In this document: piece by piece, positions 1 through 64,000 of the stretch
How the letters are laid out: every line of letters starts with the position of its first letter
Numbering within the stretch: the stretch's first letter is position 1
From: a virus
Taxonomy: Duplodnaviria > Caudoviricetes
Reading direction: 5' to 3' (one strand)
Virus record (IMG/VR): IMGVR_UViG_3300029288_000071
Span: 32,001-96,000 of that record
Length of the DNA: 64,000 nt
Made by a program: the position numbers and the translations under genes
Notes under the pieces: generated by a model
Told to the model about the DNA's origin: nothing
The model's database searches: none
What the model saw: only the letters and a program-made list of their open reading frames with translations

Positions 1-1149
1 AACATGTTCAACCAATTCAATTACTCTCTGTTTAGTTGACTTTGTGATATATTTGTAAGTACCAAGTTGCTTGGTTAAAAGCTGCTCAAGTGTAGCTAAT
101 TCTGAAGCATTCATTTTATCAACTTCAGCTTTAGCAACTTCTTTACTCCATCTCATATAGCGAATATAATTTTCAAAGAGTTCGCTAGCTTTACCGGCCT
201 CAGTTGACATTGCTGCTTCTTTCTTAGCCTGAGTGCTTTTCATCTTCACGGTGCAAAGTCTGAATATTTCTGCAGCATCACCACCAACAAATGTTGCAGC
301 ACAATCTCTCATTTCTGATTCAGTAAATTTCTCTCTATTTTTAACAAAAAACTTCGAAAAATGATGCCAAGATCTACGATTAGGATGGGGTTGATTTAAG
401 AACTCTAAATCAGATTTCTTTGGAGGATCAGCTAAATTCTTTTGAGTAGAGATAGTATGAATCAACTCTTCACAAAGCTCTCCACTCTTCTTTCCCCATT
501 GTAACCATTCATCAACTGTAGGACAATACTTTACGGTTTTGAATCTACTACGAAATGCAGGATCTCCTTCGGTGATAGTATAGATTTCCATATTGTCATT
601 GCAAGCAGCAAAGATAAAGCAACGAGGATGAACTTTACTACCATTCATTCTCCGATCATATACTAATTCGAACATAGCCTGTTGGACATCTTTAGTGCCC
701 CTGTTATATTCATCCGCAAAGAAGCAAATGAACTTATAAGGTTGACCAATTTTGTCCTTAGAGCGAATCTTCGCTAACATATCATTCTCATCTCCCATAA
801 CCCCTAATTGAGAAAGATCTTTAACGAAAGCATTGCGAATCAAATCAGGCTTAATGTGCTGGAATCTCTTATCTATTACTAGATCTTTAGTAGCTTCTTT
901 AACTTCATTAGAAACTGCAGGAATATCTACTATAGCAGGCATTCCCAAAATATCTCCAAGATCTCTTTGCCCTAATCTTAAGTCAATAAGAAATCCATCT
1001 TGTAATAAGCAAACTTCGGTAACAATTGCAGATTTACCAATCCCATGAGGACCTTCTATCATAAAACTGAAATCCTGTTCTTCAGGTGACAGGACATCTG
1101 CAAGGATGAATTTCAACAGGAGGGAATGATTCATATCATTGTTGGCCAT
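1..1149 (-). CDS. MoxR-like AAA+ ATPase (3' end runs off the window)
   Basis: Manual translation MANNDMNH...IEGPHGIGKS (Walker A)...FFADEYNRG (Walker B)...DPAFRSRF; not in the ORF track. Confidence 0.85.
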   Translation of the reverse strand, partial: MANNDMNHSLLLKFILADVLSPEEQDFSFMIEGPHGIGKSAIVTEVCLLQDGFLIDLRLGQRDLGDILGMPAIVDIPAVSNEVKEATKDLVIDKRFQHIKPDLIRNAFVKDLSQLGVMGDENDMLAKIRSKDKIGQPYKFICFFADEYNRGTKDVQQAMFELVYDRRMNGSKVHPRCFIFAACNDNMEIYTITEGDPAFRSRFKTVKYCPTVDEWLQWGKKSGELCEELIHTISTQKNLADPPKKSDLEFLNQPHPNRRSWHHFSKFFVKNREKFTESEMRDCAATFVGGDAAEIFRLCTVKMKSTQAKKEAAMSTEAGKASELFENYIRYMRWSKEVAKAEVDKMNASELATLEQLLTKQLGTYKYITKSTKQRVIELVEHV

Positions 1150-1182
1150 CGTTAAGTTACTCCGTTAAGTTTAAATTAAATA

Positions 1183-1383
1183 TTAGTGTTCAATTGCTGA
1201 AAAACTGAATTCAGGAAACTTTGATTCCATGTGCTTCTGAAAATCCTTCTTACTTCTTCGTCTTATAATGCGATTATGTGTTTGTTTAGCTTTCTTTGAA
1301 TTTCTACCAGAACTGCAACAAGGACATTTGATACCACCAGGGCCGCAATGAGCTTTAGTTACTTCTTTCTTATATAGGGCCAT
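1183..1383 (-). CDS. small basic Cys-rich hypothetical protein
   Basis: ORF with SD (AAGGAG) and promoter motif upstream; CxCC. Confidence 0.6.
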   Translation of the reverse strand: MALYKKEVTKAHCGPGGIKCPCCSSGRNSKKAKQTHNRIIRRRSKKDFQKHMESKFPEFSFSAIEH

Positions 1384-1412
1384 TTAAGTTACTCCTTCAA
1401 ATTGTTAAGTAT

Positions 1413-1441
1413 AATCTAAAACTTAATCAATTCAAAGTAAA
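1413..1441 (-). promoter_or_regulatory. repeated sigma70-like promoter TTTACT-N17-TAGATT
   Basis: Same 29-nt architecture recurs at 2178, 8154, 15012, 19119, 24211, 45715 and elsewhere. Confidence 0.75.
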
Positions 1442-1893
1442 CATCTCACAGCAATTAATTACAGGACACTCAAATATACCCTAAATGCTAATTACAGTTT
1501 AGCAACCAATCGCATATCATGTATAGTGCTGTCAACTATTTACTTTGATCAAAATTTGATTAGATAGCTGAATTTGGTTTATAGAGACGAGAGTTGAGAC
1601 TAAGAAATGCTCTAGTAATTCGAATTGCGGGAGTTCTCGTAGTACGGTTTGATAATCAGCAACTTGTGTATGATCATGGAGAGATTGGAGAAAAAGAAAG
1701 TGCGGGAACTCCCTGAAAAATTTGAAAAAGCGATAGCGTAAGCGTTTGGTGCAGAAAACAACTAGAAATTTAATAGGGAGAAAGTGCAGTCAGCTAGACT
1801 TAGGCTTCTCAAGCAGAGGGCTGTCTTTCTGCGCATGACTTCTGTTAAGTAGTTAGCAGACAGAGAGCTGACTTCCGGAGATTTGGCTTCTCG

Positions 1894-2145
1894 TTAAGTA
1901 AGTTTTATCTTGTTATATCCCATCTTATACATGAGTGCTTCAATAGAATCATCATTTAACTTTTCAAATCGGTCTGCTCTGAATGGATAATGGATCCCTT
2001 CAATTCGGAGCATGATTCCATCACTTTCAATTGAATCTACTACTAATACTCGATTTTCTATTTCTTTGTAAGTAGTATTTTGTGATGAAGAAGCTTTACT
2101 GTTTATGCATTTAACAAGATTTCCAGGTTGAAGCATAATTTTCAT
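1894..2145 (-). CDS. small protein with C-terminal LMxKMGY motif
   Basis: IEALMYKMGY near the C terminus. Confidence 0.7.
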   Translation of the reverse strand: MKIMLQPGNLVKCINSKASSSQNTTYKEIENRVLVVDSIESDGIMLRIEGIHYPFRADRFEKLNDDSIEALMYKMGYNKIKLT

Positions 2146-2177
2146 TTTATTCAGTTCCTTATATAAATGTTAAGTAT

Positions 2178-2206
2178 AATCTAATACTTTATATAATAAA
2201 AGTAAA
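2178..2206 (-). promoter_or_regulatory. promoter TTTACT-N17-TAGATT
   Basis: Matches repeated motif. Confidence 0.75.
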
Positions 2207-2524
2207 TAGGAGACTGAAATATAAACAGAGTCAAAAGATGATTTTACCTAGAGGCGCGGTAAAACGCGCATTTTTGCTATCATGCCCCGCGGTAGAATAG
2301 ATAAGGGTTAGGCTTTTCGATGTATGTTGAATTCAGTAAAGATCTTATTTGCTGCGATACGCAGAGTATGTTTAACTGATTCATCAGGAGTTACTACTTT
2401 AAGCCAGTTATTTAGCCATTTTGCAAATTCAGCTGGAGTAAGAGGTTTTGATAGAGTTATACAGTCTGGACAGGGAGCATTTATACCTGAATAGTTATGT
2501 TTAGAGCATGTATAAACTGTTTGG

Positions 2525-2887
2525 TTATTGTTCATTGATAAAATCAGTCAATTTTTTTATCTGGCTTCCGTCCAACTTTTTATTCGCCACGGTTCTTAAC
2601 AACATCGGGACACCTTCCATCGCTTTCAATTTTTTTGCGATATCGTTCGGCAGCATCTTGTTATCTAATGAGGCTTGATCCTTAAGCGCCTTTGCCGATT
2701 TAGTATCAAGTTCCAACGCCTCATTTATTGCATCTATGAGTTCCTCTTTTTGAGGAGGCAAGACAGACTCACGCTCAACTCTGGATAGATATGCGACATC
2801 AATATCGGATCGCAGGGCAAGTTCACGTAAAGTGATTTCCTTTTGAGTCCGAATATCTCGTAACATTTGACCGTATCCCATAACATT
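2525..2887 (-). CDS. XRE-family helix-turn-helix regulator
   Basis: YGQMLRDIRTQKEITLRELALRSDIDVAYLSRVER is a typical XRE HTH; start uncertain. Confidence 0.85.
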   Translation of the reverse strand, partial: NVMGYGQMLRDIRTQKEITLRELALRSDIDVAYLSRVERESVLPPQKEELIDAINEALELDTKSAKALKDQASLDNKMLPNDIAKKLKAMEGVPMLLRTVANKKLDGSQIKKLTDFINEQ

Positions 2888-2906
2888 CTCCGTATATATG
2901 GTTGTT

Positions 2907-2951
2907 GTTGTAGTGTTACTACAACATAACAAATCCTTCCGAATATGTCAA
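2907..2951 (-). promoter_or_regulatory. TTGACA-N17-TATGTT promoter with overlapping operator palindrome
   Basis: GTTGTAGT-N3-ACTACAAC at 2907-2925 directly upstream of the XRE gene. Confidence 0.65.
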
Positions 2952-2958
2952 GTGCTTT

Positions 2959-3552
2959 TTATTTCGTATTTCTTCGATGGCATCCATACAAAACAATAAT
3001 CTCCTCATCAATGACTTTTAATTGATAACATTCATTTAATGGCATCACTTGTAACAGAACTTTTCCTGTACTTGGTTTAGTTCCGTTCTCTCTAAAGTCT
3101 TCAGGTTCATAATTTTCATAACATCTAATTGCTTCTTCTTTAGTTTCTCTCCAGAAACCCCAAGCACCCACATTATCTACTTTAACAATTATAGCAAAAG
3201 AACCGATTGGTTTTGCTAAGTTATTTTCTACTAAGTGTTCAACTAAAAATTGGAACTGTATTTGTAACCTTTGTGTAGGTGTAGCTATTGATGTTATTGT
3301 ACCCATTTTATCCATTGTACCCATTTTATCCATTAAAGCATCAATTGTAGTAGTATCTTTATCAACTTCAATACAATCAGCTTTTTGGATTAGCATTATG
3401 CTAAATGAAGGGTTATTACTATTAATAACTTTCCAGCAATCTTGACCATCATGATTTATATGCTTATAAACTTGAAAGACTTGATTTATTTTATCTGCAT
3501 ACCAATAGCTAGACAGAGCTGATTTTATTATTTTTACAAATGTAGTTGCCAT
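2959..3552 (-). CDS. hypothetical protein, probably chimeric
   Basis: Internal LMDKMG motif with a tandem duplication (MDKMGT x2). Confidence 0.55.
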   Translation of the reverse strand: MATTFVKIIKSALSSYWYADKINQVFQVYKHINHDGQDCWKVINSNNPSFSIMLIQKADCIEVDKDTTTIDALMDKMGTMDKMGTITSIATPTQRLQIQFQFLVEHLVENNLAKPIGSFAIIVKVDNVGAWGFWRETKEEAIRCYENYEPEDFRENGTKPSTGKVLLQVMPLNECYQLKVIDEEIIVLYGCHRRNTK

Positions 3553-3643
3553 TTGTTTTCTTTTAATTTAAGATCAATTACATCTTTAGCTTTTGATTCT
3601 GCTTGAAGTTCTGTTTTATATCCTGTCATAGAAATTTTAAATT

Positions 3644-3745
3644 AAACAGAGATTTATAATCTATTTATTGTGATTTTTATCGGCATAAGCCGCATTACAA
3701 TATCGGGAGTTTACAACATGTATATCATGTTTTCGTCCTCTGTTT
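3644..3745 (-). ncRNA. unnamed structured RNA motif A, copy 1
   Basis: Closing stem AAACAGAG/CUCUGUUU; UGCGG-hairpin-CCGAUAAAA...AUAAAUC shared with 10123 and 25771. Confidence 0.55.
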
Positions 3746-3765
3746 AAAGAATGTCTCTGTTATTC

Positions 3766-4320
3766 TTATACTGAAATACCTACTATCATAATTATCAGAA
3801 AAATCATGTAAGCAACAAAATGAGCCCATCTAACCATACTTAAATCCAAACTTGATCTATCACCATTGATAGCAATATTTGCTACTGCATATTCTCTTTT
3901 ACCCCATAATGAGAATCCTTCTCGTTTAACTACTATTCTATGATTAACACAGTTTCTATAAAAAACAAACATAAAATAAATAGTCCCAAATATAAATAGT
4001 GGTAAAAGGACTACTGCTCTTAGAGCTGTACCGCCCATGACTTTCCAAGCAATAATAAACATTGTAAATCTACCTGCTGGTGATTCACTAAATTTATTTA
4101 CTTCTTCATTAAGAGCAGATAAACCTTCTTTCATTGCTACTCCAACTTCTTTTCCAACACCAACCCAAGAACTTACTGATTGTTTACTCTGTTCAGATTG
4201 TGCTAAGGCTTTTTGCTGCTCTGTTAGTTGGGATTCTTTCAATGTGTATGTCTTTTCTTGTTGAGCAAAAAGACAATTAAAAAGCAATAATACACAAAAC
4301 AAAAATATTGTAGTTTTCAT
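3766..4320 (-). CDS. membrane protein with signal peptide
   Basis: Hydrophobic N terminus and further TM segments. Confidence 0.65.
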   Translation of the reverse strand: MKTTIFLFCVLLLFNCLFAQQEKTYTLKESQLTEQQKALAQSEQSKQSVSSWVGVGKEVGVAMKEGLSALNEEVNKFSESPAGRFTMFIIAWKVMGGTALRAVVLLPLFIFGTIYFMFVFYRNCVNHRIVVKREGFSLWGKREYAVANIAINGDRSSLDLSMVRWAHFVAYMIFLIIMIVGISV

Positions 4321-4335
4321 ATTTTAATCCTTTTT

Positions 4336-4689
4336 TTAATTATTTGTTTTTTCATCTAGAATTTCATACCCTATTTTGCGCATAATTTGTTGTATTAAAT
4401 CTAATTTTTTAACTTTAAATCCATTTACAAATTGATCAGATCCAATTTCTCCTGTAAATGTTTTAGCTTGTCCAACCCAATTATATGTTTTTCTCTGCTT
4501 TTCATCTTCTTCAGAAAAATAAAACCATTGATTTGTAGCTCTATTATTTTTGAAGCGTGTTGCACAAGCACAAACTTTAAGTTCTGTATAAGTTATTCCG
4601 TTTACGTTTTTGTCTGAAATATCTACAACATGATAAAGAAAAAATTGATTATCATGTATCTCTATAACAGAATTTAAAGTGACTGCCAT
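4336..4689 (-). CDS. hypothetical protein with IMRKIGY motif
   Basis: IQQIMRKIGY near the C terminus. Confidence 0.65.
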   Translation of the reverse strand: MAVTLNSVIEIHDNQFFLYHVVDISDKNVNGITYTELKVCACATRFKNNRATNQWFYFSEEDEKQRKTYNWVGQAKTFTGEIGSDQFVNGFKVKKLDLIQQIMRKIGYEILDEKTNN

Positions 4690-6320
4690 ACTTATTTAGT
4701 ATTTATAAGAGCTGCTTCTTTTGCTTTATGTTCTCTCCAAGCTATAAATCCACCTAATGTAGGAATATTACAGCCTTTGCGAACACATGCAGTATCTTTG
4801 TTAAGATCTGCTTCATATTCCGCGTATTGTGCTTCCCATACACTATCAGCATGAGTCATGGGCTTTTGTTCAGGTTGTGGAATAGATTGAGTAGAATGTC
4901 CAATCCAAAAGCTTATAATTATAACTGCAACAATAAATAAAGCAGTTAAAAGATTTTTTGTTAGTGTGTTCATGTTTTCTCCTGTTTTGTTGTTTCCATT
5001 GATCTTAACATCTCCATTGTGTTATTAAATTCTTGAAATGCATCAAGTAATGATCCACTTTTATTAACTTCTAAATACATTCCGAGCCATGTAAAAAATA
5101 CATGACTATCAGTTTGGTCAATTTTTTGAAGTAATGAATAATCAGTTTCTTCCATAATTTTTATATTTGATAGTTGAAATTTACTTATCCCAACTGCTGT
5201 CAAAATGACCAAACAACAAAACCATACCACATATTAAAAAAGCAATAGAGAAACTTAACAGTCCAGCTGCTGATGCTTCTCTATGCCAAGTATCTGCAAC
5301 ATAGGCATAAATAATAGCAAATATTGTAGAAAGTGAAATTAAGATCCATCCACCAACTAAAGCTCTGTTTTTCATTTACTTTATCTCCATTAAGAATATT
5401 ATTTCTTCATTTTTCTTTCCCATACTGATTTTTCTAATAAACTAATCTCTTTTTGTAAGTTAACAATTTCATAAGAATAATTTTTTATAGACTGATTAGC
5501 TTTTGCAATTTCTTTATATAAGCTATCTACTTTAGCTTTTTTAATTGCAATTTGTTTATCATCATTATCCCAAATAGTCTGAGTTTGAGAGTTTTTTATT
5601 TTAACTTTATCTTGAGAACCTGTTACTGTTTTTGTTTTATCTTGAGCTATAGCTACAATAATTCCAATAATGATAAAACATAAAAAAGGAACTAGAATTT
5701 TTATTAATGTATTTTTCATTTTTTATACTCCACAACGTTAAATTAAATTTAAAACTTTTGTTAATTTTCTTTTACAAAAGTCATTTTCTGAAGCTTTACT
5801 AATAAGCTGTTTGATTTGTTTCTTTCTTAAATCTTTTTTAAACTGGTTGATCGATTTAGACATAGGAATGTCAAATTCAGAATAGTAGGATAATTTGGGA
5901 ATATCATTATCTGGAGAATTTCCCCATCTAAAACAATAAGAATCACACCTGCCAGGAACTACATATCTGTAAAAATAAATAGATCTTGTAGTTATTTTTA
6001 ATCCAAAATATTCTCCTCTCATACCAGGTGGAGTTCTTAACCACTTATTGTCATGAAATAAATCTTGTTCTTCTGGATGTATAATATTATCAATATAGCC
6101 CAAAATATCTTTTTCAATGCCTAAAGTTTGACAAACTCTATCATAACATTCAGCTTTAGCTCGAATTTCAACTTCTTTTTTTGTTAATTTTTTACCCATA
6201 ATTTTTACTTTCAAAAATAAAAAGCGGAACAGTTAAGGGAATAAGGAGTAGTAGGAAACCCTCTTCCATTCCGCTTTCTCTAACTCATCTCCTGCTCATT
6301 TTCAGAAGATGTCAAAGAGT

Positions 6321-6674
6321 TTAGCCATTGATATCACCACTTACAGTATCAACATTACCAAGTATTTTATTTGCATTAACATCACCAGAAACTGTTTCAA
6401 CATCACCACTAACATCATTAGCTTTTACATCACCGGAAACAGTTTGAACATTGCCATCAACATCATGAACAATTACATCTCCACTTGCTGTATTTACTTT
6501 CTTAGCATTGCCAGTAATAGTAATAGTTTTGCAGGCATCTACATCTAGATTTTCAACATTACCTGAAATATTAATAATTAGATTTTCAAGTTGTGCTGAA
6601 ACTTCATTACCATCAACAATTACCTTGCCATTTTTTACAATAACATTATTTCCAGAAATATTAATACTAGTCAA
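6321..6674 (-). CDS. beta-strand repeat protein (DUF4097/bactofilin-like)
   Basis: Repeated GNVxTxSGDV units. Confidence 0.65.
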   Translation of the reverse strand: MTSINISGNNVIVKNGKVIVDGNEVSAQLENLIINISGNVENLDVDACKTITITGNAKKVNTASGDVIVHDVDGNVQTVSGDVKANDVSGDVETVSGDVNANKILGNVDTVSGDING

Positions 6675-8125
6675 TTATATTCTCCTCTTTGCATAAGATG
6701 AACATTACCATGTTTTAAAACTTGTTTTATATAATCTGGATTTGTATTATAAACTATCCAATTTACTTCTTTTGGCCGAATTGGAGGTGTAGTATAACTT
6801 GCACATCCATCAGTGAAAATAAAAATTGAATCATATTTTGATCTTACTTTATTATATAAAGTAATTACAGGTTCAAAATCAGTTCCACCACCTATATGAC
6901 AAGACATTCCTCTCTTAAATGGACGTGGTGCTTGATCTGAAGTTTTATTATCATAATATTTTCCTGATGCATCTAAAATTTCATCATTAAAAAATATAAT
7001 ATCAAATTTTGCATAGCGTTGAAGGTTATTTAAATGCGCACAAAAATCATTGTAAAGTGGTTTATCAATAGATCCAGATACATCAATTGCAACTAAAACT
7101 TTATGACCAACTTGCTGTCTTCTTTTTCCAGGAAATTGTAAACCATATCTTCGATTAGGAATTTTCCGAGTAAGTAAAGGAAGAATTGTAAATCCATGAA
7201 CTGAAGCATGTTTAGTTTGTCTCATCCATCCTGGAGTTTTCTTTTGAACACCTACATTTAGAACAACTGTATCTGATGTTGTATGACCAACTCCAGCTGG
7301 ACTCTCAACAAAAATATCTAAACCAGTTTGTGTTTTTATGTCTGATTTTGTTTTTTCTTCTTTTTCTTTTTCAGTCTCTTCATCTCCACCTTCACCCTCC
7401 TTTTTTTCTTTTTTATCAGGTGCAGGTATTGGAACAATAGAATTTCCTTTAATTACTTGTCCTGTTTTTTCATCAACTTCAACCCAATTACCATGACTAC
7501 CAATTCCCAAATCTTTGAATAATTTTCCCAAAGCATCAGCTAAAGCTTTTGCGTCTTTATAATTTTTCATCATTTTATCAATGATTGCTTTGTAGTAAAA
7601 TTCTGCATTTTGATTGGGAGGTAATTGTAGTTCTTTGTTTTCAGGAAATAAACCACCATGCCATTTTTTTGCTTCTTTATCTTGAAGTAAATCACGAATC
7701 ATTTGGTTAATTGCAAGATCACCAGCAATATTCCAAGCTTCAGCTTTTACTCTATCTTCATCTTCTTTTATAGCTAATTTCCCTCCAATAATCATTTTAG
7801 ATTTATATTCAGGAGTACGTGAAGTTGTATGATCTAAAATAATGTGCAAAGCTTCATGAAGAAGAACTCCCTTAAGTTGCTTATCAGTGAGTTCATCAAT
7901 GAAGTTTGGATTCCACATCATTTCATATTTACCTGTGAGTTCATTGGTAGTATCATAGAGTGGAGTTACACCTAATGTAGGACAAATTTTTTCATCATCA
8001 ACAATAATCATGTCAATGAAGTCAAAAATTTTATAGAGTTTTGGATATTCAGCATAGAGTTCAGCTCTATTAACTGCAACTCTAATATTTTGTTTGCTGT
8101 AATCTTTTTTCCAAATGGCTGCCAT
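6671..8125 (-). CDS. metallopeptidase + VWA domain protein (DUF2201-like)
   Basis: LLHEALH, WNIAGDLAIN, DVSGS MIDAS, GGGTDF, FTDG. Confidence 0.88.
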   Translation of the reverse strand: MAAIWKKDYSKQNIRVAVNRAELYAEYPKLYKIFDFIDMIIVDDEKICPTLGVTPLYDTTNELTGKYEMMWNPNFIDELTDKQLKGVLLHEALHIILDHTTSRTPEYKSKMIIGGKLAIKEDEDRVKAEAWNIAGDLAINQMIRDLLQDKEAKKWHGGLFPENKELQLPPNQNAEFYYKAIIDKMMKNYKDAKALADALGKLFKDLGIGSHGNWVEVDEKTGQVIKGNSIVPIPAPDKKEKKEGEGGDEETEKEKEEKTKSDIKTQTGLDIFVESPAGVGHTTSDTVVLNVGVQKKTPGWMRQTKHASVHGFTILPLLTRKIPNRRYGLQFPGKRRQQVGHKVLVAIDVSGSIDKPLYNDFCAHLNNLQRYAKFDIIFFNDEILDASGKYYDNKTSDQAPRPFKRGMSCHIGGGTDFEPVITLYNKVRSKYDSIFIFTDGCASYTTPPIRPKEVNWIVYNTNPDYIKQVLKHGNVHLMQRGEYN

Positions 8126-8153
8126 ATTACTCCTTATTATAATATGATAGTTA

Positions 8154-8182
8154 AATCTAATACTTTAAGTAGTTAAAGTAAA
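8154..8182 (-). promoter_or_regulatory. promoter TTTACT-N17-TAGATT
   Basis: Exact consensus upstream of the VWA gene. Confidence 0.75.
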
Positions 8183-9217
8183 CATTTGGCAAAAATTAAT
8201 TATCTCCATATTTTATTACAGCAACAACAACTCCTGTGATAATTAGAGCTATCCCTAAAATACCTAAAGTCCAACTATGAATTATATCAATAGTAAGACC
8301 AAAACATAATACACCAAAAACTACAATTGTAACTGGATGTATAAAAAAATTTTTAAGTTGTTCATTTGTCATGATTAATTTTCTTTCTTATAATAAATCC
8401 TCAAACATAGGACCTGGTTCTCTATCAGTATAATATTCTTCATCTTCTAATGCTGTAATTATACAGCGATCCATTGTTTGAGGATATTTTGGATGTTGGT
8501 TGTCACATTTTATTATGGTACAAGCTGTAAACTCGCCCTTTGCTTTACGGTCTAGTTTTGTCAGTAATGTTTGAAGATTACGTCTTGATAAAAATATTTG
8601 TTCCATAATTATTCTGTAGCTTTTTCAGTTATTACAGGAGCTTGAAAAGGTAAAATTACCGCTGAAGGAGCTGGAATAACTAAAGCTTTCACAACACTTT
8701 CAGTTATTTCTTGAGCTAAATGATGTCCATTACCGGTGTAAGAACCTTTAGCTTCTCGATCTTCGCAAATTCCTACAGTTGCAGCATATACTTTATTATC
8801 AAGATCTGCTTTGTTTTCAATAGGAATTAAAAAAGAAGAGACTGAAGGATTTTCTTTTAAATGTTCTTGTACTGCTGCTTCCATTGAATCAGCAAGTTTA
8901 CCAATTTCTGTAGCATCAATCTTAACTCCACTTGCCATTACAGCACTTGAAATCCGTTGACGCAAAGTTAATTTTGGATTTGAAAATCGATCTGCACCCA
9001 TTATAAGATCCTTTCATTGTATAATAATGTGAATTTATAGTTTTTGAAAATAGTCTTTTTAAAATCAATAATTTTCCAACCTTGCTTTAAGTAATAATAT
9101 CGCATAAAATCTTGAATAGCTTCTAAATTTTTGCCACTTAAGATTCGAAAAACTTTGCCCTTCTTTGTTTTTCTTGTAATTTTAATTTCTTTTTTGATGG
9201 ATTTCATTCTTTCCTCT

Positions 9218-9511
9218 CTATTCAGAACGTATTACTTTAATTTTTTGATAGGCTTGAGTCCAGCCACTTTTTTCTGATAAAGTAATCTTACATTTGAGAT
9301 CTTTCCATAATGGTGGAGCACTATTACAGCTACTACAATAAGAAAAAGATTCTAACCCGTGCGCATTTGATTCAAAAATAATAGTATAAGTACTTGATTG
9401 CAGTATTAGATCTCTTACAATTCCAACTCTTTCAATAGGAGGTTCTGGTTTTACTTCGCTACAACATTGAAATAGGAAAATAGAAAATATTATTAAAATT
9501 AAATTTTTCAT
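9218..9511 (-). CDS. putative lipoprotein
   Basis: Signal peptide ending LFQCC. Confidence 0.55.
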   Translation of the reverse strand: MKNLILIIFSIFLFQCCSEVKPEPPIERVGIVRDLILQSSTYTIIFESNAHGLESFSYCSSCNSAPPLWKDLKCKITLSEKSGWTQAYQKIKVIRSE

Positions 9512-9512
9512 T

Positions 9513-9875
9513 TTAATTTCCTTTTATTGATTCAACTTTAATTATGTAAGGCAATTCTTGCATAAACCAATTTTGATATCTTTTTCCTTTTGTGGTAATT
9601 CTATATTTTTGTCCCTCTTTTAATTGACCAAACAAATCATCTGCATTCCAAATTCCCAATAAAATACCATTATCAACTTCAAAAGATCCTTTGTCAGTTA
9701 CTACAACATAGTAAGATTCTGGATTATCTTTTGTTCCACCAACATCTACATAAGCTCTAGATACTGTAACATCTAAAATTTCTGTTGGGCCAAAACCTCC
9801 AATCCCGATAATACTTGGAATTACAAAACCAAACAAAAAAATTGCTATTAAGATACAAGCTATGTAAGTTTTCAT
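9513..9875 (-). CDS. secreted/membrane protein (DUF1523-like)
   Basis: N-terminal TM; YVVVTDKGSFEV...NADDLFGQL pattern. Confidence 0.5.
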   Translation of the reverse strand: MKTYIACILIAIFLFGFVIPSIIGIGGFGPTEILDVTVSRAYVDVGGTKDNPESYYVVVTDKGSFEVDNGILLGIWNADDLFGQLKEGQKYRITTKGKRYQNWFMQELPYIIKVESIKGN

Positions 9876-10122
9876 TTAGTGTTTTTGTTGCATAACCAGC
9901 AGAAACAGCACGAGAAGTTCTACTTGCTATTGAATAACTACTACGACCCATTTTAAATTTCCTTTCATTTAAAATACAAAGTTGTGGATAAGTCTATATT
10001 AATATTTTTTTCTATTAAAGTAAATAACAAAAACTGATAGGCAGAGCCTTCTTTTTAAATTTAATGGTTACCTATCAGTTGTCTTATCTTCTATTCTATC
10101 TAATTCTATTAACTAATATTTT

Positions 10123-10193
10123 GAGATTTATGTTTTATCGGCATTGCCGCAATCCTACAAATCCATCTCTTTCTGGAATCATAGATTTGTCTC
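10123..10193 (-). ncRNA. unnamed structured RNA motif A, copy 2
   Basis: GAGACAAAUCU-stem-AGGAUUGCGGCAAUGCCGAUAAAACAUAAAUCUC. Confidence 0.6.
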
Positions 10194-10430
10194 TTTTATA
10201 TTCTCTTTATTATTTCTCTCTTAATTTTTATTTATAGTCTTTCGACTCTCGCTACCACATTGGCTTACTTCTCCTTTCTTTGTTTCACTTATCCATACAG
10301 CTATAGTTTTCCAATATTCAATTTTGTTCCACAATATTGGTGCACATTGTATAATTTTTTCATTTTCAATAACAAATCCTGCACAGATATCTTTATAACA
10401 AATTCTATAAAGACCATCTTTCATACTTCT

Positions 10431-10805
10431 TTAAAATCCTTCATTAGCATATAATTCTTCAAGATCTTTTAAATTGCTAGGTGTATATTGATCCATTATC
10501 ATTGAAACTAATACTAAAGTTTTACTAGTAGAAAAAATATCAGGAAGATCTGTTTCTCCTTCATCACTTTCAGCTAGAATTTCATATACATTTCCCGTGT
10601 GTCCATGTTGAATAAGAAAATCTATCATTTTCTTACTAGTGATATGAGCATAGACATTTCCTTCTCTTTCTTGACCTTCTAATTCAACTAAATATTTAGT
10701 ATTACTGAGTTCTTTAGAATCTATTTCTTCTAAAGTAGTTTTTGCAGCAATACAAGCAAATGAGCTTGAACTAGAGTTACTAACAAAACCGAGTCGAGTT
10801 TTCAT
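10431..10805 (-). CDS. SNSSS-leader protein
   Basis: MKTRLGFVSNSSSSSF N terminus. Confidence 0.75.
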   Translation of the reverse strand: MKTRLGFVSNSSSSSFACIAAKTTLEEIDSKELSNTKYLVELEGQEREGNVYAHITSKKMIDFLIQHGHTGNVYEILAESDEGETDLPDIFSTSKTLVLVSMIMDQYTPSNLKDLEELYANEGF

Positions 10806-10841
10806 AAAATTCTCTCCTTTAATTTATATTTTTTAATTTCA

Positions 10842-11192
10842 TTATCCATCTCTCCAAGCTTCTTCAATAGTCCCAAATCTATTTTCTTCAATTTGATTAT
10901 CAAAAAGTTTATTTACTTCTTCTTTTACTCTTTGTTTAAATTGTGCTCCTGTTTCATTATCCTCTATTGAAGAATATGCTTGACCAATATAAAAGCAGTC
11001 AGAATATTCGCTACCATCAATAAAATAGAGCGATATATCTTTGTTTTTAGATTCTTCTTCTATTGCTTCATAAATACCTTCAGTATCAGGCAAATTTAAT
11101 ATTGTTTTGATTTCATTTGGATCTATGCTTATTCCATAGATACAAAATGATGTTGTACTGCTATTTGATATAAATCCTTTACGTGTTTTCAT
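10842..11192 (-). CDS. SNSSS-leader protein
   Basis: MKTRKGFISNSSTTSF N terminus (start moved to this Met). Confidence 0.75.
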   Translation of the reverse strand: MKTRKGFISNSSTTSFCIYGISIDPNEIKTILNLPDTEGIYEAIEEESKNKDISLYFIDGSEYSDCFYIGQAYSSIEDNETGAQFKQRVKEEVNKLFDNQIEENRFGTIEEAWRDG

Positions 11193-11193
11193 T

Positions 11194-11511
11194 TTAGCAA
11201 CTCCTTGTTCCACAATAAATTTTTATTTTTTCTGTGAAACCCAAATCTTTTAAAGTTTGAGTTAACTTTTCAATATTTATTTCATCTATTTCCATTTCTT
11301 TACCTTCAAAAGCATCCTCACCATCTACAATAACTTTTCCAATAAAGCAATATGATCCATCATCAGTTAAAATTTCTAGCTTTGTTTTTTCTATTTTTTG
11401 TATAAATTCATCAAAGTCATCATCTTCATTTTTTGATAATTGATGCTTTATTCCAAGAATAGCAAAAGATGATGAACTACTATTTGATATAAATCCATTT
11501 CTTGCTTTCAT
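11194..11511 (-). CDS. SNSSS-leader protein
   Basis: MKARNGFISNSSSSSF N terminus. Confidence 0.75.
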   Translation of the reverse strand: MKARNGFISNSSSSSFAILGIKHQLSKNEDDDFDEFIQKIEKTKLEILTDDGSYCFIGKVIVDGEDAFEGKEMEIDEINIEKLTQTLKDLGFTEKIKIYCGTRSC

Positions 11512-11931
11512 AATTATTTCCTAAGAGATATTTGGAACTTACAATTCTAATAAATCAAGTACATATTCATTGCATTTCATTTTCGTATTTCTCTATAAAT
11601 AAATAAAACAGGCCACAACAACAATAGAAGTATAGAAACTATTGCTATTAAATGTTTATTACTCTGTTCATGAGTATTACTTGCAGCACTAAAGATTAGA
11701 GCGACAATAGTGCCAATACAAAGATAGATAACTATACCAAAAGCTATAATAAAATTGTTCATAATGAAATTGCTTTTCCTCTTTTTTGATTACAATGAGG
11801 GCAAACTTCAAATACCCATTTAGTTTTACCACATTCACAAATTGTATTCTCAGGACATCCAATACTACATTCATAAACATGAATGTCTTCAAAGCATTTT
11901 TCAAATGGAATTTTTCCATCAGAACTCCATC

Positions 11932-13002
11932 TTATACTTCGTAAATCGGACATTCTCTATTCCTTTTTAATAGACTATTTCTAAATTCAACTGTTTTTGG
12001 ATTAAACCAAACATCTTTACTAAAATCAGTTTCTGAAGTAATCTGTAATCCTTCTTCCCAATTTTGACATCCTTCACAAAAAGAACAAGGACTGTATTTT
12101 CCCTCTACATTAATATATGCAGAGAACAAAGAAGATTCACATCTTTCAGATATTTGTAATAATTGCTTTTCATTTTCTAGTCCAACAATACTATTATCAA
12201 ATTTAACTGCAGAACAACTATCAAAACCAAAATTGATATCATTTTTTAAACAATATTCTACTAATGATTTAAATTGTTCATTAGTAACAGAAGTATAGTT
12301 ATTCTGAATAGCTCTTCCTTTTTTCTTTAAACTTAAAAATACTATTGCATTTAATTTAGATAAGCGAGTATCAGTTTTAATATCTTTCAAAACTTTAAAT
12401 GCTTCATCATACGTCTGTTGAGATAGAAAATAATGTATATTTGTTTGTTTTAATCCTTTATCAGATAACATTTTTACAGCATTATAACATTCATCAATAT
12501 CATAATATGAAACAGCACAAGCACCAATATACTTTAACATTTCATCAGCTTGATTTTCTGTTATTCGTCCATTAATAGTGATGTTGGGAATTAATCCAAT
12601 TTCTCGAGTATACTTTAGAATTTCAAATAATTCTGGATTGCCTGAAATATCTCCAATTCCATAAGCTACTTGACAAATTGAATGTTTTACTTTTGGTAAG
12701 ATTATTTTAACTTGCTCTAAAGACATGTTTTTGCCTAATGCTTTATTGTCTTTATAGCAAAATTTGCAACCCCTTTTACAGACTTCAGAAATTTCCATAT
12801 CAAGAATTTCAGGACCAAACATTGAAAATTCTGGATCTTGTTCTTTTGTATTACCCCATCTCTGAAAGAATCCATTTCTTTTATCAAAAGTATAATTGTA
12901 ATTTTTACTTTTAACAATTTTCATTTTATCAGTATCAATAACAAGAAATTTTTCCAAAAACAACTCCTTTTCTACAAACGTTTTTTTATTTAATATCATC
13001 AA
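11932..13002 (-). CDS. radical SAM protein with C-terminal SPASM/twitch-like Cys motif
   Basis: CKRGCKFC (CxxxCxxC); CESSLFSAYINVEGKYSPCSF...CP. Confidence 0.9.
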   Translation of the reverse strand: MMILNKKTFVEKELFLEKFLVIDTDKMKIVKSKNYNYTFDKRNGFFQRWGNTKEQDPEFSMFGPEILDMEISEVCKRGCKFCYKDNKALGKNMSLEQVKIILPKVKHSICQVAYGIGDISGNPELFEILKYTREIGLIPNITINGRITENQADEMLKYIGACAVSYYDIDECYNAVKMLSDKGLKQTNIHYFLSQQTYDEAFKVLKDIKTDTRLSKLNAIVFLSLKKKGRAIQNNYTSVTNEQFKSLVEYCLKNDINFGFDSCSAVKFDNSIVGLENEKQLLQISERCESSLFSAYINVEGKYSPCSFCEGCQNWEEGLQITSETDFSKDVWFNPKTVEFRNSLLKRNRECPIYEV

Positions 13003-13008
13003 AAAATT

Positions 13009-13551
13009 TCATAATTTTATAAAAGGGCCTTCAGAATCTCGTTTAGAAAGTATGGGAGGCTTTATTGTAATATTCCAATCAATATTTAATTTTGGATCAT
13101 TCCAAGCTACAGTAAATTGTTTTTCTTGTCCTTCATAATAAGTTGATTGTTTATAATGAAATATACAATGTGAAGACATACAATAATGACCATTTGCAAA
13201 CAAAGGTGGAATTAAAACTTGATGGTTGTTAGTTTCATTTAAGATAAACTCTTGATATTGACCATAAGTTTTTGAAGTTTGATTACAATCAACAATAATA
13301 AGTTTGAACTCACCATGTAAACATGAAACTAATTTCCAAGTAGTTTGATCTCCATGTAATCCTCTTAAAACATTCCATCTTGAATATGAAATATCATCTT
13401 GAACAAACTTAATTTGTGGAATATTTAATTGTGATAAAATATCAACAAAATCACTTTCATTAAATGTTTCAACATATTTTCCACGATGATCAATAAATTG
13501 TTTGGGCTTAATTAATAAAGCATTTTTAAATATAGTTTTTTCAAAGTTCAT
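13009..13551 (-). CDS. rfbC: dTDP-4-dehydrorhamnose 3,5-epimerase
   Basis: DHRGKYVE, FVQDDISYS, VLRGLH, FANGH, WNDP. Confidence 0.9.
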   Translation of the reverse strand: MNFEKTIFKNALLIKPKQFIDHRGKYVETFNESDFVDILSQLNIPQIKFVQDDISYSRWNVLRGLHGDQTTWKLVSCLHGEFKLIIVDCNQTSKTYGQYQEFILNETNNHQVLIPPLFANGHYCMSSHCIFHYKQSTYYEGQEKQFTVAWNDPKLNIDWNITIKPPILSKRDSEGPFIKL

Positions 13552-14533
13552 TTATTATTTTCCAAAGCTTCAGCTTGAATTTTAAGATCTTTTACTAAAA
13601 TGTGTTTTCTAAGTTGTTCATATTGTTTTTTAGTAACAAATTTCTTTTCATCATACCATTGAGTAATATCATAAAGCATTGCTAATTTTGAAAAATGACC
13701 AGATTTCTTTGTATCAAGTGCAGTTTTAAGTTCTTCATCAGTTACTAATTGAAAGAATAATTGAAGAGTTTGTTCTTCATCTGGAGTTAACTGTACTTTT
13801 TCAGTTAATCCAGGTTTAGATTTGAATGGATCAAATGGCGGATAAGAAACAGTATTTTTAGTTTTTTGTCTCATCATTTTTTACTTTAGTACATAAGTAA
13901 TTAATGACCGGTTGTAAACTTCTAGGATTTTTATTTATTTCGCAATTTAACACATCACATCTATGTCCAGTTGAGGACGTCCAATAATAATTCCCATGAG
14001 AATCTTCATGGGGAACATAATCAGTAGGTTCTTCAGGTAATATATGTTCCATAACTTAAGCATTTATTTTGTATTATAAATTTCTGAATAGATAGATTTT
14101 AAATTATCATCAAGATCAAGAATTTCAAATTCATAAAAACGAGGAGATAAATATTTTAAATCTCCAGAAAAAGATCTTGGCACAAATTTTTCTTCATCAA
14201 CATTCTCATAACATTTAATTGCAACTTCAATTGATTTACTCCAAACTGCCCAAATACAATTTTCCCAATCACAATTGCCATCTTTTTTTGCTGCTTTTTC
14301 TAATTCTTCTTTAATTTTGTCAAAGGGAACTACTATTCCAAAAAATTCTTTGCTTTTATCTTGAATTTCAGTAGCTTTTACTAAATGTCCTGCTAGAAAT
14401 TTATCAAAACTTTTAGAAGCTTTAATATCAGTTCGATTCAAAATTGCAGGGTGTCTAAAACCTCTTCTACTCATTTTTTGTTTTCTTTCTAATTTATTTA
14501 ATGTTCATTTAACAGTAAACAACTTTAGATAAA

Positions 14534-14971
14534 TTATTTTTTAACTCGTTCAATTTGCAATTTTCCATCAGGGAAAACAATAATTAAAGGCTTTCTATGT
14601 TTTCGAGCAGCTCTAATTGTTGACCAAGTTCCTGATCTAAGTTTTTCTTTAGATTCAGCTGGAGTTGCTATCATTAAATCTGATTCAACAACTATGTCTT
14701 TATTTCTAATCAAATATTCTTTTGTATCAAGAATTTTATCACCAGGGCAGAATGCTCGTAAAGTAGAGTTTGTTGGAGGGTGAACTACTATAATGACATC
14801 ATCTTTTAGATTGTTTCGGACAAAAAAGTGAAAATCAGTATCGGCTCCAAAACAATCTCCATGATGGACTTCTTCTATTTTATGACCAGATAAACTTGAA
14901 AATACTTTGGCCATAGCTTTATTTTGTGCAAAAGTGAAACCTTGTCGATTCCCTGTAAATCCTATCTTCAT
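14534..14971 (-). CDS. SLOG-superfamily protein
   Basis: IGFTG.R, HHGDCFGAD, RNKDIV, RSGTWSTI. Confidence 0.75.
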   Translation of the reverse strand: MKIGFTGNRQGFTFAQNKAMAKVFSSLSGHKIEEVHHGDCFGADTDFHFFVRNNLKDDVIIVVHPPTNSTLRAFCPGDKILDTKEYLIRNKDIVVESDLMIATPAESKEKLRSGTWSTIRAARKHRKPLIIVFPDGKLQIERVKK

Positions 14972-15063
14972 GACTTTTGCTCCAATTATCTTTTATTAAT
15001 TTGTTATAGATAATTTAATACTTAACAACTTAACAGTAAATAACTGGCCAAAATAAACTCTAT

Positions 15064-15303
15064 TCAAAGGTAGTATTTAGCATATCTTTGATTGGTTAAA
15101 TCCTTCTTTAGAACTGATTTAATCGGATAGTTATCATCTTTCATTTCAGAAATTCGGGCTGCAAGACGTCTGATTTTATAGACTTCTTGGGCTTCTACTT
15201 GAGAAATTCCACGAATTTTAAGATGTTCTAAAATGACATATTTTTGAGTACCTATTGGATAAATATTAAGTATTTTTGATTTCTTTTTCATTTTTTCTTC
15301 CAC
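15064..15303 (-). CDS. small HTH protein
   Basis: ISQVEA...RLAARISEMK...YAKYYL. Confidence 0.7.
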   Translation of the reverse strand: MEEKMKKKSKILNIYPIGTQKYVILEHLKIRGISQVEAQEVYKIRRLAARISEMKDDNYPIKSVLKKDLTNQRYAKYYL

Positions 15304-15788
15304 AATATTTCTGTTCTTCTATTGTATTTTCTATTTGTTTCTATATCATTTAAAGCTACAGGTTGTTTTGCTCCAAAACCTTCACCAGAAATAGTACCAA
15401 GACACTTATACTTTGATAATAATTCACATACATTATTTGCTCTTTTATTGGAGAGTTTTAAATTAGTTATTTCTAATCCTGAATTATCAGTATGACCTTT
15501 TACAATTACTATTGATGCTAAATTATGTTGAGCTACATATAGAACTACATTAGAATCTAAAATCTCACTTGAATTAATTTCAAAATATATAATAGAAATA
15601 GTATCAATTAATTTTTGAGATTTAGATGTTTCTAAGTCTCTAATTTTTTTTAAAATTGGATCTTCATATTTATAGTAAGTTTCAGGAGTAGGATCTACTT
15701 CATTAATAAATGCTAAATATAAGAAGTAACCTAAAATAAGTCCAAGAATAGAAAATATTATAATTTGTTGAGTTAATTTTTTATTCAT
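15288..15788 (-). CDS. OmpA-family peptidoglycan-binding membrane protein
   Basis: N-terminal TM; GHTDNSG, NLKLSNKRA, GFG, NRRTEI. Confidence 0.85.
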   Translation of the reverse strand: MNKKLTQQIIIFSILGLILGYFLYLAFINEVDPTPETYYKYEDPILKKIRDLETSKSQKLIDTISIIYFEINSSEILDSNVVLYVAQHNLASIVIVKGHTDNSGLEITNLKLSNKRANNVCELLSKYKCLGTISGEGFGAKQPVALNDIETNRKYNRRTEILWKKK

Positions 15789-16441
15789 TTTTTATCAAAG
15801 ATAGTAATAGAAGCAGATGTAGAAGCAATATTTTCTTCTACTTTCTTCAAATCTTTTTTAATATCTTTGTTAAGAAGTTGTTTCATTCTCATCTGTCCTG
15901 CTTTTTCTACATGAGAGTGTTTTATATTTTGTTCTACTTCAGTAGCTTCAGCTTTTAGTTTAATTTGTTCTTTAAGCTTAAAAACTTCATCATAAACTTC
16001 ATTTCGCCGATTTACTAACATTTCTATTAATTCAAGTGCAGAATCAGGATAATTTGTTTTTGCTCCAAAAGCTTCATCCCAATCACCTACATCAAAATTT
16101 GCAGCTGAAAGATTACTATCCATTATTGTAACATCATAATCAATAGTAATTCCTTTAGTTTTAAGATATTTTTTGATTTCTTGATTATTCATAAACCCAT
16201 ACCAATTAACAAGAATAACAAATTTATCTAAAAACTTATTAAGTTTTGCTTCATTATCAGGAGCTGGATATCCTTGTTTCCAAAATATCATGTCAGAAAC
16301 TGCTTCAAATTCTTTTGGTGGGCGGTTAAAAACTTTATCGAAGATACTTCTTAAAGCTTTGAAAATTGTTCTACGAGAATATTGATCTTTTTTGAGGTCG
16401 GCTATTTCGTCTACATTTTTCTCATATTTTTTTGTGTCCAT
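15785..16441 (-). CDS. hypothetical protein
   Basis: 218-aa ORF. Confidence 0.65.
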   Translation of the reverse strand: MDTKKYEKNVDEIADLKKDQYSRRTIFKALRSIFDKVFNRPPKEFEAVSDMIFWKQGYPAPDNEAKLNKFLDKFVILVNWYGFMNNQEIKKYLKTKGITIDYDVTIMDSNLSAANFDVGDWDEAFGAKTNYPDSALELIEMLVNRRNEVYDEVFKLKEQIKLKAEATEVEQNIKHSHVEKAGQMRMKQLLNKDIKKDLKKVEENIASTSASITIFDKK

Positions 16442-16454
16442 AAATCTTTCTGGT

Positions 16455-16945
16455 TTAGTTTGTTGATCTTTCTAATATTAAAATTCTTCCATCGGATTCA
16501 AATTCATCTACAAAATCTTTTAAAATACTTGAAAAATTTGAATCTTCTTCCCATCTTGCAATTATAGAATTATCTGGAAGATCTTTAATTAACCTATATT
16601 GCTTATTCTTGCATGTCTTACACTATCAAGATCATCACATATAGTTTCAATTTCATCAAGTTTCTGCATCAATTTTGTATCAAATCTATACTTTGATATT
16701 TTTGCTAGTTTTTCTTTTAAAAATTTTTCATCTTTCAGTAGAACTTTTTGTTCTTTTAAAAGATCTTCTTTACGATTTTTTACAGTGTCTCTAAAGATTT
16801 CTAATTGTGAAGAATGAGCAGTATTAGTAATTCTTTTTAAAATAAATTCAAAAGTTTTAAAAGATAAATCTTTTGGTTCTGGTTTAAAACAAACCATAAA
16901 TGATGTAGTACTACTATTACTAACAAAACCTTTTCTAGTTTTCAT
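16455..16945 (-). pseudogene. SNSSS-leader protein, apparently frameshifted near 16600
   Basis: MKTRKGFVSNSSTTSF ORF stops at 16589; a coding-like frame LIKDLPDNSIIARWEED...ERSTN* continues to 16455. Confidence 0.5.
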
Positions 16946-17151
16946 AAAATTTTCATGTGTTTTTTAAAATGTTTTTCTAAATCTTTTTTATCCCAATTGA
17001 AAATGTCTTTGTCAGAAATATGTTGTACTTTATAAGATTTTTTGTTTACTTTAAGAACTCTATATTTACAACCACAATCTTCTAGAAGAATAGTATCTTT
17101 TTTGATTTTCATTTTAATTTAATACTTAAGATTTTCAATGTAAACAAAAAC

Positions 17152-19089
17152 TTAAGATATTTTTATTCCTGTAATCTTTTCAAAATCTTTTTCAGAAATA
17201 GCTTGAACATTAAGTTGATTTGCTTTTGTCAATTTAGAACCGGGATCTATACCGACGATTAAGTAATCAAGATTCTTATTAACTCCGGCTATTTTTCCGC
17301 CATTATCAGTAATTATTTTTTCAACTTCAGTTCTTTTCTTACTTAATGTTCCAGTAATACAAAAAGTTTTTCCTGTTAAGTTACCAGCAACTGGAGCTGC
17401 TGGTTCTTCAATTTCAATATAAGGAAGAACTTGTTTAATAAATGTTTGTTTGTCTGAGAGTCCTTCATAAATTGCATCTCCAGTTTTTGGGCCTACAATA
17501 AGTTTTAATTGAGTTAAGTCAAAATTTTTGTCAATTAAATCATCAAAATCTATAGTTTCAAGAACTTTAGAAAATGTTCTTTCTCCAGCTCCTGTGATTC
17601 CTAATGATTTAAGAAATTTGCTTTTTGAAATTTTGATGTTATGTAATTGATCCCAAAGTGATGCAGATTGAGTAGGACCAAAACCAACTTTAGCAAAATC
17701 TTCAACACTAATTTCAAATAGATCTTTAGAATCAAGTATTCCTGAATCTACAAGCATTTCAATTGATTTAACTGAAAATCCTTCTATTTCAAGACATCTA
17801 AAAAAGTGTAAAAGAGTTGCAGCTATTTGTGAAGGGCAACTAGAATTTAAGCAAATTAAATGAGCACCTTGATGTTTAATAATTGGTGATGAACAAGAAG
17901 GACAGTGGTTCGGAATATTTAATCTTCGATTTTTAGGGCGAGAAACTACTGAAACTAATTTTGGAATAATTTCATTTGCTTTTTCAATTAATACTGTATC
18001 TCCAATTGCAACATCATTACTTTTGATATAATCAATATTATTTAAAGTTACTCTTCTTACAGATGTTCCAGCTATTTGAACTTCTTTAACTTGCATTACA
18101 GGAACAATTTTTCCTGTCCTAGTTGTTGACCATTCAATATCTAAAACTTCAGTTTCTTTTTTATCCGTTTCAAATTTATAAGCAAGAGCTCCTTTTGGAG
18201 TATAATCTTTAATTCCATAACTATTGAATTCTTTTTTGTTATTTACCCAAAATACAATTCCATCTAAATCATAATGAGATTTTTGTCTAAATTCTGTAAA
18301 ATATTGAATTGCTTCATCAACTAAAATTATATCTTTTGTTGATAACATTTTATATTCTACTACTTCAAATCCGAGATCTTTAAGGAGAATCAACTCGTCT
18401 TCTTTATTACGGTTAATTGTAGATTCATCAAATAAAATATATGAAACAAAACTTAAATTTCTTTGTCCTGTAATTTTTGCTTCTTTTTGTTTGAGAGAAC
18501 CTGATGCATAATTTCTGGGATTCTTGAAAGGTTCAGTTCTTCCAGCTAATTTTTGTATTTCTTTTTCATTTTCATAAAACCACTTGTTATCTACATAAAT
18601 TTCTCCACGAATTTCAATTTTACTATTTAGTGGAACAGGTGAATTTATTTTTTTTGGAATATTTTTGATAAATTTAACATTATCAAGAACATTTTCTCCA
18701 ATTAATCCGTTTCCTCTAGTTACAGCTTTACTCAAATTATAAATTCCACCATAATATTCGTATGTAAGTGAAAGAGAGCAACCATCAATTTTGGGCATTG
18801 CAACTAAAGTTTTGCCAGTATATTCATCATAAATTTCTTCTGGAGTATGACATTTCAAAAGACTTCCCATTGGAAATTCATGTTTCAATTTTTCACCAAA
18901 AGTGCTTTCACCAAGTTCAGAAAAAACTGAATTATTAGGATCTAATTTTTTCAGTTCTTTGACAAGATTATCATATTCAAAATCTGAAATTTCTGGTGAG
19001 TCTTGATTATAATACAAATCATTATGATGTCTGATTTGTTTTACTAAATCATCAATGATGGGAGAATTTAACATTGTTTTATTGGCCAT
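17152..19089 (-). CDS. ligA: NAD-dependent DNA ligase
   Basis: YY..ISDFEYD, KIDG, RGE, NPRN, DGIV, Zn finger, BRCT. Confidence 0.95.
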   Translation of the reverse strand: MANKTMLNSPIIDDLVKQIRHHNDLYYNQDSPEISDFEYDNLVKELKKLDPNNSVFSELGESTFGEKLKHEFPMGSLLKCHTPEEIYDEYTGKTLVAMPKIDGCSLSLTYEYYGGIYNLSKAVTRGNGLIGENVLDNVKFIKNIPKKINSPVPLNSKIEIRGEIYVDNKWFYENEKEIQKLAGRTEPFKNPRNYASGSLKQKEAKITGQRNLSFVSYILFDESTINRNKEDELILLKDLGFEVVEYKMLSTKDIILVDEAIQYFTEFRQKSHYDLDGIVFWVNNKKEFNSYGIKDYTPKGALAYKFETDKKETEVLDIEWSTTRTGKIVPVMQVKEVQIAGTSVRRVTLNNIDYIKSNDVAIGDTVLIEKANEIIPKLVSVVSRPKNRRLNIPNHCPSCSSPIIKHQGAHLICLNSSCPSQIAATLLHFFRCLEIEGFSVKSIEMLVDSGILDSKDLFEISVEDFAKVGFGPTQSASLWDQLHNIKISKSKFLKSLGITGAGERTFSKVLETIDFDDLIDKNFDLTQLKLIVGPKTGDAIYEGLSDKQTFIKQVLPYIEIEEPAAPVAGNLTGKTFCITGTLSKKRTEVEKIITDNGGKIAGVNKNLDYLIVGIDPGSKLTKANQLNVQAISEKDFEKITGIKIS

Positions 19090-20029
19090 TGAACTACTCC
19101 TTTATAATTGATAAGTATAATTTAATACTTAACAACTTAACAGTAAATATATGGCAGAAATAATTTTTCAGTGTTCTACAATAACAATGAATTCTGTTCC
19201 TTCAGGAGAATTTATCTCATTTATAGAAATAAGTCCATCAAAACCAATTTGTTTAAGCAGATTTTTTATGATTAATTTATTTGATTGTTGGTTCATTGGA
19301 ACAAAAACTGAAAGTTTTTGACCAACTTCTGGAATGTTAATTTGTAGATCTGAGATTATTAATAATTGAGAATAGATATCACTTCTAATACTTAAATTTG
19401 GGTGTTTTACAAAAGGAACGCCTGGTTTTACATTCATAACTTCTCCACTTTGAAATTAATTTAAAGACTCTTAAAGTAGAAGGCATTGCTCCTTCTCTTG
19501 ATAAGAAATTTCAATATCGGCATGGCCGCAATCCCAATGCATATTTCCACGCATAAGGATTGTTTCTTATCTGTGCATCTATTTACACCATACTTTAAGA
19601 GTCATAAGTTATTTATGAATTCAAAAACCTCTGGATCATTTATTGTACAACCAATTATCCAGCTTAATTTTTTACATCCAAAATCTTGAACAAAAACAGT
19701 TTTAACTCCATGCTTTACACTTAATTTTTCATTTAATGGAATTTCAAAAATAAATTTGTAAATGTGATGATCCATATCTAAAGGAATTTGTAAAATTGCT
19801 TTAGGAAACAAATCAAATTTTCTTGCTGTTATACAATGGTTCAACACAAATTGATAAAATGAAAGTTTTTCTGAAGAAAAACATCTTTTAAAATCTTCTT
19901 TATTGAATCCATCATATTGTTGAGATTCAGGTTTCATTTTATTTCTGTTTATATCCATATTTTTCCTTTTGTTTTGTTAAGTAAATCTAATACTTAATGG
20001 TGACAAAAGAAATAAGCTGTAAAAATATT

Positions 20030-21322
20030 TCAATTAAGAGCTTTTAGATTGATAAGTGGTTTAATTCTATTTATTATTTCTGCAGTTGGTTCAATAGCTG
20101 CTTCGATTACTGAAGCTGACTTATAAGCATCTGGTGCTTCATCAAGTGTAGCATTAACTACTGAAGTAGAATAAATTTCTTTCATTTGTTCTTTAAAAGT
20201 TTCTAAAGATAAAGTTCTTTTTGCTACACCTCTAGCAAGAACTCTTCCTGCACCATGAGGGGCAGATTCATTCCATTCTTTATTTCCTTTTCCTTTACAA
20301 ATAAGAATGCCATCTCTCATATTAAATGGAATGATCATAACTTCATCTTTATGAGCACTAATTGCTCCTTTTCTAATAATCATATCTTTGAAGTCAATAT
20401 AATTATGTATTGATTCAATTTCTTCATCTATGTTCGCATTTGATATTACTTTGTTAAGTATCAATTTTTGCATTTGTTTTCTATTCCATTTAGCATACTC
20501 TTGTGCAAAAATCATATCTTCTAAATATCCTTGAGCATCTGATTTTATAAGATATTCTAATTCATTTGAAACTTTATCTGCTCTACCATAAATTTTTAAT
20601 CTAGCTAATTTGATATCTTGACTAATTCTTTGTCTAAGTTCAGGAGTAGTTGCATTAGCTTTTATTAAATCAGTAGCTTTTTTCATTTCTAAATCAAGTA
20701 AAGTTTTATCTTTATTTTGTGCAACTTTAGTCCAATAATTTGCAATTTTTAAACCAAAATTTCTAGAACCAGAATGAATAGTTAACCAAATTTTATCTTC
20801 TAAATCTCTTCCTACTTCAATAAAATGATTTCCACCACCTAAAGTACCAATTGAATTACAAGCATATTTAACATTTACATTAATTTGTTTACATTTATCT
20901 TCAAACCATTTCATATTAAAGAGTTCTGTTCCGCTAAATTTATATACTGCTTTATTTGCTTCTTCCCAAGGAAATTCTTTTTCAAAGTTAAGAATAGCTC
21001 TATTATGAATTTCTTGCCCAAAAGGAATATATTTTCTTATTTCAGAATTAATAAGAGCTTTGTTAATATCTTCTACTTTAATTCTAGTAGCTAACATACC
21101 ACAACCAATATCTACTCCAATTGTGTTTGGAATAATTTTATCAGTTAATGGCATTGTAAAACCCACAACACTTCCCTTTCCTGCATGACAATCAGGCATG
21201 ATAACAACTTGATTTGTAAATGCAGGATGATTGATAAATTTTGTAATTTGAGCTATACACTCTTCTTCAACACTATCAATCATAATTTTTGCTGAAGTAT
21301 ATTTTCCGTTTAATGTAAACAT
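20030..21322 (-). CDS. rtcB: RtcB RNA 3'-phosphate/5'-OH ligase
   Basis: MPDCHAG, GVDIGCG, GTLGGGNHFIE, HSGSR, HNY, HGAGR, DEAP.AYK. Confidence 0.95.
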   Translation of the reverse strand: MFTLNGKYTSAKIMIDSVEEECIAQITKFINHPAFTNQVVIMPDCHAGKGSVVGFTMPLTDKIIPNTIGVDIGCGMLATRIKVEDINKALINSEIRKYIPFGQEIHNRAILNFEKEFPWEEANKAVYKFSGTELFNMKWFEDKCKQINVNVKYACNSIGTLGGGNHFIEVGRDLEDKIWLTIHSGSRNFGLKIANYWTKVAQNKDKTLLDLEMKKATDLIKANATTPELRQRISQDIKLARLKIYGRADKVSNELEYLIKSDAQGYLEDMIFAQEYAKWNRKQMQKLILNKVISNANIDEEIESIHNYIDFKDMIIRKGAISAHKDEVMIIPFNMRDGILICKGKGNKEWNESAPHGAGRVLARGVAKRTLSLETFKEQMKEIYSTSVVNATLDEAPDAYKSASVIEAAIEPTAEIINRIKPLINLKALN

Positions 21323-21323
21323 G

Positions 21324-22115
21324 CTATGACCATGATATATTTTTGATTGTTATGTAGTTTTTAAGCTTATCAGGAACAAGTTCATCACTATAAGAGTTTG
21401 TAGTATAAATATGATCAATACCTTCTAAAGGTAAGCCTTTAGAAAATATTCCATGACTGACATAAAGGATAATTTTTTGTGCTCCAGCTTTTTTCAATTC
21501 TTTCGCTAATCCAACAAATGTTCCACCACCATCACATAAATCATCTGCTATTAATACATCTTCTCCATTGACTAATTCAGGCTTTTCAATTTTAAATCCA
21601 GATAATTTTCCAGTTGCCATCTCTCTTACTTTAGAACATTTTACAATAACAGACATTATTCGATTGAGCCATTGAAAAGCTCCTTTATCTGGAGATACAA
21701 GTTTTATTCCTGGATATAAAGCTAGAACTTCATTAATTTGATTTTTGGGCAAAATATTTTTTGCTCTTAAAAGTTTTTCACTAACTTCTGAATGAACATT
21801 AAATAAAGTTATTTTGTTGAAGTTGGCTGAATTGAGAATATCAGTAATTACTTTTAAAGTAAAAGGTTGATTCTCGTCTATTGGACGATCCATCCGAGCA
21901 CCCATAAGATAAGCAATTTCAAGATTCACATAAGAAGCTTTTCTGCGGAGGATTTCATTTAGCTGCATTATGTTAAGTAATTCATCTGAGTTTCTAATAC
22001 TACATCTAATAGTATAATCTGGTGCAGCTACAAGACCTTCAGGAATATTTACATGTGGTTGCCCATCAGGAAACTTGAAAGTTTCAATTTTATGTCCATT
22101 TATAGTTGTTTTCAT
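21324..22115 (-). CDS. ribose-phosphate pyrophosphokinase-like protein (Adps-like)
   Basis: FPDGQ, ARMDR, SPDKGA, DDLCDGGGTF, VSHGIFS. Confidence 0.88.
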   Translation of the reverse strand: MKTTINGHKIETFKFPDGQPHVNIPEGLVAAPDYTIRCSIRNSDELLNIMQLNEILRRKASYVNLEIAYLMGARMDRPIDENQPFTLKVITDILNSANFNKITLFNVHSEVSEKLLRAKNILPKNQINEVLALYPGIKLVSPDKGAFQWLNRIMSVIVKCSKVREMATGKLSGFKIEKPELVNGEDVLIADDLCDGGGTFVGLAKELKKAGAQKIILYVSHGIFSKGLPLEGIDHIYTTNSYSDELVPDKLKNYITIKNISWS

Positions 22116-23206
22116 AATTGACTTTCAATAAGTTCTCGAATTTTTTGTAAAGTTTGATCTTTGATTAATTTCCCATCCAAAAAAACAGTTTCAAGCAAGC
22201 CATCATGCTCTTCATCCATTGTAACTTGTTGTTGGACAGAAATTTTTCCATCAACATTTCTTTCCAACTTCATCATTCCTTTGTGAGATTTTTTCATCCC
22301 ATCATCTGTTTTTGGATCTTTGAAAATTTCAACTTGTCCACGAGATACTGTTTGACCCCAAGTTGCTTTCATTGCAAATCCATAAGAATCTCTTGTTACA
22401 TATTCATAAATGTAAGAGCCTATTCCCAAAACAATATTTGTGCTTGCAAATCCCTTATATTTCAATTGTTGTAGAATTTGCCATTGTCTTTCAAGATTAA
22501 TTGAATCTCCATAAATGAGACCAATATGCGGATTAAGTTCTTTATAACCCAAACGAGAATGTTCCAGTAAAAGAAAGAAGATGACCTGCACCTGACATTG
22601 CAGCATCTTCTAATCCTGACATTCCCCGGTAACTAAAATCATGGCCTTGCCATTTGATAAAATCTCTTGATGAACCGGTCTCTTTAGCAAATATTTCAAA
22701 AGCTCTTCGATATTGAAAAGCTGTAGTTGCTGAAGTACAGGGTTTCCATAAAATATTTGACATTTGAGTTTCAATCATGTTTGTCAACCAGAAAAATTCT
22801 GGTTTAGTATTACGAATTGTCAAAAGTGGAACATTAGTAGGAACTAAGGTTCCTTCAGGAACTGCTTTGATTCTCAATGGAAGATGTCCTAATTCCCAAA
22901 GAGCATCTATATGATCAAATTTGATTGCATCTTTTCCCAAGTAATTGTTGATCCGACGTTTGTATTCTCTCAAAACAATGTCTTTTGGCCGGCTAAAAAA
23001 TTTTTCATTAAACTGAGCAATGAGATATTCTTTTATGTAGTATTGTAAACCAAACATTATTACATAATCAAAATTTGTACGAGATTTTCGGGGTGTAAAA
23101 TTAGAATAAACATATTGTGTGTCAGATGGATATTGGTGTCAGATGGATATTGGAATCGATGACCAACTTTATATCCATCTTTTTGTAGAATTGGTGATAC
23201 TTTCAT
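22112..23206 (-). pseudogene. nicotinamide phosphoribosyltransferase-like (NadV/Namat), disrupted
   Basis: DGYKVGH..QYP, YSNFTPR, HDFSYRG, IYGDSI, KDPKTD; 17-bp tandem duplication at 23120-23153 and internal deletion near 22560. Confidence 0.85.
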
Positions 23207-23209
23207 ACT

Positions 23210-23863
23210 TCATCCTTTCATATTTGCATATTTTAAGAGAAATTTTAATTGTTCTTTAATTTCTTTTGTTTTTGTTAAACTCCAAGAGAGATTATGTTGG
23301 AAATCTTTGAATACTAATCCTTCATTTTCTCCTGTTGATCCATCATATTTAATTCCTTTTAAAAAATCTTTCCAAGATTCAAGTTCGAAAGATTTTGCAA
23401 TACCAATTACCACACTTCCTAAGTTTAAATAAATTTGTTCAGGAGCTTCTAAAATATGCTTACCTTGATTAAGAGCATAGTTTTTGAAAACTACAGTTAA
23501 AATATCATATCTATTTTTGTAAGATAGCTTTGTTAAATCTTTTCCTTGGAAAACAGGAATATCCCAAAGGTAAAGTCTATTAGAAATTTCTCCTTGTTTT
23601 CTTCCAATCAATTCTCCATCAAGTAAAGTATCATTTTGAAAAATTTCTTTAAGAATATTCCAATCACTTTCAATGGATGGAGTTAAAGTTGTATGATTTC
23701 TATCCCACATTGTTACTCTAGAGTCTGTAATCTCAGGAATTGTTCTGGATCCATTTTTCTTAAGTTGAAATTTATAATTCTTAAGAATATCTAATTTTCT
23801 CAGATTCTCAATAATAGAATCTGGATTGTAGATAATTTTGGGTTTTGAAGGCCATAGAAACAT
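23210..23863 (-). CDS. ATP-dependent ligase/capping-type nucleotidyltransferase, catalytic domain only
   Basis: KKNGSR (motif I-like), LLDGEL, LWDI, EGLVFK. Confidence 0.7.
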   Translation of the reverse strand: MFLWPSKPKIIYNPDSIIENLRKLDILKNYKFQLKKNGSRTIPEITDSRVTMWDRNHTTLTPSIESDWNILKEIFQNDTLLDGELIGRKQGEISNRLYLWDIPVFQGKDLTKLSYKNRYDILTVVFKNYALNQGKHILEAPEQIYLNLGSVVIGIAKSFELESWKDFLKGIKYDGSTGENEGLVFKDFQHNLSWSLTKTKEIKEQLKFLLKYANMKG

Positions 23864-24538
23864 TTTTAATCCTCATCATATTCATGTTCTTCATCACGTT
23901 CTTCAACAATAGCATCTCTATATTCTTGTAAAGCTTTTCTATCATAGCCTAATTTATTAGTGAGATGTTCTTCAATCATTAAAACTTTGTAAGACTTTTC
24001 AGTCATATCTGCGGGGAATTCATGACCATCTTGTGAAAACCAAACTCTATAAAGTCCATGTTCTTGAGTTGGTTTTTCAACTCTTGCAATTGTTCTTTTT
24101 TGTAGTTTTAAACCTTTTCTCAATTCTTCCATTTGTTTCACAACCTTTAGCATTGCAGTATTTGTTTTTTTGGCCATTGGTATTACTCCTTAATAATTAT
24201 GTTATAGAACAATCTAACACTTTAATCCTTCATAGTAAACAACTGACAAAAATTAATTTATTGATGAACTGTTTTGGAATGTAATACGTTTGTATTCAGA
24301 TGAAGCTAATAGATAGGTAGCTAATAGTTCAGATAAAACTGCTATTGCTATAGGTAGAGGTATATTATTATTTTGAAAGATCAAATGTACGTCTTGCATA
24401 ATTGCTTCTTGATTTTTAGGATCAATAGTAGGGCCATTTAACTTAACAGAATCAATAATCTGTAAAGTTTTAGCAGTAAAATATTCTTCTAACTTAATTT
24501 GTTCTTCCATATATTTATTAGTAAGGATTGTAGTTTTT

Positions 24539-25168
24539 ATGAATAATCGAGAAAAAACAAAAAAAGAAAAATATCAAATACAAAATTGGTGTAAATTACA
24601 TCGTAAAGAAAGATCAGAATTATCTAAAAAATTTTGGTCAAATCCAGAAAATAGAAGACGATTAGGAATTACTCAATCTAAACGCCTCACTCCTGAAGTT
24701 AGAAGAAAACAAGGCATATCTAAACAAAAATCTTGGACTCCAATCCTCGGTGTAATCCTTTCAAAACAAATAACTTTAGGTAGAAACCGTCAAAATGCAG
24801 AAAAAATATGTAAAGAATTTTATAAATCTAGAAAAGGAAATTTTAAAGATTCTAGTAATCTAGTACCTTATAAAACTCAATGGCAATTAACTGCATTTAA
24901 AAAATTAGATGATAACCCTTTAATTAAAAATTGGAATTTTCTTACTGTTGCAATTCAATATAAAGACTTATTGCGTGATAAATTTAGTCATATAGCAATA
25001 GATCTTGAAGTTTTTTATAATGATGGTACTAAAAAACTTATTTTAATACGCCCTGATGGAATGCAACTTGAACATCATGAATTTAATTCATTAAGTTATA
25101 TTGAAAAATACTGTATAGAAAATAAGTATTCTTTTGAAATTTGGACAAAAGAAGCTTTTACTTTATAA
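24539..25168 (+). CDS. putative homing endonuclease (NUMOD-like N terminus, TnsA-like C terminus)
   Basis: Lone plus-strand gene; basic repeats then DLEVFY...KKLILIRP...FEIWT. Confidence 0.55.
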   Translation: MNNREKTKKEKYQIQNWCKLHRKERSELSKKFWSNPENRRRLGITQSKRLTPEVRRKQGISKQKSWTPILGVILSKQITLGRNRQNAEKICKEFYKSRKGNFKDSSNLVPYKTQWQLTAFKKLDDNPLIKNWNFLTVAIQYKDLLRDKFSHIAIDLEVFYNDGTKKLILIRPDGMQLEHHEFNSLSYIEKYCIENKYSFEIWTKEAFTL

Positions 25169-25577
25169 TCAAATCACATTTCAAAGGATAATTTTGAATC
25201 AAAGACATAAAATCTGATTTACTATTTTTTGAAACTATAATTTTACTTACATGTTCTTGAAATGTATAAGGGGGTTCAAGAATTTCATATTGTCTATTTT
25301 CTTGATCTGATTTTTTCTTTAATATTTTAGTTTCTGATCTCATTTTTGTCTCATTTTTTAACTATTTCTACTTCTGCCCAAGCAACAAGATGGACCCATT
25401 CATTTTTCATATTTTTACAAAGTGAATACATTCCATCTATATGATAAAAATCTAATATTTCATCTTCTTCAATTTCAGGAGCAGCTGGAGGAATTTTTCT
25501 ACAATTTCTTTTTCCACTTGCTAATTGTTTACATACTTTAATTCTTGTATTTCTTGGAACATTATAAAGTTTCATAG

Positions 25578-25651
25578 TATTCCCGAGCGGATTCGAACCG
25601 CTACAACACAATTTAGGAAATTGTGACTCTGTCCAATTGAGCTACGGGAAT
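25578..25651 (-). tRNA. tRNA-Arg(CCT)
   Basis: Cloverleaf, anticodon arm ACAAT-TTCCTAA-ATTGT. Confidence 0.85.
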
Positions 25652-25770
25652 ATAAACTGGTTCTCGTAGGAAGAACCAGTAAGCCCTTTTACCAATATAA
25701 ATTCCTCGTGTTCATTTGATTTGTGTCCTCCTTTCTAAAATGAATAAAATTGTAGAAATTAAGGGTAAAG

Positions 25771-25833
25771 CTTGATTTATGTTTTATCGGTAGTACCGCA
25801 ATCCTACTTTAAAAAGCAAAAGTAGATTTGTCA
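25771..25833 (-). ncRNA. unnamed structured RNA motif A, copy 3
   Basis: GACAAAUCUAC...GUAGGAUUGCGGUACUACCGAUAAAACAUAAAUC. Confidence 0.6.
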
Positions 25834-25862
25834 TTAATGAGGCTAATCAGGCCATCATTAAG

Positions 25863-25936
25863 TAGCCCAGATGGGATTCGAACCCATAGATTTCTGATTC
25901 TAAGTCAGATAGATATGCCAGTTCTCGTACTGGGCC
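25863..25936 (-). tRNA. tRNA-Leu(TAG), short variable loop
   Basis: TCTGA-CTTAGAA-TCAGA. Confidence 0.8.
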
Positions 25937-26139
25937 GTTATGTTTCTTTCTTCATACAATTACAAGGTGAAAATCTTTTACATTTACAATTTTCGCAACT
26001 ATAAGTTGGAAATTTCCCTTTTTCAACTCTATTTCTGAGTCTCTTAAGGCCTTTATAATCTTTTTTTACTGCTACTATTCCCATCCAAACTGGATTTGTT
26101 TGATTTTCTTCCATATTCTTCCTGTTAATAAATATCTTT

Positions 26140-26406
26140 TAATTTAACCAAGTGTACCCTAGATTCTGTTTTATTCTATCATCTGTCTTGTGGCCGCTAC
26201 CCGTATTATTTGCTTAAGAAAAGTGCCAAGCTAATACTGTTTGCGTTGCATACATGCTAAGTAGTATAAGCGAGTCTAGCATTCTCGGGTTAACTGCCCC
26301 AGCGCTATAAGTCAAGACTCTCCTACCCTTTCCTTTATATGTCTAGAGGTTCCTCTCATCTTTCTGAACTAGTCGAAAGGTAGAGCGATAGATCCTTCAG
26401 TTAAAA
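26140..26406 (-). ncRNA. rnpB: RNase P RNA (compact)
   Basis: GAGGAACCUCUAGA pairs with ACAGAAUCUAGGGUA (P4); GCAACGCAAACAG, CGGGUAGCGGC, AGACAGAUGAUAGA/UCUAUC (P2). Confidence 0.8.
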
Positions 26407-27071
26407 GTATTTTTTATAATTTCGTCTGCTTCAGATTCAGGAAAACCAGCTTCATTAATCAAAATATTTCTTAATCGAGATTTATAATCTTCAATAGCTT
26501 TCTTTAAAGTTGATCTAAGTATTTTATTGATTTCTTTAAGTTTTTCAAAATCGTCTTTAAGTTTTTCTGATTCTTTGTCTTTAATAGGTTGAAATAAATC
26601 ATTCCAGTCTTTTTCGGCGGTATCATCATAGGGTTTTTCAATTCCTTTAACCCATTTATACCATTTATTTTTATCATCTCCATAATGGGGAATTTCCCAA
26701 TAATTTGTTGGTTTAGCCATTATTTCTCCTTTTCAAATACATAAAAGCTTTTTGTCAATGGAAAATTTTCAAATCTTCTAAAAGTAAGTGAATATCTTCC
26801 TACTAATTTAAGTTTTTCTCCTGTTTCTTCCATTAAGCTACCAACACCATAAGTGATGAACTTTCTTGATTCTAAATTTTTATTATAATTCTTTTGACTT
26901 ATATACTTTGTTGTGTCTTTTTCTGCTATTGCTATTAAATATAACTGAACATCTTTTTTTAATAAGTCGTCATGAATTACTTCTATATCAAGAATTTTTG
27001 CACTTTTTGGCATTTTTATGATTTGTACATGATCTATTGCAAAAGGAAATTTCATTAAATATTTTGACATT

Positions 27072-27746
27072 TTATTCATTCTGAGCATTTAACCATTCTT
27101 GGGTAGGTTCTTCTTTTAATTGAAAATGAATGAGGCACAATTGATTTCTACCTTGAAATTTAGTAGGATCACCTGTTATTTTTTCAAGCCAAATATTTAA
27201 TGAATAATTATCTGAAAGATACCAAGTAACTTTTCTTCCTTTTCCTTTTTCAGCTAAAGTATAAACTGAATTTGGATTAGTATATGTTAGCCAAACAAGA
27301 GCTTGATGAGTAAAATCTCCTGTAGTTCCTATAGTATCAACTTTATGTTGAGTTAAAGTATCTCCAATAGCTACATAATTTTCTTTAGTTATGATCCATA
27401 AAGTAGAATCAGCAGTTTTGACAAGAATTCTGAATAATGCTTGTCTTTTGTCTCCTCTTCCTACAATAGTATCTACTTGAAAATCTATATGTGATACAGT
27501 ATCAGTACTAGTTGGATATATTATAGGTTTGTAAAGCCATAAAACTCTTCTATTCATATACATGTTAATAACTGTATCTTTGAGATTGTTTTCTCTTACA
27601 AATAGATAAGTTAAATTAGCTTTTTGTTGTGTCCATTCCCATCTATTGTTATTGGGAATTTTTATAAATTGACTTTGAACTATAGTAGAAAATACTATAA
27701 TTAAAGAGACTAAAAGCAATAATTTGCGCATAATACATCCTTTCAT
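27072..27746 (-). CDS. secreted hypothetical protein
   Basis: Signal peptide MRKLLLLVSLIIVFS; start uncertain. Confidence 0.6.
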   Translation of the reverse strand: MKGCIMRKLLLLVSLIIVFSTIVQSQFIKIPNNNRWEWTQQKANLTYLFVRENNLKDTVINMYMNRRVLWLYKPIIYPTSTDTVSHIDFQVDTIVGRGDKRQALFRILVKTADSTLWIITKENYVAIGDTLTQHKVDTIGTTGDFTHQALVWLTYTNPNSVYTLAEKGKGRKVTWYLSDNYSLNIWLEKITGDPTKFQGRNQLCLIHFQLKEEPTQEWLNAQNE

Positions 27747-27761
27747 AAAATTGAAAAATAA

Positions 27762-27987
27762 ATCAGCAGAACCAAACAAAATTATAACAATAAAGAGTTT
27801 TATCTAAATAAGTTTTAACGTCAGGCAATCTTGCGACGCCCTAATAACAATTAAGTATTTAGTTGTAACTGCATGAGCTTTGATTTTTTCATTTTCATCA
27901 ATCTCTATCTATATCTTATGCACGGACGATAAATTAGCCAAAGGCTAAATGCTCAGTATTTATTATAAAATTGCCGATCCTGCTGAT
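27762..27987 (-). ncRNA. putative ~225-nt ncRNA closed by a 12-bp terminal stem
   Basis: AUCAGCAGGAUC/GGUUCUGCUGAU encloses a non-coding gap. Confidence 0.45.
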
Positions 27988-28013
27988 CAGGCACTGAGGA
28001 GTTTGAGTCCCTC

Positions 28014-28487
28014 TTATAACCATTCATCAGGAATTGTTACATTCTTTTTAGCATTATAGCTATCAATAAGATCTTGAAGTTCAGCTATTCTTTTTGTGGC
28101 TTCTTTTTCAAATTGATCAACAGCTTCTTGTTTAAGAAATGCTTCATATTCTTCTTTGATTATTTCAGTTCTTGAATATGGATCTCTTTGAAGAAAGTCT
28201 CCATCTCTTGTTGGAAGGGTTTTAACTTGAGCTAAAAGCCCTCTTGCTTCTTGCATTTCATAAATCTGTGCAATGATATCAAAATTTGCTTGAGAAATTA
28301 AGGTTTTTGCTTTTGCAATTCTGCTCACAACATCTTTAATGTTAGCAAAAACTTCTCCTCTATCAACTTTTGAAGTTGAAGTTTTCAATCTTGAATTTTC
28401 TCTATGCAAAATTGCAATTAGAGTTTTGTATTCATTTGTGAATCGTGATTTAATCTTTAACAATCTTGCTAATGATACTTCTGCCAT
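28014..28487 (-). CDS. DIP1984-like coiled-coil protein
   Basis: SLARLLK, ISQAN, LQDLIDSYNAK pattern. Confidence 0.6.
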   Translation of the reverse strand: MAEVSLARLLKIKSRFTNEYKTLIAILHRENSRLKTSTSKVDRGEVFANIKDVVSRIAKAKTLISQANFDIIAQIYEMQEARGLLAQVKTLPTRDGDFLQRDPYSRTEIIKEEYEAFLKQEAVDQFEKEATKRIAELQDLIDSYNAKKNVTIPDEWL

Positions 28488-28766
28488 AAGGCCTCCAATT
28501 TTATTCTATACATTCTTGAAATGATTTTAAGTTTTGTGTTTTCATATCATCGTCTTTTATTTGTCGATGTTCATTAGATTGATTAAGTAATTCAATAAGA
28601 TTTTCTAATAGCTTTTTATAAAGCTCTCTAGTTGGATCATTACCTGGAGTATGTAAAAATTGATAGAGATAATTTGCATAAGCATAAGCATTATCACCTC
28701 TAATGAATATGCCTGTCCAATCATCTTTAAATTTCATAGGACCTGTTTCAGCTCTCATATTTTTCT

Positions 28767-29300
28767 CTAATTTTTCTTTTCTTTATATCTACAAATATGA
28801 TCAGCAGCATAACTTGCAGCTGGTGAATCTGGTTTTACATTACATTCAAAACCCATTGCATTAACATAACCTACTGCTTCAGCTAAGTATTTGTTTGATT
28901 CCCATTCTTTTTTCTTATTAAAATCTAATTGAGGATCTATTTTCTTAACATTTGAAATGTTTTCTATTCCTGCAGCTTTAAGTAATTGAGTAATTTCTAC
29001 TAGTCTATAAGCTTCAGTCATAAGTCTCCCATGAGTACCACCACCATACATTGTTACTTTTTCTTTTTTACTTCTTCTATAAACAATATGAGCTCCATGA
29101 CTTACTCCATCTATCCATTTCCACAAACAAATTACTTCACTAAAAACTGCTTTACCCCTGAATAAACCATGAGGAATACTATCAACTCCAATCATTATAA
29201 TGAATTTTGCACTTGCATTTTGGCTCAAATATGCTTTAATATATTCTCTAACATCAGCAATTTTTGTGCCGTCCCATTTCCGAAACTCATCATAAATCAT
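28767..29300 (-). CDS. RNase H-like YkuK (DUF458) family protein
   Basis: IGVDS, RLMTEA, LDFN, KPDSPAASYAADH. Confidence 0.8.
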   Translation of the reverse strand: MIYDEFRKWDGTKIADVREYIKAYLSQNASAKFIIMIGVDSIPHGLFRGKAVFSEVICLWKWIDGVSHGAHIVYRRSKKEKVTMYGGGTHGRLMTEAYRLVEITQLLKAAGIENISNVKKIDPQLDFNKKKEWESNKYLAEAVGYVNAMGFECNVKPDSPAASYAADHICRYKEKKN

Positions 29301-29573
29301 TGTCTTCCTTAATTTAATTGTTGTTTGATTTTATTCTGACTTCATAAAATGAAGATTTTGTATGTTGTAATTTTTTTAAAGCTTGTTCTCTACTTTTTTC
29401 TGTTTGATAAGAGCTATGTTTATGCCATTCATTATCTCTTTTAGACCAACACCATTTTCTTATCCATTTACATTCAATAATAAATGGTTTTTTAATTTTT
29501 TTCTTTTTAGTTGGTTCTAATATTTCTTTTTCTTGAAGATTCTTTTTTTTCAATATGGGTTGCATAATATAAT

Positions 29574-29933
29574 TTAATCTTTATCAGATAAATGTAAACC
29601 TTTTGCTTGAAAAATTTCAAAAGGAATATTAAAATCTTCACAAACTAATCTAATTCTTTCAATGCCAATAGGATTCCAAGAAATACAATATACTTTTTGA
29701 GGTAATTCATTCTTAAGTATTATATATCTTTGTAGCAAAATTGAACCATCAGATTCTATTGAACCTAAATCATGATCTAAGTATATGATTGAATATGAAT
29801 TTTTCTTTATAAGTGAGATAGCTTCTTCAAATGAAGTAGCTATATGCATTGTAGATGAGTCAAGTCCATACCATTCAGGTTTTTTATTATCATCAACAAA
29901 TAAAATATTACTCAAGTTGTTTAATCTCTTCAA
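29574..29933 (-). CDS. cyclic-phosphate-processing receiver domain protein
   Basis: LFVDD, YLDHDLG, SWNPIG. Confidence 0.75.
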   Translation of the reverse strand: MKRLNNLSNILFVDDNKKPEWYGLDSSTMHIATSFEEAISLIKKNSYSIIYLDHDLGSIESDGSILLQRYIILKNELPQKVYCISWNPIGIERIRLVCEDFNIPFEIFQAKGLHLSDKD

Positions 29934-30164
29934 TAGGTTTTATGTCTTCAAAAATTGCTAATTTAATTTCTTGTGCGAAAATCCACGTATTTGGTTGGTC
30001 ATTTTGTTTTAGAATAACTTCACAATCTAGAAATTTTTTATAGAAATTAATTCCTGATTTTATTCTTTCTTCAGTACCTTCTATAGGAACTTTAGCAATT
30101 AGCAGAAAACGTCTATCGTCTATAGAAGCAGTTTCAAATATTGGGAAATATTGTATTTTCATAG

Positions 30165-30251
30165 TAGCCCAGGAGGGACTTGAACCCTCACGCCCTCTAA
30201 CGAGCATCAGATTTTAAGTCTGATATGTTCTTCCAATTTCATCACTGGGCC
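30165..30251 (-). tRNA. tRNA-Leu(TAA)
   Basis: Type II cloverleaf. Confidence 0.88.
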
Positions 30252-30259
30252 ATTTACAG

Positions 30260-30344
30260 CGGAAGATATGCGAGTTGAACGCATTCTCGATTTCCCGAGG
30301 CCTTGGTTTAGCAAACCAGCCGATTACCGTTATCGTCATCTTCC
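30260..30344 (-). tRNA. tRNA-Ser(GCT)
   Basis: Type II cloverleaf, G73. Confidence 0.85.
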
Positions 30345-30484
30345 ATTGCCTTGTTCAAAGTACAAGGCTAAACTTGGAAAGTAGACTGAACTATAAAGCA
30401 AGTTCTGTCCCCGCCGCCACTTGATTTTTAAGAAAATCAAGAAAAAGACTATAAGTCAGTCTCTACAAAGAGAAGACTGGGGAT

Positions 30485-31675
30485 TTATTTTACTTTATAA
30501 AGTAACATTGTTCCACGAACAAGAATTCTGTTCAAAGATGTTGACTTAATAAATATCCTGTAATTCATATGATTTCCAGGTTTTACTTTGCATACTGTAG
30601 TCGAAGGCATCTGTAGAACTTGTCTTGCTTGATCACCACCATAAATCTTTCCATTTGATTTGTCCATGATCAAAATTTCTTTGTAATCTTGAACTTTTTC
30701 AGGCTTTGTTAGTTCATAAAAACCATTGCCTTTTACAAAATTCAAACCTTCTGATTCTACAAAATCTTTGATAGAACATTCTTTCATGACTTGTAATTTC
30801 TTGAATTGATTATTCATGACATCTAAATTAGCTTGAATAGCTGATTTAGATACTTTTGACATATCAGTTGTGAAGAAAGATTTTGTAGATGTTTGACCCA
30901 AACTTCTTGCATGGAAATAACTAGAAGTTCCAATATTAGCAGCAACTGATAAATTTTGGATTCCTATTTTTGTTTGATCCCATTCAGTAATATTTCCAGC
31001 TGGTACTCCAAAAAAAGATTGAATATAATGAGAATCACCTCTAGGAACACTAAATACAAAACTCCATCTATCAGTTCCTTGTTTATCTCTGATTTTCTTT
31101 GCAATATTTGCTGCATTACTGATTCGTGAACTGTTTTCTTGTCCATCAGTTATTGTGATGAGAAGAAAACTTATATCTTCTGTATTATGTGAAGCTTGAT
31201 GATCTAATTCTATAAGTGCAGTATCTACTGCATCAATTAAAGCTGTACCACCATTTGGTTCATAATCATTAGCTTTAATTGGGTGTATCATTCTTGATTC
31301 TATATCTTTACAGATCCACTCAAAACCAGTAGAAAATTTTCCGATTGAAATGAATGTTTGCTGGTTGAGTTTGTATGCTTCATTTCTAATTGTGTCAATT
31401 TGAGAATTTAAAACATTTATTGCATCATATCTGAGACCTTGCATTGAACCTGAAGCATCAATTAATAGAGCAATTCTATTAATTAGAGGTTTTGTTATTT
31501 GAGGTGCATTTTGTTGTGCAACTGATTGAGTAACTGTTTTTTTAGCTGGAATTCTATCTAGACAGCGTTTACAAGTTACTTTTGAATTTGTTTTTGTTAC
31601 GTTTGTTGTGTATTGCGTTTGACCACAAATGGGATAGCCATCTGAGTCAGATTTGTGCCATTTGAGTTGTGACAT
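30485..31675 (-). CDS. VWA domain protein
   Basis: LIDASGSM, GGTALIDA, ITDGQENSS. Confidence 0.85.
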   Translation of the reverse strand: MSQLKWHKSDSDGYPICGQTQYTTNVTKTNSKVTCKRCLDRIPAKKTVTQSVAQQNAPQITKPLINRIALLIDASGSMQGLRYDAINVLNSQIDTIRNEAYKLNQQTFISIGKFSTGFEWICKDIESRMIHPIKANDYEPNGGTALIDAVDTALIELDHQASHNTEDISFLLITITDGQENSSRISNAANIAKKIRDKQGTDRWSFVFSVPRGDSHYIQSFFGVPAGNITEWDQTKIGIQNLSVAANIGTSSYFHARSLGQTSTKSFFTTDMSKVSKSAIQANLDVMNNQFKKLQVMKECSIKDFVESEGLNFVKGNGFYELTKPEKVQDYKEILIMDKSNGKIYGGDQARQVLQMPSTTVCKVKPGNHMNYRIFIKSTSLNRILVRGTMLLYKVK

Positions 31676-31729
31676 AAGAGGAGCCCTTCTATTAGTTATT
31701 AGTTACTATTTAATTAATTATGTTTAAAG

Positions 31730-31817
31730 TAGCCTACCAGGGACTTGAACCCTGAATTGTTTCTGTGTATGCCATAGCTTTTGAGGCTATCGTCTTTGCC
31801 AGTTTGACTAGTAGGCC
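31730..31817 (-). tRNA. tRNA-Leu(CAA)
   Basis: ATAGC-CTCAAAA-GCTAT. Confidence 0.82.
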
Positions 31818-31826
31818 ATTATTTTT

Positions 31827-31901
31827 TGGGTGAAAGACGGGAGTCGAACCCGCTAGCAATTGGTTCACAGCCAACCCTCGCACCGTTTGAGTTCAATCAC
31901 C
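31827..31901 (-). tRNA. tRNA-His(GTG)
   Basis: G-1 and encoded CCA. Confidence 0.8.
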
Positions 31902-32265
31902 ATGTGTATCATAACCTATTTTTTGCATTAATATTGCAATTTCAGTTTTATAATTTTTTGAACGAACAATTAAAGAATAATATTTAGCAATATATTGACT
32001 TCCAACAACAGTTGGATGTACAGGAGTCCATTGTCTTGTTTCAGGTCTAAAAGCTAAATCACAATCATAAATTATTTCAAAATCTTTTAACTTTCGATAA
32101 TTTTCAGGAATATCAATATAATCATTATATTTGAGAATCATTTTCATTAAAATATTCCGGTGTCCTACCTTTAGACGAAGAAAAAACCAGCTATAAATAC
32201 TTATTATATACTTATACTTTAATGGTAAATTCTGTAAGATTCGGACTTACATTACCGGTTTTTAG

Positions 32266-32337
32266 AGTCGGATATCAGATTTGCACTGATGTATTAGGTT
32301 TTGCAGACCTATGCCTAAGCTACTCGACCAATCCGAC
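32266..32337 (-). tRNA. tRNA-Cys(GCA)
   Basis: Cloverleaf, U73. Confidence 0.8.
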
Positions 32338-32648
32338 ATTTCTGGCTATTAGCGGCCAGCTGCGCTGAGTAATTTTATTTATGAAAAATCAATATCATTA
32401 AATTCTTCTAAATTTTTTAAAATATTTTTTGTAATTTTAAAAGTCCACCAGCAACCTAATACAATAGCTGCTAAAGTAAAAATTTTAGATGTTTTTTTCA
32501 TTCTTTTATTTCTTCTAATTTTCCTCTACAATAAGGGCATTTATATAAAAATCTTGAAGGATCTGAAATACTTGGAAATTTTAATCGCTGAGTTTCCCAA
32601 ATTTTCTTTTTACAATCTTCACATTGATATCGTTTTTCTTTTTCCATG

Positions 32649-32722
32649 TGCCCGTTGTAGGTGTCGAACCCACTGTCTCTTCGGTGTAGACGAAGCGCTT
32701 TATCCGGATAAGCTAAACAGGC
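32649..32722 (-). tRNA. tRNA-Val(TAC)
   Basis: CTTCG-TCTACAC-CGAAG. Confidence 0.82.
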
Positions 32723-33285
32723 AATTTAGGAACAATATAAATTACACCAACATTATCTCCTTCAGACTCATTGTTATACCAATATTCAAAATTTTCTCCG
32801 TAAATTTGGTTAACTAATTTTTCTATACTTTCCCATTTATAAACAAAATCATAAAAAGTATCAAATTTAAGTTTAGGGTTGTTTGGATTGTAAAAATCAT
32901 GTATTACAATAATTGGTTTAACTTTACAGTGTTCTGCTATTATTTCTAATTCTTTTGAAGTTGGAGTATCATAATAACCATGTGCATCTAAGAAAAACAA
33001 ACATCTATCTTTTATTTCATCTAAAAGTTTTGGAAGTATTTTTCTTGAATCTCCTAAGAAAAAATTAATATTTGAAATTTTGCTACAATTAATTTTTGCT
33101 TGATCAAAATGTTTTTGTTCTACTTCTATTCCATAAACTTGTTTAAAGTTCTCTGATAACCAGGTTGATGTACATCCTATATGAGAACCTGTTTCAATAG
33201 CAGTATCAATATTGAATTGATCTCTCAATTTAATAATCATTTTTGCAACAAATCTATCACCACTAAAATAATCTACTTCATTCAT
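32713..33285 (-). CDS. class I SAM-dependent methyltransferase-like protein
   Basis: IETGSHIG, GDS, FFLDAH, IVIHDF. Confidence 0.75.
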   Translation of the reverse strand: MNEVDYFSGDRFVAKMIIKLRDQFNIDTAIETGSHIGCTSTWLSENFKQVYGIEVEQKHFDQAKINCSKISNINFFLGDSRKILPKLLDEIKDRCLFFLDAHGYYDTPTSKELEIIAEHCKVKPIIVIHDFYNPNNPKLKFDTFYDFVYKWESIEKLVNQIYGENFEYWYNNESEGDNVGVIYIVPKLPV

Positions 33286-33334
33286 AATAATAAATATAAA
33301 ATATTAAGTATTAAATGTAAACAAAAATTTTTTG

Positions 33335-33408
33335 TAGGCCCAGAAGGTACCGCCCCTTCTCCTCCCGGTTAAAAGCCGGGTGCTTTCCACTATTAGAGCT
33401 TTGAGCCC
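33335..33408 (-). tRNA. tRNA-Lys(TTT), GGCGGUA T-loop
   Basis: CCCGG-CTTTTAA-CCGGG. Confidence 0.8.
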
Positions 33409-33824
33409 AACATTAATAACCAATCTTTTTCATTAAATCTGTTACTTTCTTTTGTTCTTCTATAACTTTTTGTTTTTCTTCAGTAGCTTTATATTTTGCT
33501 GGACGGATAGCTGTATGATGTATATCATAGCAAATTGCTGGCTTTTTACAATTTTCACATGGGCCTCTGCTTCTTGAAGCTATATCTGCCCAAAAATCAT
33601 CAATATTAAATTTTTTAAGACATTCATCACATAAGAACATTTTAACCTCTTTCAGAATATTTCTTTTTTAGATACTGTCCTCGTAACTTTTTATCTTTAT
33701 AGTGTCTCCACTTATACAAAATAATAAGTGGATCATAGGCTCTGTTCCAATTCTTTTCAAAACCTCTACGACAGCGTTTTGCTTTTACACCATTTCCGAA
33801 AATCATTCCTATTAAATTCATAGG

Positions 33825-33900
33825 TCGGCATAGTAGGAATTGAACCTACCTAAACTTGCTTATAAGACAAGGCGAATGCGACCAGCTTCGTTTTATGCCG
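33825..33900 (-). tRNA. tRNA-Ile(TAT)
   Basis: CTTGT-CTTATAA-GCAAG. Confidence 0.75.
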
Positions 33901-34247
33901 GATTTTACCATCTATCAAGAGGATCTTTTTTGCTAAAACAAAAATAAGTTAATCCTACAATCATATAAATTATTAACCCTATAGCAACTAAATCTCCAGG
34001 TTTCATGGTATCTCCTTTTTAATTTATCTATGATTGAATTACATATACATGATGCAAATTTTCATATTCTTCTTTGGCTTGTTCTATATCTGTTTCTTGA
34101 ATAACTTTTTCTGTTAATTTTCTATCTTCATGTTCTTTAGGCTTCCATCGATTGGAATGCCCAGTTTTATGGGGTTTACATAAAGGACAACTTCTTCGTT
34201 TATTCTTTAGTTGTTTTCTCATATAGATTTTCGTTTTTACTAATAAA

Positions 34248-34389
34248 TGGTGGAGCCATCCGGATTTTACCAGCATCTCTCTACTTTCATGATAGAGCGT
34301 TCTTTAGACTTCAAAATAGTTTAATGAAATATTTAATGGCTTAAGCCAGTATTTCAGCCATTAAGCAATCTAGTTTGAACTATGACCCC
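34248..34389 (-). ncRNA. Ala-type tRNA-like RNA with a large D-loop insertion
   Basis: GGGGTCA/TGGCTCC-ACCA acceptor with G3.U70; GTTC/GAAC D-stem around an ~70-nt loop. Confidence 0.6.
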
Positions 34390-34396
34390 GTTATTG

Positions 34397-34468
34397 CAGA
34401 CCTAAGTGGTGCCGCCCCACTATCCCTTGGTTCAAAGCCAAGTGCTTCTACTGTTGAGCTATAGGTCC
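34397..34468 (-). tRNA. tRNA-Gln(TTG), GGCGGCA T-loop
   Basis: CTTGG-CTTTGAA-CCAAG. Confidence 0.78.
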
Positions 34469-34686
34469 ATTTTCTAACTTAAAAACGCTTGTTTTATGTT
34501 GAACAATTATAAATTTTGTGTGACAATTTTTACATTCATAAGGATCATTTTCATCAATAGAAATAAACAAATCATCATCACCATAATCAAATCCGCATTC
34601 AGGACAGTATTTAAGTGCTAAAAGTTCTTCTTCTTCCCAACTTTTCCAAAATTTAACTTTGTCTGTAATATCTATTTTATTCATAG

Positions 34687-34770
34687 TGCGAATATAGGGA
34701 CTTGAACCCTAACGAGATTTCTCTCACTGGCTTCTTAGACCAGCACGTATTCCAATTCCGTCATATTCGC
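34687..34770 (-). tRNA. tRNA-Leu(AAG)
   Basis: Type II, CTGGT-CTAAGAA-GCCAG. Confidence 0.83.
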
Positions 34771-34775
34771 GTTAG

Positions 34776-34848
34776 AGCACCATAAGGGAGTCGAACCCTT
34801 CTATCTGGTTTGGAAGACCAGCTCCTAAAGCCGCTCGGACAATGATGC
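34776..34848 (-). tRNA. tRNA-Gly(TCC)
   Basis: CTGGT-CTTCCAA-ACCAG, U73. Confidence 0.85.
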
Positions 34849-35269
34849 GTTTATAGATATTTCTTAATTAAATATTTCTTATTTATTTTAAATTTTTTCA
34901 ATGTAGAATCTGGAACATCCCAAGGATATTCTAAAACTGGATATTTTTTTATACACATTACGATTTTACCACATTTGGGACATTTATGCTCATATCGAGC
35001 TAATTCTGCATCTGTTTTTTCCCATCCTGTATATTCTACAATACCTTTTTTACATTTTTCACATATCCAATCATGTGAAAACATTTTGAATAAAGAATAT
35101 TTATGCATTTTATTATTTTTCTTGTTTGTTATTTTTTATTTCAAGTTCAGCTTTTAATTTTCTATTTTCAACAAGCAAATCTCTAACTTGTTGAGCATAA
35201 TCAGCTCGAAGTTTCAGTTCTGCTTTAAGCTTTTCAATTTCTTCTTTGAGTTCAATAAAAGTCATTTTG

Positions 35270-35346
35270 TCCGCTCAGTTGGAGTTGAACCAACGTGTGA
35301 CCGTCTACCCTTTCAACGGCTTATCAGACCGAGGGGATATGAGCGG
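35270..35346 (-). tRNA. rearranged tRNA-like gene, Ile(GAT) anticodon
   Basis: Perfect acceptor and T arms; anticodon hairpin sits 5' of the GG-containing loop. Confidence 0.55.
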
Positions 35347-36208
35347 GTTTTTCAAGTTGTAAGCTGGATTGTTGTTTTATTTTTTATCAAATCAACAAGT
35401 TTATTTAATCTTTTCTGTTCTTTCTTTAATTCTGGCATTAATTTCATATTATGTCGTTTGTAAGATGCAAATGCTGTAGAAAGCCAGCTAATATCACTTT
35501 CATCATCAACTAATCTTGTTAAGACTTTAAGCTGTGATAACTCATTTAATGTAACTACTTCGCTATCTGAACAACCCCAACAAAAAGTATCACTACAACT
35601 TAATGTTAAGACAGGATTACTGTCATAGTAAATTGTTTTATCTTCTCTTTTAGCATTCCAATCAGATTCTTTTTTGCTTTTTACAATATGAATAAATAAT
35701 CCGTGATTTTTGAAAAATTCTAAAACTTCTTTTTCTTCATCTTTTAAAGAATTATACCATAATTCTAAAATAGCAGCTCTAGTTGTGATATCAGAATAAC
35801 ATGCATTCCAACCATCTTCCCATTTAGTTCTTTCTTTTGAAGATACTTCTTTACCTTTTTCATCAACTGTTGATGTTTTAGCTGGATATATTCCTGTTGT
35901 ATCTAAAACTTCTTCTAAAAAATTCATACATCATATCCTATCTTTTGCATTAATAATTCTATTTTCAAATCTTCATCTTTAATATCATTGATAGAAACTC
36001 TTTTTTGAGTTGCTGTTATTACACTTTGTTGAGTTCTTTGAATCTGCTTCACATATTTTTCTACGTATTTCGATAATTCCCTTGGTTTGAGATGACCAAC
36101 ATCTATATAATAGATTTTGCGCGAAGAATCAATTTTATGTTCATATAATTTGTTTTTATAAACTCCAGGAGTTTGAATTCCATTTAACATAAAAATTTTC
36201 CTTTTTTG

Positions 36209-36281
36209 TGGTGACTCTCGGTACCGCCCCGAGTTCTACGGTTCTTCAGACCGTCGCAATGGCTTCACCTGCTCAGTCACC
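36209..36281 (-). tRNA. tRNA-Phe(GAA), GGCGGUA T-loop
   Basis: ACGGT-CTGAAGA-ACCGT. Confidence 0.8.
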
Positions 36282-36878
36282 GTTTTTACTAAAACCATCT
36301 ACTGTATATCCTAATTTATACATTAAGTTTGTACAAGGATCTTCTAATAACTTATTTAATTTCTCTTGTTTTATAAAAATAGCTTCTCGTCTTATTTGTT
36401 CAGATTTTTGTTCAAAGAATATAGCAATTTCATCTTTATTTATACGATTATTTTTATAACCATTTAATGATACTGACCAATTTAATTCATAATTATCTGA
36501 AAAAGTGCATATAAACTTCAAATCTTCTAGATCACTTGAAAAACTAATAATTCTCCATTCAAATTTCAAGTTTGGAAATTCAGCTTTCATCATTTCTAAA
36601 ATTGATTTTTCAAAAATGGGCCAATCACAAAAATCATTAACATTTTTTGCATCATTCCAATATTTAGAAACAGTTTTTTCTTGTTGTCTTGTTAACCAAG
36701 CAATATGTGCTTTATCTTTTTTCATAACCCATCTTATACATTAACTGTTGTATAGGGTCAATTTCTTCAACAACTTCAACTTCTTCTCCAAGATAATATG
36801 GTTTTTTTAAAGAATTAAAAAAAATTGTTGGTTCAGTGCATTTTTTTAAATAATCATTGTATGTCATCTGTATCATAG

Positions 36879-36952
36879 TCGGTGTAGCTGGATTTGAACC
36901 AGCGATTTCTTGGTCCCAGGCCAAGCGGATTTCCGGGCTTTCCTATACACCG
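36879..36952 (-). tRNA. tRNA-Pro(TGG)
   Basis: C1-G72 cloverleaf. Confidence 0.85.
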
Positions 36953-37173
36953 TTTTTCTTCAAAAATTCAATTACATAATCATAATCTGTATGGGGTAAA
37001 TTACATTCACTACAATCTTTATTCCCATCTTCTGTCATAGAAAAATTACCACCGCAATTATAATAATCATACAAGGGACAGTAGCAGAACATGCAATTAA
37101 GTTGTGTAATTCCTTCATGACAAGGATAATATTCACATTCTGTATTACAAAAAAATCTTTTACTATTTTTCAT
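36943..37173 (-). CDS. cysteine-rich small domain protein
   Basis: FFCNTECEYYPCH...NCMFCYCPLY...CGG...DCSECNLPH. Confidence 0.75.
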   Translation of the reverse strand: MKNSKRFFCNTECEYYPCHEGITQLNCMFCYCPLYDYYNCGGNFSMTEDGNKDCSECNLPHTDYDYVIEFLKKNGV

Positions 37174-37175
37174 AG

Positions 37176-37246
37176 TAGCGCATAAGAGTGCCGCCCTCTT
37201 GTTTCCAGCTTGAGAAACTGGTATCTTTCTGTTCGATCAATGCGCC
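37176..37246 (-). tRNA. tRNA-Glu(CTC), GGCGGCA T-loop
   Basis: CCAGT-TTCTCAA-GCTGG. Confidence 0.75.
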
Positions 37247-37252
37247 AATTTG

Positions 37253-37441
37253 TTATAAGATAGTATTACCTTCTTTGATAATTTTTGAAATTTTATTTTT
37301 CAGATAATTGTTTTTGAAACGATATTTTTTTAAAATTCTACGTTCATGGTGATTTAGTCTATTACCTTTTCCCTTACCAATATAAAAAGGTATAGTTGGT
37401 GTTTTAGATGAACAAAGTTCATATGTATAATATTCATTCAT
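37253..37441 (-). pseudogene. truncated GIY-YIG-like endonuclease
   Basis: YYTYEL...PFYIGKGKGNRLNHH, ends at 62 aa. Confidence 0.55.
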
Positions 37442-37445
37442 TTTG

Positions 37446-37521
37446 TACTCCTAGAGAGATTCGAACTCTCATGATAACTTGTTTAGAAGACAAGTGACTT
37501 ATCCAATTAGTCCATAGGAGC
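37446..37521 (-). tRNA. tRNA-Arg(TCT)
   Basis: CTTGT-CTTCTAA-ACAAG. Confidence 0.87.
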
Positions 37522-37854
37522 ATTTAATAACCAATTCTCTTCATTAAAACTTCAATTGGATTGATAGTTATCTTATTATCTGTTTTAATGTGAAATTTAT
37601 TTATAAAATCCATATAATCAAATTTATCAGAACTATTTCGCAATTCATCAAGTCTTACATTTTCTACTTTAACTTGACCTTGATGTCCGTATCTATCTTT
37701 CGTCACATAGCATCTAATTTGAAGAATATGATCATTAGTTAGAGGTTGATATACATCTTGAATATCACCTACAAATGTAGCATATTCTATTTCTCTCTGA
37801 TCAAGTTTTTCTTGAACATGCCAGCATTCATGTATCTTCATCAGTTTCATTTTG

Positions 37855-37929
37855 TACCGTGTATGGGAGTCGAACCCATAATCTCCATCCTTGAAAGGGA
37901 GGTGTGCTTGGCCATTCCACTAACACGGC
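37855..37929 (-). tRNA. tRNA-Glu(TTC)
   Basis: Bulged anticodon stem, loop CTTTCAA. Confidence 0.78.
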
Positions 37930-38212
37930 ATAAATAAATTACTTAATGTGTTTAAACAATATTGATATTTTTTCTTTATCATTACTCTTTCCAACTACTT
38001 TATCGAAAAGTCTTCCTAAAACGCCTGGACGAGAAACAACAATAGTCATATTTTCAGCTAGATTTGTTCCTTGTAAATTAGTAATAAATTTTTCATCAAT
38101 TAAATTTGATAATATTATTTCTTTAACTAGATTTGCAAATCTAGTTAAATCTTCAGCATTGTAAATATATTCTGTTGTTACCATTTGTTCATTCCTTTTA
38201 TAATTGTTTTTG

Positions 38213-38298
38213 TCGGAGTGGAGAGATTCGAACTCTCAAGTTCAGTAATGACCGTGGTTCCAAGCCACGAGGGCTCCCAGCTACCCGCCTACACTCCG
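38213..38298 (-). tRNA. tRNA-Pro(TGG) with long variable arm
   Basis: CGTGG-CTTGGAA-CCACG plus extra arm. Confidence 0.75.
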
Positions 38299-38308
38299 AA
38301 TATTTTTG

Positions 38309-38383
38309 TGCTTCTATTGGGATTTGAACCCAAAGTCTTACGCATTAAAAGTGCGATGATTTAGCCAGTTAATCTATAGAAGC
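38309..38383 (-). tRNA. tRNA-Lys(TTT)
   Basis: CGCA-CTTTTAA-TGCG. Confidence 0.82.
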
Positions 38384-39091
38384 ATTTTTATAACCCATTT
38401 TCTTCATCAATATTCTTATAGGATCGGTTTCAATTTTAGATTTTATTTTTTTATTTTTATTTTCAGGATGATAATCAGGATGATATTTATGTGCTCTTAT
38501 CATTCCATCCCAAAAACCATCATTAACATAATCACGCCATTGCTGTTTAGTCATTGTGCTTCTTCACATCAAATTTTACTGTAAAATAACCACTAATAAA
38601 AGAACCTAAAACTGCTGGAATTAACATCCATTTGTTTTCAACATAACTTAAAATAACTCCTGCTCCCATTAACCAGAGTATTGCTCCAAAAATTGCTGAA
38701 CTAAGAGCTTTACCTTGAGCAGTTCTTCTCATCCATAATACCCAAAGAAATTCTGCAGTAGCAGTTAAAGTAAAAGCGATTATTGATTGTAAGATCCAAT
38801 TCATTTTTGAATAGCCTCAATTTGATCTGCAGTTGCTTCTAGTGAAATTTTTAGTTCAGGTCTAGCAGTATTAAAATAATGATTTCCAATTTGATGAAAA
38901 TTTGGATTACATTGTACATTCCATTGCAATAATCGAATATTTATCATTCTCCAAGCCATTAGATCTCTGAAAAAATCTCCAGTAAATTCTAAAGTTCCGA
39001 TTATAATTAGATCTTTTTCTTTATCAATGATAACATCAAATTCATCAGATTCAGCTTCATTAGTCATAAAATCATCTTTCTTATTTTTTTG

Positions 39092-39174
39092 CGGAGGATG
39101 AGGGACTTGAACCCCCACAACCCGAAGGTACTGGTTTTCAGGACCAGGGCGATACCGTTACGCTTTAATCCTCC
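39092..39174 (-). tRNA. tRNA-Ser(TGA)
   Basis: Type II, G73. Confidence 0.83.
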
Positions 39175-39869
39175 AAATTCTTATCAATCCCATCCATGAC
39201 ACCCACAATAAAATTCATCAAATTCTAAGCCGCCAACACAAGGTTCAAATTGCTTTCCATTATGTTCACATAAAGATTCCATTTTCTTTTTACTATTTTC
39301 GTAATAACCAGTTCCACCTTGAGATGGATGAGCATCAGCAAAATAGAAACAATTTTTACATTTAGATTCATATTTAGAACCTGGGCCTCTATATTCAAAA
39401 AATGCTAAATTTGGTGATGAATCTCTTTCACAAGTGCAAGTTGAACCACATTTTGAACATTCAGACTTATGAGTTTGTTTTCCATAAAAACCGCAGCGAG
39501 CCTTTCTGTTTTTAAGCAATTCTTCTACATTGTGTTCTGTATCAATTTCAAAACAAGAACAAATAACACAAGCAGGTTTGTTATTACTGATAGAATTAGC
39601 AATATGTCCGCATTTCATTAAAGGTTTATTCATATCCCATTTTTCTCATTAATGTAACTATTTCTGCTCCACCATGTCGTCTAATTTGATATGCTTCATG
39701 TAAAGCTTTGTAATTTTGTTGAACAGCAAATGTTGCTAAAGGATTTCCACAACAATGAACATTTAAAATACTTGATTTATATCTGTTTTTATAATTTCTT
39801 TTCCACCAAGCTTGTTCTTTATTCTGTTCTTTTTTCCATTGTTGTATGTCATAATTTATCATAAAGTAG

Positions 39870-39944
39870 TACCGATGTAGGGAGTTGAACCCTATATTTT
39901 TATAGATTATGATTCTATTGCACCAACCGTTATGCGCCATCGGC
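39870..39944 (-). tRNA. tRNA-Met(CAT), elongator or Ile2
   Basis: ATAGA-ATCATAA-TCTAT. Confidence 0.75.
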
Positions 39945-39953
39945 ATTTATTTG

Positions 39954-40025
39954 AGCCGAATACCTGAATCGAACAGGTGACTGAGCTTTACAGGAGCCCC
40001 ATTTTTCCGATTAAACTAATCCGGC
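39954..40025 (-). tRNA. tRNA-Thr(TGT)
   Basis: Cloverleaf. Confidence 0.83.
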
Positions 40026-40339
40026 AAAAATTATCTTTGTGTACCACATCTTTTACATTTACTTCCAAAGAATCCAAAAAAATGACCTCCATTATATTTT
40101 TTGTATTCATTTCCATCTTCCATTTTCTGATAACTAATCCAGCTTAAGTTTTTCTTTACAATAGCCATTTATAAAATGATTTCTTAAAAATAATTGAACA
40201 TTCCAAGCAACAGATTTATATAAACATTCTTTACATAAAAAATAATGATTCCCATTTTCATCAAATTCTTGAATCCAGTCAGGATCTTTTTGAAAATATC
40301 CCATTTTTATCATTAATATTTCTACTTCAGATTTCATTG

Positions 40340-40410
40340 AGCTCTATCTCGGTTACGCTCCGAATTTTGATCCTTACCAAAGATCTGTTCTGCTATTAAA
40401 CTAATAGAGC
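40340..40410 (-). tRNA. tRNA-Thr(GGT), AGCGUAA T-loop
   Basis: GATCT-TTGGTAA-GGATC. Confidence 0.75.
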
Positions 40411-40414
40411 ATTG

Positions 40415-40488
40415 TGCTCATTAAAGGATTTAAACCTTTGGTCTCTGTCTTGTTAGGGCAGCGCTTTCATCAGCTAAGCTAAATGAGC
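40415..40488 (-). tRNA. tRNA-Val(AAC)
   Basis: Loop CTAACAA. Confidence 0.75.
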
Positions 40489-40492
40489 AGTT

Positions 40493-40568
40493 TGGAGCGG
40501 GAAACGGGGCTTAAACCCGTGACCTCATGCTTGGCAAGCACGTGTTCTATCAACTGAACTATTCCCGC
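40493..40568 (-). tRNA. tRNA-Gly(GCC)
   Basis: GCGGGAA acceptor, encoded CCA. Confidence 0.88.
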
Positions 40569-40838
40569 AATAAATTTTTACAACAACTCCAGAAGTAATT
40601 TTACTGCTACTATCAATAAAGCATCCAGGTTCAACTTCATAACCCATTTTTTTCATCATTTCATTAATCTTGAATTCTTCACTAGTAAGATTTTTTATAT
40701 ACCAAACTGATTGATTCTTACTAATAGTTTCAAATTCATGTTCTTTAAAATTTGCTGAAGTATCTTCCATGGCTTAATCTAAAACATTTAATTGATTTTG
40801 TAAATAAAAATCTGGTGCATCTACTGAGAGTCGAACTG

Positions 40839-40910
40839 TGGATCCAAAAGGTACCGCCCCTTTTTCTGTAGTTTAAGAGACTACTGCATCACTGTTAATG
40901 CTTTGGATCC
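40839..40910 (-). tRNA. tRNA-Lys(CTT), GGCGGUA T-loop
   Basis: GTAGT-CTCTTAA-ACTAC. Confidence 0.8.
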
Positions 40911-40946
40911 TTTTTGCTTCATTTAAACAGTCTCTAATTTTTTAAG

Positions 40947-41029
40947 TGCGTATGGAAGGATTCGAACCTCCAATGTCCCTAAGGAGTCTGCTCTACAGGC
41001 AGGTGGGCCACCAGTTGCCCAACATACGC
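40947..41029 (-). tRNA. tRNA-Tyr(GTA)
   Basis: Type II cloverleaf. Confidence 0.83.
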
Positions 41030-41112
41030 ATATATGTCCACAATCTGATTTTGTTTCGTCATCATACCATTTAATTTGATCACATATTTCACATCTTATT
41101 AATTTTATCATG

Positions 41113-41192
41113 TGATCTCGAGGCGATTCGAACGCCTAATTGCAGCTCCAATTACGATTACTAGTTTCGAAGACTAGCTCGGCTACGAGACC
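41113..41192 (-). tRNA. rearranged tRNA-like gene, Arg(TCG) anticodon
   Basis: Same architecture as 35270-35346. Confidence 0.55.
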
Positions 41193-41196
41193 AAAG

Positions 41197-41280
41197 TGGC
41201 AGAGATGAGACTTTAACTCATATTGCTCAAGACTTATCTAGAAAGTTACTTAAGTGTTTTTTCTGTTAAACTACCCTGCA
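41197..41280 (-). pseudogene. degenerate tRNA-like sequence
   Basis: Acceptor, D and T remnants; disrupted anticodon arm. Confidence 0.4.
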
Positions 41281-41475
41281 TTTTAATAAATGGTTGCTTT
41301 AACATCATCAAAAGATGATCAAAAGTTATATGAGAAAAAGACATCCAACTATTTGATTTATCAAACGCAATACCATAAATTTTTCTTTTTGGAATTGAAC
41401 AAATTCCAGTACTTCTTAATAGATGCATTCCTAAAAGTTTGCTTATTGAGAATTTCTCTTTTTCTTTTTTCATAG

Positions 41476-41549
41476 TACACTCAAAGGGATTTGAACCCTT
41501 AACCACCAGTTTCGTAGACTGATGCTCTATCCAGTTGAGCTATGAGTGC
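41476..41549 (-). tRNA. tRNA-Arg(ACG)
   Basis: Canonical cloverleaf. Confidence 0.9.
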
Positions 41550-41550
41550 G

Positions 41551-41622
41551 CTGCTAAAAAAGGATTTGAACCTTTGACTCTTCTTTCAGAGAGAAGTGTT
41601 TTACCAATTAGACTATTTAGCA
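41551..41622 (-). tRNA. tRNA-Gln(CTG)
   Basis: U1-A72, CTTCT-CTCTGAA-AGAAG. Confidence 0.83.
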
Positions 41623-41915
41623 ATTTTTTCTTTATAACCCATTTGATTCATGATATTTTTTATCTGTTGATCTGTTTCATATTCTTCAGAAAAAGTTATT
41701 GAATCAGGAGATACCCAAATAACATGACCAATTTTAAAATATGAATCTCTGTGTTTTTGTATAAGTTCAATGAGAATTTTTTGTTTTTGAAGGATATTAT
41801 TCTTTCGATAATCACGAACTTCTAAAATTTTCCAAAGACCAATTTCATCTCCTGAGTTACTAGGAATGTCATTAACAGTAGCACCAACATGTAATTGTTC
41901 ATATTTCATAACTTG

Positions 41916-41988
41916 CGGTACTGAAGGGAGTCGAACCCTCTCCGATCTCCGTGACAGGGAGCCATCTTAGCCGTTTGACCTCAATACC
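41916..41988 (-). tRNA. tRNA-Asp(GTC)
   Basis: Loop CTGTCAC, G73. Confidence 0.83.
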
Positions 41989-42552
41989 ATTTTAAATTTG
42001 ATAACCCATTTTTAACATTAATCTATTTATATCGTCACTTTTTATTTTTTCTTCTTCAATAAAATATTTTGCCCAATCTGATAGTTGATGAGAATCTTTA
42101 TCTTCATCAATTAATTCTATTTCTTTTTTATTACTATGATCTTTATATCCTGTTCTACCTTTCCAAACTTTATAGAATTTTCCTTTAATGAAACTTGGAT
42201 GATTTTCTGTATCCATAGTCAATGTTTTTGTACAATAAAATAATTTATCTTTCATCATATCCTATTTTTTTCATTAAAACTTTTGTATATAAATCAATAT
42301 CATCAGTTTTCAATAATGTGAAACAATTCCATTCAAAACAACAATAAGGAAATTCTTTTATTTCAACAAGCTTATCAGCATAAATTCGCTGAATAGTATA
42401 AGTTTCTCCAATTTTTATTATTTTATGTATTTCTGTGATTATGCTATAACAAAACTTATTTTCTGTACAAACAACTGTATCTCCTTCTTTATAAGGAATT
42501 TTTAGATTAGCAAATTTGATTCTGAATGTTAATTTATCATCATTCATAGAAG

Positions 42553-42625
42553 AGCTCTTACTCGGAGTCGAACCGAGAATCTATCTTTACGAAAGATAAA
42601 GTTTGGCCAATTAACTTATAAGAGC
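42553..42625 (-). tRNA. tRNA-Thr(CGT)
   Basis: TATCT-TTCGTAA-AGATA. Confidence 0.83.
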
Positions 42626-42630
42626 ATTTC

Positions 42631-42744
42631 GCAGAAGTAATAAAATTCATTGTGGTTTTACCTGCGCTCCTATTGACCAAACCAATGTATTTTATTCAAT
42701 AATTCTGGATAAGCGCATTACCCATAATTAAATTTTACTTCTGC
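42631..42744 (-). ncRNA. rod-like hairpin RNA of unknown class
   Basis: GCAGAAGUAA/UUACUUCUGC terminal stem; inner UGCGCU/AGCGCA. Confidence 0.45.
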
Positions 42745-42752
42745 AAAATTAT

Positions 42753-44675
42753 TTATACTAAAATATTTAAGATACTATCTTTTTCCAAAGTTTCTGGAGA
42801 TAAGTCAATATCACATTTTTTATCTGCTTTATCAACTAAAACTGCTCCAGCTTTTTCTAAGATTTCTCTTAAAGTAATACTGTTACTATAGAAATTAATC
42901 ATATACTTTCTTGCTTTTTCAGTATAATCATTATTTCTAGAAGTAATAGTATTACCAATACTTGACTTCATCAAATAAAACTTATTCTCTGTAGGTTCTG
43001 TTACTAACAAACCTAAGATTTTTTGTTTTTCTTCGATTTTAAGTTTAACTGTAGAAATGATGTTGTTTGGATTTACCATATAATTCTTTGGTAAATTCAC
43101 TTGTTTTTCACTAGCTACAATTAACTTAAACGGAACTGGAATTTGTTCACTAAAGTTGAAGTAGTTAAGCATTAACATGAAGATATTGCTTTTTTGCTTC
43201 TTAATATAAAACAATTCTGAAGCTCCATTAGCAGCATCTGTCATATCACCAGAAAATAAGATACTAGCACCTTCATTACTACCACCACGGCCGTATCTAT
43301 ATTCTCCATCCCATCCAATTTTAACCAATCCAACTAAAGACAAATCTAAGTCTATTCGGTTGCGGTTAACATTTTCCCAGTAAACACCAATTACTAAATC
43401 TTTTGGAACTGTAATAAATGTTCCTTCTGGAAAATTATCAATAAACATCTTTTCAGTTGCTGGTAAAGCATACTCAGTGTTTTTAGGCAAGAATATCTTT
43501 TTACCATCTACTTTTACTTTGATGCTATCAGCAATAGAATCTAAAACAATGTTATAGATTTTTTCAGCTAACTTTTGGTTTTTGAAGCCGAAATCAGTTG
43601 CATAACTTTTTCCATTTCGAATCTTGTATAAAATAGAATCCAATTCATCTTTTGTTCTGAATTTCAAAGCATAAGCTAATCGGATTTTTCTGAAAATGTT
43701 TACTCGACTTAATTCAACTTTTAACTTTTCTTCGTCTATTTTGTTTTTCTTGACATAAGAAGTTACATTGTTCAAGAAATCTTCAGGCATTGGCTTATGA
43801 TATTTAACAGCCAATTTTCTGATTTTGTTAATAGCAGCTTTCAACCCTTTATTAGTTCTGAAAGCTAAAAACAAAGGTTTAAATCTCAAGAAAATTTCAG
43901 CTAATTTTTCTAAGCCGTATTTCTTTGAGTATTTATTAAACAAATTCAAAGCAGCAAGATTGTCTTTGCTTTTGATTTCTGCAATAAGAGCTTTGTTTTT
44001 AATTAACAAAGTTCGATTTGTTGATTTATAAATTATGTATCTCAAGAATTCAATTGGATGTTCAGGAACAACATCAAAATAATCAAAGAAAGCAATTCTT
44101 ACTTCTTTGTTTTTGATATCATTGATTTCTTTTTCATCTATATTAATAATAGAAGTGCTTATGTCTAAGATATCTCTTTTAGAATCTTCACTTAAAGCAA
44201 TTCCACTTTTCAAGATATTCAAAACTTTTTCTTTGATCTCTTCTTTAGTATAGCCTTTGATTACAGTTAACTTGATTTTGTCAAGTTTGATCTTAGGAAT
44301 CTTCAAAGCTTCATCAGGAATATAAACTGTTTTTTCGTCATATATTCCTAATTGTTCAAATCCATAAGTAGTAATGTAATGAACAATTTGTTCAATTACT
44401 AATTGCTCGATAGAAGAATCTTTAATTTTTTTCCAAGACTTATGGAAAGAACTATTTATCTCTTCTGGTGATATACCAACTTCTGATTTTATTGAATCAG
44501 CAATTTTTATCAATTCAGCTTCAGAATAATTGTAAATTACTTCTGGTGAAAAGATAAAACCAAGTTCAACAGTTTTGTTTAATAAAGCTTTTGGATATTT
44601 CTTTTTGCCGTTTTCTTGAATTAAAACAGCTCTAAACAAACGAATTAATGATAACATATTAGTGGATCCTTTCAA
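42753..44675 (-). CDS. large helical protein with C-terminal TerD-like domain
   Basis: DLDLS and FSGDMTDA..GASE motifs resemble TerD; N-terminal two thirds look helical. Confidence 0.65.
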   Translation of the reverse strand: MKGSTNMLSLIRLFRAVLIQENGKKKYPKALLNKTVELGFIFSPEVIYNYSEAELIKIADSIKSEVGISPEEINSSFHKSWKKIKDSSIEQLVIEQIVHYITTYGFEQLGIYDEKTVYIPDEALKIPKIKLDKIKLTVIKGYTKEEIKEKVLNILKSGIALSEDSKRDILDISTSIINIDEKEINDIKNKEVRIAFFDYFDVVPEHPIEFLRYIIYKSTNRTLLIKNKALIAEIKSKDNLAALNLFNKYSKKYGLEKLAEIFLRFKPLFLAFRTNKGLKAAINKIRKLAVKYHKPMPEDFLNNVTSYVKKNKIDEEKLKVELSRVNIFRKIRLAYALKFRTKDELDSILYKIRNGKSYATDFGFKNQKLAEKIYNIVLDSIADSIKVKVDGKKIFLPKNTEYALPATEKMFIDNFPEGTFITVPKDLVIGVYWENVNRNRIDLDLSLVGLVKIGWDGEYRYGRGGSNEGASILFSGDMTDAANGASELFYIKKQKSNIFMLMLNYFNFSEQIPVPFKLIVASEKQVNLPKNYMVNPNNIISTVKLKIEEKQKILGLLVTEPTENKFYLMKSSIGNTITSRNNDYTEKARKYMINFYSNSITLREILEKAGAVLVDKADKKCDIDLSPETLEKDSILNILV

Positions 44676-44686
44676 TTAAAATTTAT

Positions 44687-44889
44687 AAGCGAGAAGTAAT
44701 TACCGTCTGCCCAGGGGCAGACTAGGAGTTGAACCTAGTTATTAGGAACTTCTTTTGCCTATAAAAAGTTTTAGACGGAGAGTAATTGCCTTCAAATGAT
44801 TATTAGGAACTCTCTATGTCTAATTAAAATTCGAAGACGAGAAGTATTTTCTTTCATGTAAGGAATTTTATTAGGAACTTCTTATGTCT
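44687..44889 (-). repeat. three tandem copies of structured RNA motif B (Y-RNA-like)
   Basis: AGAC-AUA-AGAAGU-UCCUA...U-ACUUCU-C-GUCU at 44687-44760, 44773-44821, 44835-44889. Confidence 0.75.
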
Positions 44890-44997
44890 TCTTTAAAAAA
44901 ACGGTTCGTATTGTTGAGATTTTCACTCAATCACTTTTTCAAGTGTTTAAGCACAGCTGGGATTTCTCCAACAGCTAACATTTCGTGCTAATACAGG

Positions 44998-45071
44998 TGG
45001 ACCCAAAGGGAGTCGAACCCTCAACTATGCGGTGCAAGCGCATCGTTTTCCCAATTGGCTACTATGGGCCC
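44998..45071 (-). tRNA. tRNA-Ala(TGC)
   Basis: G3.U70. Confidence 0.85.
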
Positions 45072-45637
45072 CATTTCAATTTCAAGTATTCTTGAACTTT
45101 ATCAAAAACTTCTTTTTTGTATTTTGAATGAATATAACCATGATGATTTCTGCATAATGGAACTAGATTTTCAGGTCTATTGTCATTGTGAATTAAATTT
45201 ATGTGATGTGCACAAACCATTTTTTCTTCAGGACATATAATACATTTTTTGCCATGATGCTTAAAACAAATTGTTCTATAACTAAATGTTGATTTAGTTC
45301 CATTTTTCTTAAAATTTTCGGCTCTTACAAGGGCTCCAACTTTATTGGAGCATTTTCTAGAACAATAATACTTTTCTTTTTTTGGAAATTCTTTTTCATA
45401 TTCTTCAACATCAAATTTACATTTACAAATTTCACAAACAACTTTAAATATTTTTTTCTTTCCTTTTATTCTTTCAGTTCTAGCAATATTTCCTTTTGCT
45501 AATTTTTCTCTAGTTTGTTGGGAAATAAAAATTCTGTTCTTATTTGAAGAACATCTATTTTGATGATAAGAAATTCCAGTTTTTGTTGTAAAAATTTTTC
45601 TATTACAAAATTTACATATTTGATTTTCTTTTTCCAT
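45062..45637 (-). CDS. HNH homing endonuclease
   Basis: CIIC..HHIN..NRPENLVPLCRNHH; Zn-finger repeats; start uncertain. Confidence 0.8.
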   Translation of the reverse strand: MEKENQICKFCNRKIFTTKTGISYHQNRCSSNKNRIFISQQTREKLAKGNIARTERIKGKKKIFKVVCEICKCKFDVEEYEKEFPKKEKYYCSRKCSNKVGALVRAENFKKNGTKSTFSYRTICFKHHGKKCIICPEEKMVCAHHINLIHNDNRPENLVPLCRNHHGYIHSKYKKEVFDKVQEYLKLKWGP

Positions 45638-45750
45638 GATGATAAATATCATGGAGACCGAGTTAAAATTGTACTTTCGCCCCCACGGCACATGTGAGCC
45701 CATATTATATTTGTAATCTAATACTTAATTGTGTTAAAGTAAACAAAATG

Positions 45751-45835
45751 CTCAACCGGTAGGATTCGAACCTACGATGTCTTTTGGACGACGGCTTAAC
45801 AGGCCGCTGTGGTACCGGGCTCCACGCACGGTTGA
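45751..45835 (-). tRNA. tRNA-Asn(GTT) with long variable arm
   Basis: CGGC-CTGTTAA-GCCG plus GTC-CAAAA-GAC arm. Confidence 0.78.
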
Positions 45836-46187
45836 ATGATAAATGCGGCTAACTGCAAAAAGTATTTACTGTTTCCATCCGGTAACCGGCCCTAGTGTCT
45901 GCTTTTTGGTTAATTCCAATGCCGCTATGTCAATGAACTTGAGAAGTAAATGAGACTCGAACTCAAAATAACTACCTAGTACTTCTAAAAATTAAAACTG
46001 ATTATAAAAATGTGTAAAGATTAAAAAATTTTTAGCGTGATGCTAAGTTCGGTTGATAACTATGCTTTCGTTCCGATTTGGCTGAAGTAAGCACGTTATC
46101 TGATGTAGTCCCGAGTATATTATCAGGTCTAATCGTATTGGGGCAATATGTAAAGCGTAGAGTTTTCATTTTTATTTTTTAAAATTT

Positions 46188-46251
46188 AGACGAGAAGTAT
46201 TTTCTGGTAGCCGCTGATGGCGGCTTGATTTAATAGGAACTTCTTATGTCT
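46188..46251 (-). ncRNA. structured RNA motif B, fourth copy
   Basis: Terminal stems identical to 44835-44889; directly downstream of a promoter motif. Confidence 0.7.
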
Positions 46252-46341
46252 AAGTAAAAATAATAAATAATTTAACTAGTTATAATATAATACATTCAAA
46301 GTTAAAAGTAAACGACTTTTTCAACTTTTTTTACTTTTTGT

Positions 46342-46413
46342 TGCAGGTATAGGAATCGAACCTATGTACCTGGGTTATGAGCCCAGCGGGGAGCCACTCC
46401 ATCGTAACCCGCA
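46342..46413 (-). tRNA. initiator tRNA-Met(CAT)
   Basis: GGG/CCC anticodon stem. Confidence 0.78.
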
Positions 46414-46922
46414 ATGTAAAAATAAATATCTTTGAAATTCCAAAACAAGTAACAACTGCTAAAAAATTAATCAGCTGTATGATTAAGCTGTATGTTTAAG
46501 CCAAAATGCAGTAGGTGTTCCAGCTGGTTGAACAGGTTCTTCATTTGTTGCAGTAAAAGTTGTTGAACCAGAATCAGCTTGTTTTCCATTATCACCTATA
46601 GTTCTTACAAATAGAACAACTTCAGAATCAGTAGGAAGATCTATATCAATCTCTGATTGACTAGAAGACATATCTGCTCCAAATTGAGCTGGTGTAGCTC
46701 CATTGAGCCCTACAAAAAGTTGTTGTTTGTCTACAAAAGTAGTTGTTGACAAAGTCCAAGAAATTCTATATTGTTCCATATTTTCTTTCTTACGTAAATA
46801 AGTAGCTTTTAAATTGGTTATTGGAGCTACTTTTCTGTTCTTTTTCCATAGATAATAAGCTAGAGCAGCAAGTAAAACTATTATTAAAATTATCCACACA
46901 GCTTCTCCTTACTTATTAATTG

Positions 46923-46999
46923 CGCATCCAAAGAGAATCGAACTCTTCCATCTGGTTTTGGAGACCGGATCGCCTTTATCCTTGGAACATGTGGATGCA
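46923..46999 (-). tRNA. tRNA-Trp(CCA)
   Basis: Loop CTCCAAA, G73. Confidence 0.78.
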
Positions 47000-47186
47000 T
47001 TAAAGGGCTACTTTTGCTAAATCAACGATTTCCTGTAGCCCTTTAGCTTTTATAAAGCTATTTTATGTTTGGAAATTCGAGGAAAGTTTTTATCTTTTGG
47101 ATAAAAGTTTAATGAAGTGAATAAATATCATTCATTTCAGCTATTATCCTATAGGAAGCTTTCAAACCTTGAGTACTTGACTGCTA

Positions 47187-47660
47187 TTATGTTATTTCAA
47201 TTAATTTAGTTTTAGAAATTGGTTCTATTTTCTTTTTATTAATAGTTACTATTAGTAATCCATCTTTTACATTTGCTATAATTGAATTTTCATCAAGATC
47301 TTCAGATAAGGTAAAAGCTCTAGAAAAAGCAGAAGAATGAATTTCTTTTCTTAAAACTTTTCCTGTAGATTCAGAAGAACTTTGATTTTTTTCACCTGAA
47401 ATAACTAAATATTTTGTTCCTGCTTCATCAGGAGTTATTTCAATTTTCAAGTTTTCTTTTTTCAAACCTGGAACTGTTGCAGTTATTTCAAGTTTTGAAG
47501 GATATTCTTGAATATCTACTTTTGGAAAACTTCCTTTTGTACTTTGAACTGGACTATTGAAAAAATCATCAATATTTTGGTTCCATAAAACATTGAATAT
47601 ATCTTCAAATGAACCTTTGATTAAATTTGGATATTGTCTTTTTATAATTGATTGAGTCAT
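47187..47660 (-). CDS. Hsp20/alpha-crystallin small heat shock protein
   Basis: FPKVDI, VPGLKKE, ISGEK, FSRAFTL, DGLLIV. Confidence 0.92.
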   Translation of the reverse strand: MTQSIIKRQYPNLIKGSFEDIFNVLWNQNIDDFFNSPVQSTKGSFPKVDIQEYPSKLEITATVPGLKKENLKIEITPDEAGTKYLVISGEKNQSSSESTGKVLRKEIHSSAFSRAFTLSEDLDENSIIANVKDGLLIVTINKKKIEPISKTKLIEIT

Positions 47661-47834
47661 GATAGATCTCCGTAAATAGCAGTCCCTGAGGATGGTATAT
47701 TTAGAATATACTTATGATAGCACTTTATAGGCGCCGTCACATCTTGCTCAGGATTTACCTGCTGAGTTGCTAAATAGCTAACTCATGTTTATTATATGTC
47801 AAAGAACCTTTAAGAGCAACATTCTAGCGAAATG

Positions 47835-48263
47835 TGGACCTGTGCGGATTCGAACCGCAGTGTTACTATAATTAAATCTGAATTTCTACAAGTTTATCTA
47901 ATTTTCCAGTGCGAAATTTGAGCTCGCAAAAATGTCTGGTACAAATTTGATATAGCAGAAAAATTAGAAAACTTACTATATCTCATCAAGTAATTTTTTA
48001 ATGAAGATCACTTGATAAGAACTTCAGACCTGAAACCAATTGCCGAGGACACCAGTTAGTCTACAAATTTTCGAAGTGGCTAACAACTACGTTACTAAAG
48101 CTTTTTAGGCTAAAGCAAATTCATTTTGAGAAACAAAAGCTAAAGCATCCTCAAAAGTGAAGGCAGATTTTTGTTCTGCATTTATGTTTTTAGATAAGTT
48201 TAAAGAGCTTCAAGCTCTACTTGCTATTCAGTTCGCTTATAATAGTCGATACCTTTCAGGCCC
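47835..48263 (-). ncRNA. ssrA: tmRNA
   Basis: 5' GGGCCUGAAAGGUAUCGAC, 3' T-arm + CAGGUCCA, G3.U70; tag AEQKSAFTFEDALAFVSQNEFALA* at 48105-48179. Confidence 0.9.
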
Positions 48264-49496
48264 TCCAAAAACTTAATAATTAGTGGGTTCTTTTATAGAA
48301 TATTCTTGAATCAAATTTGTGCATCCATTAATAACAAGTGATAAAACCTGGATTGCAAATCTAGCTGGTTTATTGCAAGTGTTGTTTCTAATATAAGCAA
48401 TTATTCCATTTGCTAATGCTGCAATTTCTGCAGGCTCTACGTTTTGTGGCATTTCTATTCTCGTTAATTTGTTTGACCGGTCAAGACTCTAATAATCAAT
48501 TTCATTTCTTATATAAATATAATTCAAATTCAAATTAAAGTAAACAAAAATTTTCTATTCTTCAATATACCAAGCTTCTATTTCTTTTGATTTGATCAGA
48601 GCTACAATCTTTTCAGCTTCTTCTAAAGTTACTTTACTCTTAGACTTAACAGCTAAAGTAGTTTCTTGACCTTCATATGGGAAAGCATATTTTCCAAATT
48701 CAATGGGTGAAAAAGAATTTACATAACTGGATCTGCCAAATTTTGTATTATCTTCAAAATAAACTCTATATTTTGTAGCATTTTTTAGAATTTGAGCTTC
48801 TTGTTGCTCTTTTTCTTTCTTCTCTTTCCATCTCTTTTGATTAATTGTAGTTTGTTCTGGATTATCTCTAGAAAATAGATAACAAGCAGAACACATACCA
48901 AAAGATTTCCACATTAACTCTTCATGAGGAGATGATTGCATACAAGTTCCTTTATTTTCAGTGCCTCTAATTTCGTCACATCTAGGACAAAAGAATGGAA
49001 TCTTACCACTAAAAGGAGCTTTAATTTCAACTTCTGCTTCTTGAAGATTTTCACCGGGTCTAGGTAAAACTATACCCATTTTCTTAATAATTTCTAAGTA
49101 GTCTTCTGGTTTTTCTGTTTTTGACATTCTGGTTTTTGAACAACAAGATTTTTATGAATGATTTTCATGATACTATCATTACTATCTTCAACTTTAATAC
49201 CCTTTTGTTCTAAAATTTTTTTAATATCTGATTTTTTGATCATTCATTTTGTTTTCTAATATCCCATTTTACTTAGGAGTAAGCTCTCATATTCAGGTTC
49301 CTTTTGAATTCCTGTTTCTTGTAATAATTCTTCAGCATTAACAATTCTTGATAATCCACAATGAACACAAGATAAAGAAACTTTTCCTTTGAAAAATCCT
49401 TCATACTTCTTAGAATCACCCACTTCTTCAATTTCCCACTGATGAATTTCATTAGTTTCAGAACATTTACAAAACAAATTATGTTTGTTTGAAAAA

Positions 49497-50372
49497 TCAA
49501 GTGAAAATATCATTTTTATTTTTTTCTTTCATTTTAATAATTTCTTTTTTCTTACCTTTTCGAGAAATAACTTCTACAGTAAACCCTCTTTTTATCCAAT
49601 GATTTCTCAAAACTTCAGGATTAATGTATGCTTTTTTAGCAATTCCCGGAGTATTTCCTAATACTTTAGATACATTGACTACAATTTCTTTAACTTCTGA
49701 ACTTACATCTTTTTTCTTAAAATTATTTTCTCTTACTTTTAATTGATTCAAAATAGCTTTTGATAATTTTGCAGCTTCTACATTAGCTCTAAAAGCTCTA
49801 AAATCTTTGGGAGAAAAACCAAAACCAATTGATCTTTTTACTAATCGATTAACTTCAATTTTTGTAATTTCTTTTCCATTGATAGTCAACCAACGGTCAA
49901 AACCTTGATCAAAAAATTGCTTTCCTACTTCAATAAGAAAAGGATCAGAAACTGTAATAAGTTGATCAACTGATTTCTTTCCAACAAAACTAAGAATCAT
50001 TTTAGAAGGATTTGCTAAATCAACTTTTCCATTAATATCATAAAAACCTACATGATTTCGAAGTAAAGTAGTTAATCCATAAGTCTGGACAGTTTGACCT
50101 TCAGTTTTCTTTGCTTTAGAAACATAACCTTCAGCACTATCTTCATTTCCAACTCTAATTCCTGTTTCAATCATCATAAGAACTGCAAAAGCACAAGCTT
50201 TTCTTTCAGTGATCCCTTTAACAGAACAATATTCTCTAAGTTTAGAATCAATTTCAGAATAGTTTTGCTGAATTTTTGCTACTCTATTGAATTTTGCTAT
50301 TTCTTTGTCTCGACCCTTGAATCTCCCATTGGGATTTCCACCAAGATAAAGATTTTCTGTATTTTGCAGCAT
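49497..50372 (-). CDS. type IB DNA topoisomerase (bacterial/viral type)
   Basis: IRVGNE, YGLTTL, FVGK, PKDFR, LGNTPGIAKKAYI. Confidence 0.9.
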   Translation of the reverse strand: MLQNTENLYLGGNPNGRFKGRDKEIAKFNRVAKIQQNYSEIDSKLREYCSVKGITERKACAFAVLMMIETGIRVGNEDSAEGYVSKAKKTEGQTVQTYGLTTLLRNHVGFYDINGKVDLANPSKMILSFVGKKSVDQLITVSDPFLIEVGKQFFDQGFDRWLTINGKEITKIEVNRLVKRSIGFGFSPKDFRAFRANVEAAKLSKAILNQLKVRENNFKKKDVSSEVKEIVVNVSKVLGNTPGIAKKAYINPEVLRNHWIKRGFTVEVISRKGKKKEIIKMKEKNKNDIFT

Positions 50373-50436
50373 TCAAAATTCCTTTTTATAAATTGACTAT
50401 ACTAATATATCATTTAAACTTTACATAGTAAATATG

Positions 50437-50667
50437 CTACAAAAATTTACTTCTACGTCTTTCTCTTCTTTGTTCAGCTCTGAGCCTTGCTGCTGCTCTT
50501 AGGGACTTTTCTTTTCTGCGGACTGCAGGTCTTCGATATGCACAATGGTCTAAATATTCTTGTAGAACATTGCTTTCTTTGAGTTTCTTTTTTAATTTAG
50601 ATAGAGCTATTCCTAGCTCAGTAGGATCATTACCGTTTCTTAATTTTACTTGTGCTCTAATAGCCAC
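50437..50667 (-). CDS. rpsU: ribosomal protein bS21
   Basis: ALSKLKKKLKESNVLQEY...YRRPAVRRKEK. Confidence 0.8.
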   Translation of the reverse strand: MAIRAQVKLRNGNDPTELGIALSKLKKKLKESNVLQEYLDHCAYRRPAVRRKEKSLRAAARLRAEQRRERRRSKFL

Positions 50668-50672
50668 TTGTT

Positions 50673-51125
50673 CTATTCCTGAACTTTCTTTTTTAGTATT
50701 TTTTCTTTTCCATCTTTCATCAAAACTTTCAATATATCATTTTTTGATTCTAAAACAAATACCTCTTGAACTTTACCAGATATTTTGACTTTTAAAGGTT
50801 TATTTTCAATTGTATGTTGTTCTTCAACAATGGGTTCTTTAACAGATATATTTACGGGAGTTTCTAAATCAATCGTTGAACTCCAAGGTTTAAAAAATTT
50901 TCCTTCAACTACAACTTCAATAGAAGCATCTAAAGTTTTTTCAGATTCAAAAATAGAATCTAATCGTGGAATTTCAAATGTAGCTTCTTTATCTTCTACT
51001 TGACCTTCAAACATAAGAGCTTTATTGCCTGACTTTAGAATAAGTCTTGGTTTTATTTTATCTTTTGTTCCTTCAACTTCAATTTGAAATTTGATTGTTT
51101 GATTTTCTTCTTTTTTGATTTTCAT
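50673..51125 (-). CDS. conserved jumbo-phage hypothetical protein
   Basis: F.IEVEG..PRL..IEVVVEGKFFKPW pattern. Confidence 0.5.
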   Translation of the reverse strand: MKIKKEENQTIKFQIEVEGTKDKIKPRLILKSGNKALMFEGQVEDKEATFEIPRLDSIFESEKTLDASIEVVVEGKFFKPWSSTIDLETPVNISVKEPIVEEQHTIENKPLKVKISGKVQEVFVLESKNDILKVLMKDGKEKILKKKVQE

Positions 51126-51424
51126 AATATTACTCTAAAATACCCATTCTTTTCTTCCTACTTTTACTAAAAATTTTACTTCTTTATTTTTAGGTTCTGT
51201 AACTCCGATAACTATGCGTTTAATGTTTTCAATTAATAATTTTTCATGAATAGAACGTTTTCCATCTTCATCTTCAATTAAAAATTTAATTGTTCTTTGC
51301 TGTTCTTGATTATATCTTACTCTATTTCTGCCACCTGAAGTACCTATAAAAGTTGATACTCTAAGATTAGAATCTGCAAACCAAGGTTGAGCAAAATAAA
51401 AAGTACCAAACATAATAAATATCC

Positions 51425-52792
51425 TTATTCATAAATAATAGTTACAGGTATTCCAGAATTTACAATAGTAAGACCTGTGAAAAATGGACAACCATATTCT
51501 ATAACAGTTGGTTCTGTAGTTTTTGATGCAATATTTATTGTACTAATAATTGTTCCTGCTGATGTACTATTATCATAAGCTGTAATTGTTCCAACACTTG
51601 AAACATCCGCGCATATAATTCGATGAAGTCTTCCTGCTCCATATTTACATACTGAAGTTGCTGCAGTTGATGAAACATATTTATATCTACTTTCACTATC
51701 TAATTGTCCTAATCTTGAAATTGATGCAACTCTACAATTTAAAATATTATTTGCTGTAGTGCTTCCAGAATTTATACATTGTAATCCAATTTTTAAAGTT
51801 GGAGAATCTACTTGTGTGGTTGTATTTCCTGATATTTTATGTAAAAATTGTCCATCAATATAGTACCAAACTGATTTATTTGACCAAATTATTTCATAAG
51901 TATGTGCATTTATGTCAATTGAATATACAGAACCGTAATCACCACTAAAACTTGTCACAGGTGTATCAACAGTTCCTTTGCGTGAAACCAAACTTAATGT
52001 AGTTCCATTCCATTCAAAGAAGTAACCATAATTTGTATCAAAAGCACCCCATCGAGTAGTACAAGTGCCTGTTAAAGCAATAACTCGTGAAACACATCTA
52101 AAATAATTTGTTGAACCAGCAACATACCTTCCAGTAGCTACTGAAAACATTGATACAGTTCCATTTGCAGAAGTTCCTGTTTGAAGTGCTACATTGCCAC
52201 CAGTTTGTGAAACTGTACTTCCACTACCTGCAGTAGTAACAGTCCAAAAATTTGGATCAGGTGAACCTGAATTTCCAGAACCTTCAAAAGCTGCACCTAC
52301 TAATTTTACATGAGTAGTTGTTCTTAATTCATTAGTTGGAGTAGATTGTACTCCTGCCATAGGATCTTCTAAAAATTCATTTATACTAATTTTAAAATTT
52401 TGTTTTTGAGAAAGAGCTCTTGGAACTGCTTCTACTACTGGACATAATGCTGTTTGTAATCTAAAATATGTTGTAGCAGAACTACTAATATTTTTAACTC
52501 TTATACGAACATAAGAGTTTACTGCTTGAATTGTAGTACCAAATGGTTTTATAGTATAATAAGTGAAATTATCTGAAACATCCCAATTTATATTATCAGG
52601 AGATTGTTCTACCCAAACAGTACAATTTTGATCTGTTTTTAGTGAAACTTGAATTCCTACTATACCTAAAGTAGAAGTACCAATTCCAGTAAAAGATGAT
52701 AATGAATCTAAATTTGCAGATGAACTATTATTAGAATCTGCAATTACATTTTGTGTTATAGAAGAAAAATAACTCATTAGATAATTCTCCAA
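51425..52792 (-). CDS. probable virion structural/fibre protein
   Basis: Ser/Thr/Gly-rich, beta-rich 455 aa. Confidence 0.55.
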   Translation of the reverse strand: MENYLMSYFSSITQNVIADSNNSSSANLDSLSSFTGIGTSTLGIVGIQVSLKTDQNCTVWVEQSPDNINWDVSDNFTYYTIKPFGTTIQAVNSYVRIRVKNISSSATTYFRLQTALCPVVEAVPRALSQKQNFKISINEFLEDPMAGVQSTPTNELRTTTHVKLVGAAFEGSGNSGSPDPNFWTVTTAGSGSTVSQTGGNVALQTGTSANGTVSMFSVATGRYVAGSTNYFRCVSRVIALTGTCTTRWGAFDTNYGYFFEWNGTTLSLVSRKGTVDTPVTSFSGDYGSVYSIDINAHTYEIIWSNKSVWYYIDGQFLHKISGNTTTQVDSPTLKIGLQCINSGSTTANNILNCRVASISRLGQLDSESRYKYVSSTAATSVCKYGAGRLHRIICADVSSVGTITAYDNSTSAGTIISTINIASKTTEPTVIEYGCPFFTGLTIVNSGIPVTIIYE

Positions 52793-54312
52793 TTTATACC
52801 ATTACTAATAACGTGCATAGCACAATCCATTGGTATTGTTTGTGATGTTAAACTTTGTATTGTTTGACTTCCTGTAGCTTTTACAGTAATATTTCCTGTT
52901 GAAGCATTATCAATAATATAGTTCATTCCTTTTGCTGTTGCTGATGGTAAAGTTATAATTTTTTCTGAAGCAGTAACAGAAATAAAATAATCAGATGATG
53001 AAATAGAATAATTAGTATCAATAGCTGAAACTGTTAAAAATCTTGATAAATTTAAATATTGATTTGAATTAAAATGATAATATGCACCAACTTCTCCACC
53101 TTGAATATTTGCTAAATCATTGTGGTTTGTTACACTTCCTGCTTGAAAGCTTGTTGTAAAAGCACTATCAATTTTAACAGCATCTGCAACTCCTTGTTGA
53201 ACAATTATTCTTCCTATCAAAATACCTAATGCTGAAAAAATTAAAGGTACAGCCGGTATATCAGCAACTGCAGCTTCTGCTAATGAATTATATTGCGCTG
53301 TGTCAAAAATATAACCTACTACATTTCCTAGAAGTTGACTAGAAGAAACTTTTTTATAAATCCAAAGTGAAGTAAATTTATTATTGCCGAGTTCTAATTT
53401 TCCTGTAGCACCCTGATAAGCTGTATTGCTAAATTGAGTTACAATAGATGGACTCCAACTAACACCATTATAGACCCACTCTCTTAATGTACAACCACTG
53501 AGATTAGACTGAAAATCATTAAAACTTATTTCATTAGCTCCATACCAGATAGTACCAGCACTAACTTTTATGTATCTTGTTGTTTGCTCTGATAAAATTA
53601 GTCCTGATGCTCGACTAAATCTTTCTGTTTTTACAAATCTTCTATTTAATTTATTCGGTAAACCATTTGCTAATGTATCCCAAGAAAGATAGTCAACTGC
53701 AGTTCCTAATCTATAAAGTGTTAAAATAGGAATGATTGATGTATTATTAATAAATGATACATCTGTTATATTTTGAAGTATAGGTAAGCCATCATTATAG
53801 TTAGCAACAAGATAATTTGTTACATCATCTGTTGCTGTAAAAGAGCCACCTGATAAAGTGTATTGAACTACTAATCCAGTTGCACCTGAATTTGTATACA
53901 GATTATAAACACCTGAACCTACTGTATAAGATCCATTTATATTATCTAGAAAAGAAGGAAGTGTTTCTACACCAGCATTAACATAATCTAATTTACTTGT
54001 TATAGAATCTTCAATATCAGTAATAACTTTAGAAGTTATTGTTACTGCTGCAGCCATTCCTGGATTAATTTCTTGTGCTACTGATCCTTCTTGAGCTCTT
54101 AATACACTAAGAGTATTCCCAATTACTCCCATTACTCTTACTATTTCTGAATTTGTTGATAGAGGTAATGCAGTTGTAGGGTAAACCGTCATATTATATG
54201 GCGGAGTCAAATTAGGAGGAGCAACTACATCAAAACTAGTTCCAGAAAGTTTAGGAATTGGAGAAGTAACAACTGTTGTATAGCCAAAATTTATATGTTT
54301 ATCAAAAGACAT
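52777..54312 (-). CDS. probable tail fibre protein
   Basis: EIVRV..RAQEGS N-terminal module; HNDLANIQGG..YH; C-terminal ITLPSA..SNGINW module. Confidence 0.6.
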   Translation of the reverse strand: MSFDKHINFGYTTVVTSPIPKLSGTSFDVVAPPNLTPPYNMTVYPTTALPLSTNSEIVRVMGVIGNTLSVLRAQEGSVAQEINPGMAAAVTITSKVITDIEDSITSKLDYVNAGVETLPSFLDNINGSYTVGSGVYNLYTNSGATGLVVQYTLSGGSFTATDDVTNYLVANYNDGLPILQNITDVSFINNTSIIPILTLYRLGTAVDYLSWDTLANGLPNKLNRRFVKTERFSRASGLILSEQTTRYIKVSAGTIWYGANEISFNDFQSNLSGCTLREWVYNGVSWSPSIVTQFSNTAYQGATGKLELGNNKFTSLWIYKKVSSSQLLGNVVGYIFDTAQYNSLAEAAVADIPAVPLIFSALGILIGRIIVQQGVADAVKIDSAFTTSFQAGSVTNHNDLANIQGGEVGAYYHFNSNQYLNLSRFLTVSAIDTNYSISSSDYFISVTASEKIITLPSATAKGMNYIIDNASTGNITVKATGSQTIQSLTSQTIPMDCAMHVISNGINWRII

Positions 54313-54315
54313 CTA

Positions 54316-56448
54316 TTAATCTTTCTTATTTTTTAACCAATTTTTTGCTTCTTTTGTAAGCTGAGATTCTCTTATTTTAATAGTTTTCTTTGAACCAGGA
54401 ATCTTTTGTAGAATATCTTTTTTAACAGAACTTGGAGATGTTTCTGGAATAACATAATTTTGTAAATCCATTTGTAGATGTTCTATTTCATTATCATTGT
54501 TATATCTACTATATTTTGGATTTTTATCAAGAAATTTTTTGATTTCCATATAAGTTAGATCAGTTGACTTGTAATGTTTTGCTAAATCAGCAACTACATC
54601 ACTAGAATCTCTGAATTTCATTTCTTTCAATCCCTTCTTAATAGTCATATTTGTGCTACTATCAGTCTGAAATTTCAATCCTTTAGGCAATTCAGCTTTA
54701 TCATTATTCTTCTTATCATCTTCTAACTGACATTCACAAGCATTAGCAGGCATTCCACATTTCTCACATTCTCTATTGATATTTGGGATCCCTGACATGC
54801 CTCCCATCCATTCTTTAACAATTTTTTTAATTTCTTTTATGTTCTTATTTTTAGAAAGAGCATATTTTCTAATTTTTTCTTGAACATCTTTATCTAATTC
54901 TGACCAAATTTTATCAGCATATTTATTTGATATGTTATAAGCAGCTGAATCTCCCAGATTTTTATAAACTGATCGAAGTAAATCTATTCTACCAAATTTA
55001 GAAATTCTATCCCATTCATCTTCAATATTAGCCATTTCAAACATTGCACCTGCTCTATAAGTAATTGGATCTCTAGTCATAGCAACTTTATTATAGATTT
55101 TTATAGCTATATCTTTAGGAACATTAAATTTTCTCATTGCTCCTGTAATCAAGTATTGCTTATCATCAAGTTGATCATAAGCTTGATCTATCCAAGCTTC
55201 TGCATCAGATGACCATTCATTCCCTGTGCCTTCTTTTAATCTATTTTTATGTTGTAAAGCTAAGGCAAGAGCTTGAGCAAAAAGATCAGGACTGCTTTTA
55301 GCTACACTTTCCCAACCATATCCTGTATCAGAAGCATGACTATATATTCTATCTAATTGTTTATCTAAATATTTGTCATTTTCTTGACACCAAGAACTTA
55401 CATCATTAACTAATTTAATCTGTTTTTTGCTGAATGTTGAAGCATTTTCTTTAACAGAATTCACTCTATTCTTATCATTCAAATTAGCTCTTTCTAATCT
55501 CAATACTGTAGCAATTTCAAACAATACATTATTTTTTCCTGCATATGTTATTAAAGCTTCTAAATCTCTTTCTTGCCATTTATCTAATGGAGTTTTAGCC
55601 ATTTGAGGTCTGTTAGAAGAATTAGCAATTTTTTCTTTATCAGGTTGTGGTAGTTGTTCCCACCACATTGCTAATTGTTTTAAGGCAGCTTCTGTTAATA
55701 CTTTTTTGTTTTCTTTTTTAAGATAAGATTGCATTTTTTCTTCTTTATCTTTAATTTGTTTTTCAATTTCTTGTAAGGTTTTTTCTTCTCTTTGAATCTT
55801 TTCTATTCTATCTTGAGGATAAAGATACATAGTAGCAATTTGAGACTTTAAAGTATTCTTTTTTGTTTTAAGATCTCTTATATCTCTAGCTAACTGAACT
55901 AATTCAGGACTAATATCTTCTTTCATTAATTTATTTTCTTTTTTAGGACTTACAAAATATAAATCTTGTGAATCTATAAAAAATTTATCTTTTTGTTTTG
56001 GATCAAATACATATACTTTTCCATGATAATTATCATTTTTAACTACTAATTTAATTCCATATTTGTCATAAAAAGTATCATCAATGTATATTGGTTCACC
56101 ATCTTTTGTTTTTAATGGTTTTGAATAATCAGTTTCTTCTTTCATGACTCCTTCTTTTATAGGAACGGTAACATAAATTGGCTTACCTTCTCTATTAAAA
56201 GCTAAATATAAAGTATTCCCAAATTTATCTTTCTTTGTTTTAGGTAATGAATTTTCTTTATACATAGACGCTTGACCCCAATTATAAAATGGACCATCTT
56301 TATATTTGTCTTTATTTCGATTGAATTCTTCTTTAGGAGTCTGAATTATTTCTCTATCCCAAGTTACAGCCCAAACATTTCCAGGTTTGAGTTCATCTCC
56401 CTGTTGAACTTTTTTTAGTAATGTCTTTTTTAATGCTTGATGTGCCAT
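54316..56448 (-). CDS. probable internal head polyprotein
   Basis: Modules separated by (L/M/V/I)xE sites. Confidence 0.5.
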   Translation of the reverse strand: MAHQALKKTLLKKVQQGDELKPGNVWAVTWDREIIQTPKEEFNRNKDKYKDGPFYNWGQASMYKENSLPKTKKDKFGNTLYLAFNREGKPIYVTVPIKEGVMKEETDYSKPLKTKDGEPIYIDDTFYDKYGIKLVVKNDNYHGKVYVFDPKQKDKFFIDSQDLYFVSPKKENKLMKEDISPELVQLARDIRDLKTKKNTLKSQIATMYLYPQDRIEKIQREEKTLQEIEKQIKDKEEKMQSYLKKENKKVLTEAALKQLAMWWEQLPQPDKEKIANSSNRPQMAKTPLDKWQERDLEALITYAGKNNVLFEIATVLRLERANLNDKNRVNSVKENASTFSKKQIKLVNDVSSWCQENDKYLDKQLDRIYSHASDTGYGWESVAKSSPDLFAQALALALQHKNRLKEGTGNEWSSDAEAWIDQAYDQLDDKQYLITGAMRKFNVPKDIAIKIYNKVAMTRDPITYRAGAMFEMANIEDEWDRISKFGRIDLLRSVYKNLGDSAAYNISNKYADKIWSELDKDVQEKIRKYALSKNKNIKEIKKIVKEWMGGMSGIPNINRECEKCGMPANACECQLEDDKKNNDKAELPKGLKFQTDSSTNMTIKKGLKEMKFRDSSDVVADLAKHYKSTDLTYMEIKKFLDKNPKYSRYNNDNEIEHLQMDLQNYVIPETSPSSVKKDILQKIPGSKKTIKIRESQLTKEAKNWLKNKKD

Positions 56449-56453
56449 AATTT

Positions 56454-57173
56454 TTAGTGATATCTATATTTGTCTTCATCATCTGGTGGATCAAATTCTA
56501 CATGTGCACTTGCTTTTTTGGATATCTTAAATCCTTTAGCTACTAATTTCTGCAATAACTGTCTAAATTGAGAAATTCCATTTGCATGTCCTGCTTTAAG
56601 TTCAAATCTAGCTTCAGTAGCTTGACCTCTATCTGAGCTTATGCTCATAATATGATAATCTTTAGGTTCTACTTCAATTTTAATTTTGCTGTTATCAGGT
56701 GCTGTAAATATATACTCAGTAGAAGCAATTTTTGAATCATTTAATTCAGATTTATTTGGATCCATATCTAATCCCGAACCAGAATCTACATCTGATTGCG
56801 CATCTTCTCTTACAGTTCCTCTTTCATTATTATCTTCTAACCATTTTTCAGCTTCAATTGAACTGTTAAATTTAACTTTAAATGCTGGATTTTTAGGATC
56901 ATCTTTACTGTAAAGATATCCGTTTTTAAAATCATAATATGGCCAATCTTCTGCTTCTTTAACTAATCTTTTTAAAGATAGAGAAGTTTCATTTAATTCT
57001 TCATATCCCTGGCTTGTCAAAAGATGTTTAATTTTATCTAAGGGAGCACTATATTTAATAAACTTCCAACCAGCTTCTTTTTCAGGAGTTACAGCAAAAT
57101 AAAATTGCTTCTTATCTGGATTTATCATCACAGAAGTTTCTGATTCTTTAATAATTTGTGATAATGATTTCAT
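56454..57173 (-). CDS. probable internal head protein
   Basis: MKSLSQIIKE start; internal LSLKRLVKE. Confidence 0.5.
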   Translation of the reverse strand: MKSLSQIIKESETSVMINPDKKQFYFAVTPEKEAGWKFIKYSAPLDKIKHLLTSQGYEELNETSLSLKRLVKEAEDWPYYDFKNGYLYSKDDPKNPAFKVKFNSSIEAEKWLEDNNERGTVREDAQSDVDSGSGLDMDPNKSELNDSKIASTEYIFTAPDNSKIKIEVEPKDYHIMSISSDRGQATEARFELKAGHANGISQFRQLLQKLVAKGFKISKKASAHVEFDPPDDEDKYRYH

Positions 57174-57175
57174 TT

Positions 57176-58621
57176 TTAACTCTCAAATTTTGTACATTGG
57201 CAATTTGGAGCTGTACAATATCCATCTGAGTCATGTTGATCTTCAGAATGATTACAATTAGTACAAGTTGTTGATTCTCTAAGTTCAGGTTTAGCATTAG
57301 TTACATATTCATCTCCACCTTCTATAAGATTTGTAATTTTAAAAGCATTCGCAGGATACTTAATTCCTAATATTCTAATAGCTTCTTTAATTGATTTAGC
57401 TTTAACATCTTCTGTAATTACATTTTTTTCATCATATTTATTAACAATAACCGCTCCGTATTCTTTTAATGGAGGAGTTTTTTCATATGATTTGTTGCAT
57501 CCTGCACATACATATTTACCTTTGTGTTCTTTGTCTTGACGTTGATCTCTTACTAGTTGAATTTTCTTACCAGCTTTCAAGCAGTCTGGACATAATAGTT
57601 TTTCTTCTTCATACAAATGTTCAATTCCAATTCTCTTAAGTTGAGAAGGATTCAAAGAAAAATCTTTTTCAGAATTAAAATCATGAACTAATATTTTATC
57701 AGGTGATAGAATCTTTTCTACTCTATATTTATCCATCATGCTCCATTTATAAGTTTTAGCTTTAGGATCGAATGCTTTTTGAATAACACGATCTCTAACT
57801 CTGACAGGTTTACCTTCAGCATCTTTTACGAAGTCAATAGATTCATCAACTTCTTCTTTCTTAACAGGTTTCTTTTTAACTTTAACAGCTCCTAAATCTT
57901 TTAAAGTCTTTTTTGAAGGTACTGGTCTTACAGTAGACATGGGATGTTTTGCTTCTAAAGCATGATTCATTACATCATCTTGATTGTTATCACTAAATTC
58001 TTTCATTTTTCTATCTACATACTTAGACCATTCAGGACTATTATGAGTAAATTTCTTATCAGCTTCTTTTTCTATTGAAATCTGAGCTCTATTAAATTTT
58101 TGAAGATTAGGATCATTGCTTTGTTCATAAGCATGTTTCATATCAGGTTTATCGGGTCTTTTATTCAGAACTTCAGCATCATCTTCTTCAGGTTCTTTTT
58201 TATTTTTAATTTTTTTCATTGCATCATCATGACTCAATCCCTTTTTTCTAAGAGCAGTATATTCTGAACCACTATCAGTTTCTACTTCACTTACTTCTGA
58301 AGGTTCTTCAGCAATCTCATGAGCTCTAATAATTACTGTATTCATATCATTGATAAGTTTCTGAATTCTAGATATTTCAACAGTAGCACGTTTGAATTCA
58401 AAAGTATCTCTAACTTTCAAACCTAAAGATAAGAAAGCTTCTAAGTGAGTAAAAGAATTATCAGCTTGTTGTTTTATTTTTTGCCCTAAATCATACAATT
58501 TTTGAATCTTATCATATTTCATATCATCTGCAGAAGTATCTTCTTTGCTAGCAGCTTCCAAAATGATCTTTTTGTATTCTTCGTAGGCTAATTGTTTAAT
58601 TTCTCGTTTTGTGATTTTCAT
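57176..58621 (-). CDS. probable internal head polyprotein
   Basis: MKITKREIKQL..EE start; repeated xE sites; Zn ribbons. Confidence 0.5.
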   Translation of the reverse strand: MKITKREIKQLAYEEYKKIILEAASKEDTSADDMKYDKIQKLYDLGQKIKQQADNSFTHLEAFLSLGLKVRDTFEFKRATVEISRIQKLINDMNTVIIRAHEIAEEPSEVSEVETDSGSEYTALRKKGLSHDDAMKKIKNKKEPEEDDAEVLNKRPDKPDMKHAYEQSNDPNLQKFNRAQISIEKEADKKFTHNSPEWSKYVDRKMKEFSDNNQDDVMNHALEAKHPMSTVRPVPSKKTLKDLGAVKVKKKPVKKEEVDESIDFVKDAEGKPVRVRDRVIQKAFDPKAKTYKWSMMDKYRVEKILSPDKILVHDFNSEKDFSLNPSQLKRIGIEHLYEEEKLLCPDCLKAGKKIQLVRDQRQDKEHKGKYVCAGCNKSYEKTPPLKEYGAVIVNKYDEKNVITEDVKAKSIKEAIRILGIKYPANAFKITNLIEGGDEYVTNAKPELRESTTCTNCNHSEDQHDSDGYCTAPNCQCTKFES

Positions 58622-58638
58622 TGTTGTTTTCTCTTAAG

Positions 58639-59016
58639 TTACTCTTTTGTATCTTCATCAGTTTTTTGTTCTTCTGAATCACTTGTTTTAGATCGATATT
58701 TTTCAAATTCAGTTTTATCCATCAAAACAAGTTTCTTCTTCATTTCTTTTACTAAAAATATCAAAGTACCATAACCACCGAAAGAACCTATTCCTGCTGC
58801 AATAACTCCAGCTATTTCAGCAGGAGTAAACATGTGAACAACTAAAAAAGACATATAACCAGCAAACACTCCCACTACTGCATGAATCGCCATTAATCCT
58901 AAAGATAATTTATCTAATTCTTGAGTTTTTATCAAAAATTCTGATAAGTATCTTACAATACCTCCGAGGATGCTAGTCAAAAAAATCTGTATTGTATAGA
59001 GTGGATCGTTATTCAT
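58639..59016 (-). CDS. putative holin
   Basis: Three TM segments, LGGIVRY, GVFAG, charged C-terminal tail. Confidence 0.65.
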   Translation of the reverse strand: MNNDPLYTIQIFLTSILGGIVRYLSEFLIKTQELDKLSLGLMAIHAVVGVFAGYMSFLVVHMFTPAEIAGVIAAGIGSFGGYGTLIFLVKEMKKKLVLMDKTEFEKYRSKTSDSEEQKTDEDTKE

Positions 59017-59021
59017 TTATT

Positions 59022-59729
59022 TTATTCTTTCTTATTATAAGTTAGCGCTATTGGTATCAAAACTAATATCATCCCTGCCAATAGTGTGGCACCACTAAAC
59101 AACCACACATATTTAATTCTTGTATTTTCAATTAAAATATCTAAATTAACTGTAGGTGTATATACTATGAAAACATATTTTGCTATTTTTGGATTAGGAG
59201 AAGGTATAATAACCCATGTTACTAAAAATTTTGTTCCATCTCTTCTTACAGCTATTATGGGTTTTTTATCATTTGTAACTTGATAATTAATTAGTGAATT
59301 ATAAATTTTCAAATTTTCTTTTTTATCTGTTATTCCTAAAGAATCTGATAGTCTTATTCCATCTCTGAATGACTTACAAGCTGCATATTTGTGAAAAGAA
59401 GGATTTCCCTCGATTGCTAAAACTGGAAATCCTTTTTCAGGTTCCCAAGTACATAAAATACCAGCTTCATTATCTTGCAATGTACTATTCAAAAATTTTG
59501 CTAATCCCAAACCATTATCAATTTTGTATCTTTCAGAATTATAATAGTACTGTGACATTTGAGTAATTGCAAATGTTTTATAATGATTTCGTTGAGAATA
59601 CATTACATTTTCAAAATCATCAATAGCAGTTCTAGTTATGTATAATGTGAAAATAACCAATAAAATATTACAAGTTATAAATATTAAATGATAAAGTCCG
59701 TTTTTCTTATTTTTTTTCATTGTTTCCAT
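59022..59729 (-). CDS. two-TM protein with periplasmic domain
   Basis: Hydrophobic segments at both ends; adjacent to holin. Confidence 0.55.
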   Translation of the reverse strand: METMKKNKKNGLYHLIFITCNILLVIFTLYITRTAIDDFENVMYSQRNHYKTFAITQMSQYYYNSERYKIDNGLGLAKFLNSTLQDNEAGILCTWEPEKGFPVLAIEGNPSFHKYAACKSFRDGIRLSDSLGITDKKENLKIYNSLINYQVTNDKKPIIAVRRDGTKFLVTWVIIPSPNPKIAKYVFIVYTPTVNLDILIENTRIKYVWLFSGATLLAGMILVLIPIALTYNKKE

Positions 59730-60219
59730 TTCTATTACCGTTTAAAAATTTTGTTATGTTACTGATTGGGTGTCTCTTATGAAACTTTCCAATTATAACT
59801 GTCGCTAAAAAATTAGCTATTATTTCGTAACTAAGCAAATCATGAAAAACTTCAGATAATTCAGCATCGGAAACCTTGAATTTATTTTTAAGCATTTTTT
59901 CTACTAAATCATTTTCTTTAGAAAAAGCTATTTTTGCTAATTCTGGATTGTTTCGCGTTAGAAAATGAGTGAGTTCATGAATCAAAACCCAAGCAACATC
60001 TTCTTTAGATTGTTTAGAAAGATCTATTTTTAAAGTTAATGAATTAGAAGCAACATCAAAAGAAGATCTGTCATAAAAATCTTTCTTTTTAATAACTGTT
60101 ATCTTAAAAGGATATTTTGACTTATCTACTAATCCCAAAAATGGCTTTAACTTCTGAGCATATTGTTTTAGAAAGCTAATATCAAAATTTGTTTTATTTT
60201 TAATTGTGATATATGCCAA
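59707..60219 (-). CDS. HExxH metallopeptidase-like protein
   Basis: LIHELTH...EIIA. Confidence 0.6.
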   Translation of the reverse strand: MAYITIKNKTNFDISFLKQYAQKLKPFLGLVDKSKYPFKITVIKKKDFYDRSSFDVASNSLTLKIDLSKQSKEDVAWVLIHELTHFLTRNNPELAKIAFSKENDLVEKMLKNKFKVSDAELSEVFHDLLSYEIIANFLATVIIGKFHKRHPISNITKFLNGNRNGNNEKK

Positions 60220-60414
60220 GTTTATATCTCTAATGAATTATATATTTTTTTAAGTTGATTTATCATTATAGCTTTTAACTTATTTTTGTCCCATCCTGAA
60301 TATCCTCCACTTTCAAGAACATCTATTAATTCTTTTAGAGCTTTTCTAGCAGTATGGATTTTATTTTCTTCATAACTAACACTTTCTATTATTTTTTTTA
60401 GGCTTTTCATAGAA

Positions 60415-61191
60415 TTATTGATAGAAATATTTTAATACATCTGTTAATGCTAATGCAGCATCATGTTTATTTTTAATGTCTTTATTATGAAATATAATAC
60501 TATGTAACAACTTGTCAATATCAGCTTCAAACTTTTTATAAATTTCTACACTTATAGATTCATTTAATGGAATTAATTTTTTTAGACTTAAATTTTCTGT
60601 TAACTGATCTTTCATTGCTCTCCTCTTAAAAGCTTCAAATGGTATTTGCTCTATATGACCAAAAAATTCTGGTTTATCATATGAATTTCTAAAAATCTGT
60701 TCAGCTTGATGTTCATCTTCTGCACCTAAAATATATTTACTTTCATCATATTCTCCAGTATCAGGAACTTTTGTAGAAACTTTAAAAACTAAATCTGAAC
60801 CACCTTGTGGATTTACATAAACATCTATCATATCTCCGTCTAATCCTTCAGTATCAGGAATCCTTCCATAATGCCATTGCATTACTTGTGACCATTTATG
60901 ACCATCTCTATCTTGTCCACTTCTAACAGTTCCAGCAGGATTTTCAATTTCAATTGGAAGTTCTCTCCAAATAGCTTTTTTAACTGGAAAATCTAATTCA
61001 GATTGTTCTTTTACAGAAATTCTTTGAGGTTCATGTCTAATATACTCTTTTCCATCTGTTCCTTTAATTATGAGTTCACCTCCTTTATGAGATACTACTT
61101 TTCCAGGAACTGATGTAAAGTGCCTATGTTTTTTAGTTATGAGTCGAACTCTTTGCCCTTTATATAATTTTTTATCCCAATTATATTTCAT
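60415..61191 (-). CDS. inorganic pyrophosphatase-like domain protein
   Basis: IEIENPAGTVRSG, HYG, DGDMIDVYV, DESK. Confidence 0.8.
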   Translation of the reverse strand: MKYNWDKKLYKGQRVRLITKKHRHFTSVPGKVVSHKGGELIIKGTDGKEYIRHEPQRISVKEQSELDFPVKKAIWRELPIEIENPAGTVRSGQDRDGHKWSQVMQWHYGRIPDTEGLDGDMIDVYVNPQGGSDLVFKVSTKVPDTGEYDESKYILGAEDEHQAEQIFRNSYDKPEFFGHIEQIPFEAFKRRAMKDQLTENLSLKKLIPLNESISVEIYKKFEADIDKLLHSIIFHNKDIKNKHDAALALTDVLKYFYQ

Positions 61192-61888
61192 AATTAGAAT
61201 CCCAAATAATTTTAAAATCACAATCAAGTAGTTTTTGTATTTGTTCTTGCCTTTTTAAATCTCTTGCCTGAACACTCTTTTTTGAGTGTTTCTTTTCATA
61301 TACTTCATATACAGTGTTAGTTGCAGGACAGTAACCATCAACAAAATAACCAATATCTTTAAGATGATATTGTCTTAAGATTTTACAATTATCTTTCTGT
61401 TCTTGTTTATCAAGAATATTTGCTTCATTTTTACCGATTCTTGGACATTTAAAATTTTCATGATTTTGCATATATTTAATATTGCCAATTCTAATATTGT
61501 TTTTATGTTCTTCTGATAATGTTTTTCCTAAGTGTGAAATGCTTAATTTATTTTTTGTTTCTTCTGAATGAGTTTTTTTATGCCTTCCTTCAGCATAAGC
61601 TTTTTTAAGAGAGATACTGTGTTTTTCTTTTGATAAATCTGAGCATTTTTTTCCTAAATGAGCTAATGAATTTTTCAATTTCATTTCTTCTGTGTGTATA
61701 TGACCTATTCGAGCGCAATGATAACTACAATATTTATCTTGATATGTAAGTTGTTTATTACAATTTAGACAATTTTCTACTTTGTCATAATACTTTCTCT
61801 TGCAAACAAATGAACAAAAGTGAGCATTTTTGTCATTTGTCTTTTCTTTGTTGCAAAATTTACAAAAATTATCTTTTTTCTTATACAT
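61181..61888 (-). CDS. NUMOD3-containing homing endonuclease
   Basis: HSEETKNKLS repeats; VDGYC..VYEVYE..H nuclease; start uncertain. Confidence 0.75.
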   Translation of the reverse strand: MYKKKDNFCKFCNKEKTNDKNAHFCSFVCKRKYYDKVENCLNCNKQLTYQDKYCSYHCARIGHIHTEEMKLKNSLAHLGKKCSDLSKEKHSISLKKAYAEGRHKKTHSEETKNKLSISHLGKTLSEEHKNNIRIGNIKYMQNHENFKCPRIGKNEANILDKQEQKDNCKILRQYHLKDIGYFVDGYCPATNTVYEVYEKKHSKKSVQARDLKRQEQIQKLLDCDFKIIWDSNYEI

Positions 61889-61892
61889 ATAT

Positions 61893-62948
61893 CTACTTAA
61901 TTCTTGTTGCTGATATTCCACTTTTACCAATCATTGTCTGTTCTTTATCAATTTTCCAAGTTTCATTTCTGTATTTGAATACATGATTTTTTATCAATAA
62001 AGTTCCTGGTTTATTAACTCCTAAAGTTTTCAACAAATCAATACTAAATGTTCGTTCATCTCCGATTGGAGTAGTTGATTCTAATATTAATTGTTTAAAT
62101 GTTTTCATTTTTTCTTTCTTTATTTCACTTAAGTAGTTTTTGAATTCTTTATTTTGAAAATCAGGCATTTCATTTTTCATTCCTTCTTTATCAGCTTGTT
62201 TTTCCATATTATCTAATCTTGTATAATAATCTGGAATTTCTGCTAAATGGTCAAGAGCTATCTTTTCGGCTAATTTCCAATCATCCGTATGTTCATATTC
62301 TATTTCAATACCTCTTTTTAATTGAGCTTGATCTACATCATCTTTTTCAACATCTTTTTCTATTGATTTGCTAGCTTCTTTTAACCAATCTATGAAATTT
62401 CCAGATTCACCACAATCAGGACATTGATATTTTTCTTCAGATGTTTTTACAGGTGGTTTTGTACTTCCACACCAATAACATTTTGTTTTTTCAGTTTCTT
62501 TTAAACTCTGTTTCATTAAATCAATAATTTCTTCAGAAGTTAATCCATGATGCATTAGTATTAATTTAATTTTATCTTCATCTCCGCCCCACATTTGTCT
62601 AGCTCTTTGAATAAATCTAATTAAAGCTTCTTTTTCGGCTTGATCTAATATTTCATTTATCTGTTTCGTAGTATTACTCCAACTAGCTACTCCTAAATCA
62701 ACTGGAGCAGGATAACTATAGGGTGTTTTTCCCATAACTCTTTCAATTTGATCAGTTCCTACCCACTTACCAATTGGTTCTCCAGGTTTATCAGTTAAAT
62801 AAACTGCAAAATGTCCTACTGGAGATTTATCTCCTTTAAGATCAACATCAGATATATACTTTTTACTTCCATCTTTCAACTTAACCCAACGCCCTAAATG
62901 GATTTGTTGTGGCATAATGAATTCAGTTATTTTTTTAAACTTCTTCAT
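61893..62948 (-). CDS. multi-module protein with DUF5661-like domain
   Basis: GIEIEYEHT..IALDHLAEIPDYYTRL; internal MKTFKQLILE. Confidence 0.7.
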   Translation of the reverse strand: MKKFKKITEFIMPQQIHLGRWVKLKDGSKKYISDVDLKGDKSPVGHFAVYLTDKPGEPIGKWVGTDQIERVMGKTPYSYPAPVDLGVASWSNTTKQINEILDQAEKEALIRFIQRARQMWGGDEDKIKLILMHHGLTSEEIIDLMKQSLKETEKTKCYWCGSTKPPVKTSEEKYQCPDCGESGNFIDWLKEASKSIEKDVEKDDVDQAQLKRGIEIEYEHTDDWKLAEKIALDHLAEIPDYYTRLDNMEKQADKEGMKNEMPDFQNKEFKNYLSEIKKEKMKTFKQLILESTTPIGDERTFSIDLLKTLGVNKPGTLLIKNHVFKYRNETWKIDKEQTMIGKSGISATRIK

Positions 62949-63273
62949 TCTTTTTATTTTTTCTAACTCTTTTAGTTTCTGTTAAACCTAAACCGCTTCC
63001 CTTAAGTAAAGCATTATAAACATACATCTGAGCTTGATTAGGAGTTTTATTTTTAATATTTTTCTCCATAGCATTTAAATATTTATCACTAACGGACAAT
63101 CCATAATTTTCAACTTTTGATCTTAACCAATCCATAAAAGTTTCAGGTTTATAATTTGCTCCAAACTGTTTTCCTAATTCTCCTGTTTGAGATACTTGAG
63201 TAAGGAAGTTTGTAAGAGTCTTATCTTTTGTACTTAAATCTATTTCATTAATTATTCTTTTGAATGTTTTCAT
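62935..63273 (-). CDS. probable internal head protein
   Basis: MKTFKRIINE start. Confidence 0.5.
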   Translation of the reverse strand: MKTFKRIINEIDLSTKDKTLTNFLTQVSQTGELGKQFGANYKPETFMDWLRSKVENYGLSVSDKYLNAMEKNIKNKTPNQAQMYVYNALLKGSGLGLTETKRVRKNKKNEEV

Positions 63274-63277
63274 AATT

Positions 63278-64000
63278 TTAAATCTCTTTTTTCTTATATT
63301 GAATTTTGCCAGTTTTTGACTTAATCCAATCTTCCAATTTTTTCACAAAATCTTCTGCGGTAGCTCTATCTGGCAAATTCAAATAATACACTTCACCCGT
63401 TCGACTATCATAAACATCAAATATTTCACTCTTCTGATCAATTACAAGTTTTGCGTGCTGTAAATCACGAAAAGGTACAGCGGGTGGTGCCCACGTTACT
63501 TTAGCTTCTTGAATAATTTGCTTGAATGATTTCATTTCTGTCAATTCTACATTTTTAATTCTATATCCTTGTTTTTTATAAAAATTAATTGCTAAATCTT
63601 TAGCTTTATCAGAACTAGAAGCTAGAACATTTATTTTTTTCATTATTGGTTCATTTCGTTTAGTTACCATTGTAGCATTTGAGTCTGTTACAGTTACAAT
63701 GAAATTAAATTTCTGTTTAAATTGACTGTCTTCTTTCAATTTTTTATTTTTTTGTTTTGACATCGGAGCATTGAATCCTGCAACTCCAGCTATTGTTGAC
63801 ATTTCTTCAATATCATCAGAATATTTTACACTTGTAATTTCAGGAAAATTAGATTTGTTTTGATGATATTTTATAGCTCTTTTAACAACTCTAATATCAA
63901 GATTGTATCTTTCTCCTTTTTTATTTTTAATAGTGACATTATTATTATTTATATCAATTATTTCCCATTGGTTATGTTGATAGTCAAATGTTATACCTGG
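63278..64000 (-). CDS. probable internal head polyprotein (5' end outside window)
   Basis: Frame is open to the window edge; internal MKSFKQIIQE. Confidence 0.5.
   Translation of the reverse strand, partial: PGITFDYQHNQWEIIDINNNNVTIKNKKGERYNLDIRVVKRAIKYHQNKSNFPEITSVKYSDDIEEMSTIAGVAGFNAPMSKQKNKKLKEDSQFKQKFNFIVTVTDSNATMVTKRNEPIMKKINVLASSSDKAKDLAINFYKKQGYRIKNVELTEMKSFKQIIQEAKVTWAPPAVPFRDLQHAKLVIDQKSEIFDVYDSRTGEVYYLNLPDRATAEDFVKKLEDWIKSKTGKIQYKKKEI

What the first reader, a model, noticed from the sequence alone, without database searches (positions are those of the whole stretch)
1894..49513. About 17 unrelated small proteins carry the same LMxK(M/I)GY tag, mostly at the C terminus
Seen: ALMYKMGY (1894), ALMDKMGT (2959, internal), QIMRKIGY (4336), ILMQKIGY (31893), DLMKKIGY (33413), LLMQKIGY (35924), NLMYKLGY (36273), QLMYKMGY (36712), VLMKRIGY (37524), ILMKKMGY (38369), TLMRKMGY (39626), ILMIKMGY (40134, N-terminal), EMMKKMGY (40525, internal), NIMNQMGY (41613), RLMLKMGY (41992), VLMKKIGY (42245), LLLSKMGY (49256). 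Codons vary, so conservation is at the protein level. Inference: a portable helix-cap docking or sorting signal that recruits diverse effectors to one partner or location, or a degron.
Basis: partly seen in the sequence, partly recalled or inferred. Interest (0 to 1): 0.85.

Follow-up and report, generated by a model that had tools for sequence, protein, structure and literature searches.

The report
Shared peptide tag on phage orphans
In this uncultured 207-kb T4-like landfill phage, about one gene in twelve encodes a small, otherwise unrelated protein carrying the same 12-residue helix (usually at its C-terminal end), which behaves like an address label whose reader I could not identify.

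Summary
Shuffled proteins predict 0.1 in the window and 0.3 genome-wide, where 28 are seen. 23 of those 28 lie within 10 residues of the stop codon.

Conservation is purely at protein level: identical residues share a codon 57.8% of the time, against 57.1% expected from codon usage. With the tag masked, the carriers show no similarity by BLAST or hhalign and match no Pfam or PHROG family.

The unit is a proline-bounded helix, D-P-I-x-x-L-M-K-K-(I/M)-G-Y-(E/D)-(V)-(P). It can also sit at an N terminus or at a fusion joint.

Thirteen carriers lie in slots between tRNA genes in a 15-kb tRNA island. A relative keeps the tRNA order and the tag but swaps most cargo.

The tag is missing from the nearest other capsid relatives (44% identity or less). 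I found it on phage proteins only in this small landfill clade.

Best reading: a portable docking label. A strict C-terminal degron, an RNA or DNA signal and hidden paralogy are disfavoured.

Two earlier follow-ups of this scan on the same genome reached the same reading, and the scan has seen analogous tags with other sequences in other large phages.

The parts
1894..2145 (-). Tagged ORF, 83 aa; tag LMYKMGY at 1915-1935, 6 residues before the stop; a strong promoter lies 18 nt upstream (window ~2164-2213)
2959..3552 (-). 197-aa ORF with an internal, degenerate, duplicated tag (LMDKMGT-MDKMGT) at 3316-3336, between a 72-aa N-terminal part and a 118-aa C-terminal part; probably a fusion of a tagged gene with its downstream neighbour
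4336..4689 (-). Tagged ORF, 117 aa; IMRKIGY at 4366-4386, 9 residues before the stop
31893..32147 (-). Tagged ORF, 84 aa; LMQKIGY at 31911-31931; its 3' end overlaps an Rfam-only tRNA (31829-31900) by 8 nt
33413..33640 (-). Tagged ORF, 75 aa; Cys-rich zinc-ribbon-like body, charged helix, then LMKKIGY immediately before the stop; a tRNA begins 4 nt downstream; orthologue in G001 is 61% identical and tagged
35924..36190 (-). Tagged ORF, 88 aa; LMQKIGY at 35933-35953; residues 24-53 resemble a conserved portal segment (own portal residues 241-270)
   Evidence: Portal_T4 E 0.004; pairwise E 8e-5
36273..36725 (-). Tagged ORF, 150 aa; LMYKLGY at 36306-36326, 10 residues before the stop
36712..36924 (-). 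Tagged ORF; LMYKMGY at 36724-36744; the listed TTG start overlaps tRNA-Pro (36878-36952), so the real start is probably the ATG near 36876 (~54 aa)
37524..37850 (-). Tagged ORF, 108 aa, filling the slot between tRNA-Leu (37854-37929) and tRNA-Arg (37445-37521); LMKRIGY immediately before the stop; the G001 orthologue is 35% identical overall but 10 of 12 in the tag
38369..38554 (-). Tagged ORF, 61 aa; LMKKMGY at 38390-38410; its last 15 nt overlap tRNA-Lys (38308-38383)
39626..39946 (-). Tagged ORF; LMRKMGY at 39632-39652, 1 residue before the stop; the listed start overlaps an Rfam-only tRNA (39870-39944), so the real start is probably near 39862
40134..40337 (-). 67-aa ORF with the tag at its N terminus (residues 8-14, 40296-40316); the start codon lies 1 nt after tRNA-Thr (40339-40410)
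40525..40770 (-). 81-aa ORF; MMKKMGY at 40639-40659; the frame reads on 37 codons into tRNA-Gly (40493-40568); the G001 orthologue stops 10 residues after the tag
41613..41909 (-). Tagged ORF, 98 aa; IMNQMGY at 41634-41654; its last 10 nt overlap tRNA-Gln (41550-41622)
41992..42258 (-). Tagged ORF, 88 aa; LMLKMGY at 42001-42021; tRNA-Asp begins 3 nt downstream; the G001 orthologue (45% identical, tagged) sits at a different genome position
42245..42547 (-). Tagged ORF, 100 aa; LMKKIGY at 42257-42277; first gene after tRNA-Thr (42552-42625)
49256..49513 (-). Tagged ORF, 85 aa, Cys-rich; LLSKMGY immediately before the stop
25577..46998 (-). tRNA island: 27 tRNA genes called by ARAGORN plus 7 called only by Rfam, all on the minus strand. 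From about 31.7 to 42.6 kb they alternate with small ORFs, 13 of them tagged. The tRNA order is conserved in relative G001.
45701..45750 (-). One of 14 strong promoter sites sharing a consensus (TATTTACT, about 17 nt, then TAGATT/TAAATT). It is the nearest such site upstream of the tRNA/tag island.
30485..31675 (-). 396-aa vWA-domain protein with an intact D-x-S-x-S metal site, at the downstream edge of the tag island. It is a candidate reader only by position; comparative support is weak (see the rival explanations).
1..1149 (-). 3' part of a 435-aa MoxR/AAA_5-like ATPase (genome 31842-33149), embedded in the first tag cluster (genome 25.4-36.7 kb). It is a candidate partner of the vWA protein.
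   Evidence: phrog_1297 E 6.5e-28

Best explanation
The tag is an autonomous, portable peptide module: a 9-10-residue amphipathic helix with an Asp-Pro start and a Gly-Tyr end. When more protein follows, it is closed by Glu-Val-Pro.

This phage lineage has attached it to about 30 unrelated small accessory proteins. It is usually at the C terminus, sometimes at the N terminus, and sometimes left internal after a gene fusion.

I infer that the helix docks all these proteins on one common partner, acting as an address label, so that a varied and fast-changing set of small proteins shares one destination or handler.

The genes lie behind strong sigma-70-type promoters and inside a tRNA island, so I infer early or middle expression in the cytoplasm.

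Shown here: enrichment, protein-level selection, unrelated carriers, positional freedom, lineage restriction, and cargo turnover with the tag retained. Inferred: docking, a single reader, and expression timing.
For: 1. Enrichment is roughly 100-fold or more over shuffles, with a strong bias to termini.
2. Synonymous sites are fully randomised: 57.8% same codon against 57.1% expected. Met, Gly and Tyr are nonetheless kept in 28, 34 and 30 of 34 copies. That indicates long-standing purifying selection on the peptide itself.
3. Carriers have no detectable kinship and no Pfam or PHROG family.
4. The same unit works at the C terminus, at the N terminus (window 40134-40337, and two more copies outside the window) and internally. 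It is bounded by D-P upstream and E-V-P downstream.
5. Relative G001 is syntenic, with core proteins 65-83% identical, and has 11 tagged ORFs in 39.6 kb. Four are orthologues of tagged genes here and all four keep the tag. Seven have no homologue in this genome.
6. A protein with two tags in tandem, just after the ribonucleotide reductase gene, is conserved in at least four 50%-identity clusters. Its tags are far better kept than its body.
7. The tag is absent from 27 records whose major capsid protein is related, 26 of them at 44% identity or less. These include a complete 195-kb genome sharing 39 core genes.
8. The two low-confidence AlphaFold models put the tag in a helix that follows a low-confidence linker or a long charged helix. 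This is weak support only.
Against: - No partner was found, and binding was not demonstrated by any method here.
- The amphipathicity is only moderate: mean hydrophobic moment 0.50, against a random mean of 0.31 and a 95th percentile of 0.59.
- The linker before the tag is only mildly enriched in charged residues.
- Expression timing rests on promoter consensus and gene context alone. No RNA data exist for this phage.
- Only two fragmentary close relatives, plus a few contigs of 0.7-4 kb, could be compared.
Confidence: 0.6

Rival explanations
1. Capsid or prohead targeting. The helix docks the small proteins on the scaffold or the inner face of the gp23-type shell, so they are packaged and injected with the DNA. 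This would resemble the T4 capsid targeting sequence on internal proteins, or encapsulin cargo-loading peptides.
For: - The phage has T4-type head genes: Gp23, Portal_T4, a large terminase and an acidic scaffold-like protein.
- In T-even phages the internal proteins are a diverse set that share only a conserved targeting sequence (PMC3012670).
- A few carriers contain snippets of portal or capsid proteins.
- Encapsulin and microcompartment cargo use short terminal helices on unrelated proteins (my own knowledge).
Against: - The tag is mostly C-terminal, whereas the T4 sequence is N-terminal.
- No conserved (L/I)-x-E protease site adjoins it.
- The genes lie behind sigma-70-type promoters and in the tRNA island, not with the head genes.
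- About 30 different cargo species would be many for one head.
Confidence: 0.12
2. Turnover tag. The helix is recognised by a host or phage protease, or by its adaptor, so that all these accessory proteins are short-lived, or drag bound targets to degradation.
For: - The bias to termini.
- The [MIL]-G-[Y] tripeptide superficially resembles the [LIV]-G-[FL] loops with which Clp ATPases dock on ClpP. This is my own recollection and was not tested.
- The phage invests in protein quality control, since it carries its own tmRNA.
Against: - A free C terminus is not required: 0-10 variable residues follow the tag, and some copies are N-terminal or internal.
- The tmRNA-encoded tag, which ends in ALA, is unrelated.
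- It is hard to see why 9% of genes would be made unstable in the same way.
Confidence: 0.12
3. Client peptide of the phage's own MoxR-like AAA+ ATPase and vWA protein. The vWA metal site captures the tag, possibly through the acidic residue or carboxylate after Gly-Tyr, and the ATPase remodels or releases the client.
For: - A MoxR/AAA_5-like ATPase (phrog_1297, E 6.5e-28) lies inside the first tag cluster. A vWA protein with an intact D-x-S-x-S motif lies at the edge of the second.
- MoxR-vWA pairs are described as chaperone and co-chaperone, with the vWA domain binding a peptide (PMC7159879).
- Glu, Asp or the stop codon follows Gly-Tyr in 19 of 34 copies.
- Earlier follow-ups of this scan proposed the same kind of reader for other tags in other large phages. 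These are leads only.
Against: - Both Pfam matches are below the curated cut-offs.
- G001 has other genes at the syntenic vWA position.
- A 229-kb phage from the same landfill has a 41%-identical vWA homologue but no LMxKMGY tag and no other shared terminal peptide.
- The tag-less relative G011 has the ATPase.
Confidence: 0.08
4. Membrane-targeting amphipathic helix, like the C-terminal helices of MinD or FtsA, which would bring the small proteins to the inner face of the membrane.
For: The hydrophobic residues follow an i, i+3, i+4, i+7 pattern with flanking Lys/Arg. The helix is terminal and the hydrophobic moment is above average.
Against: - The helix has only about 9 residues.
- Near-invariance of Met, Gly and Tyr is not expected for lipid binding.
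- The hydrophobic moment is below the 95th percentile of random 10-mers.
Confidence: 0.06
5. The conserved element is really an RNA or DNA signal lying in coding sequence, such as a tRNA 5'-leader processing site, a translational coupling signal or a recombination linker.
For: Seven tagged ORFs in the island end within 4 nt of, or overlap, the 5' end of the next tRNA. The tag therefore often lies in what would be a tRNA leader.
Against: - Codon choice is indistinguishable from genome usage.
- The distance from tag to the next feature varies from 0 to more than 100 nt.
- Many tags are followed by protein genes rather than tRNAs, and untagged ORFs abut tRNAs just as often.
- All copies are in frame on the coding strand.
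Confidence: 0.02

Closest known systems
Capsid targeting sequence (CTS) of T-even internal proteins (IPI, IPII, IPIII, Alt)
   Same: It is a short conserved peptide, the only thing shared by a diverse and fast-evolving set of small accessory proteins in a T4-type phage (PMC3012670). It is portable to foreign proteins.
   Different: - The CTS is N-terminal and is removed by the prohead protease. This tag is mostly C-terminal and has no adjoining cleavage motif.
- There are about 30 carriers here, against a handful in T4.
- The genes sit in promoter-rich early-type regions and a tRNA island.
- Packaging was not tested.
Encapsulin cargo-loading peptides and bacterial microcompartment encapsulation peptides (my own knowledge)
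   Same: These are short helices or peptides at an N or C terminus, joined by a linker. They are the only shared feature of unrelated cargo proteins, and they dock cargo on one shell protein. Encapsulin shells share the HK97 fold of phage capsids.
   Different: No shell other than the capsid is evident here.
Hub-binding terminal motifs: C-terminal sliding-clamp tails of T4 gp43/gp33/gp55, the SSB C-terminal tip, ssrA-type degrons (my own knowledge)
   Same: One short terminal peptide lets unrelated proteins share one binding site.
   Different: - Those clients are known replication, transcription or quality-control proteins, not dozens of orphans.
- No gp45 or DnaN clamp gene was found in this phage.
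- The tag resembles neither the clamp motif nor the phage's own tmRNA tag.
MoxR AAA+ / vWA chaperone pairs with peptide capture (Kaur et al. 2020, PMC7159879; Iyer et al. 2021, PMC7824862)
   Same: The phage encodes a MoxR-like ATPase and a vWA protein with an intact metal site, next to the tag clusters. vWA domains are proposed to capture a peptide of the client.
   Different: The papers read here describe no link to a shared tag. Co-occurrence in relatives is not supported.
Analogous tags noted earlier by this scan in other large phages and archaeal viruses (AI notes)
   Different: The tag sequences differ. Those tags sit exactly at the C terminus, whereas this one tolerates trailing residues and N-terminal placement. 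Here the carriers are also interleaved with tRNA genes.

Membership tests
T4-type capsid targeting sequence | About 10 residues at the N terminus of the precursor | tested here: not met
   23 of 28 copies lie within 10 residues of the C terminus. Only about 3 are N-terminal.
T4-type capsid targeting sequence | Followed by a prohead-protease site, (L/I)-x-E, so that the signal is removed | tested here: not met
   No conserved Glu in the required register next to the tag in the 34-copy alignment.
T4-type capsid targeting sequence | Carriers are found inside the virion | not testable with these tools
   The phage is uncultured and no proteome is available.
ssrA-like C-terminal degron | The signal ends at the free C-terminal carboxylate | tested here: not met
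   Only 4 of 28 copies end exactly at Tyr. In the others, 1-10 variable residues follow, and some copies are N-terminal or internal.
ssrA-like C-terminal degron | Resemblance to the tag encoded by the resident tmRNA | tested here: not met
   The phage tmRNA (RF00023, 71.5 bits), read from the aligned resume codon, gives a 24-residue tag ending in FALA.
Sliding-clamp-binding tail | A clamp gene in the phage, and a clamp-type motif | tested here: not met
   No PF00712 or PF09116 match in the genome. The tag does not resemble QL[SD]LF (motif recalled from my own knowledge).
MoxR-vWA client peptide | A MoxR-type ATPase and a vWA protein with a metal-binding site are encoded | tested here: met
   PHROG ATPase E 6.5e-28, with AAA_5 at 20.8 bits against a cut-off of 22. 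vWA at 21.2 bits against 23.8, with D-A-S-G-S present. Family membership is therefore probable but below the Pfam cut-offs.
MoxR-vWA client peptide | The tag and the vWA/ATPase pair co-occur across relatives | tested here: inconclusive
   G001 lacks the vWA gene at the syntenic site, but only 24% of that genome is in hand. G033 has the vWA homologue without tags. G011 has the ATPase without tags.
Single paralogous domain family | Similarity between carriers outside the tag | tested here: not met
   Best BLASTP E-value 0.15 with the tag masked. hhalign probability is below 9% in 350 of 351 pairs.
Nucleic-acid signal within coding sequence | Excess conservation at synonymous sites | tested here: not met
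   Same-codon fraction 0.578, against 0.571 expected.
Terminal encapsulation or cargo-loading helix (microcompartment or encapsulin type) | A short helix at either terminus, set off from the body, on unrelated cargo | tested here: met
   This concerns the form only.
Terminal encapsulation or cargo-loading helix (microcompartment or encapsulin type) | A dedicated shell protein that binds the helix | not testable with these tools
   The only shell in the genome is the gp23-type capsid. Binding needs experiment.

The most novel reading that the evidence does not exclude
The tag and the tRNA-punctuated slots together form a plug-in system. Any small gene that lands between two tRNA genes and acquires the 12-residue label is released as its own message by tRNA processing. 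Its product is then delivered to one machine, either a phage or host unfoldase/protease or the phage MoxR-vWA pair.

Some cargoes are snippets of portal, capsid, protease and terminase proteins. These could act as decoys that bind host sensors of those hallmark proteins and drag them to that machine. That would be a phage-encoded targeted-degradation or sequestration system.
Probability: 0.08. Interest if true: 0.9.

Novelty: new variant of a known kind. Interest (0 to 1): 0.62.

Why it matters
Large phages are full of small orphan genes with no handle on function. A label shared by about 9% of the genes says that these orphans act through, or are handled by, one common partner. Finding that single partner would give a first functional clue for about 30 proteins at once.

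The label is short, works at either end of a protein, and appears to tolerate almost any cargo. It could therefore become a tool if its reader is found.

The interleaving with a conserved tRNA scaffold suggests how phages create and exchange such accessory genes. The same scan has met analogous but different tags in other large phages, so this may be a general, undescribed way in which big phages organise their accessory proteomes.

Tried and rejected
- Co-folding. One job was run with the 30-residue tag profile as partner against the major capsid protein (13-row alignment) and the scaffold-like protein. The verdict was 'no answer', score 0.00. This is not evidence either way.
- Tag profile against 5.8 billion proteins (word-indexed). 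It returned only this genome's own proteins and one near-identical copy of window 33413-33640.
- Tag profile against 1.84 billion representatives. Only the double-tag family passed E 0.001. Single tags are too short to score, so the search cannot say how widespread they are.
- Exact-pattern scan of IMG/VR. It found two related contigs, G001 and G002, and about 40 chance or unrelated hits.
- Metagenome scan with the double-tag pattern. It found one 1.5-kb contig.
- GTDB scan with the tag pattern. All 80 listed loci held one hit each. They fall inside folded domains of TRAP transporter permeases, proteins that look RarA-like, 5'-nucleotidase-like and RpiR-like, or in short spurious frames. The family names are my reading of the flanking motifs and no family search was run. 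They give no host clue and no native linear motif.
- A weak Pfam hit of one carrier to Bac_small_YrzI (E 0.029) was not followed up.
- T4 late-promoter word TATAAATA. It is not enriched on the coding strand, so no late/early assignment was possible that way. The generic sigma-70 scan of the island was below shuffle expectation.
- Sequencing runs. No RNA holder is listed.
- Cargo turnover. Tagged genes have a G001 homologue less often than small untagged neighbours (4 of 13 against 24 of 44), but the difference is not significant (p 0.21).
- The 640-aa protein upstream of the island (83% identical in G001) was considered as a reader. It belongs to a family widespread in phages, with structural likeness to a bacterial RING-domain family, so it is not specific to the tag-bearing clade.
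- Megablast of the island against GenBank phages found no match.

Full report
**What the window is.** The window is bases 32001-96000 of a single 207,030-bp virus record with 29.4% G+C. Of its 338 ORFs, 308 are on the minus strand.
- The head genes are T4-type: Gp23 at E 3e-69, Portal_T4 at E 2e-69, and a T4-type large terminase.
- Replication uses a DnaE-type Pol III alpha, with gp32, RecA/UvsX, a DnaB helicase and a class II ribonucleotide reductase.
- No gp45 or DnaN clamp gene was detected.
- The DNA is held in full by one landfill-metagenome run. GenBank phages have no close match.

**The observation.**
- The pattern [LIM][LM]x[KRQN][MIL]G[YT] occurs 17 times in the window's ORFs, against 0.095 expected from per-protein shuffles. 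Genome-wide it occurs 28 times against 0.275.
- In the six-frame translation a slightly narrower pattern, [LIM][LIM]x[KRQ][MIL]G[YT], occurs 28 times on the coding strand and once on the other.
- 23 of 28 copies lie within 10 residues of the stop codon (p 8e-17).
- Three more degenerate C-terminal copies lie just outside the window (LKNLGY, TAKMGY and LERIGY). Two possible ones lie inside it, at ORFs 11194-11511 and 19168-19437.
- Roughly 9% of the genes therefore carry the tag.

**Protein or nucleic acid?** The aligned DNA shows Gly as GGA 17 and GGT 14, with six different Leu codons. Over all pairs of 30 copies, identical non-Met/Trp residues use the same codon in 57.8% of 2022 comparisons, against 57.1% expected from genome codon usage. 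No two 36-nt tag segments exceed 83% identity. There is thus no extra constraint on the RNA or DNA and no sign of recent copying. Selection acts on the peptide.

**Anatomy of the tag.** The extended consensus is (D/T)-P-I-x-x-L-M-(K)-K-(I/M)-G-Y. It is followed by E/D and often by V/I, and by Pro when more protein follows, as in ...KIGYEVPTK and ...KMGYEVPRE.
- Hydrophobic residues fall at i, i+3, i+4 and i+7.
- The hydrophobic moment is moderate: 0.50, against a random mean of 0.31.
- Two AlphaFold models of carriers were of low confidence (mean pLDDT 51 and 66). Both put the tag in a helix, after a low-confidence coil in one and at the end of a long charged helix in the other.
- The unit also occurs at the very N terminus. 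Examples are window 40134-40337 and two genes outside the window at genome positions 14.3 and 23.9 kb.
- It also occurs internally. In 2959-3552 the internal copy is degenerate and duplicated (LMDKMGT-MDKMGT), consistent with decay after fusion with the downstream gene.
- In 40525-40770 the frame simply reads on into tRNA-Gly. The orthologue in the relative stops 10 residues after the tag.

**The carriers.**
- With the tag masked, the best BLASTP E-value among 27 carriers is 0.15.
- All-against-all hhalign of the bodies gives one 51% match over a 10-column Cys knuckle, and below 9% for the other 350 pairs.
- None matches a Pfam or PHROG family above noise.
- Several are Cys-rich zinc-ribbon-like proteins.
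- One carrier in the window (35924-36190) contains a 30-residue stretch resembling the phage's own portal residues 241-270. The pairwise E-value is 8e-5, and Pfam Portal_T4 matches at E 0.004.
- Outside the window, two carriers contain capsid-protein segments (E 2e-8 and 5e-11). This agrees with what two earlier follow-ups on this genome reported.
- Such fragments are a minority, about 4 of 28.

**Genomic setting.**
- A de novo search of intergenic DNA found a strong promoter consensus: TATTTACT, about 17 nt, then TAGATT or TAAATT. There are 14 sites, all on the minus strand.
- Five of them lie inside the first tag cluster (genome 25-37 kb). One lies 18 nt upstream of tagged ORF 1894-2145.
- The second and larger cluster (window 31.9-42.5 kb) lies inside a tRNA island. 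The island has 27 tRNA genes called by ARAGORN, 7 more called only by Rfam, and a tmRNA at 47832-48263.
- In the island, tRNA genes and small ORFs alternate one by one. Thirteen of these ORFs are tagged.
- Seven tagged ORFs stop within 4 nt of the next tRNA's 5' end or overlap it. Untagged ORFs in the island do the same, so tRNA adjacency is a property of the island, not of the tag.
- The nearest strong promoter upstream of the island is at window 45750.
- From this I infer, but have not shown, early or middle expression and release of the small messages by tRNA processing.

**Relatives.**
- An exact-pattern scan of IMG/VR found two contigs from one landfill metagenome. G001 (39.6 kb) has 11 tagged ORFs and G002 (20.3 kb) has 4.
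- G001 is syntenic with genome 42-76 kb. Shared proteins are mostly 55-83% identical.
- G001 has the same order of tRNA genes. However, only 4 of the 13 tagged genes of this stretch have a homologue there. All four are tagged, at 27-59% identity. G001 carries 7 tagged genes with no homologue here.
- The tRNA scaffold and the tag are therefore kept while the cargo changes.
- A protein with two tags in tandem, just after the ribonucleotide reductase gene, was the only family to pass a profile search of 1.84 billion representatives. It has four clusters, from landfill and other metagenomes.
- The major capsid protein has one 92%-identical relative. After that, identity drops to 44% or less.
- None of 27 such records shows the tag. 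One of them, the 92% relative, is a 45-kb fragment whose extent was not mapped. The other 26, at 44% identity or less, include a complete 195-kb genome that shares 39 core genes.
- The tag is a lineage-specific invention.

- Clamp: no clamp gene was found in the phage.
- tmRNA: its tag, read from the aligned resume codon, has 24 residues ending in FALA and is unrelated.
- MoxR/vWA: a lead came from notes on other genomes and from the literature on MoxR-vWA chaperone pairs (PMC7159879; PMC7824862). The phage does encode a MoxR/AAA_5-like ATPase inside the first tag cluster, and a vWA protein with an intact D-x-S-x-S site at the edge of the second.
- Comparative support for that pair is lacking. 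G001 has other genes at the vWA position. A 229-kb phage with a 41%-identical vWA homologue has no tags of any kind. The tag-less G011 has the ATPase.
- 640-aa protein: the conserved protein upstream of the island belongs to a family widespread in phages, so it is not clade-specific.
- Host genomes: a scan of 185,579 prokaryote genomes found the heptapeptide only inside folded domains of unrelated families.
- The single co-folding job is reported only under Tried and rejected.

**Interpretation.**
- Several facts are what one expects of a portable docking peptide read by one partner. They are the near-invariant Met, Gly and Tyr under randomised codons, the freedom to sit at either terminus, the proline boundaries, the unrelated and rapidly exchanged cargo, and the restriction to one lineage.
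- They argue against a signal that needs a free C terminus, against a lipid-binding helix (which would not need such identity), against a nucleic-acid element, and against hidden paralogy.
- Which partner reads the tag remains open.
- I rank the generic address-label reading at about 0.6. Within it I give similar, low odds to prohead targeting, a protease or adaptor, and the MoxR-vWA pair. A host hub that cannot be named without knowing the host takes much of the rest.

**Novelty.**
- Shared targeting peptides are a known kind. Examples are the T4 capsid targeting sequence (PMC3012670), encapsulin and microcompartment peptides, degrons and clamp tails.
- I found no description of this tag, of a tag on a tenth of a phage's genes, or of its association with a tRNA-punctuated cassette array.
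- Two earlier follow-ups of this scan reached the same reading on neighbouring windows of this genome. The scan has also noted analogous tags with other sequences in other large phages.
- This report therefore adds to a known lead rather than opening a new one. It adds the codon test, the tRNA-slot architecture, the comparison with G001, the absence from capsid relatives, and the negative comparative test of the vWA candidate.

Noticed in passing
window 25577-46998 (minus strand): A tRNA island holds 27 tRNA genes called by ARAGORN plus 7 called only by Rfam, alternating one by one with small ORFs. The tRNA order is conserved in relative G001 while the ORFs between them are largely exchanged. 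It looks like a cassette array punctuated by tRNAs.
   Followed up: partly
window 47832-48263 (minus strand): A phage-encoded tmRNA (Rfam RF00023, 71.5 bits) that ARAGORN does not call. Read from the aligned resume codon, its tag is unusually long (24 residues) and ends in FALA.
   Followed up: partly
window 41613-41622, 38369-38383, 31893-31900, 40525-40568: Four tagged ORFs have their stop codon inside the next tRNA gene. If RNase P cuts at the tRNA 5' end, these messages would lose their stop codon and become substrates of the phage's own tmRNA.
   Followed up: no
14 sites, e.g. window 2213, 8189, 15047, 19154, 24246, 45750 (minus strand): A very strong shared promoter-like consensus: TATTTACTGTTAAGT-n-GTTAAGTATTAGATTATA. 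It is found only on the coding strand and is concentrated in genome 18-56 kb.
   Followed up: partly
window 42753-44675 (minus strand): A 640-aa protein, 83% identical in G001. It belongs to a large phage family of ~630-aa proteins. Its Atlas model aligns at TM 0.72 with a bacterial RING-domain family (MXAN_6230/SCO0854), with a TerD-like part. Its function is unknown.
   Followed up: partly
window 20030-21322, 17152-19089 and 28767-29300 (minus strand): An RtcB-type tRNA splicing ligase (PHROG E 1e-128), an NAD-dependent DNA ligase with a BRCT domain, and an RNase H-like protein lie upstream of the tRNA island. Together with the tRNAs and tmRNA they suggest an RNA-repair and translation-support module.
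   Followed up: no
genome 140251-140484 (outside the window; L063:1251-1484): A 77-aa protein with two tags in tandem, overlapping the end of the class II ribonucleotide reductase gene. It is the best-conserved tag carrier. The synteny of reductase, double tag and capsid-fragment mini-protein is kept in L064 and L065.
   Followed up: partly
genome 127953-131153 (outside the window): This T4-type phage replicates with a DnaE-type Pol III alpha (PHP, alpha, finger and HHH domains) rather than a gp43 family-B polymerase. The distant relatives G011 and G033 also carry it.
   Followed up: no
L065:345-793: In one metagenomic relative, the homologue of the protease/capsid-fragment mini-protein lacks the internal tag. 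The next ORF begins M-R-Q-I-G-Y-D-V, that is, with the second half of the tag. The tag can apparently mark a gene split or fusion point.
   Followed up: no
window 11194-11511 and 19168-19437 (minus strand): Two possible degenerate tags ending in Gly-Phe (LKDLGF and LKQIGF), 13 and 23 residues from the C terminus. The first belongs to the set of four proteins with a shared N-terminal leader beside a radical-SAM gene that another first-reader note describes.
   Followed up: no

What the first reader, a model, noticed from the sequence alone, without database searches (positions are those of the whole stretch)
10431..16945. Radical SAM enzyme with four proteins sharing an MKxRxGF(V/I)SNSS(S/T)(S/T)SF leader
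Seen: ORFs ending at 10431, 10842, 11194 and 16589 share a near-identical 16-residue N terminus but otherwise differ; three lie in tandem just downstream of a radical SAM/SPASM-like gene. Known: SPASM/twitch enzymes typically modify peptides or proteins, including Ser/Cys in sulfatase maturation. Inference: a phage post-translational modification system in which one maturase modifies a Ser-rich N-terminal tag on several client proteins. I know of no characterised function for this leader.
Basis: partly seen in the sequence, partly recalled or inferred. Interest (0 to 1): 0.85.

Follow-up and report, generated by a model that had tools for sequence, protein, structure and literature searches.

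The report
Phage radical-SAM enzyme with serine-tagged proteins
Four otherwise unrelated small proteins of a 207-kb landfill phage begin with the same 16-18-residue serine-rich peptide; across well over a hundred phage genomes this peptide travels with one radical-SAM enzyme that is predicted to clamp it in its active site, which points to an undescribed system in which one enzyme probably modifies many different phage proteins.

Summary
Four minus-strand genes (10431-10805, 10842-11192, 11194-11511, 16589-16945) start with MK(T/A)RxGF(V/I)SNSS(S/T)(S/T)SF. These are the only four such genes in the 207-kb genome. Three lie just downstream of a radical-SAM gene (11932-13002).

- **A general tag.** I counted 495 distinct tagged genes in about 165 loci, in same-strand arrays of up to 15. 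The tag sits on at least 11 body families with no detectable relationship to each other. Conservation is at the protein level: all six Ser codons are used at each Ser position.
- **Linkage holds both ways.** Of 76 viral records picked by the tag, 62 carry this radical-SAM family (20 of 21 near-complete ones). Of 66 loci picked by the enzyme, 60 have tagged genes within 10 kb, always on the same strand. The enzyme is found in only 183 of 50,697 cultured-phage records, almost all of them in one clade, the one that also carries the tag.
- **Predicted binding.** A co-fold places tag residues 1-18 in the enzyme's barrel and against its auxiliary-cluster domain (score 0.83, best control 0.02).
- **Closest structures.** These are the peptide maturases SuiB, SkfB and CteB.

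Covalent modification and its chemistry remain inferred. I found no paper describing the system. Earlier agents of this scan reported the same system on other DNA, including phage RB43.

The parts
11932..13002 (-). Radical-SAM enzyme with a single conserved auxiliary-cluster (twitch-like) C-terminal domain and an all-beta N-terminal domain carrying the conserved GFFxRWG strand. It runs 356 aa from the TTG at 13002; the public gene call gives 341 aa, which would start at about 12957.
   Evidence: Pfam Radical_SAM E 3e-8, SPASM below cut-off. phrog_7293 E 4e-86. Invariant C75/C79/C82 plus C263/C288/C306/C351 in 38 homologues. AlphaFold pLDDT 91.7. Best PDB neighbours are SuiB, SkfB and CteB.
11194..11511 (-). 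Tagged protein 3 (105 aa, acidic, pI of body 4.5). The tag is encoded at 11458-11511.
   Evidence: The body is shared only with the closest relative L083. pI.
10842..11192 (-). Tagged protein 2 (116 aa from the ATG at 11192, acidic, pI of body 4.1). The tag is encoded at 11139-11192. The body belongs to a recurrent family ending ...EAWRDG.
   Evidence: The body is found behind the tag in 30 other loci.
10431..10805 (-). Tagged protein 1 (124 aa, acidic, pI of body 4.4). The tag is encoded at 10752-10805. The body is an orphan.
   Evidence: The only hit among 5.8 billion proteins is itself. No match for the body in 165 loci.
16589..16945 (-). Tagged protein 4 (118 aa, basic, pI of body 9.1, helical-looking). 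The tag is encoded at 16892-16945. It lies 3.6 kb upstream of the enzyme on the same strand, and its start overlaps the stop of the preceding ORF.

Best explanation
The window holds one copy of a widespread, phage-borne enzyme-and-substrate system.

**The enzyme.** The radical-SAM enzyme at 11932-13002 has a CX3CX2C cluster and one auxiliary Fe-S cluster.

**Recognition.** It recognises the extreme N-terminus M-K-x-R-x-G-F-V-S-N-S-S-S-S-S-F-[IV]-[IV] of newly made proteins.
- Tag residues 2-7 pair as a beta strand with the enzyme's conserved GFFxRWG strand.
- Residues 7-18 run through the barrel next to SAM and along the auxiliary-cluster domain.

**Reaction (inferred).** The 5'-deoxyadenosyl radical then abstracts a hydrogen from the tag. 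The most likely site is in or next to the absolutely invariant S9-N10-S11-S12 core. The auxiliary cluster takes up the electron, so the outcome would be oxidative: a cross-link or an alcohol-to-carbonyl oxidation.

**Clients.** One enzyme thereby serves every tagged protein of the phage. There are four here and up to 15 elsewhere. Their bodies are unrelated, small, mostly acidic and turn over fast, as expected of early host-takeover or counter-defence proteins.

**Shown versus inferred.** Shown here: the tag, its protein-level invariance, its modularity, the two-way genomic linkage and synteny, and a co-fold that passes its controls. Inferred: that binding leads to a covalent change, which residue is changed, the chemistry, and the biological role of the bodies.
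For: **(1) The tag is a module.**
- There are 375 tagged ORFs (305 unique) in the first 83 sources and 495 distinct tagged genes in all.
- They always start at an ATG (495 of 495), always at the N-terminus, and always lie on one strand in arrays of up to 15.
- N10 and S11 are invariant in 356 of 356 unique tags, S12 in 355, R4 in 354, K2 in 353 and S9 in 351. Conservation collapses after residue 18.

**(2) Selection acts on the protein.** All six Ser codons are used at each Ser position and all six Arg codons at R4.

**(3) The bodies are unrelated.** They fall into 91 BLAST clusters. The 11 largest show no profile-profile similarity (all below 4% probability). None of 68 bodies has a Pfam domain.

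**(4) Linkage from tag to enzyme.** 37 of 50 plus 25 of 26 viral records with the tag hold phrog_7293 at E 1e-38 to 1e-273. Among records at least 90% complete the count is 20 of 21, and most of the other records without it are small fragments. 13 of 14 MAG or genome assemblies with the tag also hold it.

**(5) Linkage from enzyme to tag.** 60 of 66 loci chosen by the enzyme alone have tagged genes within 10 kb, all on the enzyme's strand and mostly starting less than 1.5 kb after its stop. By contrast, only 21 of the 66 have the commonest body family.

**(6) Low base rate.** The enzyme hits 183 of 50,697 cultured-phage records. Nearly all are the RB16/RB43/KP15 clade, which also carries the tag (175 records). 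Vibrio phage D479 has the enzyme plus 5 tagged genes.

**(7) Co-fold.**
- Scores were 0.83, 0.81 and 0.87 against a best control of 0.02. This mark was reached by 58 of 80 solved complexes and by 2 of 110 mismatched pairs.
- The runs share at least 64% of their contacts, and the partner's pLDDT is at least 52.
- The interface is tag residues 1-18 against enzyme residues 43-50, the barrel-lining residues 111-115, 138-142, 160-163, 186-190 and 221-223, and the auxiliary-cluster region 257-265, 283-294 and 306-308.
- 16 of the enzyme's 29 invariant residues lie in this interface (p = 3e-8).

**(8) Structural neighbours.** The enzyme's nearest solved structures are peptide-modifying maturases: SuiB (E 9e-11, TM 0.61), SkfB and CteB.

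**(9) The tag is a tail in the commonest tagged family.** Residues 1-11 have pLDDT below 50 in an otherwise confident model (pLDDT 86).
Against: - No chemical evidence exists. No mass shift, no activity assay and no expression data were available.
- A co-fold shows a plausible pose, not catalysis, and a docking peptide would score the same. It was also run with my own alignments and with small molecules riding along, which the calibration did not cover.
- In the commonest body family, tag residues 13-20 form the first strand of the fold. The enzyme would therefore have to act before folding.
- In the RB16/KP15 clade the enzyme lies 20 kb from the tagged genes. The linkage there is at genome level only.
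- One complete 225-kb record with a weak tag-family match lacks the enzyme (G068). Six enzyme loci have no tag within 10 kb.
- G6 and F7, the residues modelled deepest in the barrel, are not strictly invariant (G 335 of 356, F 341 of 356).
- A later check of an earlier report of this scan priced the covalent-change claim at 45 in 100 (e1-127136).
Confidence: 0.55

Rival explanations
1. Docking tag without covalent change. The tag is an address peptide that plugs into the radical-SAM enzyme and recruits the variable bodies as specificity, regulatory or inhibitory subunits. The enzyme's real substrate would then be something else, for example a host molecule bound by the body, or another part of the body.
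For: The same linkage and co-fold data fit a docking peptide equally well. The variable, fast-evolving bodies look like target-recognition modules. The N-terminal beta-strand pairing with GFFxRWG resembles leader binding rather than catalysis.
Against: The tag is modelled inside the barrel, against the SAM-binding strands and the auxiliary-cluster ligands C263, C288 and C306. That is where substrates sit, so a second substrate would have no access. The near-absolute invariance of S9-N10-S11-S12 over enzymes that are only 40-50% identical exceeds what leaders of peptide-maturase systems usually show.
Confidence: 0.2
2. Indirect linkage. The tag serves another purpose, such as a sorting or packaging signal like the T4 capsid-targeting sequence, a stability or degradation signal, or a co-translational signal. 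The radical-SAM enzyme would merely belong to the same functional module without touching the tag.
For: Shared N-terminal peptides on unrelated phage proteins have a precedent in the T4 internal proteins (own knowledge). In RB16 the enzyme and the tagged genes are 20 kb apart.
Against: The co-fold score is 0.83 against 0.02 for the controls, with exactly residues 1-18 in the interface. Gene order is tight on one strand in 60 of 66 enzyme-selected loci. No other gene is conserved with the pair; the most frequent other neighbours are IMPDH in 17 loci and a C5 methyltransferase in 9. The bodies are acidic (median pI 4.6), unlike the basic DNA-associated internal proteins of T4.
Confidence: 0.1
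3. Ordinary part of one fold. The motif is simply the first strand and loop of a single divergent protein family (phrog_7397), conserved for structural or catalytic reasons of its own.
For: The commonest family always carries the tag: nearly all of the top 150 of 1,797 cluster representatives start their body match at residue 21-24. It also has conserved Asp, Glu and His residues at its C-terminus. In its model, residues 13-20 form strand 1.
Against: At least 11 body families show no profile similarity to each other. Bodies range from 42 to 275 aa. Residues 1-11 are unstructured in the model. The enzyme travels with the tag (60 of 66 loci) rather than with that family (21 of 66). This window's phage has no member of that family.
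Confidence: 0.04
4. A nucleic-acid element. The shared 5' coding sequence would be a DNA or RNA signal, such as a recombination site or a translational operator, rather than a peptide.
For: It always sits at the translation start.
Against: All six Ser codons, from both codon boxes, are used at each Ser position, and all six Arg codons at R4, across 495 copies. The four window copies differ at synonymous sites and their upstream regions do not align.
Confidence: 0.01

Closest known systems
Radical-SAM SPASM/twitch peptide maturases with leader-bearing precursors (SuiB/StrB with SuiA, CteB with CteA, SkfB with SkfA)
   Same: They are the best structural neighbours of the enzyme: SuiB E 9e-11 and TM 0.61, then SkfB and CteB. 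They share a CX3CX2C cluster plus a C-terminal auxiliary-cluster domain. As in those systems, one enzyme gene sits next to several precursor genes that share a conserved N-terminal recognition sequence, and the enzyme has an N-terminal domain that binds the peptide by strand pairing.
   Different: Sequence similarity is marginal: SkfB E 0.06, and only over the radical-SAM core. The conserved part here is also the part modelled in the active site, so there is no separate leader and core. The 'precursors' are full proteins of 42-275 aa with unrelated bodies, and there is no protease or exporter gene. The N-terminal domain is all-beta rather than a PqqD-like winged helix. The system is virtually confined to large phages.
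Anaerobic sulfatase-maturating enzymes (AtsB, ChuR, anSMEcpe) and their many sulfatase clients
   Same: One radical-SAM enzyme serves many full-length client proteins through a short shared motif near their N-termini, acts before folding, and oxidises Ser or Cys with auxiliary clusters taking the electron. anSMEcpe is among the structural matches (E 4e-7, TM 0.55).
   Different: The clients lack the (C/S)xPxR motif. The enzyme conserves only four C-terminal Cys, enough for one auxiliary cluster rather than two. No anSME family model matched it. The clients are unrelated proteins, not one enzyme family.
FxsB / FxSxx-COOH systems and other three-residue cyclophane synthases (XyeB, GrrB)
   Same: These have variable proteins with a conserved terminal peptide containing F-x-S beside a radical-SAM/SPASM gene (Kaur et al. 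2020, PMC7159879, read). FxsB-type enzymes make cyclophanes (review PMC10114670). The tag contains F7-V8-S9, and F7 is modelled deepest in the barrel.
   Different: In those systems the conserved peptide is C-terminal, sits in bacterial vWA-MoxR conflict systems and is released by a peptidase. No FxsB model matched the enzyme. F7 is Leu in 6 of 356 tags, whereas N10, S11 and S12 never or almost never vary. vWA genes are not linked to the tag.
Capsid-targeting sequence of T4 internal proteins (IPI, IPII, IPIII, Alt)
   Same: A short shared N-terminal peptide on otherwise unrelated, fast-evolving phage proteins encoded in variable arrays (own knowledge).
   Different: There is no sequence likeness. 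The partner here is a radical-SAM enzyme, not the prohead protease. The bodies are acidic. The co-fold puts the tag in the enzyme.

Membership tests
Radical SAM superfamily (PF04055) | CX3CX2C motif for the SAM-binding [4Fe-4S] cluster and a partial TIM-barrel core | tested here: met
   C75, C79 and C82 are invariant or nearly so in 38 homologues. Pfam score is 34.4 bits against a cut-off of 29.5. The barrel is modelled at pLDDT 91.7, and 321 PDB matches at E<=0.001 are led by radical-SAM enzymes.
SPASM domain (PF13186 / TIGR04085) | [quoted passage not shown] | tested here: not met
   Pfam SPASM scores 16.6 bits against a cut-off of 21.5. Only C263, C288, C306 and C351 are conserved across the family. 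The window's extra Cys in CSFCEGC are absent from homologues such as L002.
Twitch-type radical-SAM enzymes (BtrN, MoaA, SkfB) | Truncated SPASM-like C-terminal domain binding a single auxiliary cluster | tested here: inconclusive
   Four invariant C-terminal Cys and a GX4C element fit one cluster. SkfB is the second-best structural neighbour. Cluster content cannot be tested in silico.
Anaerobic sulfatase-maturating enzymes | Client motif (C/S)xPxR, and membership of the anSME sequence family | tested here: not met
   None of the 356 unique tags has such a motif. NCBIfam gave only weak core matches to W-cofactor and NirJ maturases, far below their cut-offs.
RiPP maturases with an RRE (PqqD-like) leader-binding domain | N-terminal winged-helix RRE that binds the leader as an added strand | tested here: inconclusive
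   There is no PqqD-type Pfam match. The modelled N-terminal domain is five beta strands without helices, yet it binds tag residues 2-7 by strand pairing in the co-fold.
FxsB / three-residue cyclophane synthases | An aromatic-x-x motif in the substrate, and membership of the FxsB/XyeB sequence families | tested here: inconclusive
   F7-V8-S9 is present in 341 of 356 tags, but F7 is Leu in 6. No FxsB model was among the NCBIfam matches at E<=0.01.
Glycyl-radical enzyme / activase pairs | An RVxG[FWY] motif with a strictly invariant Gly inside a large barrel protein, and an activase without a SPASM or twitch domain | tested here: not met
   The tag reads R-x-G-F, so the Arg is one residue closer to the Gly. 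G6 is replaced (S, C, R, K, Y and others) in 21 of 356 tags. The enzyme carries an auxiliary-cluster domain.
phrog_7397 (phage family of unknown function) | Full-length match: N-terminal tag plus the C-terminal YSDxDG...EH...H...H body | tested here: not met
   The window's proteins match only profile positions 1-28 to 1-70, at E 5e-4 to 6e-3, and one does not match at all. They share the tag, not the body.

The most novel reading that the evidence does not exclude
Large phages use a dedicated radical-SAM enzyme to install a radical-derived modification on the extreme N-terminus of dozens of unrelated, full-length, mostly acidic early proteins. The modification could be a reactive carbonyl or an intramolecular cross-link in the invariant S-N-S-S core. 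Under this reading the modification is required for those proteins to work in host takeover or counter-defence. It would be a new class of enzyme-installed protein tag rather than a peptide natural product.
Probability: 0.3. Interest if true: 0.9.

Novelty: new variant of a known kind. Interest (0 to 1): 0.78.

Why it matters
**Scale.**
- The enzyme family has at least 1,498 members.
- The commonest tagged family alone spans 1,797 clusters at 50% identity.
- None carries any annotation beyond 'hypothetical protein' or 'radical SAM'.

**What it would change.** If one enzyme modifies many unrelated full-length proteins through a portable 18-residue handle, radical-SAM peptide chemistry extends from small natural products to a proteome-wide tagging system in viruses. 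That would also explain a recurrent block of 'dark' early genes in jumbo and T4-like phages. It might further give a short genetically encodable tag for enzymatic protein modification.

**Testability.** The system is directly testable, because it is present in cultured E. coli, Klebsiella and Vibrio phages (RB16, RB43, KP15, D479).

Tried and rejected
**Searches that found nothing or were uninformative**
- Nucleotide search of 10400-17200 against cultured phages: no match.
- tblastn of a metagenomic tagged protein (P0021) against cultured phages: no match. The bodies are too divergent and the tag is low-complexity. The RB16 copy had to be found through phrog_7397.
- Word-based search with tagged protein 1 alone: only itself. 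ESM Atlas for the same protein: no usable lead, best score 0.88, model pLDDT 0.47.
It was redone with 10 sequences.
- Commonest tagged body, fold search: no Foldseek hit at E<=0.001 and best VIA Z of 3.2. This means no known fold was identified, not that the fold is new.
- Pfam on 68 tagged proteins: nothing beyond one weak zinc-ribbon match.
- Literature: no paper holds the motif string, and none links a phage radical-SAM enzyme with a serine-rich N-terminal tag. The KP15/KP27 genome paper does not discuss these genes.
- Sequencing runs: no RNA holder listed. The DNA is held by landfill metagenomes.
- The promoter and terminator scan is at the level of its shuffled controls in this AT-rich DNA.

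**Links considered and rejected**
- vWA/MIDAS proteins, which sit next to the tagged genes in RB16 and 2.3 kb away here: found in only 2 and 8 of 145 loci.
- The RmlC-like gene, the Cys-rich 64-aa ORF and the other neighbours: shared only with the closest relative, L083.
- Microcystis and Lak phage 'hits' to the enzyme: partial matches to other radical-SAM subfamilies.
- Glycyl-radical and epimerase chemistries were considered. Both are disfavoured: G6 varies, and the enzyme has no conserved Cys beyond the cluster ligands.


Full report
**What is in the window**

The window is part of a 207,030-bp contig whose first 30 bases recur 144 bp from its end, so it is a complete or nearly complete large phage genome with about 29% G+C. 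The DNA is held by landfill metagenomes. Phage identity is clear from 27 tRNA genes, RtcB, an NAD-dependent ligase and tail and virion proteins.

All genes in 9-20 kb lie on the minus strand.
- 10431-10805, 124 aa
- 10842-11192, 116 aa from the ATG
- 11194-11511, 105 aa
- 16589-16945, 118 aa

After residue 18 they are 25-30% identical at best. No fifth copy exists in the genome. The DNA copies differ at synonymous positions and their upstream regions do not align.

The gene at 11932-13002 is a radical-SAM enzyme:
- It carries the CX3CX2C motif and passes Pfam Radical_SAM above its cut-off. Its SPASM match is below the cut-off.
- It matches phrog_7293 at E 4e-86.
- Three tagged genes follow it after two small ORFs. 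The fourth lies 3.6 kb upstream.

**The tag is general and modular**

Two distant jumbo-phage relatives of the enzyme (39-42% identity) also had tagged genes a few kb downstream. Typical members belong to phrog_7397, a family of unknown function.

In 78 viral loci fetched with that family, in 66 fetched with the enzyme and in 18 from genome assemblies, I counted 495 distinct tagged genes. In the first 83 sources there were 375 such ORFs, 305 of them unique. They stand in same-strand arrays of up to 15, and the tag is always at the very N-terminus.

Among 356 unique tags the conservation is as follows:

| Position | Count of 356 |
|---|---|
| N10, S11 | 356 |
| S12 | 355 |
| R4 | 354 |
| K2 | 353 |
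| S9 | 351 |
| V8 | V or I only |
| F7 | 341 |
| G6 | 335 |
| F16 | 330 |
| S13-S15 | tolerate T, A, C, G |

Conservation disappears after residue 18. All six Ser codons are used at each Ser position, all six Arg codons at R4, and the start codon is ATG in 495 of 495 copies. Selection therefore acts on the peptide.

The bodies behind the tag have these properties:
- They fall into 91 BLAST clusters, and the 11 largest are unrelated by profile-profile comparison, all below 4% probability.
- None of 68 bodies has a Pfam domain.
- They are small (median 138 aa), have no long hydrophobic runs and are acidic. Median pI is 4.6, and 86% are below 5.5 against 31% of neighbouring ORFs.
- In this window, body 2 belongs to a family found in 30 other loci. 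Body 3 is shared only with the closest relative, L083, whose enzyme is 75% identical. phmmer found no match for bodies 1 and 4 in any fetched locus, L083 included. Turnover is fast.

**Linkage with the enzyme**

*From tag to enzyme.*
- 37 of 50 and 25 of 26 viral records contain phrog_7293 at E 1e-38 or better.
- Among records at least 90% complete the count is 20 of 21. Most of the other records without it are small fragments.
- Of 14 assemblies with the tag, mostly MAGs, 13 have the enzyme.

*From enzyme to tag.* 60 of 66 loci selected only by the enzyme have tagged genes within 10 kb. All are on the enzyme's strand, and most begin within 1.5 kb of its stop.

*The partner is the tag, not a body family.* Only 21 of those 66 loci have the commonest body family, and this window's phage has none.

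*Breadth and base rate.*
- The enzymes form at least 40 lineages below 85% identity, all 38-50% identical to the window's, so this is not one clade counted many times.
- Only 183 of 50,697 cultured-phage records have the enzyme. They are essentially the RB16/RB43/KP15 group, which carries the tag in 175 records (RB16p111 and RB16p106).
- Vibrio phage D479 has the enzyme and five tagged genes.

*No third partner.* No other gene is consistently linked. IMPDH appears in 17 loci and a C5 methyltransferase in 9. vWA proteins appear in 2 and 8 of 145 loci. The RmlC-like gene and the remaining neighbours are shared only with L083.

**Physical contact**

I co-folded the enzyme (38-row alignment) with residues 1-45 of tagged protein 1 (68-row alignment), plus SAM and two clusters riding along.
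- Scores were 0.83, 0.81 and 0.87, against 0.00-0.02 for three controls. That mark was reached by 58 of 80 solved complexes and by 2 of 110 mismatched pairs.
- The runs agree in at least 64% of their contacts, and the partner's pLDDT is at least 52.
- The calibration did not include riding ligands or user-supplied alignments.

The interface is exactly tag residues 1-18:
- Residues 2-7 pair with enzyme residues 43-49, the conserved GFFxRWG strand.
- F7 touches Q111, N140, A161 and Q186 on the SAM-binding strands.
- The remainder runs along 257-265, 283-294 and 306-308, which include the auxiliary-cluster ligands.
- 16 of the enzyme's 29 invariant residues lie in the interface (p = 3e-8).

Related structural results:
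- The enzyme model is confident (pLDDT 91.7). Its best solved neighbours are SuiB, SkfB and CteB, followed by anSME, EpeE and BtrN among others.
- In the model of the commonest tagged family (pLDDT 86), residues 1-11 are an unstructured tail and residues 13-20 form the first strand.
- No known fold was found for that body.

**Mechanism**

The best-supported reading is that the tag is the enzyme's substrate.
- Seven Cys are conserved: three for the SAM cluster and four for one auxiliary cluster.
- No spare conserved Cys remains to donate a hydrogen. This argues against epimerisation and for an oxidative outcome.
- Variation at G6 and F7 argues against a glycyl radical and weakens a Phe-based cyclophane, although F7-V8-S9 resembles the FxS motif of FxsB systems.
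- The never-varying S9-N10-S11-S12 core is the most likely site.

None of this chemistry is shown. A docking role without covalent change remains a serious rival.

**Relation to what is known**

The system works like a multi-precursor radical-SAM peptide-maturase cluster, or like anSME with its many sulfatases. It fails the defining tests of SPASM, anSME and glycyl-radical families, and the FxsB test is inconclusive (see the membership table).

It also differs from those systems in several ways:
- The recognition and reaction sites are one invariant N-terminal peptide.
- The clients are full-length and unrelated.
- The distribution is almost purely viral.

I found no paper that describes it.

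After reaching these conclusions I consulted the scan's earlier notes. At least eight earlier reports describe the same tag-enzyme pairing on other DNA, including RB43. So this window adds a new member and independent re-measurements rather than a first sighting. One later check priced the covalent-modification claim at 45 in 100, which I took into account in my confidence.

Noticed in passing
window 25577-46998: 27 tRNA genes on the minus strand, none of them tRNA-Ser, in a phage whose tag is serine-rich.
   Followed up: no
window 1935-49279 and elsewhere in the genome: A second, unrelated shared peptide, LMxK(M/I)GY, occurs 29 times in the 207-kb genome (17 in the window). It sits mostly within 10 residues of the C-terminus of small minus-strand ORFs. 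Earlier notes of the scan on this genome describe it. None of the four serine-tagged proteins carries it.
   Followed up: partly
window 6671-8125 (-): A 484-aa protein with a putative metallopeptidase domain (DUF2201_N, HExxH) fused to a VWA-like domain (DUF2201). PHROGs labels the family 'HNH endonuclease', which looks like a misnomer. It is not linked to the tag system.
   Followed up: partly
window 13009-13551 (-): A dTDP-4-dehydrorhamnose 3,5-epimerase (RmlC-like cupin, E 2e-44) lies directly upstream of the radical-SAM gene. It is shared only with the closest relative L083, so it is not part of the conserved system.
   Followed up: yes
window 17152-22115 (-): An NAD-dependent DNA ligase (645 aa), an RtcB-type RNA ligase (20030-21322) and a ribose-phosphate pyrophosphokinase-like gene (21324-22115) lie in a row.
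   Followed up: no
L083:13406-13711: In the closest relative, the homologue of tagged protein 2 (body ending EAWRDG) begins MKIRK but lacks the GFVSNSSSSSF stretch in that frame. A motif match lies just upstream at about 13366, in a frame I did not check. This may be a frameshift, an assembly error or natural tag loss.
   Followed up: no
L148-L165 (genome contigs): Tag-plus-enzyme contigs are binned into MAGs labelled Patescibacteria, Nanoarchaeota, Heimdallarchaeota, Omnitrophota and others. An RB16-like 178-kb contig sits in a Flagellimonas marina isolate assembly. These are most likely phage contigs mis-binned or co-assembled, not cellular genes.
   Followed up: partly
17 loci, e.g. L034:11696-13111: An IMP dehydrogenase / GMP reductase gene (E 1e-137) lies within 10 kb of the tag arrays in 17 loci. 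It is absent from this window's neighbourhood.
   Followed up: no

What the first reader, a model, noticed from the sequence alone, without database searches (positions are those of the whole stretch)
25351..42625. tRNA punctuation: ORFs start 1-6 nt after tRNA 3' ends
Seen: discriminator-CT-ATG at 25575, 30162, 34684, 36876, 37173, 41473; CA-ATG at 40337; C-ATG at 32647 and 41111; 3-6 nt gaps at 33821, 35265, 37441, 37850, 41909, 42547. There is no room for a Shine-Dalgarno site and CCA is not encoded. Inference: tRNA 3' cleavage releases near-leaderless mRNAs and RNase P cleavage at the next tRNA defines the 3' end, as in mitochondrial punctuation, coupling accessory protein synthesis (including several LMxKxGY proteins) to tRNA maturation.
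Basis: partly seen in the sequence, partly recalled or inferred. Interest (0 to 1): 0.72.

Follow-up and report, generated by a model that had tools for sequence, protein, structure and literature searches.

The report
Phage genes flush against tRNA genes
In the tRNA gene array of an uncultured 207-kb phage, 16 small protein genes start 1-7 bases after a tRNA ends, with no ribosome-binding site, so they are probably translated from RNA ends made when the tRNA is cut out, though no RNA data exist to show it.

Summary
Observation confirmed. The window lies in a 207-kb, 29% GC jumbo myovirus record; the DNA is held in full by a landfill metagenome run. About 39 tRNA or tRNA-like genes lie on the minus strand at 25578-46998. 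Sixteen ATG ORFs (49-108 aa) start 1-7 nt after a discriminator base, most often as N73-C-T-ATG (7 cases). This is far above chance (P about 2e-13). Gaps are bimodal: 1-7 nt without SD, or 18-68 nt, two of which I read and found SD-like motifs. CCA is encoded once in 27 tRNAs, but C74 in all 27.

The abutment persists in related contigs even where a different ORF follows the same tRNA. It recurs in an unrelated 595-kb phage (LR756511.1) and in at least 40 junctions in IMG/VR loci. T5 keeps 14-37 nt spacers and encodes CCA.

Interpretation partly supported. Cleavage at the discriminator giving near-leaderless mRNAs is the most economical mechanism, but it is inferred: no RNA data exist.

Three caveats:
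- Most genes of this phage lack an SD anyway.
- The genome is compact everywhere.
- Eleven of 21 upstream ORFs stop inside the next tRNA, four using U8-A9-G10 as TAG. RNase P cleavage therefore cannot be the designed mRNA 3' end.

Other first-stage notes on this genome recorded the LMxKxGY tag, not this architecture.

The parts
25578..46998 (-). tRNA array: 27 ARAGORN tRNAs plus about 12 further tRNA or tRNA-like genes, interleaved with about 40 small ORFs, all on the minus strand. From 42625 down to 34397 no gap between listed features exceeds about 70 nt.
25351..25651 (-). tRNA-Arg(cct) 25578-25651, then N73-CT-ATG, ORF 25351-25575 (74 aa)
29908..30251 (-). tRNA-Leu(taa) 30165-30251, then N73-CT-ATG, ORF 29908-30162 (84 aa). 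The relative L139 keeps the same CT-ATG but with an extra 60-aa ORF first.
32498..32722 (-). tRNA-Val(tac) 32649-32722, then N73-C-ATG, ORF 32498-32647 (49 aa, zinc-ribbon-like)
33642..33900 (-). tRNA-Ile(tat) 33825-33900, then N73-CCT-ATG, ORF 33642-33821 (59 aa)
34448..34770 (-). tRNA-Leu(aag) 34687-34770, then N73-CT-ATG, ORF 34448-34684 (78 aa). Its stop lies at positions 19-21 of the next tRNA-Gln(ttg).
35113..35346 (-). tRNA-like element 35269-35346 (fold only), then 3-4 nt, ATG, ORF 35113-35265 (50 aa, coiled-coil-like)
36712..36952 (-). tRNA-Pro(tgg) 36879-36952, then N73-CT-ATG, ORF 36712-36876 (54 aa, LMYKMGY tag)
36943..37247 (-). Non-canonical tRNA-Glu(ctc)-like 37176-37247, then CT-ATG, ORF 36943-37173 (76 aa, Pfam PF04071 zf-like, E 3e-19, match from residue 6). 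Its TAG stop is U8-A9-G10 of tRNA-Pro.
37253..37521 (-). tRNA-Arg(tct) 37446-37521, then N73-CAAA-ATG, ORF 37253-37441 (62 aa, GIY-YIG fragment). This is the only junction with an SD-like AGGAG, inside the acceptor stem.
37524..37929 (-). tRNA 37855-37929, then N73-CAAA-ATG, ORF 37524-37850 (108 aa, LMKRIGY tag). The junction is kept in homologues L020 (80% identity) and L021 (59%).
39626..39944 (-). tRNA-Met-like 39870-39944 (Rfam 45.5 bits), then 7 nt, ATG, ORF 39626-39862 (78 aa, LMRKMGY tag).
40134..40410 (-). tRNA-Thr(ggt) 40340-40410, then N73-CA-ATG, ORF 40134-40337 (67 aa, tag near the N terminus)
40923..41206 (-). Doubtful junction: weak tRNA-Arg(tcg)? 41115-41206, then C-ATG, ORF 40923-41111. 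Only 27 codons lie before it reads through the whole tRNA-Tyr.
41246..41549 (-). tRNA-Arg(acg) 41476-41549, then N73-CT-ATG, ORF 41246-41473 (75 aa). It ends 35 nt inside the weak tRNA-like element 41197-41280.
41613..41988 (-). tRNA-Asp 41916-41988, then N73-CAAGTT-ATG, ORF 41613-41909 (98 aa, IMNQMGY tag). Its TAG stop is U8-A9-G10 of tRNA-Gln(ctg). The whole ORF is absent in relative L148, where tRNA-Asp and tRNA-Gln are 2 nt apart.
42245..42625 (-). tRNA-Thr(cgt) 42553-42625, then N73-CTTCT-ATG, ORF 42245-42547 (100 aa, LMKKIGY tag). Relative L148 has CG-ATG after the same tRNA.
37939..38298 (-). Contrast case: tRNA-Pro(tgg) 38213-38298, then a 28-nt spacer with AAAGGAA, then ORF 37939-38184. 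In relative L020 the same tRNA is followed by AAT-ATG and a different ORF.
47832..48263 (-). Phage-encoded tmRNA directly upstream of the array. It may be relevant if RNase P cuts create non-stop messages.

Best explanation
The region is a compact tRNA-plus-ORF array of a jumbo phage, probably transcribed polycistronically. Small, exchangeable accessory genes are packed flush against CCA-less tRNA genes.

The first ORF after a tRNA starts 1-7 nt after the discriminator, most often N73-C-U-AUG, and has no Shine-Dalgarno site. The most likely mechanism is as follows. Host tRNA 3' maturation (an RNase Z-type cut at the discriminator, then CCA addition) frees a 5'-monophosphate RNA whose AUG lies 0-6 nt from the new end. 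This RNA is translated in a leaderless-like, 5'-end-dependent way. Further ORFs in each inter-tRNA segment follow by overlapping stop/start coupling.

The 3' side is not punctuated in the mitochondrial sense. In half of the junctions the stop codon lies within the first 6-44 nt of the next tRNA, so termination there must precede or compete with folding and RNase P cleavage of that tRNA.

Shown: the architecture, its statistics, its conservation and its recurrence. Inferred: co-transcription, the cleavage site and the mode of initiation.
For: - Sixteen abutting junctions, P = 2e-13.
- Gaps are bimodal, 1-7 nt or 18 nt and more. Of the long spacers I read two, and both carry SD-like motifs.
- In 11 of 16 the abutting ATG is the first possible start after the in-frame stop.
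- The ORFs look real. One is PF04071 at E 3e-19, aligned from residue 6. dN/dS is 0.25-0.75 against relatives. The ORFs are not paralogues of each other.
- 26 of 27 tRNAs lack CCA. CCA-less tRNAs are cut immediately after the discriminator by RNase Z (PMC8549757).
- The same tRNA keeps an abutting ATG with different ORFs in relatives. tRNA-Leu(taa) has CT-ATG in both the window and L139, with an indel running from ATG to ATG. tRNA-Arg, tRNA-Pro and tRNA-Thr(cgt) behave likewise.
- The same CT-ATG architecture occurs in the unrelated 595-kb phage LR756511.1: 6 of 8 junctions, and the two long spacers carry SD-like motifs.
- At least 40 true junctions were found in IMG/VR loci. Other junctions in those loci are bimodal.
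- Outside this window, abutment occurs after CCA-less tRNAs in 22 of 90 junctions and after CCA-encoding tRNAs in 1 of 20.
- T5, with encoded CCA and an SD-using host, keeps 14-37 nt.
- No sigma-70-like promoter enrichment and no convincing minus-strand terminator lie inside the array.
Against: - There are no RNA data at all; 5' ends, cleavage sites and translation are unobserved.
- Tight spacing is the norm in this genome: 152 of 274 ORF-ORF junctions are 7 nt or less.
- Only 25-48% of other genes have an SD-like motif. Compaction plus generic SD-independent initiation therefore predicts the same spacing pattern.
- Eleven of 21 ORFs upstream of tRNAs stop inside the tRNA, which shows that at least some translation uses RNA still joined to a tRNA.
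- The host is unknown, so whether it has RNase Z, and where that enzyme would cut after a C74, is unknown.
- The phage encodes no RNase Z and no CCA-adding enzyme.
- A 2-nt leader with a 5'-monophosphate is not a classical leaderless mRNA. From memory, extra 5' nucleotides lower leaderless translation in E. coli.
Confidence: 0.5

Rival explanations
1. Compaction only. Deletion bias in a densely packed phage genome has removed every dispensable spacer. The ORFs are translated by the same SD-independent initiation as most genes of this phage, on unprocessed or partly processed precursors, for example while the tRNA is transiently unfolded. There is no functional link to tRNA maturation.
For: - 55% of ORF-ORF junctions are 7 nt or less, and 105 of them overlap.
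- SD-like motifs are present in only 25-48% of other genes.
- ORFs read 6-44 nt into downstream tRNAs, so ribosomes evidently translate RNA joined to tRNA sequence.
- T5 annotation also shows CDS overlapping tRNA 5' ends.
Against: - A folded tRNA ending 2-3 nt before the AUG leaves no single-stranded RNA for the 30S platform side (inference from ribosome geometry, not tested).
- The upstream 20 nt are 50% GC against 20-25% for other genes.
- Outside this window abutment is nearly confined to CCA-less tRNAs.
- The recurring CT spacer (7 of 16 here; 8 of 23 elsewhere) suggests more than random shrinkage.
Confidence: 0.3
2. Most inter-tRNA ORFs are weakly expressed or unexpressed passengers: remnants of mobile cassettes and homing-endonuclease debris. 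Their abutting ATGs are then not functional start sites.
For: - ORF content between the same tRNAs differs between relatives.
- A GIY-YIG fragment and an HNH gene lie in the array.
- Most ORFs have no family match.
- One junction (41111) is clearly doubtful.
Against: - ORFs of 49-108 codons in 29% GC DNA stay open across whole spacers.
- PF04071 matches at E 3e-19.
- dN/dS is below 1 in all comparisons.
- Seven of the abutting ORFs carry the tag, six of them at the C terminus, with synonymous codon variation.
Confidence: 0.1
3. The Shine-Dalgarno site is hidden inside the 3' strand of the tRNA acceptor or T stem and is used on unprocessed RNA.
For: AGGAG lies 7 nt upstream of ATG 37441, in the acceptor stem of tRNA-Arg(tct). 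GGGAG lies at the same place in L021.
Against: Only 1 of 15 abutting ORFs reaches -5 kcal/mol against the anti-SD, which is the random level. The site would also be base-paired in the tRNA.
Confidence: 0.05

Closest known systems
Mitochondrial tRNA punctuation (Ojala, Montoya, Attardi 1981; summarised in PMC8601606)
   Same: Protein genes are butted against tRNA genes with 0-7 nt between them on one strand. There is no ribosome-binding leader, so tRNA excision would leave leaderless or near-leaderless mRNAs.
   Different: Half of the ORFs here end inside the next tRNA. At the one overlap junction read by hand there is no partial U/UA stop to be completed by polyadenylation. Several ORFs lie between two tRNAs, joined by overlapping stop/start. 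Bacterial ribosomes and host enzymes are involved, and processing has not been observed.
tRNA gene region of phage T5 (AY543070)
   Same: One-strand array of tRNA genes interleaved with small ORFs and homing-endonuclease genes. Some CDS overlap tRNA 5' ends.
   Different: T5 encodes CCA on 22 of 23 tRNAs and keeps 14-37 nt between tRNA and the next ATG. Its annotation also lists many promoters inside the region. Here CCA is absent and 16 spacers are 1-7 nt.
Leaderless mRNAs of bacteria (for example mycobacteria, Shell et al. 2015, cited in PMC8244752; lambda cI, from memory)
   Same: AUG start, no SD, and a start codon at or within a few nt of the presumed 5' end.
   Different: Known leaderless mRNAs mostly start at a transcription start site with a 5'-triphosphate. 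Here the end would be made by RNA processing, would carry a monophosphate, and would usually sit 2 nt upstream of the AUG.
t-elements of plant mitochondria and bacterial tRNA-mRNA co-transcripts such as the tufB operon (from memory, not checked here)
   Same: tRNA or tRNA-like structures cut by RNase P or RNase Z define the ends of neighbouring mRNAs.
   Different: Those mRNAs keep normal leaders. Systematic abutment of start codons to tRNA 3' ends is not a described feature.

Membership tests
Mitochondrial-type tRNA punctuation | mRNA coding regions directly flanked by tRNA genes on one strand with almost no spacer | tested here: met
   tRNA-to-ATG gaps are 1-7 nt at 16 junctions. Stop-to-tRNA gaps range from -44 to +9 nt at 20 junctions, leaving out the doubtful 41111 ORF (-107).
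Mitochondrial-type tRNA punctuation | Excision of tRNAs by RNase P and RNase Z produces the mature mRNA ends | not testable with these tools
   No RNA run holds the sequence, and the host is unknown. No phage RNase Z, CCA-adding enzyme or Rfam RNase P RNA was found.
Mitochondrial-type tRNA punctuation | ORFs end at or before the tRNA 5' end; incomplete stops are completed after cleavage | tested here: not met
   Eleven of 21 ORFs stop inside the next tRNA, four at U8-A9-G10 read as TAG. At the tRNA-Gln(ctg) junction, read by hand, the RNase P cut would leave ...AU, which added A's would not turn into an in-frame stop. The other overlap junctions were not read this way.
Leaderless / near-leaderless mRNA | No Shine-Dalgarno site and a canonical AUG start | tested here: met
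   All 16 starts are ATG. The SD-like motif rate is 7% against 9% at random positions.
Leaderless / near-leaderless mRNA | RNA 5' end within about 0-5 nt of the start codon | not testable with these tools
   Needs 5'-end mapping. This rests only on the known RNase Z cut site (PMC8549757).
T5-type phage tRNA region | tRNA genes interleaved with small ORFs and homing endonucleases on one strand | tested here: met
T5-type phage tRNA region | CCA encoded and SD-sized spacers (13 nt or more) before downstream ORFs | tested here: not met
   CCA is encoded in 1 of 27 tRNAs. Sixteen spacers are 1-7 nt; T5 has 14-37 nt.

The most novel reading that the evidence does not exclude
Some phage tRNA arrays are truly punctuated operons. 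Host RNase Z cleavage at CCA-less phage tRNAs creates 5'-monophosphate C-U-AUG messages that ribosomes translate from the end. Each tRNA 3' end then acts as a portable, SD-free expression socket for exchangeable accessory-gene cassettes. RNase P cuts at the next tRNA turn half of these messages into non-stop RNAs, and the phage's own tmRNA, encoded directly upstream, clears the stalled ribosomes.
Probability: 0.15. Interest if true: 0.85.

Novelty: new variant of a known kind. Interest (0 to 1): 0.62.

Why it matters
If the abutting ORFs are translated from ends made by tRNA 3' processing, this would be a bacterial-virus counterpart of mitochondrial tRNA punctuation. It would also be a natural case of processing-generated leaderless translation.

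Accessory-gene expression would then depend on host tRNA-maturation capacity rather than on promoters or Shine-Dalgarno sites.

It would matter for annotation too. The gene record held for this genome starts one of these ORFs three codons late: 105 aa instead of 108.

It would also explain how tRNA arrays act as hot spots where small genes are swapped between related phages. The same architecture in an unrelated 595-kb phage and in dozens of IMG/VR contigs suggests a general rule rather than a curiosity.

Tried and rejected
- RNA evidence: no RNA holder was listed for window:34000-43000. The three DNA runs that were laid gave only short, noisy contig pieces of related strains and unrelated tRNAs, unusable for junction comparison.
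- Close relatives: megablast against phages found none. DnaE homologues are at most 34% identical. The 634-aa protein, the methyltransferase and the RNase H-like protein found no IMG/VR relatives. ORF98 (41613-41909) has no homologue but itself.
- L002, the only IMG/VR relative (vWA protein 39% identical), has a tRNA array with no abutment, gaps of 14-42 nt and some SD-like motifs. CCA is encoded in 10 of 27 tRNAs; 9 have C74 only.
- Tandem duplication of a tRNA+ORF cassette as the source of the repeated CT-ATG was rejected. The post-tRNA ORFs share only the short tag.
- LMxKxGY as a nucleic-acid signal (promoter or processing site) upstream of tRNAs was rejected. It occurs genome-wide, mostly away from tRNAs, with synonymous variation at Leu, Lys, Gly and Tyr codons.
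- The phage tmRNA tag does not resemble LMxKxGY. My reading of the frame is AEQKSAFTFEDALAFVSQNEFALA.
- No phage RNase Z or CCA-adding enzyme was found.
- Sigma-70-type promoters are not enriched (82 against 97.5 expected), and no convincing minus-strand terminators lie in the array.
- Literature searches for tRNA punctuation with bacteriophage, leaderless with RNase Z and phage, and the tag peptide found nothing on this architecture.
- The host could not be inferred from tRNA similarity.

Full report
**Context**

The window is bases 32001-96000 of a 207,030-bp IMG/VR virus record, 91% complete by CheckV. A landfill metagenome run holds the tested stretch in full and may be its source. GC content is about 29%. 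Of ORFs of 100 aa or more, 196 of 202 lie on the minus strand. PHROGs identify a DnaE-type polymerase, a tail sheath, a portal, an SbcC-like nuclease and an NAD ligase, so this is a jumbo myovirus. No close relative exists in the phage or IMG/VR collections; the best DnaE identity is 30-34%.

**The observation**

ARAGORN finds 27 tRNA genes, all on the minus strand, between 25577 and 46998, and none elsewhere in the genome. Rfam, a lowered ARAGORN threshold and folding add about 12 more tRNA or tRNA-like genes.

Counted from the discriminator, the gaps are:
- 2 nt (CT) at 25575, 30162, 34684, 36876, 37173 and 41473
- 2 nt (CA) at 40337
- 1 nt (C) at 32647 and 41111
- 3-6 nt at 33821, 35265, 37441, 37850, 41909 and 42547

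Two junctions rest on weak tRNA calls. The element at 37176-37247 is supported only by its fold and by a near-identical copy in a relative. The junction at 41111 has only a low-threshold tRNA upstream, and its ORF runs through tRNA-Tyr, so I count it as doubtful.

CCA is encoded once (tRNA-Gly-gcc), but all 27 tRNAs have C at position 74.

**Is it more than chance?**

On the coding strand, 3.7% of positions have an ATG opening 49 codons or more within 1-7 nt downstream. Sixteen of 39 tRNAs therefore gives P = 2e-13, and seven exact 2-nt gaps give P = 2e-9.

The gap distribution is bimodal: sixteen at 1-7 nt, none at 8-17, then 18, 25, 28, 47, 49, 54 and 68 nt. Two of the long spacers, read directly, carry SD-like motifs: AAAGGAA before 38184 and AGAAGGG before 31675.

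A stricter null weakens part of the argument. This genome is compact everywhere: 105 of 274 ORF-ORF junctions overlap and 47 more have 0-7 nt. SD-like motifs occur in only 25-30% of tightly joined genes and 40-48% of spaced ones, against 9% at random positions. The abutting post-tRNA ORFs have 7%. So the absence of an SD is real but is not peculiar to these genes.

**Are the ORFs real, and are the starts right?**

- In 11 of 16 the abutting ATG is the first ATG, GTG or TTG after the in-frame stop.
- ORF 36943-37173 matches Pfam PF04071 (cysteine-rich small domain) at E 3e-19 from residue 6, which fixes its start at the abutting ATG.
- ORF 37253-37441 is a GIY-YIG fragment.
- The sixteen proteins are not paralogues; only the short C-terminal tag is shared. 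The repeated CT-ATG is therefore not a duplicated cassette.
- Against homologues in other metagenome contigs, dN/dS is 0.25 (ORF84) and 0.44-0.75 (ORF108).

**Relatives**

Four short contigs carry homologues: three from JGI sample 3300037067 (L020, L139, L148) and one Logan contig (L021). An ENA contig (L140) repeats the ORF84 homologue of L139 but holds no tRNA.

- The tRNA before ORF108 keeps its junction: CAAA-ATG in the window and L021, CTAAA-ATG in L020.
- tRNA-Leu(taa) is followed by CT-ATG in both the window and L139. In L139 that ATG opens an extra 60-aa ORF, and the homologue of ORF84 follows by an ATGA overlap. The indel runs exactly from one ATG to the next.
- tRNA-Pro is followed by AAT-ATG and a different ORF in L020, but by a 28-nt SD spacer in the window.
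- tRNA-Arg is followed by TAAT-ATG and a membrane protein in L021, but by CAAA-ATG and the GIY-YIG fragment in the window.
- L148 lacks ORF98 altogether; there tRNA-Asp and tRNA-Gln are 2 nt apart.

The ORFs thus behave as exchangeable cassettes. The tRNAs are the conserved anchors, and whichever ORF comes first tends to sit flush against the tRNA.

**Other phages**

- T5 (CCA encoded on 22 of 23 tRNAs) has gaps of 14-37 nt and no abutment.
- L002, PA5oct and three huge-phage arrays also have none.
- The unrelated 595-kb phage LR756511.1 has six of eight junctions at 2-4 nt, four of them CT-ATG, and its two long spacers carry SD-like motifs.
Forty hits are true tRNA-to-ORF junctions.
- The other junctions in those loci are again bimodal: 17 at 0-7 nt, 3 at 8-12 and 54 at 13-60.
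- Outside this window, abutment follows CCA-less tRNAs in 22 of 90 junctions and CCA-encoding tRNAs in 1 of 20. CT is the commonest spacer.

This sample is biased by how it was drawn and is not a survey.

**The 3' side**

Of 21 ORF-to-tRNA junctions, 10 end 1-9 nt before the tRNA and 11 have the stop codon inside it. Four use the conserved U8-A9-G10 as TAG: before tRNA-Ala, Gln(ctg), Pro and Val(tac). The same happens in L021.

An RNase P cut would strip these ORFs of their stop. At the one junction I read by hand (tRNA-Gln-ctg, from the sequence), the cut would leave no partial stop that added A's could complete. The mitochondrial rule therefore does not hold on this side. There, termination must happen before the next tRNA is cut, or the messages become non-stop.

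The phage encodes a tmRNA directly upstream of the array (47832-48263, 71.5 bits). Whether this is connected is speculation.

**Mechanism**

Two things are established knowledge. CCA-less tRNAs are matured by an RNase Z cut immediately after the discriminator (PMC8549757). The ribosome needs single-stranded RNA 5' of the start codon unless the start is at the very end of the RNA.

The tRNAs here cover nearly all amino acids and look functional, so they must be excised. A folded acceptor stem ending 2-3 nt before the AUG should block internal initiation.

The most economical reading is that the translated species is the cut RNA, with 0-6 nt before the AUG. I put it at about 0.5, against 0.3 for pure compaction with SD-independent initiation on precursors.

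Co-transcription is also inferred. It rests on the absence of spacers, of promoter enrichment and of minus-strand terminators.

**Comparison with the known, and novelty**

tRNA punctuation is known from mitochondria. tRNA arrays with interleaved ORFs are known from T5. Leaderless translation is known in bacteria. Systematic abutment of start codons to CCA-less tRNA 3' ends in phage arrays, with a preferred C-U spacer and a bimodal gap distribution, was not found in the searchable literature. I rate it a new variant of a known kind.

Other first-stage notes on this genome recorded the LMxKxGY tag, not this architecture.

Noticed in passing
genome-wide; in the window e.g. 31893-32147, 33413-33640, 35924-36190, 36273-36725, 38369-38554, 41992-42258, 49279 (all minus strand): About 30 otherwise unrelated small ORFs end with (D)PIxxLMxK(M/I)GY, 0-10 residues before the stop. 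A few carry it internally or near the N terminus, and one carries it twice. Synonymous codons vary, so selection acts on the peptide. Thirteen lie in the tRNA array. The peptide LMKKIGY gave no literature hit.
   Followed up: partly
window 47832-48263 (-): Phage-encoded tmRNA (Rfam RF00023, 71.5 bits), missed by ARAGORN, directly upstream of the tRNA array. My reading of the tag frame is a 24-residue peptide ending in FALA.
   Followed up: partly
window 33335-33408, 34397-34468, 36209-36281, 37176-37247, 40839-40910 (-); also a match at 4028-4036 (-): A subclass of tRNA or tRNA-like genes has the T-loop GGCGGYA in place of TTCRANY. The motif GGGCGGYAC occurs 7 times against 0.5 expected. ARAGORN misses these at its default threshold. 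The same loop is kept in relatives L020 and L021.
   Followed up: partly
all 27 ARAGORN tRNAs of the window; also L141-L144 and the IMG/VR loci L023-L138: C74 is encoded without C75-A76 in 26 of 27 tRNAs here, and in 298 of 402 tRNAs of the scanned IMG/VR loci. A partial CCA seems to be the usual state of CCA-less phage tRNA genes.
   Followed up: partly
window 45062-45071, 41613-41622, 36943-36952, 32713-32722 (-); L021 around 197-206: The conserved tRNA nucleotides U8-A9-G10 serve as the TAG stop codon of the upstream ORF in four junctions here and one in a relative.
   Followed up: yes
L139:249-435 against window 30165-30160: An indel of one whole 60-aa ORF between relatives runs exactly from the tRNA-abutting ATG to the ATG of the next ORF, so the first ORF after the tRNA is replaced without changing the junction.
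   Followed up: yes
L141 (LR756511.1:415806-455896), tRNAs at 18377-21500: An unrelated 595-kb uncultured phage has the same N73-CT-ATG architecture at six of eight tRNA-to-ORF junctions. Its two long spacers carry SD-like motifs.
   Followed up: partly
window 26050-26450: A 282-nt stretch without ORFs (26115-26396) was read by another first-stage note as a minimal RNase P RNA. It has no Rfam match even at E up to 10.
   Followed up: partly
L148:256-300: In a relative, the ATG abutting tRNA-Thr(cgt) opens only 7 codons, and the homologue of ORF 42245-42547 continues in another frame after an A-run. This is either a frameshift or an assembly error in a low-coverage contig.
   Followed up: no
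window 37253-37441 (-) and 45062-45703 (-): A truncated GIY-YIG endonuclease fragment and an HNH endonuclease gene lie inside the tRNA array, as in the T5 tRNA region.
   Followed up: partly

What the first reader, a model, noticed from the sequence alone, without database searches (positions are those of the whole stretch)
35270..41192. Two tRNA genes with the anticodon arm placed before the D-loop
Seen: 35270-35346 (GAU) and 41113-41192 (UCG) have intact acceptor stems and T arms, but after U8-A9 a short stem encloses the anticodon hairpin, and the D-loop-like GG segment (AGACGGU; AAUUGGA) follows on the 3' side. Both anticodons are missing from the canonical set in this window. Inference: topologically rewired but functional tRNAs, possibly evading host anticodon nucleases.
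Basis: partly seen in the sequence, partly recalled or inferred. Interest (0 to 1): 0.78.

Follow-up and report, generated by a model that had tools for sequence, protein, structure and literature searches.

The report
Rewired phage tRNAs for Ile and Arg
The two loci belong to a large, virus-restricted group of isoleucine and arginine tRNA genes whose anticodon arm comes before the D-loop instead of after it; standard tRNA finders miss this layout and I found no description of it.

Summary
Window 35270-35346(-) (anticodon GAU) and 41113-41192(-) (UCG) have a 7-bp acceptor stem, U8-A9 and a canonical T arm. They have no D hairpin. A short covarying stem right after U8-A9 leads into the anticodon hairpin, and a D-loop-like UA..GG segment follows it before the T arm.

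ARAGORN and Rfam miss both at window scale. With lax filters the Rfam tRNA model reaches 29-34 bits only by deleting the D arm.

Both loci belong to large viral families: hundreds of IMG/VR contigs, Streptomyces, Rhodococcus, Pseudomonas and Maribacter phages, and crAss-like phages. The elements are always unannotated.
- 95-98% of cells in the proposed helices are paired, with many compensatory changes.
- A Levitt-like R:Y pair covaries in the Ile family.
- Anticodons are only Ile (GAU/UAU/CAU) or Arg (UCU/UCG/ACG/CCU). A structure-only scan gave 241 such RNAs and 3 artefacts.
- Arg types always carry A after GG, the position of the ArgRS determinant A20.
- The genes sit co-oriented inside tRNA arrays, encode CCA where their neighbours do, and usually complement the ordinary anticodon set.

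Best reading: functional decoding tRNAs with a permuted D/anticodon domain, charged by host IleRS and ArgRS. Expression and charging are untested. The nuclease-evasion idea is untested.

The parts
35270..35346 (-). Rewired tRNA-Ile(GAU), 77 nt, family 1
   Evidence: Model R1 scores 90 bits, E 2e-23. Sequence. Not called by ARAGORN. Rfam tRNA reaches 29.1 bits only with the D arm deleted.
35340..35346 (-). Candidate 1, acceptor stem 5' strand (positions 1-7); pairs with 35271-35277 (positions 70-76). Discriminator A77 is at 35270.
   Evidence: All 7 pairs covary in the family and 97.8% of cells are paired. A77 is invariant.
35334..35336 (-). Candidate 1, enclosing stem 5' strand (positions 11-13, CCC); pairs with 35308-35310 (positions 37-39, GGG). 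It stands in the place of a D stem.
   Evidence: 11:39 is CG27/AU11/UA1. 12:38 is CG25/UA9/AU2/GC2/UG1. Cells are 100% paired. Both are among the top mutual-information pairs.
35317..35331 (-). Candidate 1, anticodon hairpin: stem 16-19:27-30 and loop CUGAUAA (35321-35327). Anticodon GAU is at 35323-35325.
   Evidence: All 4 stem pairs covary. U33, A35, U36 and A37 are invariant in the 39-sequence alignment. Read directly.
35295..35307 (-). Candidate 1, D-loop-like segment UAGACGGUCACAC (positions 40-52). A41 is like A14, G42 like R15, G45G46 (35301-35302) like G18G19, C52 like Y48.
   Evidence: U40, A41, G45, G46 and U47 are invariant. Pair 42:52 covaries as A:U 90 and G:C 33, like the Levitt pair.
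35278..35294 (-). Candidate 1, T arm GUUGG-UUCAACU-CCAAC (positions 53-69)
   Evidence: Four of 5 pairs covary. The G at the loop-proximal end of the stem's 5' strand, the UUC and A of the loop, and the first C after the loop (canonical G53, T54-Psi55-C56, A58, C61) are invariant.
41113..41192 (-). Rewired tRNA-Arg(UCG), 80 nt, family 2
   Evidence: Model R2 scores 91.6 bits, E 5e-21. Sequence. Not called by ARAGORN. Rfam tRNA reaches 34.4 bits only with the D arm deleted.
41182..41183 (-). Candidate 2, outer 2-bp helix 5' strand (positions 10-11, GC); pairs with 41145-41146 (positions 47-48, GC). It encloses the anticodon arm and the GG segment.
   Evidence: 10:48 is AU20/GC17/UA3, 100% paired. 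11:47 is CG37/UG3.
41179..41181 (-). Candidate 2, enclosing stem 5' strand (positions 12-14, CGA); pairs with 41155-41157 (positions 36-38, UCG).
   Evidence: 13:37 is GC32/AU6/CG1/UA1. 14:36 shows 5 standard pair types (30 of 40 cells paired, 10 not). 12:38 is invariant CG.
41160..41178 (-). Candidate 2, anticodon hairpin: pair 15:33, stem 16-20:28-32, loop CUUCGAA (41166-41172). Anticodon UCG is at 41168-41170. An AA bulge follows at 41158-41159.
   Evidence: All stem pairs covary. Read directly.
41147..41154 (-). Candidate 2, D-loop-like segment UAAUUGGA (positions 39-46). G44G45 are at 41148-41149. A46 (41147) is at the place of A20.
   Evidence: The segment is invariant in the 40-sequence alignment, whose search pattern fixed it. 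A follows GG in 47/47 Arg-type RNAs and in 0/194 Ile-type RNAs.
41121..41137 (-). Candidate 2, T arm AGGCG-UUCGAAU-CGCCU (positions 56-72). It is preceded by a 7-nt variable-like linker at 41138-41144.
   Evidence: Four of 5 pairs covary. In some relatives the linker is expanded to a long extra arm.

Best explanation
Both loci are genuine tRNA genes, tRNA-Ile(GAU) and tRNA-Arg(UCG), of a virus-restricted lineage whose D/anticodon domain is permuted.

The chain runs: acceptor 5' strand, U8-A9, one strand of a short D-stem-like helix, the anticodon hairpin, a purine-rich bulge, the other strand of that helix, a D-loop-like UA..GG segment, a short variable-like linker, the T arm, and the acceptor 3' strand.

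Shown: this secondary structure is conserved and covaries, and the nucleotides that build the canonical tRNA core are kept. These are U8, an A14-like A, a covarying R15:Y48-like pair, G18G19-like GG, and an ordinary T loop.

Inferred:
- The short helix stacks on the anticodon stem as a D stem does, and GG docks on the T loop, so the molecule keeps an L shape despite the different backbone path.
- It is cut out of the tRNA-array transcript by RNase P and 3' processing, and given CCA by the host.
- It is charged by host IleRS or ArgRS through the anticodon, through A73 (Ile types) and through the A20-like base (Arg types).
- It decodes AUU/AUC and CGA/CGG for an AT-rich phage that carries no other tRNA with these anticodons.

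The Ile and Arg forms probably share one origin. UAU and UCU differ by one base, and the two models cross-detect each other's family.
For: Structure:
- 98.1% and 95.5% of cells are paired, 17/19 and 20/23 pairs show double changes, and 0/500 shuffles reach the observed scores. Slid controls give 35-48% paired.
- An unbiased mutual-information scan ranks exactly these helices on top, plus 42:52 in family 1.
- RNAalifold predicts the same folds on its own.

Identity:
- With anticodon-free search patterns, family 1 carries UAU 90, GAU 42, CAU 8. Family 2 carries only UCU/UCG/ACG/CCU.
- A structure-only descriptor over about 4 Mb finds 244 unique RNAs: 194 NAU, 47 Arg, 3 artefacts. The same loci hold 1,357 ordinary tRNAs for all 20 amino acids.
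- At least 38 anticodon changes occur on a tree, and none leaves the Ile/Arg sets.
- The base after GG is A in 47/47 Arg types and U or C in 194/194 Ile types. A20 is the established ArgRS determinant (textbook knowledge).
- The discriminator A is invariant in family 1.

Gene behaviour:
- ARAGORN calls only 7 of 222 copies.
- 121 of 222 lie within 100 nt of an ordinary tRNA, and 198/198 with a tRNA within 2 kb are on its strand.
- CCA follows the discriminator in 44/241 copies, against a chance expectation of about 4. It tracks the neighbours' convention: 11/14 versus 9/121, Fisher p 1e-8.
- Where an ordinary tRNA for the same amino acid is present in the locus, the anticodon differs in 52 of 61 cases.
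- In Streptomyces phage CeilingFan, the annotated tRNAs between 44 and 133 kb cover all 20 amino acids but Ile only as UAU. The unannotated element supplies GAU.
- In the window's phage, AUU+AUC are 69% of Ile codons, and no other GAU or UCG tRNA exists.

The hosts of cultured carriers span Actinomycetota, Bacteroidota and Pseudomonadota.
Against: - There is no direct evidence of transcription, processing, CCA addition, charging or decoding. No RNA run holds the stretch.
- The L-shaped fold is inferred, not modelled. For family 2 the outer helix 10-11:47-48 (RNAalifold extends it to 8-11:47-50) is hard to reconcile with a canonical U8:A14 layer, so the two families may differ in their core.
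- The A-after-GG coupling rests on about 4 switches on a weakly supported tree, only 1 of them on a supported branch.
- The loci were gathered with patterns taken from Ile-type and Arg-type bodies. Rewired tRNAs for other amino acids with very different sequences could have been missed outside those loci.
- The phage encodes no IleRS, ArgRS or CCA-adding enzyme, so everything depends on host enzymes accepting an unusual substrate.
Confidence: 0.72

Rival explanations
1. These are tRNA-like decoys or antidotes rather than decoders. The RNA presents an Ile or Arg anticodon stem-loop and a tRNA-like acceptor/T domain to soak up or block a host tRNA-targeting toxin or defence nuclease, or to regulate a synthetase, without taking part in translation.
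For: - The fold is virus-restricted. All 30 genuine hits in 185,579 species genomes are on MAG contigs, most inside dense, phage-like tRNA arrays, and none is in an isolate.
- Only two amino-acid identities occur.
- Phage tRNAs are known to counter tRNA-targeting defences (PMC10264068, PMC11464382, PMC11555353).
Against: - A decoy has no need for an invariant A73, an A20-like base tied to Arg anticodons, a CCA encoded in step with neighbouring genes, or anticodons that avoid duplicating the ordinary set.
- Within one body type the anticodon wanders among synonymous anticodons of both Arg codon boxes. That fits decoding needs rather than mimicry of one target.
- In CeilingFan it is the only Ile(GAU) in an otherwise complete tRNA set.
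Confidence: 0.15
2. These are functional decoders whose rewired core was selected because it escapes a host or phage enzyme that recognises the normal D arm or elbow of tRNA-Ile and tRNA-Arg. Mechanistically it adds to the best explanation rather than replacing it.
For: - The fold is restricted to viruses and to two identities.
- It persists across phages of several bacterial phyla.
- Some carriers also encode tRNA repair enzymes, RNA ligase and polynucleotide kinase.
Against: - The anticodon loops are ordinary, so nucleases that read the loop would still cut.
- No linked defence or counter-defence gene was found. The neighbouring ORFs have no family matches.
- No experiment bears on it.
Confidence: 0.25
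3. These are decayed tRNA pseudogenes, or a different tRNA-like RNA class such as a Y RNA partner of Ro.
For: - tRNA finders miss them.
- Streptomyces phage CeilingFan encodes a Ro-like protein 6 kb away.
Against: - Pseudogenes do not keep 95-98% pairing with compensatory changes across phages of different phyla.
- The window's phage has no TROVE/Ro gene.
- The Rfam Y-RNA model does not match either locus.
- A 7-nt loop with U33, R37 and amino-acid-specific anticodons is not a Y-RNA feature.
Confidence: 0.03

Closest known systems
Canonical bacterial and phage tRNA-Ile and tRNA-Arg (cloverleaf, Rfam RF00005)
   Same: 7-bp acceptor stem, U8-A9, 7-nt anticodon loop with U33 and A37, 5-bp T stem with a UUCRA T loop, GG for the elbow, an R15:Y48-like covarying pair, discriminator A73 (Ile), an A20-like base (Arg), total length 77-80 nt, and placement in tRNA arrays.
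   Different: No D hairpin lies between position 9 and the anticodon arm. The anticodon arm comes first, and the D-loop-like segment follows it and runs straight into the T arm. The Rfam model can align these RNAs only by deleting its 15 D-arm positions.
D-armless mitochondrial tRNAs, e.g. metazoan mt-tRNA-Ser(AGY) and nematode mt-tRNAs (PMC7609411, PMC4013460)
   Same: There is no D hairpin 5' of the anticodon arm, and the anticodon-side helix is extended.
   Different: The mitochondrial forms are shortened. They replace the D arm with a floppy connector and lose the GG/T-loop elbow contacts. The phage RNAs are full length, keep the GG, the canonical T loop and a Levitt-like pair, and occur in phages of bacteria rather than in organelles.
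Permuted tRNA genes of Cyanidioschyzon merolae (PMC3728597)
   Same: The order of tRNA parts along the DNA differs from the standard order.
   Different: In the alga the 3' half precedes the 5' half in the gene, and processing restores a normal cloverleaf. Here the gene ends form the acceptor stem, and the permutation lies inside the mature molecule.
Candidate tRNA-like structured RNAs from an IMG/VR-wide survey (PMC10690425)
   Same: That survey lists viral RNA motifs that only sometimes overlap ARAGORN calls, including tRNA-Arg and tRNA-Asp calls. ARAGORN also mis-called some of my family-2 members as Arg, Asp or unknown, so the families may be in that catalogue.
   Different: The paper gives no topology, anticodon or identity analysis. 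[quoted passage not shown] Its tables are not held here, so the overlap could not be checked.
Phage tRNAs that evade tRNA-targeting defences (PMC10264068, PMC11464382, PMC11555353)
   Same: Phage-encoded tRNAs that supplement or replace host tRNAs during infection.
   Different: In those cases ordinary cloverleaf tRNAs evade defences through anticodon-loop or sequence changes. Here the loop is ordinary and the core wiring is changed.

Membership tests
tRNA (functional class) | 7-bp acceptor stem closed by the 5' and 3' ends, with a discriminator base | tested here: met
   All 7 pairs covary in both families and about 98% of cells are paired.
tRNA (functional class) | T arm with a 5-bp stem and a T-Psi-C-type loop (G53, U54, U55, C56, A58, C61) | tested here: met
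   These positions are invariant in the two alignments, whose search patterns fixed most of them. The stems covary.
tRNA (functional class) | Anticodon hairpin with a 7-nt loop, U33 and a purine at position 37 | tested here: met
   The loops are CUGAUAA and CUUCGAA. Family 1 has 4 Watson-Crick pairs plus U.U. Family 2 has 5-6 pairs.
tRNA (functional class) | 3' CCA end, encoded or added | tested here: inconclusive
   The window copies are followed by CAA and CAU, not CCA. In the family CCA is encoded in 44/241 copies and follows the neighbours' convention, p 1e-8. Addition in vivo was not tested.
tRNA (functional class) | Aminoacylation and decoding on the ribosome | not testable with these tools
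   Only indirect evidence exists: identity-restricted anticodons, the A20-like base, A73, and complementarity with the ordinary tRNA set.
Canonical cloverleaf tRNA (Rfam RF00005) | D arm (3-4 bp stem closing a GG-containing loop) between position 9 and the anticodon arm | tested here: not met
   Only 6 nt lie between A9 and the anticodon stem. The Rfam alignment deletes model positions 10-24.
Canonical cloverleaf tRNA (Rfam RF00005) | Score at or above gathering (29 bits) in a normal scan | tested here: not met
   Neither locus is reported at window scale even at E<=10. They reach 29.1 and 34.4 bits only when about 100 nt are scanned alone. Ordinary tRNAs here mostly score 40-66 bits.
D-armless mitochondrial tRNA | Loss of D-loop/T-loop elbow contacts, shortened molecule, organellar origin | tested here: not met
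   GG and the canonical T loop are invariant in the alignments (the search patterns fixed them), a Levitt-like pair covaries, the length is 77-80 nt, and the context is viral.
Permuted tRNA gene (circular permutation at gene level) | The 3' half is encoded upstream of the 5' half, and the acceptor stem is not formed by the gene termini | tested here: not met
   The acceptor stem is formed by the first and last 7 nt of each gene.
Bacterial/phage Y RNA (YrlA) tRNA mimic | Partner Ro/TROVE protein; a long Ro-binding stem instead of an anticodon arm; match to RF02553 | tested here: not met
   The genome has no TROVE gene. RF02553 does not match either locus. A true anticodon loop is present.

The most novel reading that the evidence does not exclude
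A natural internal circular permutation of the tRNA core has spread among phages of many bacterial phyla as a working alternative tRNA architecture. It was selected because Ile and Arg decoding (mostly the rare AUA and AGA codons, plus AUU/AUC and CGN) then no longer depends on a feature of ordinary tRNAs that hosts, rival phages, or the phage's own host-shutoff enzymes attack or modify. In effect the phage brings a defence-proof, partly orthogonal tRNA.
Probability: 0.25. Interest if true: 0.95.

Novelty: new variant of a known kind. Interest (0 to 1): 0.86.

Why it matters
The cloverleaf order of arms is among the most conserved features in biology. Known exceptions are shrunken organellar tRNAs or changes in stem length.

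A full-length tRNA in which the anticodon arm and the D-loop have swapped places would show that the L shape can be built with a different backbone path. These RNAs keep the core tertiary nucleotides, and host enzymes across several bacterial phyla would have to accept them.

Practical consequences:
- Standard annotation misses a tRNA gene in many phage genomes. In some phages it is the only decoder of a major codon, which distorts analyses of phage tRNA sets and codon use.
- The fold gives structural biologists and synthetic biologists a new natural scaffold for orthogonal tRNAs.
- Carriers that can be grown in the laboratory already exist (Streptomyces BE-cluster phages, PA11-like Pseudomonas phages, a Bacteroides crAss-like phage), so every prediction is directly testable.

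Tried and rejected
- No RNA holder listed. The only full holder of window 35100-41400 is a landfill metagenome, probably the source. This says nothing about expression.
- Megablast of the region against GenBank phages found no match.
- Shared synteny was rejected. In Streptomyces phages the element follows a nucleotidyltransferase gene, but the window's upstream 191-aa ORF is unrelated to it.
- The neighbouring small ORFs have no confident Pfam or PHROG matches; the only Pfam hits fall below the curated cut-offs.
- The genome has no phage-encoded IleRS, ArgRS, CCA-adding enzyme or Ro protein.
- The Y-RNA, tmRNA, intron-containing tRNA and gene-level permuted tRNA readings were rejected on structure.
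- The independent-pairs test of the Arg/A-after-GG coupling has too few events to be significant: 4 switches, 1 on a supported branch.
- No pair of sequences at least 90% identical differs in its anticodon, so recent switches were not caught.
- Seven literature searches and two papers read gave no description of this fold. The supplementary tables of PMC10690425 are not held.
- BLAST from further representatives adds few cultured carriers, because it is insensitive for 77-nt RNAs.
- I had no tool for RNA 3D modelling. The L-shape argument is reasoning from strand polarity and conserved tertiary positions.

Full report
**The observation**

The window is bases 32001-96000 of a 207 kb IMG/VR virus record, 29% G+C and about 91% complete. 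All tRNA genes that ARAGORN finds in the genome lie in one minus-strand array inside the window. ARAGORN finds 27. The Rfam tRNA model adds about seven more, plus two weak tRNA-Sec-model hits and the 3' part of a tmRNA.

Neither tool reports anything at 35270-35346 or 41113-41192, even at E<=10. Read on the minus strand, both stretches nevertheless have these features:
- a perfect 7-bp acceptor stem;
- U8-A9;
- a 7-nt anticodon-type loop, CUGAUAA or CUUCGAA;
- a textbook T arm;
- a discriminator A.

Only 6 nt separate A9 from the anticodon stem. The stretch between the anticodon stem and the T stem is 22-23 nt long and contains GG. Each element fills the gap between its neighbours almost exactly, with 1-5 nt spacers to the flanking small ORFs or to the next tRNA.

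**It is not a standard cloverleaf**

I scanned about 100 nt around each locus alone, where Rfam's filters are laxest. The tRNA model reaches 29.1 and 34.4 bits against a gathering score of 29. Ordinary tRNAs in this window mostly score 40-66 bits. The alignments delete all 15 D-arm positions of the model and treat the GG segment as an 18-19 nt insertion in the variable loop.

**Relatives**

A sensitive BLAST found unannotated look-alikes of candidate 1 in these phages:
- about 42 Streptomyces BE-cluster phages;
- Rhodococcus phage Peregrin;
- the crAss-like Kehishuvirus 'tikkala' of Bacteroides, where it fills a tRNA-sized gap between tRNA-Trp and tRNA-Met;
- a faecal virus.

Look-alikes of candidate 2 occur in PA11-like Pseudomonas phages, where the element ends in an encoded CCA. 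One also lies in Maribacter phage Panino, in a gap between tRNA-Val and tRNA-Met.

An anticodon-free family-2 pattern gave 54 contigs.

In 185,579 species genomes the family-1 pattern gave 81 hits. Only 30 have a tRNA-like acceptor stem. All 30 are on MAG contigs, most inside dense co-oriented tRNA arrays of up to 22 tRNAs in 8 kb. None is in a cultured isolate. On this sampling the fold is virus-restricted.

**Structure**

I aligned 39 and 40 diverse representatives, capped at 80-85% pairwise identity. Both alignments are ungapped.

| Measure | Family 1 (Ile) | Family 2 (Arg) |
|---|---|---|
| Cells paired under the proposed structure | 98.1% | 95.5% |
| Pairs with changes on both sides | 17 of 19 | 20 of 23 |
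| Shuffles reaching the observed score | 0 of 500 | 0 of 500 |

When the 3' partners are slid by 1-3 columns, only 35-48% of cells are paired.

The unusual helices are among the best supported.
- Family 1, 11:39: CG 27, AU 11, UA 1.
- Family 1, 12:38: CG 25, UA 9, AU 2, GC 2, UG 1.
- Family 2, 10:48: AU 20, GC 17, UA 3.
- Family 2, 13:37 and 14:36 also covary, although 14:36 is unpaired in 10 of 40 sequences.

A mutual-information scan over all column pairs puts exactly these helices on top. It adds one tertiary pair in family 1, 42:52 (A:U 90, G:C 33), which behaves like the Levitt pair R15:Y48. RNAalifold independently returns the same structures.

These positions are constant in the two alignments, though my search patterns themselves fixed the GG segment and the T loop: U8, A9, a UA before the GG, the GG itself, and the T-loop/T-stem positions G53, U54, U55, C56, A58 and C61.

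**How the wiring differs**

In a normal tRNA the chain runs: 8-9, D-stem 5' strand, D loop, D-stem 3' strand, position 26, anticodon arm, variable loop, T arm.

Here it runs: 8-9(-10), one strand of a 3-bp helix, the anticodon arm, a purine-rich bulge (UUGAAA in candidate 1, AA in candidate 2), the other strand of that helix, the UA..GG segment, a short linker, and the T arm.

The strand that leaves the short helix into the A14-like, R15-like and G18G19-like bases runs from the anticodon side towards the elbow, as the normal D-stem 5' strand does. The strand that enters from U8-A9 runs down into the anticodon stem, as the normal D-stem 3' strand does. The helix can therefore stand in for a D stem with the same polarity, and the conserved tertiary nucleotides can make their usual contacts. 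This step is inference.

Family 2 has an extra 2-bp helix, 10-11:47-48, which RNAalifold extends to 8-11:47-50. Its place in three dimensions I cannot settle.

**Evidence that they are working tRNAs**

1. *Identity is conserved, not the anticodon sequence.*
   - With search patterns that leave the anticodon loop free, family 1 carries UAU 90, GAU 42 and CAU 8. Family 2 carries only UCU, UCG, ACG and CCU, Arg anticodons from both codon boxes.
   - Covariance models R1 and R2 were applied to loci fetched for the other family. They found further diverged sub-families, some with a long extra arm, again carrying only Ile or Arg anticodons.
   - A structure-only descriptor over about 4 Mb found 244 unique RNAs: 194 NAU, 47 Arg and 3 parse artefacts. 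The same loci hold 1,357 ordinary tRNAs for all 20 amino acids.
   - On a tree built with the anticodon masked there are at least 38 anticodon changes, and none leaves the Ile/Arg sets. The tree is weakly supported.
2. *Arg types carry the A20-like base.* The base after GG is A in 47/47 Arg types and U or C in 194/194 Ile types. This is the position of A20, the established ArgRS identity element. The coupling rests on only about 4 switches, 1 of them on a supported branch.
3. *The discriminator is an invariant A in family 1*, as in tRNA-Ile.
4. *They sit in tRNA arrays.* Of 222 copies, ARAGORN calls only 7. More than half lie within 100 nt of an ordinary tRNA, and all 198 with a tRNA within 2 kb share its strand.
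5. *CCA follows the local convention.* CCA follows the discriminator in 44 of 241 copies, where chance predicts about 4. It is present in 11 of 14 copies whose neighbours encode CCA, against 9 of 121 whose neighbours do not (Fisher p 1e-8).
6. *Anticodons complement the ordinary set.* Where an ordinary tRNA for the same amino acid is in the locus, its anticodon differs in 52 of 61 cases.
7. *It fills a gap in a curated genome.* In Streptomyces phage CeilingFan the annotated tRNAs between 44 and 133 kb cover all 20 amino acids but Ile only as UAU. The unannotated element provides GAU.
8. *It fills a gap in the window's phage.* AUU+AUC are 69% of Ile codons and CGA is 10% of Arg codons. No other GAU or UCG tRNA exists in the genome.

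**What is missing**

There are no expression or charging data. No RNA run holds the stretch. The phage encodes no IleRS, ArgRS, CCA-adding enzyme or Ro protein, so host enzymes would have to accept the RNA. The window copies are followed by CAA and CAU rather than CCA.

The counter-defence idea is untested. The anticodon loops are ordinary, whereas published evasion works through anticodon-loop changes (PMC10264068).

**Origin**

R1 and R2 detect each other's family at 25-47 bits. The motif UA-N-..-GUAAUUGG is shared. Some Arg types have a family-1-like body and some Ile types have a family-2-like body. UAU and UCU differ by one base. A single origin followed by a few identity switches is the simplest reading, and it is inference.

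**Novelty**

Seven full-text searches, the main review of non-canonical tRNAs (PMC7609411, which mentions neither phages nor viruses), and the mitochondrial literature gave no description of this arrangement.

An IMG/VR-wide survey of candidate structured RNAs (PMC10690425) lists motifs that only sometimes overlap ARAGORN tRNA-Arg or tRNA-Asp calls. It says they may be tRNA-like. These may include family 2, but no structure or identity analysis is given and its tables are not held here.

I class the finding as a new variant of a known kind: tRNAs with a new topology. The secondary-structure family is essentially certain. Function as charged decoders is likely, about 0.7. The selective reason is open.

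Noticed in passing
window 33335-33408, 34397-34468, 40839-40910 (minus strand): These tRNAs are found by Rfam (38-44 bits) but not by ARAGORN. They carry a non-canonical T loop, GGCGG(U/C)A, instead of UUCRANY, and a D loop without GG (AACAGU or AAUAGU). Their anticodons read UUU, UUG and CUU. Another first-reader note (e1-5467749) lists five such tRNAs.
   Followed up: partly
window 41197-41280 (minus strand): This tRNA-like gene lies 4 nt upstream of candidate 2. It has a normal D arm and T arm, but 19 nt where the 7-nt anticodon loop should be (Rfam 32.2 bits). It may be an intron-like insert or another odd tRNA.
   Followed up: partly
window 37854-37929 (minus strand): ARAGORN calls tRNA-Leu(CAA) with the anticodon at position 37. 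The loop reads CUUUCAA, which with a bulged stem would give UUC (Glu). No other Glu tRNA was listed for this genome.
   Followed up: no
window 38212-38298 (minus strand): An 87-nt 'tRNA-Pro(UGG)' by ARAGORN scores only 24.7 bits with Rfam, over model positions 10-63. It is an unusually long second Pro gene beside a normal one at 36878-36952.
   Followed up: no
window 47832-48000 and beyond (minus strand): The 3' part of a phage-encoded tmRNA (Rfam RF00023, model positions 186-374, E 1e-8) lies at the end of the tRNA array.
   Followed up: no
L152:5764-5853, L233:936-1025, L338:4368-4457, L170:10358-10448, L213:6850-6936: These are rewired tRNA-Ile(UAU) and tRNA-Arg(UCG) variants of 87-91 nt. 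They carry an extra hairpin between the GG segment and the T arm, at the place of a class II variable arm.
   Followed up: partly
L455/L456 (Streptomyces phage CeilingFan, PV165877.1): This carrier phage also encodes a Ro-like RNA-binding protein, an RNA ligase, a polynucleotide kinase, a small nucleotidyltransferase next to the rewired tRNA, and a tmRNA. Together these form a sizeable RNA repair and quality-control kit.
   Followed up: no
L350 (IMG/VR copy of a 49,639-bp PA11-like Pseudomonas phage); L008, L009: In these roughly 50 kb podophages no annotated tRNA lies within 1.5 kb of the rewired tRNA-Arg(UCU), which ends in an encoded CCA. In some GenBank records it is overlaid by a 'hypothetical protein' or 'homing endonuclease' CDS.
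   Followed up: partly
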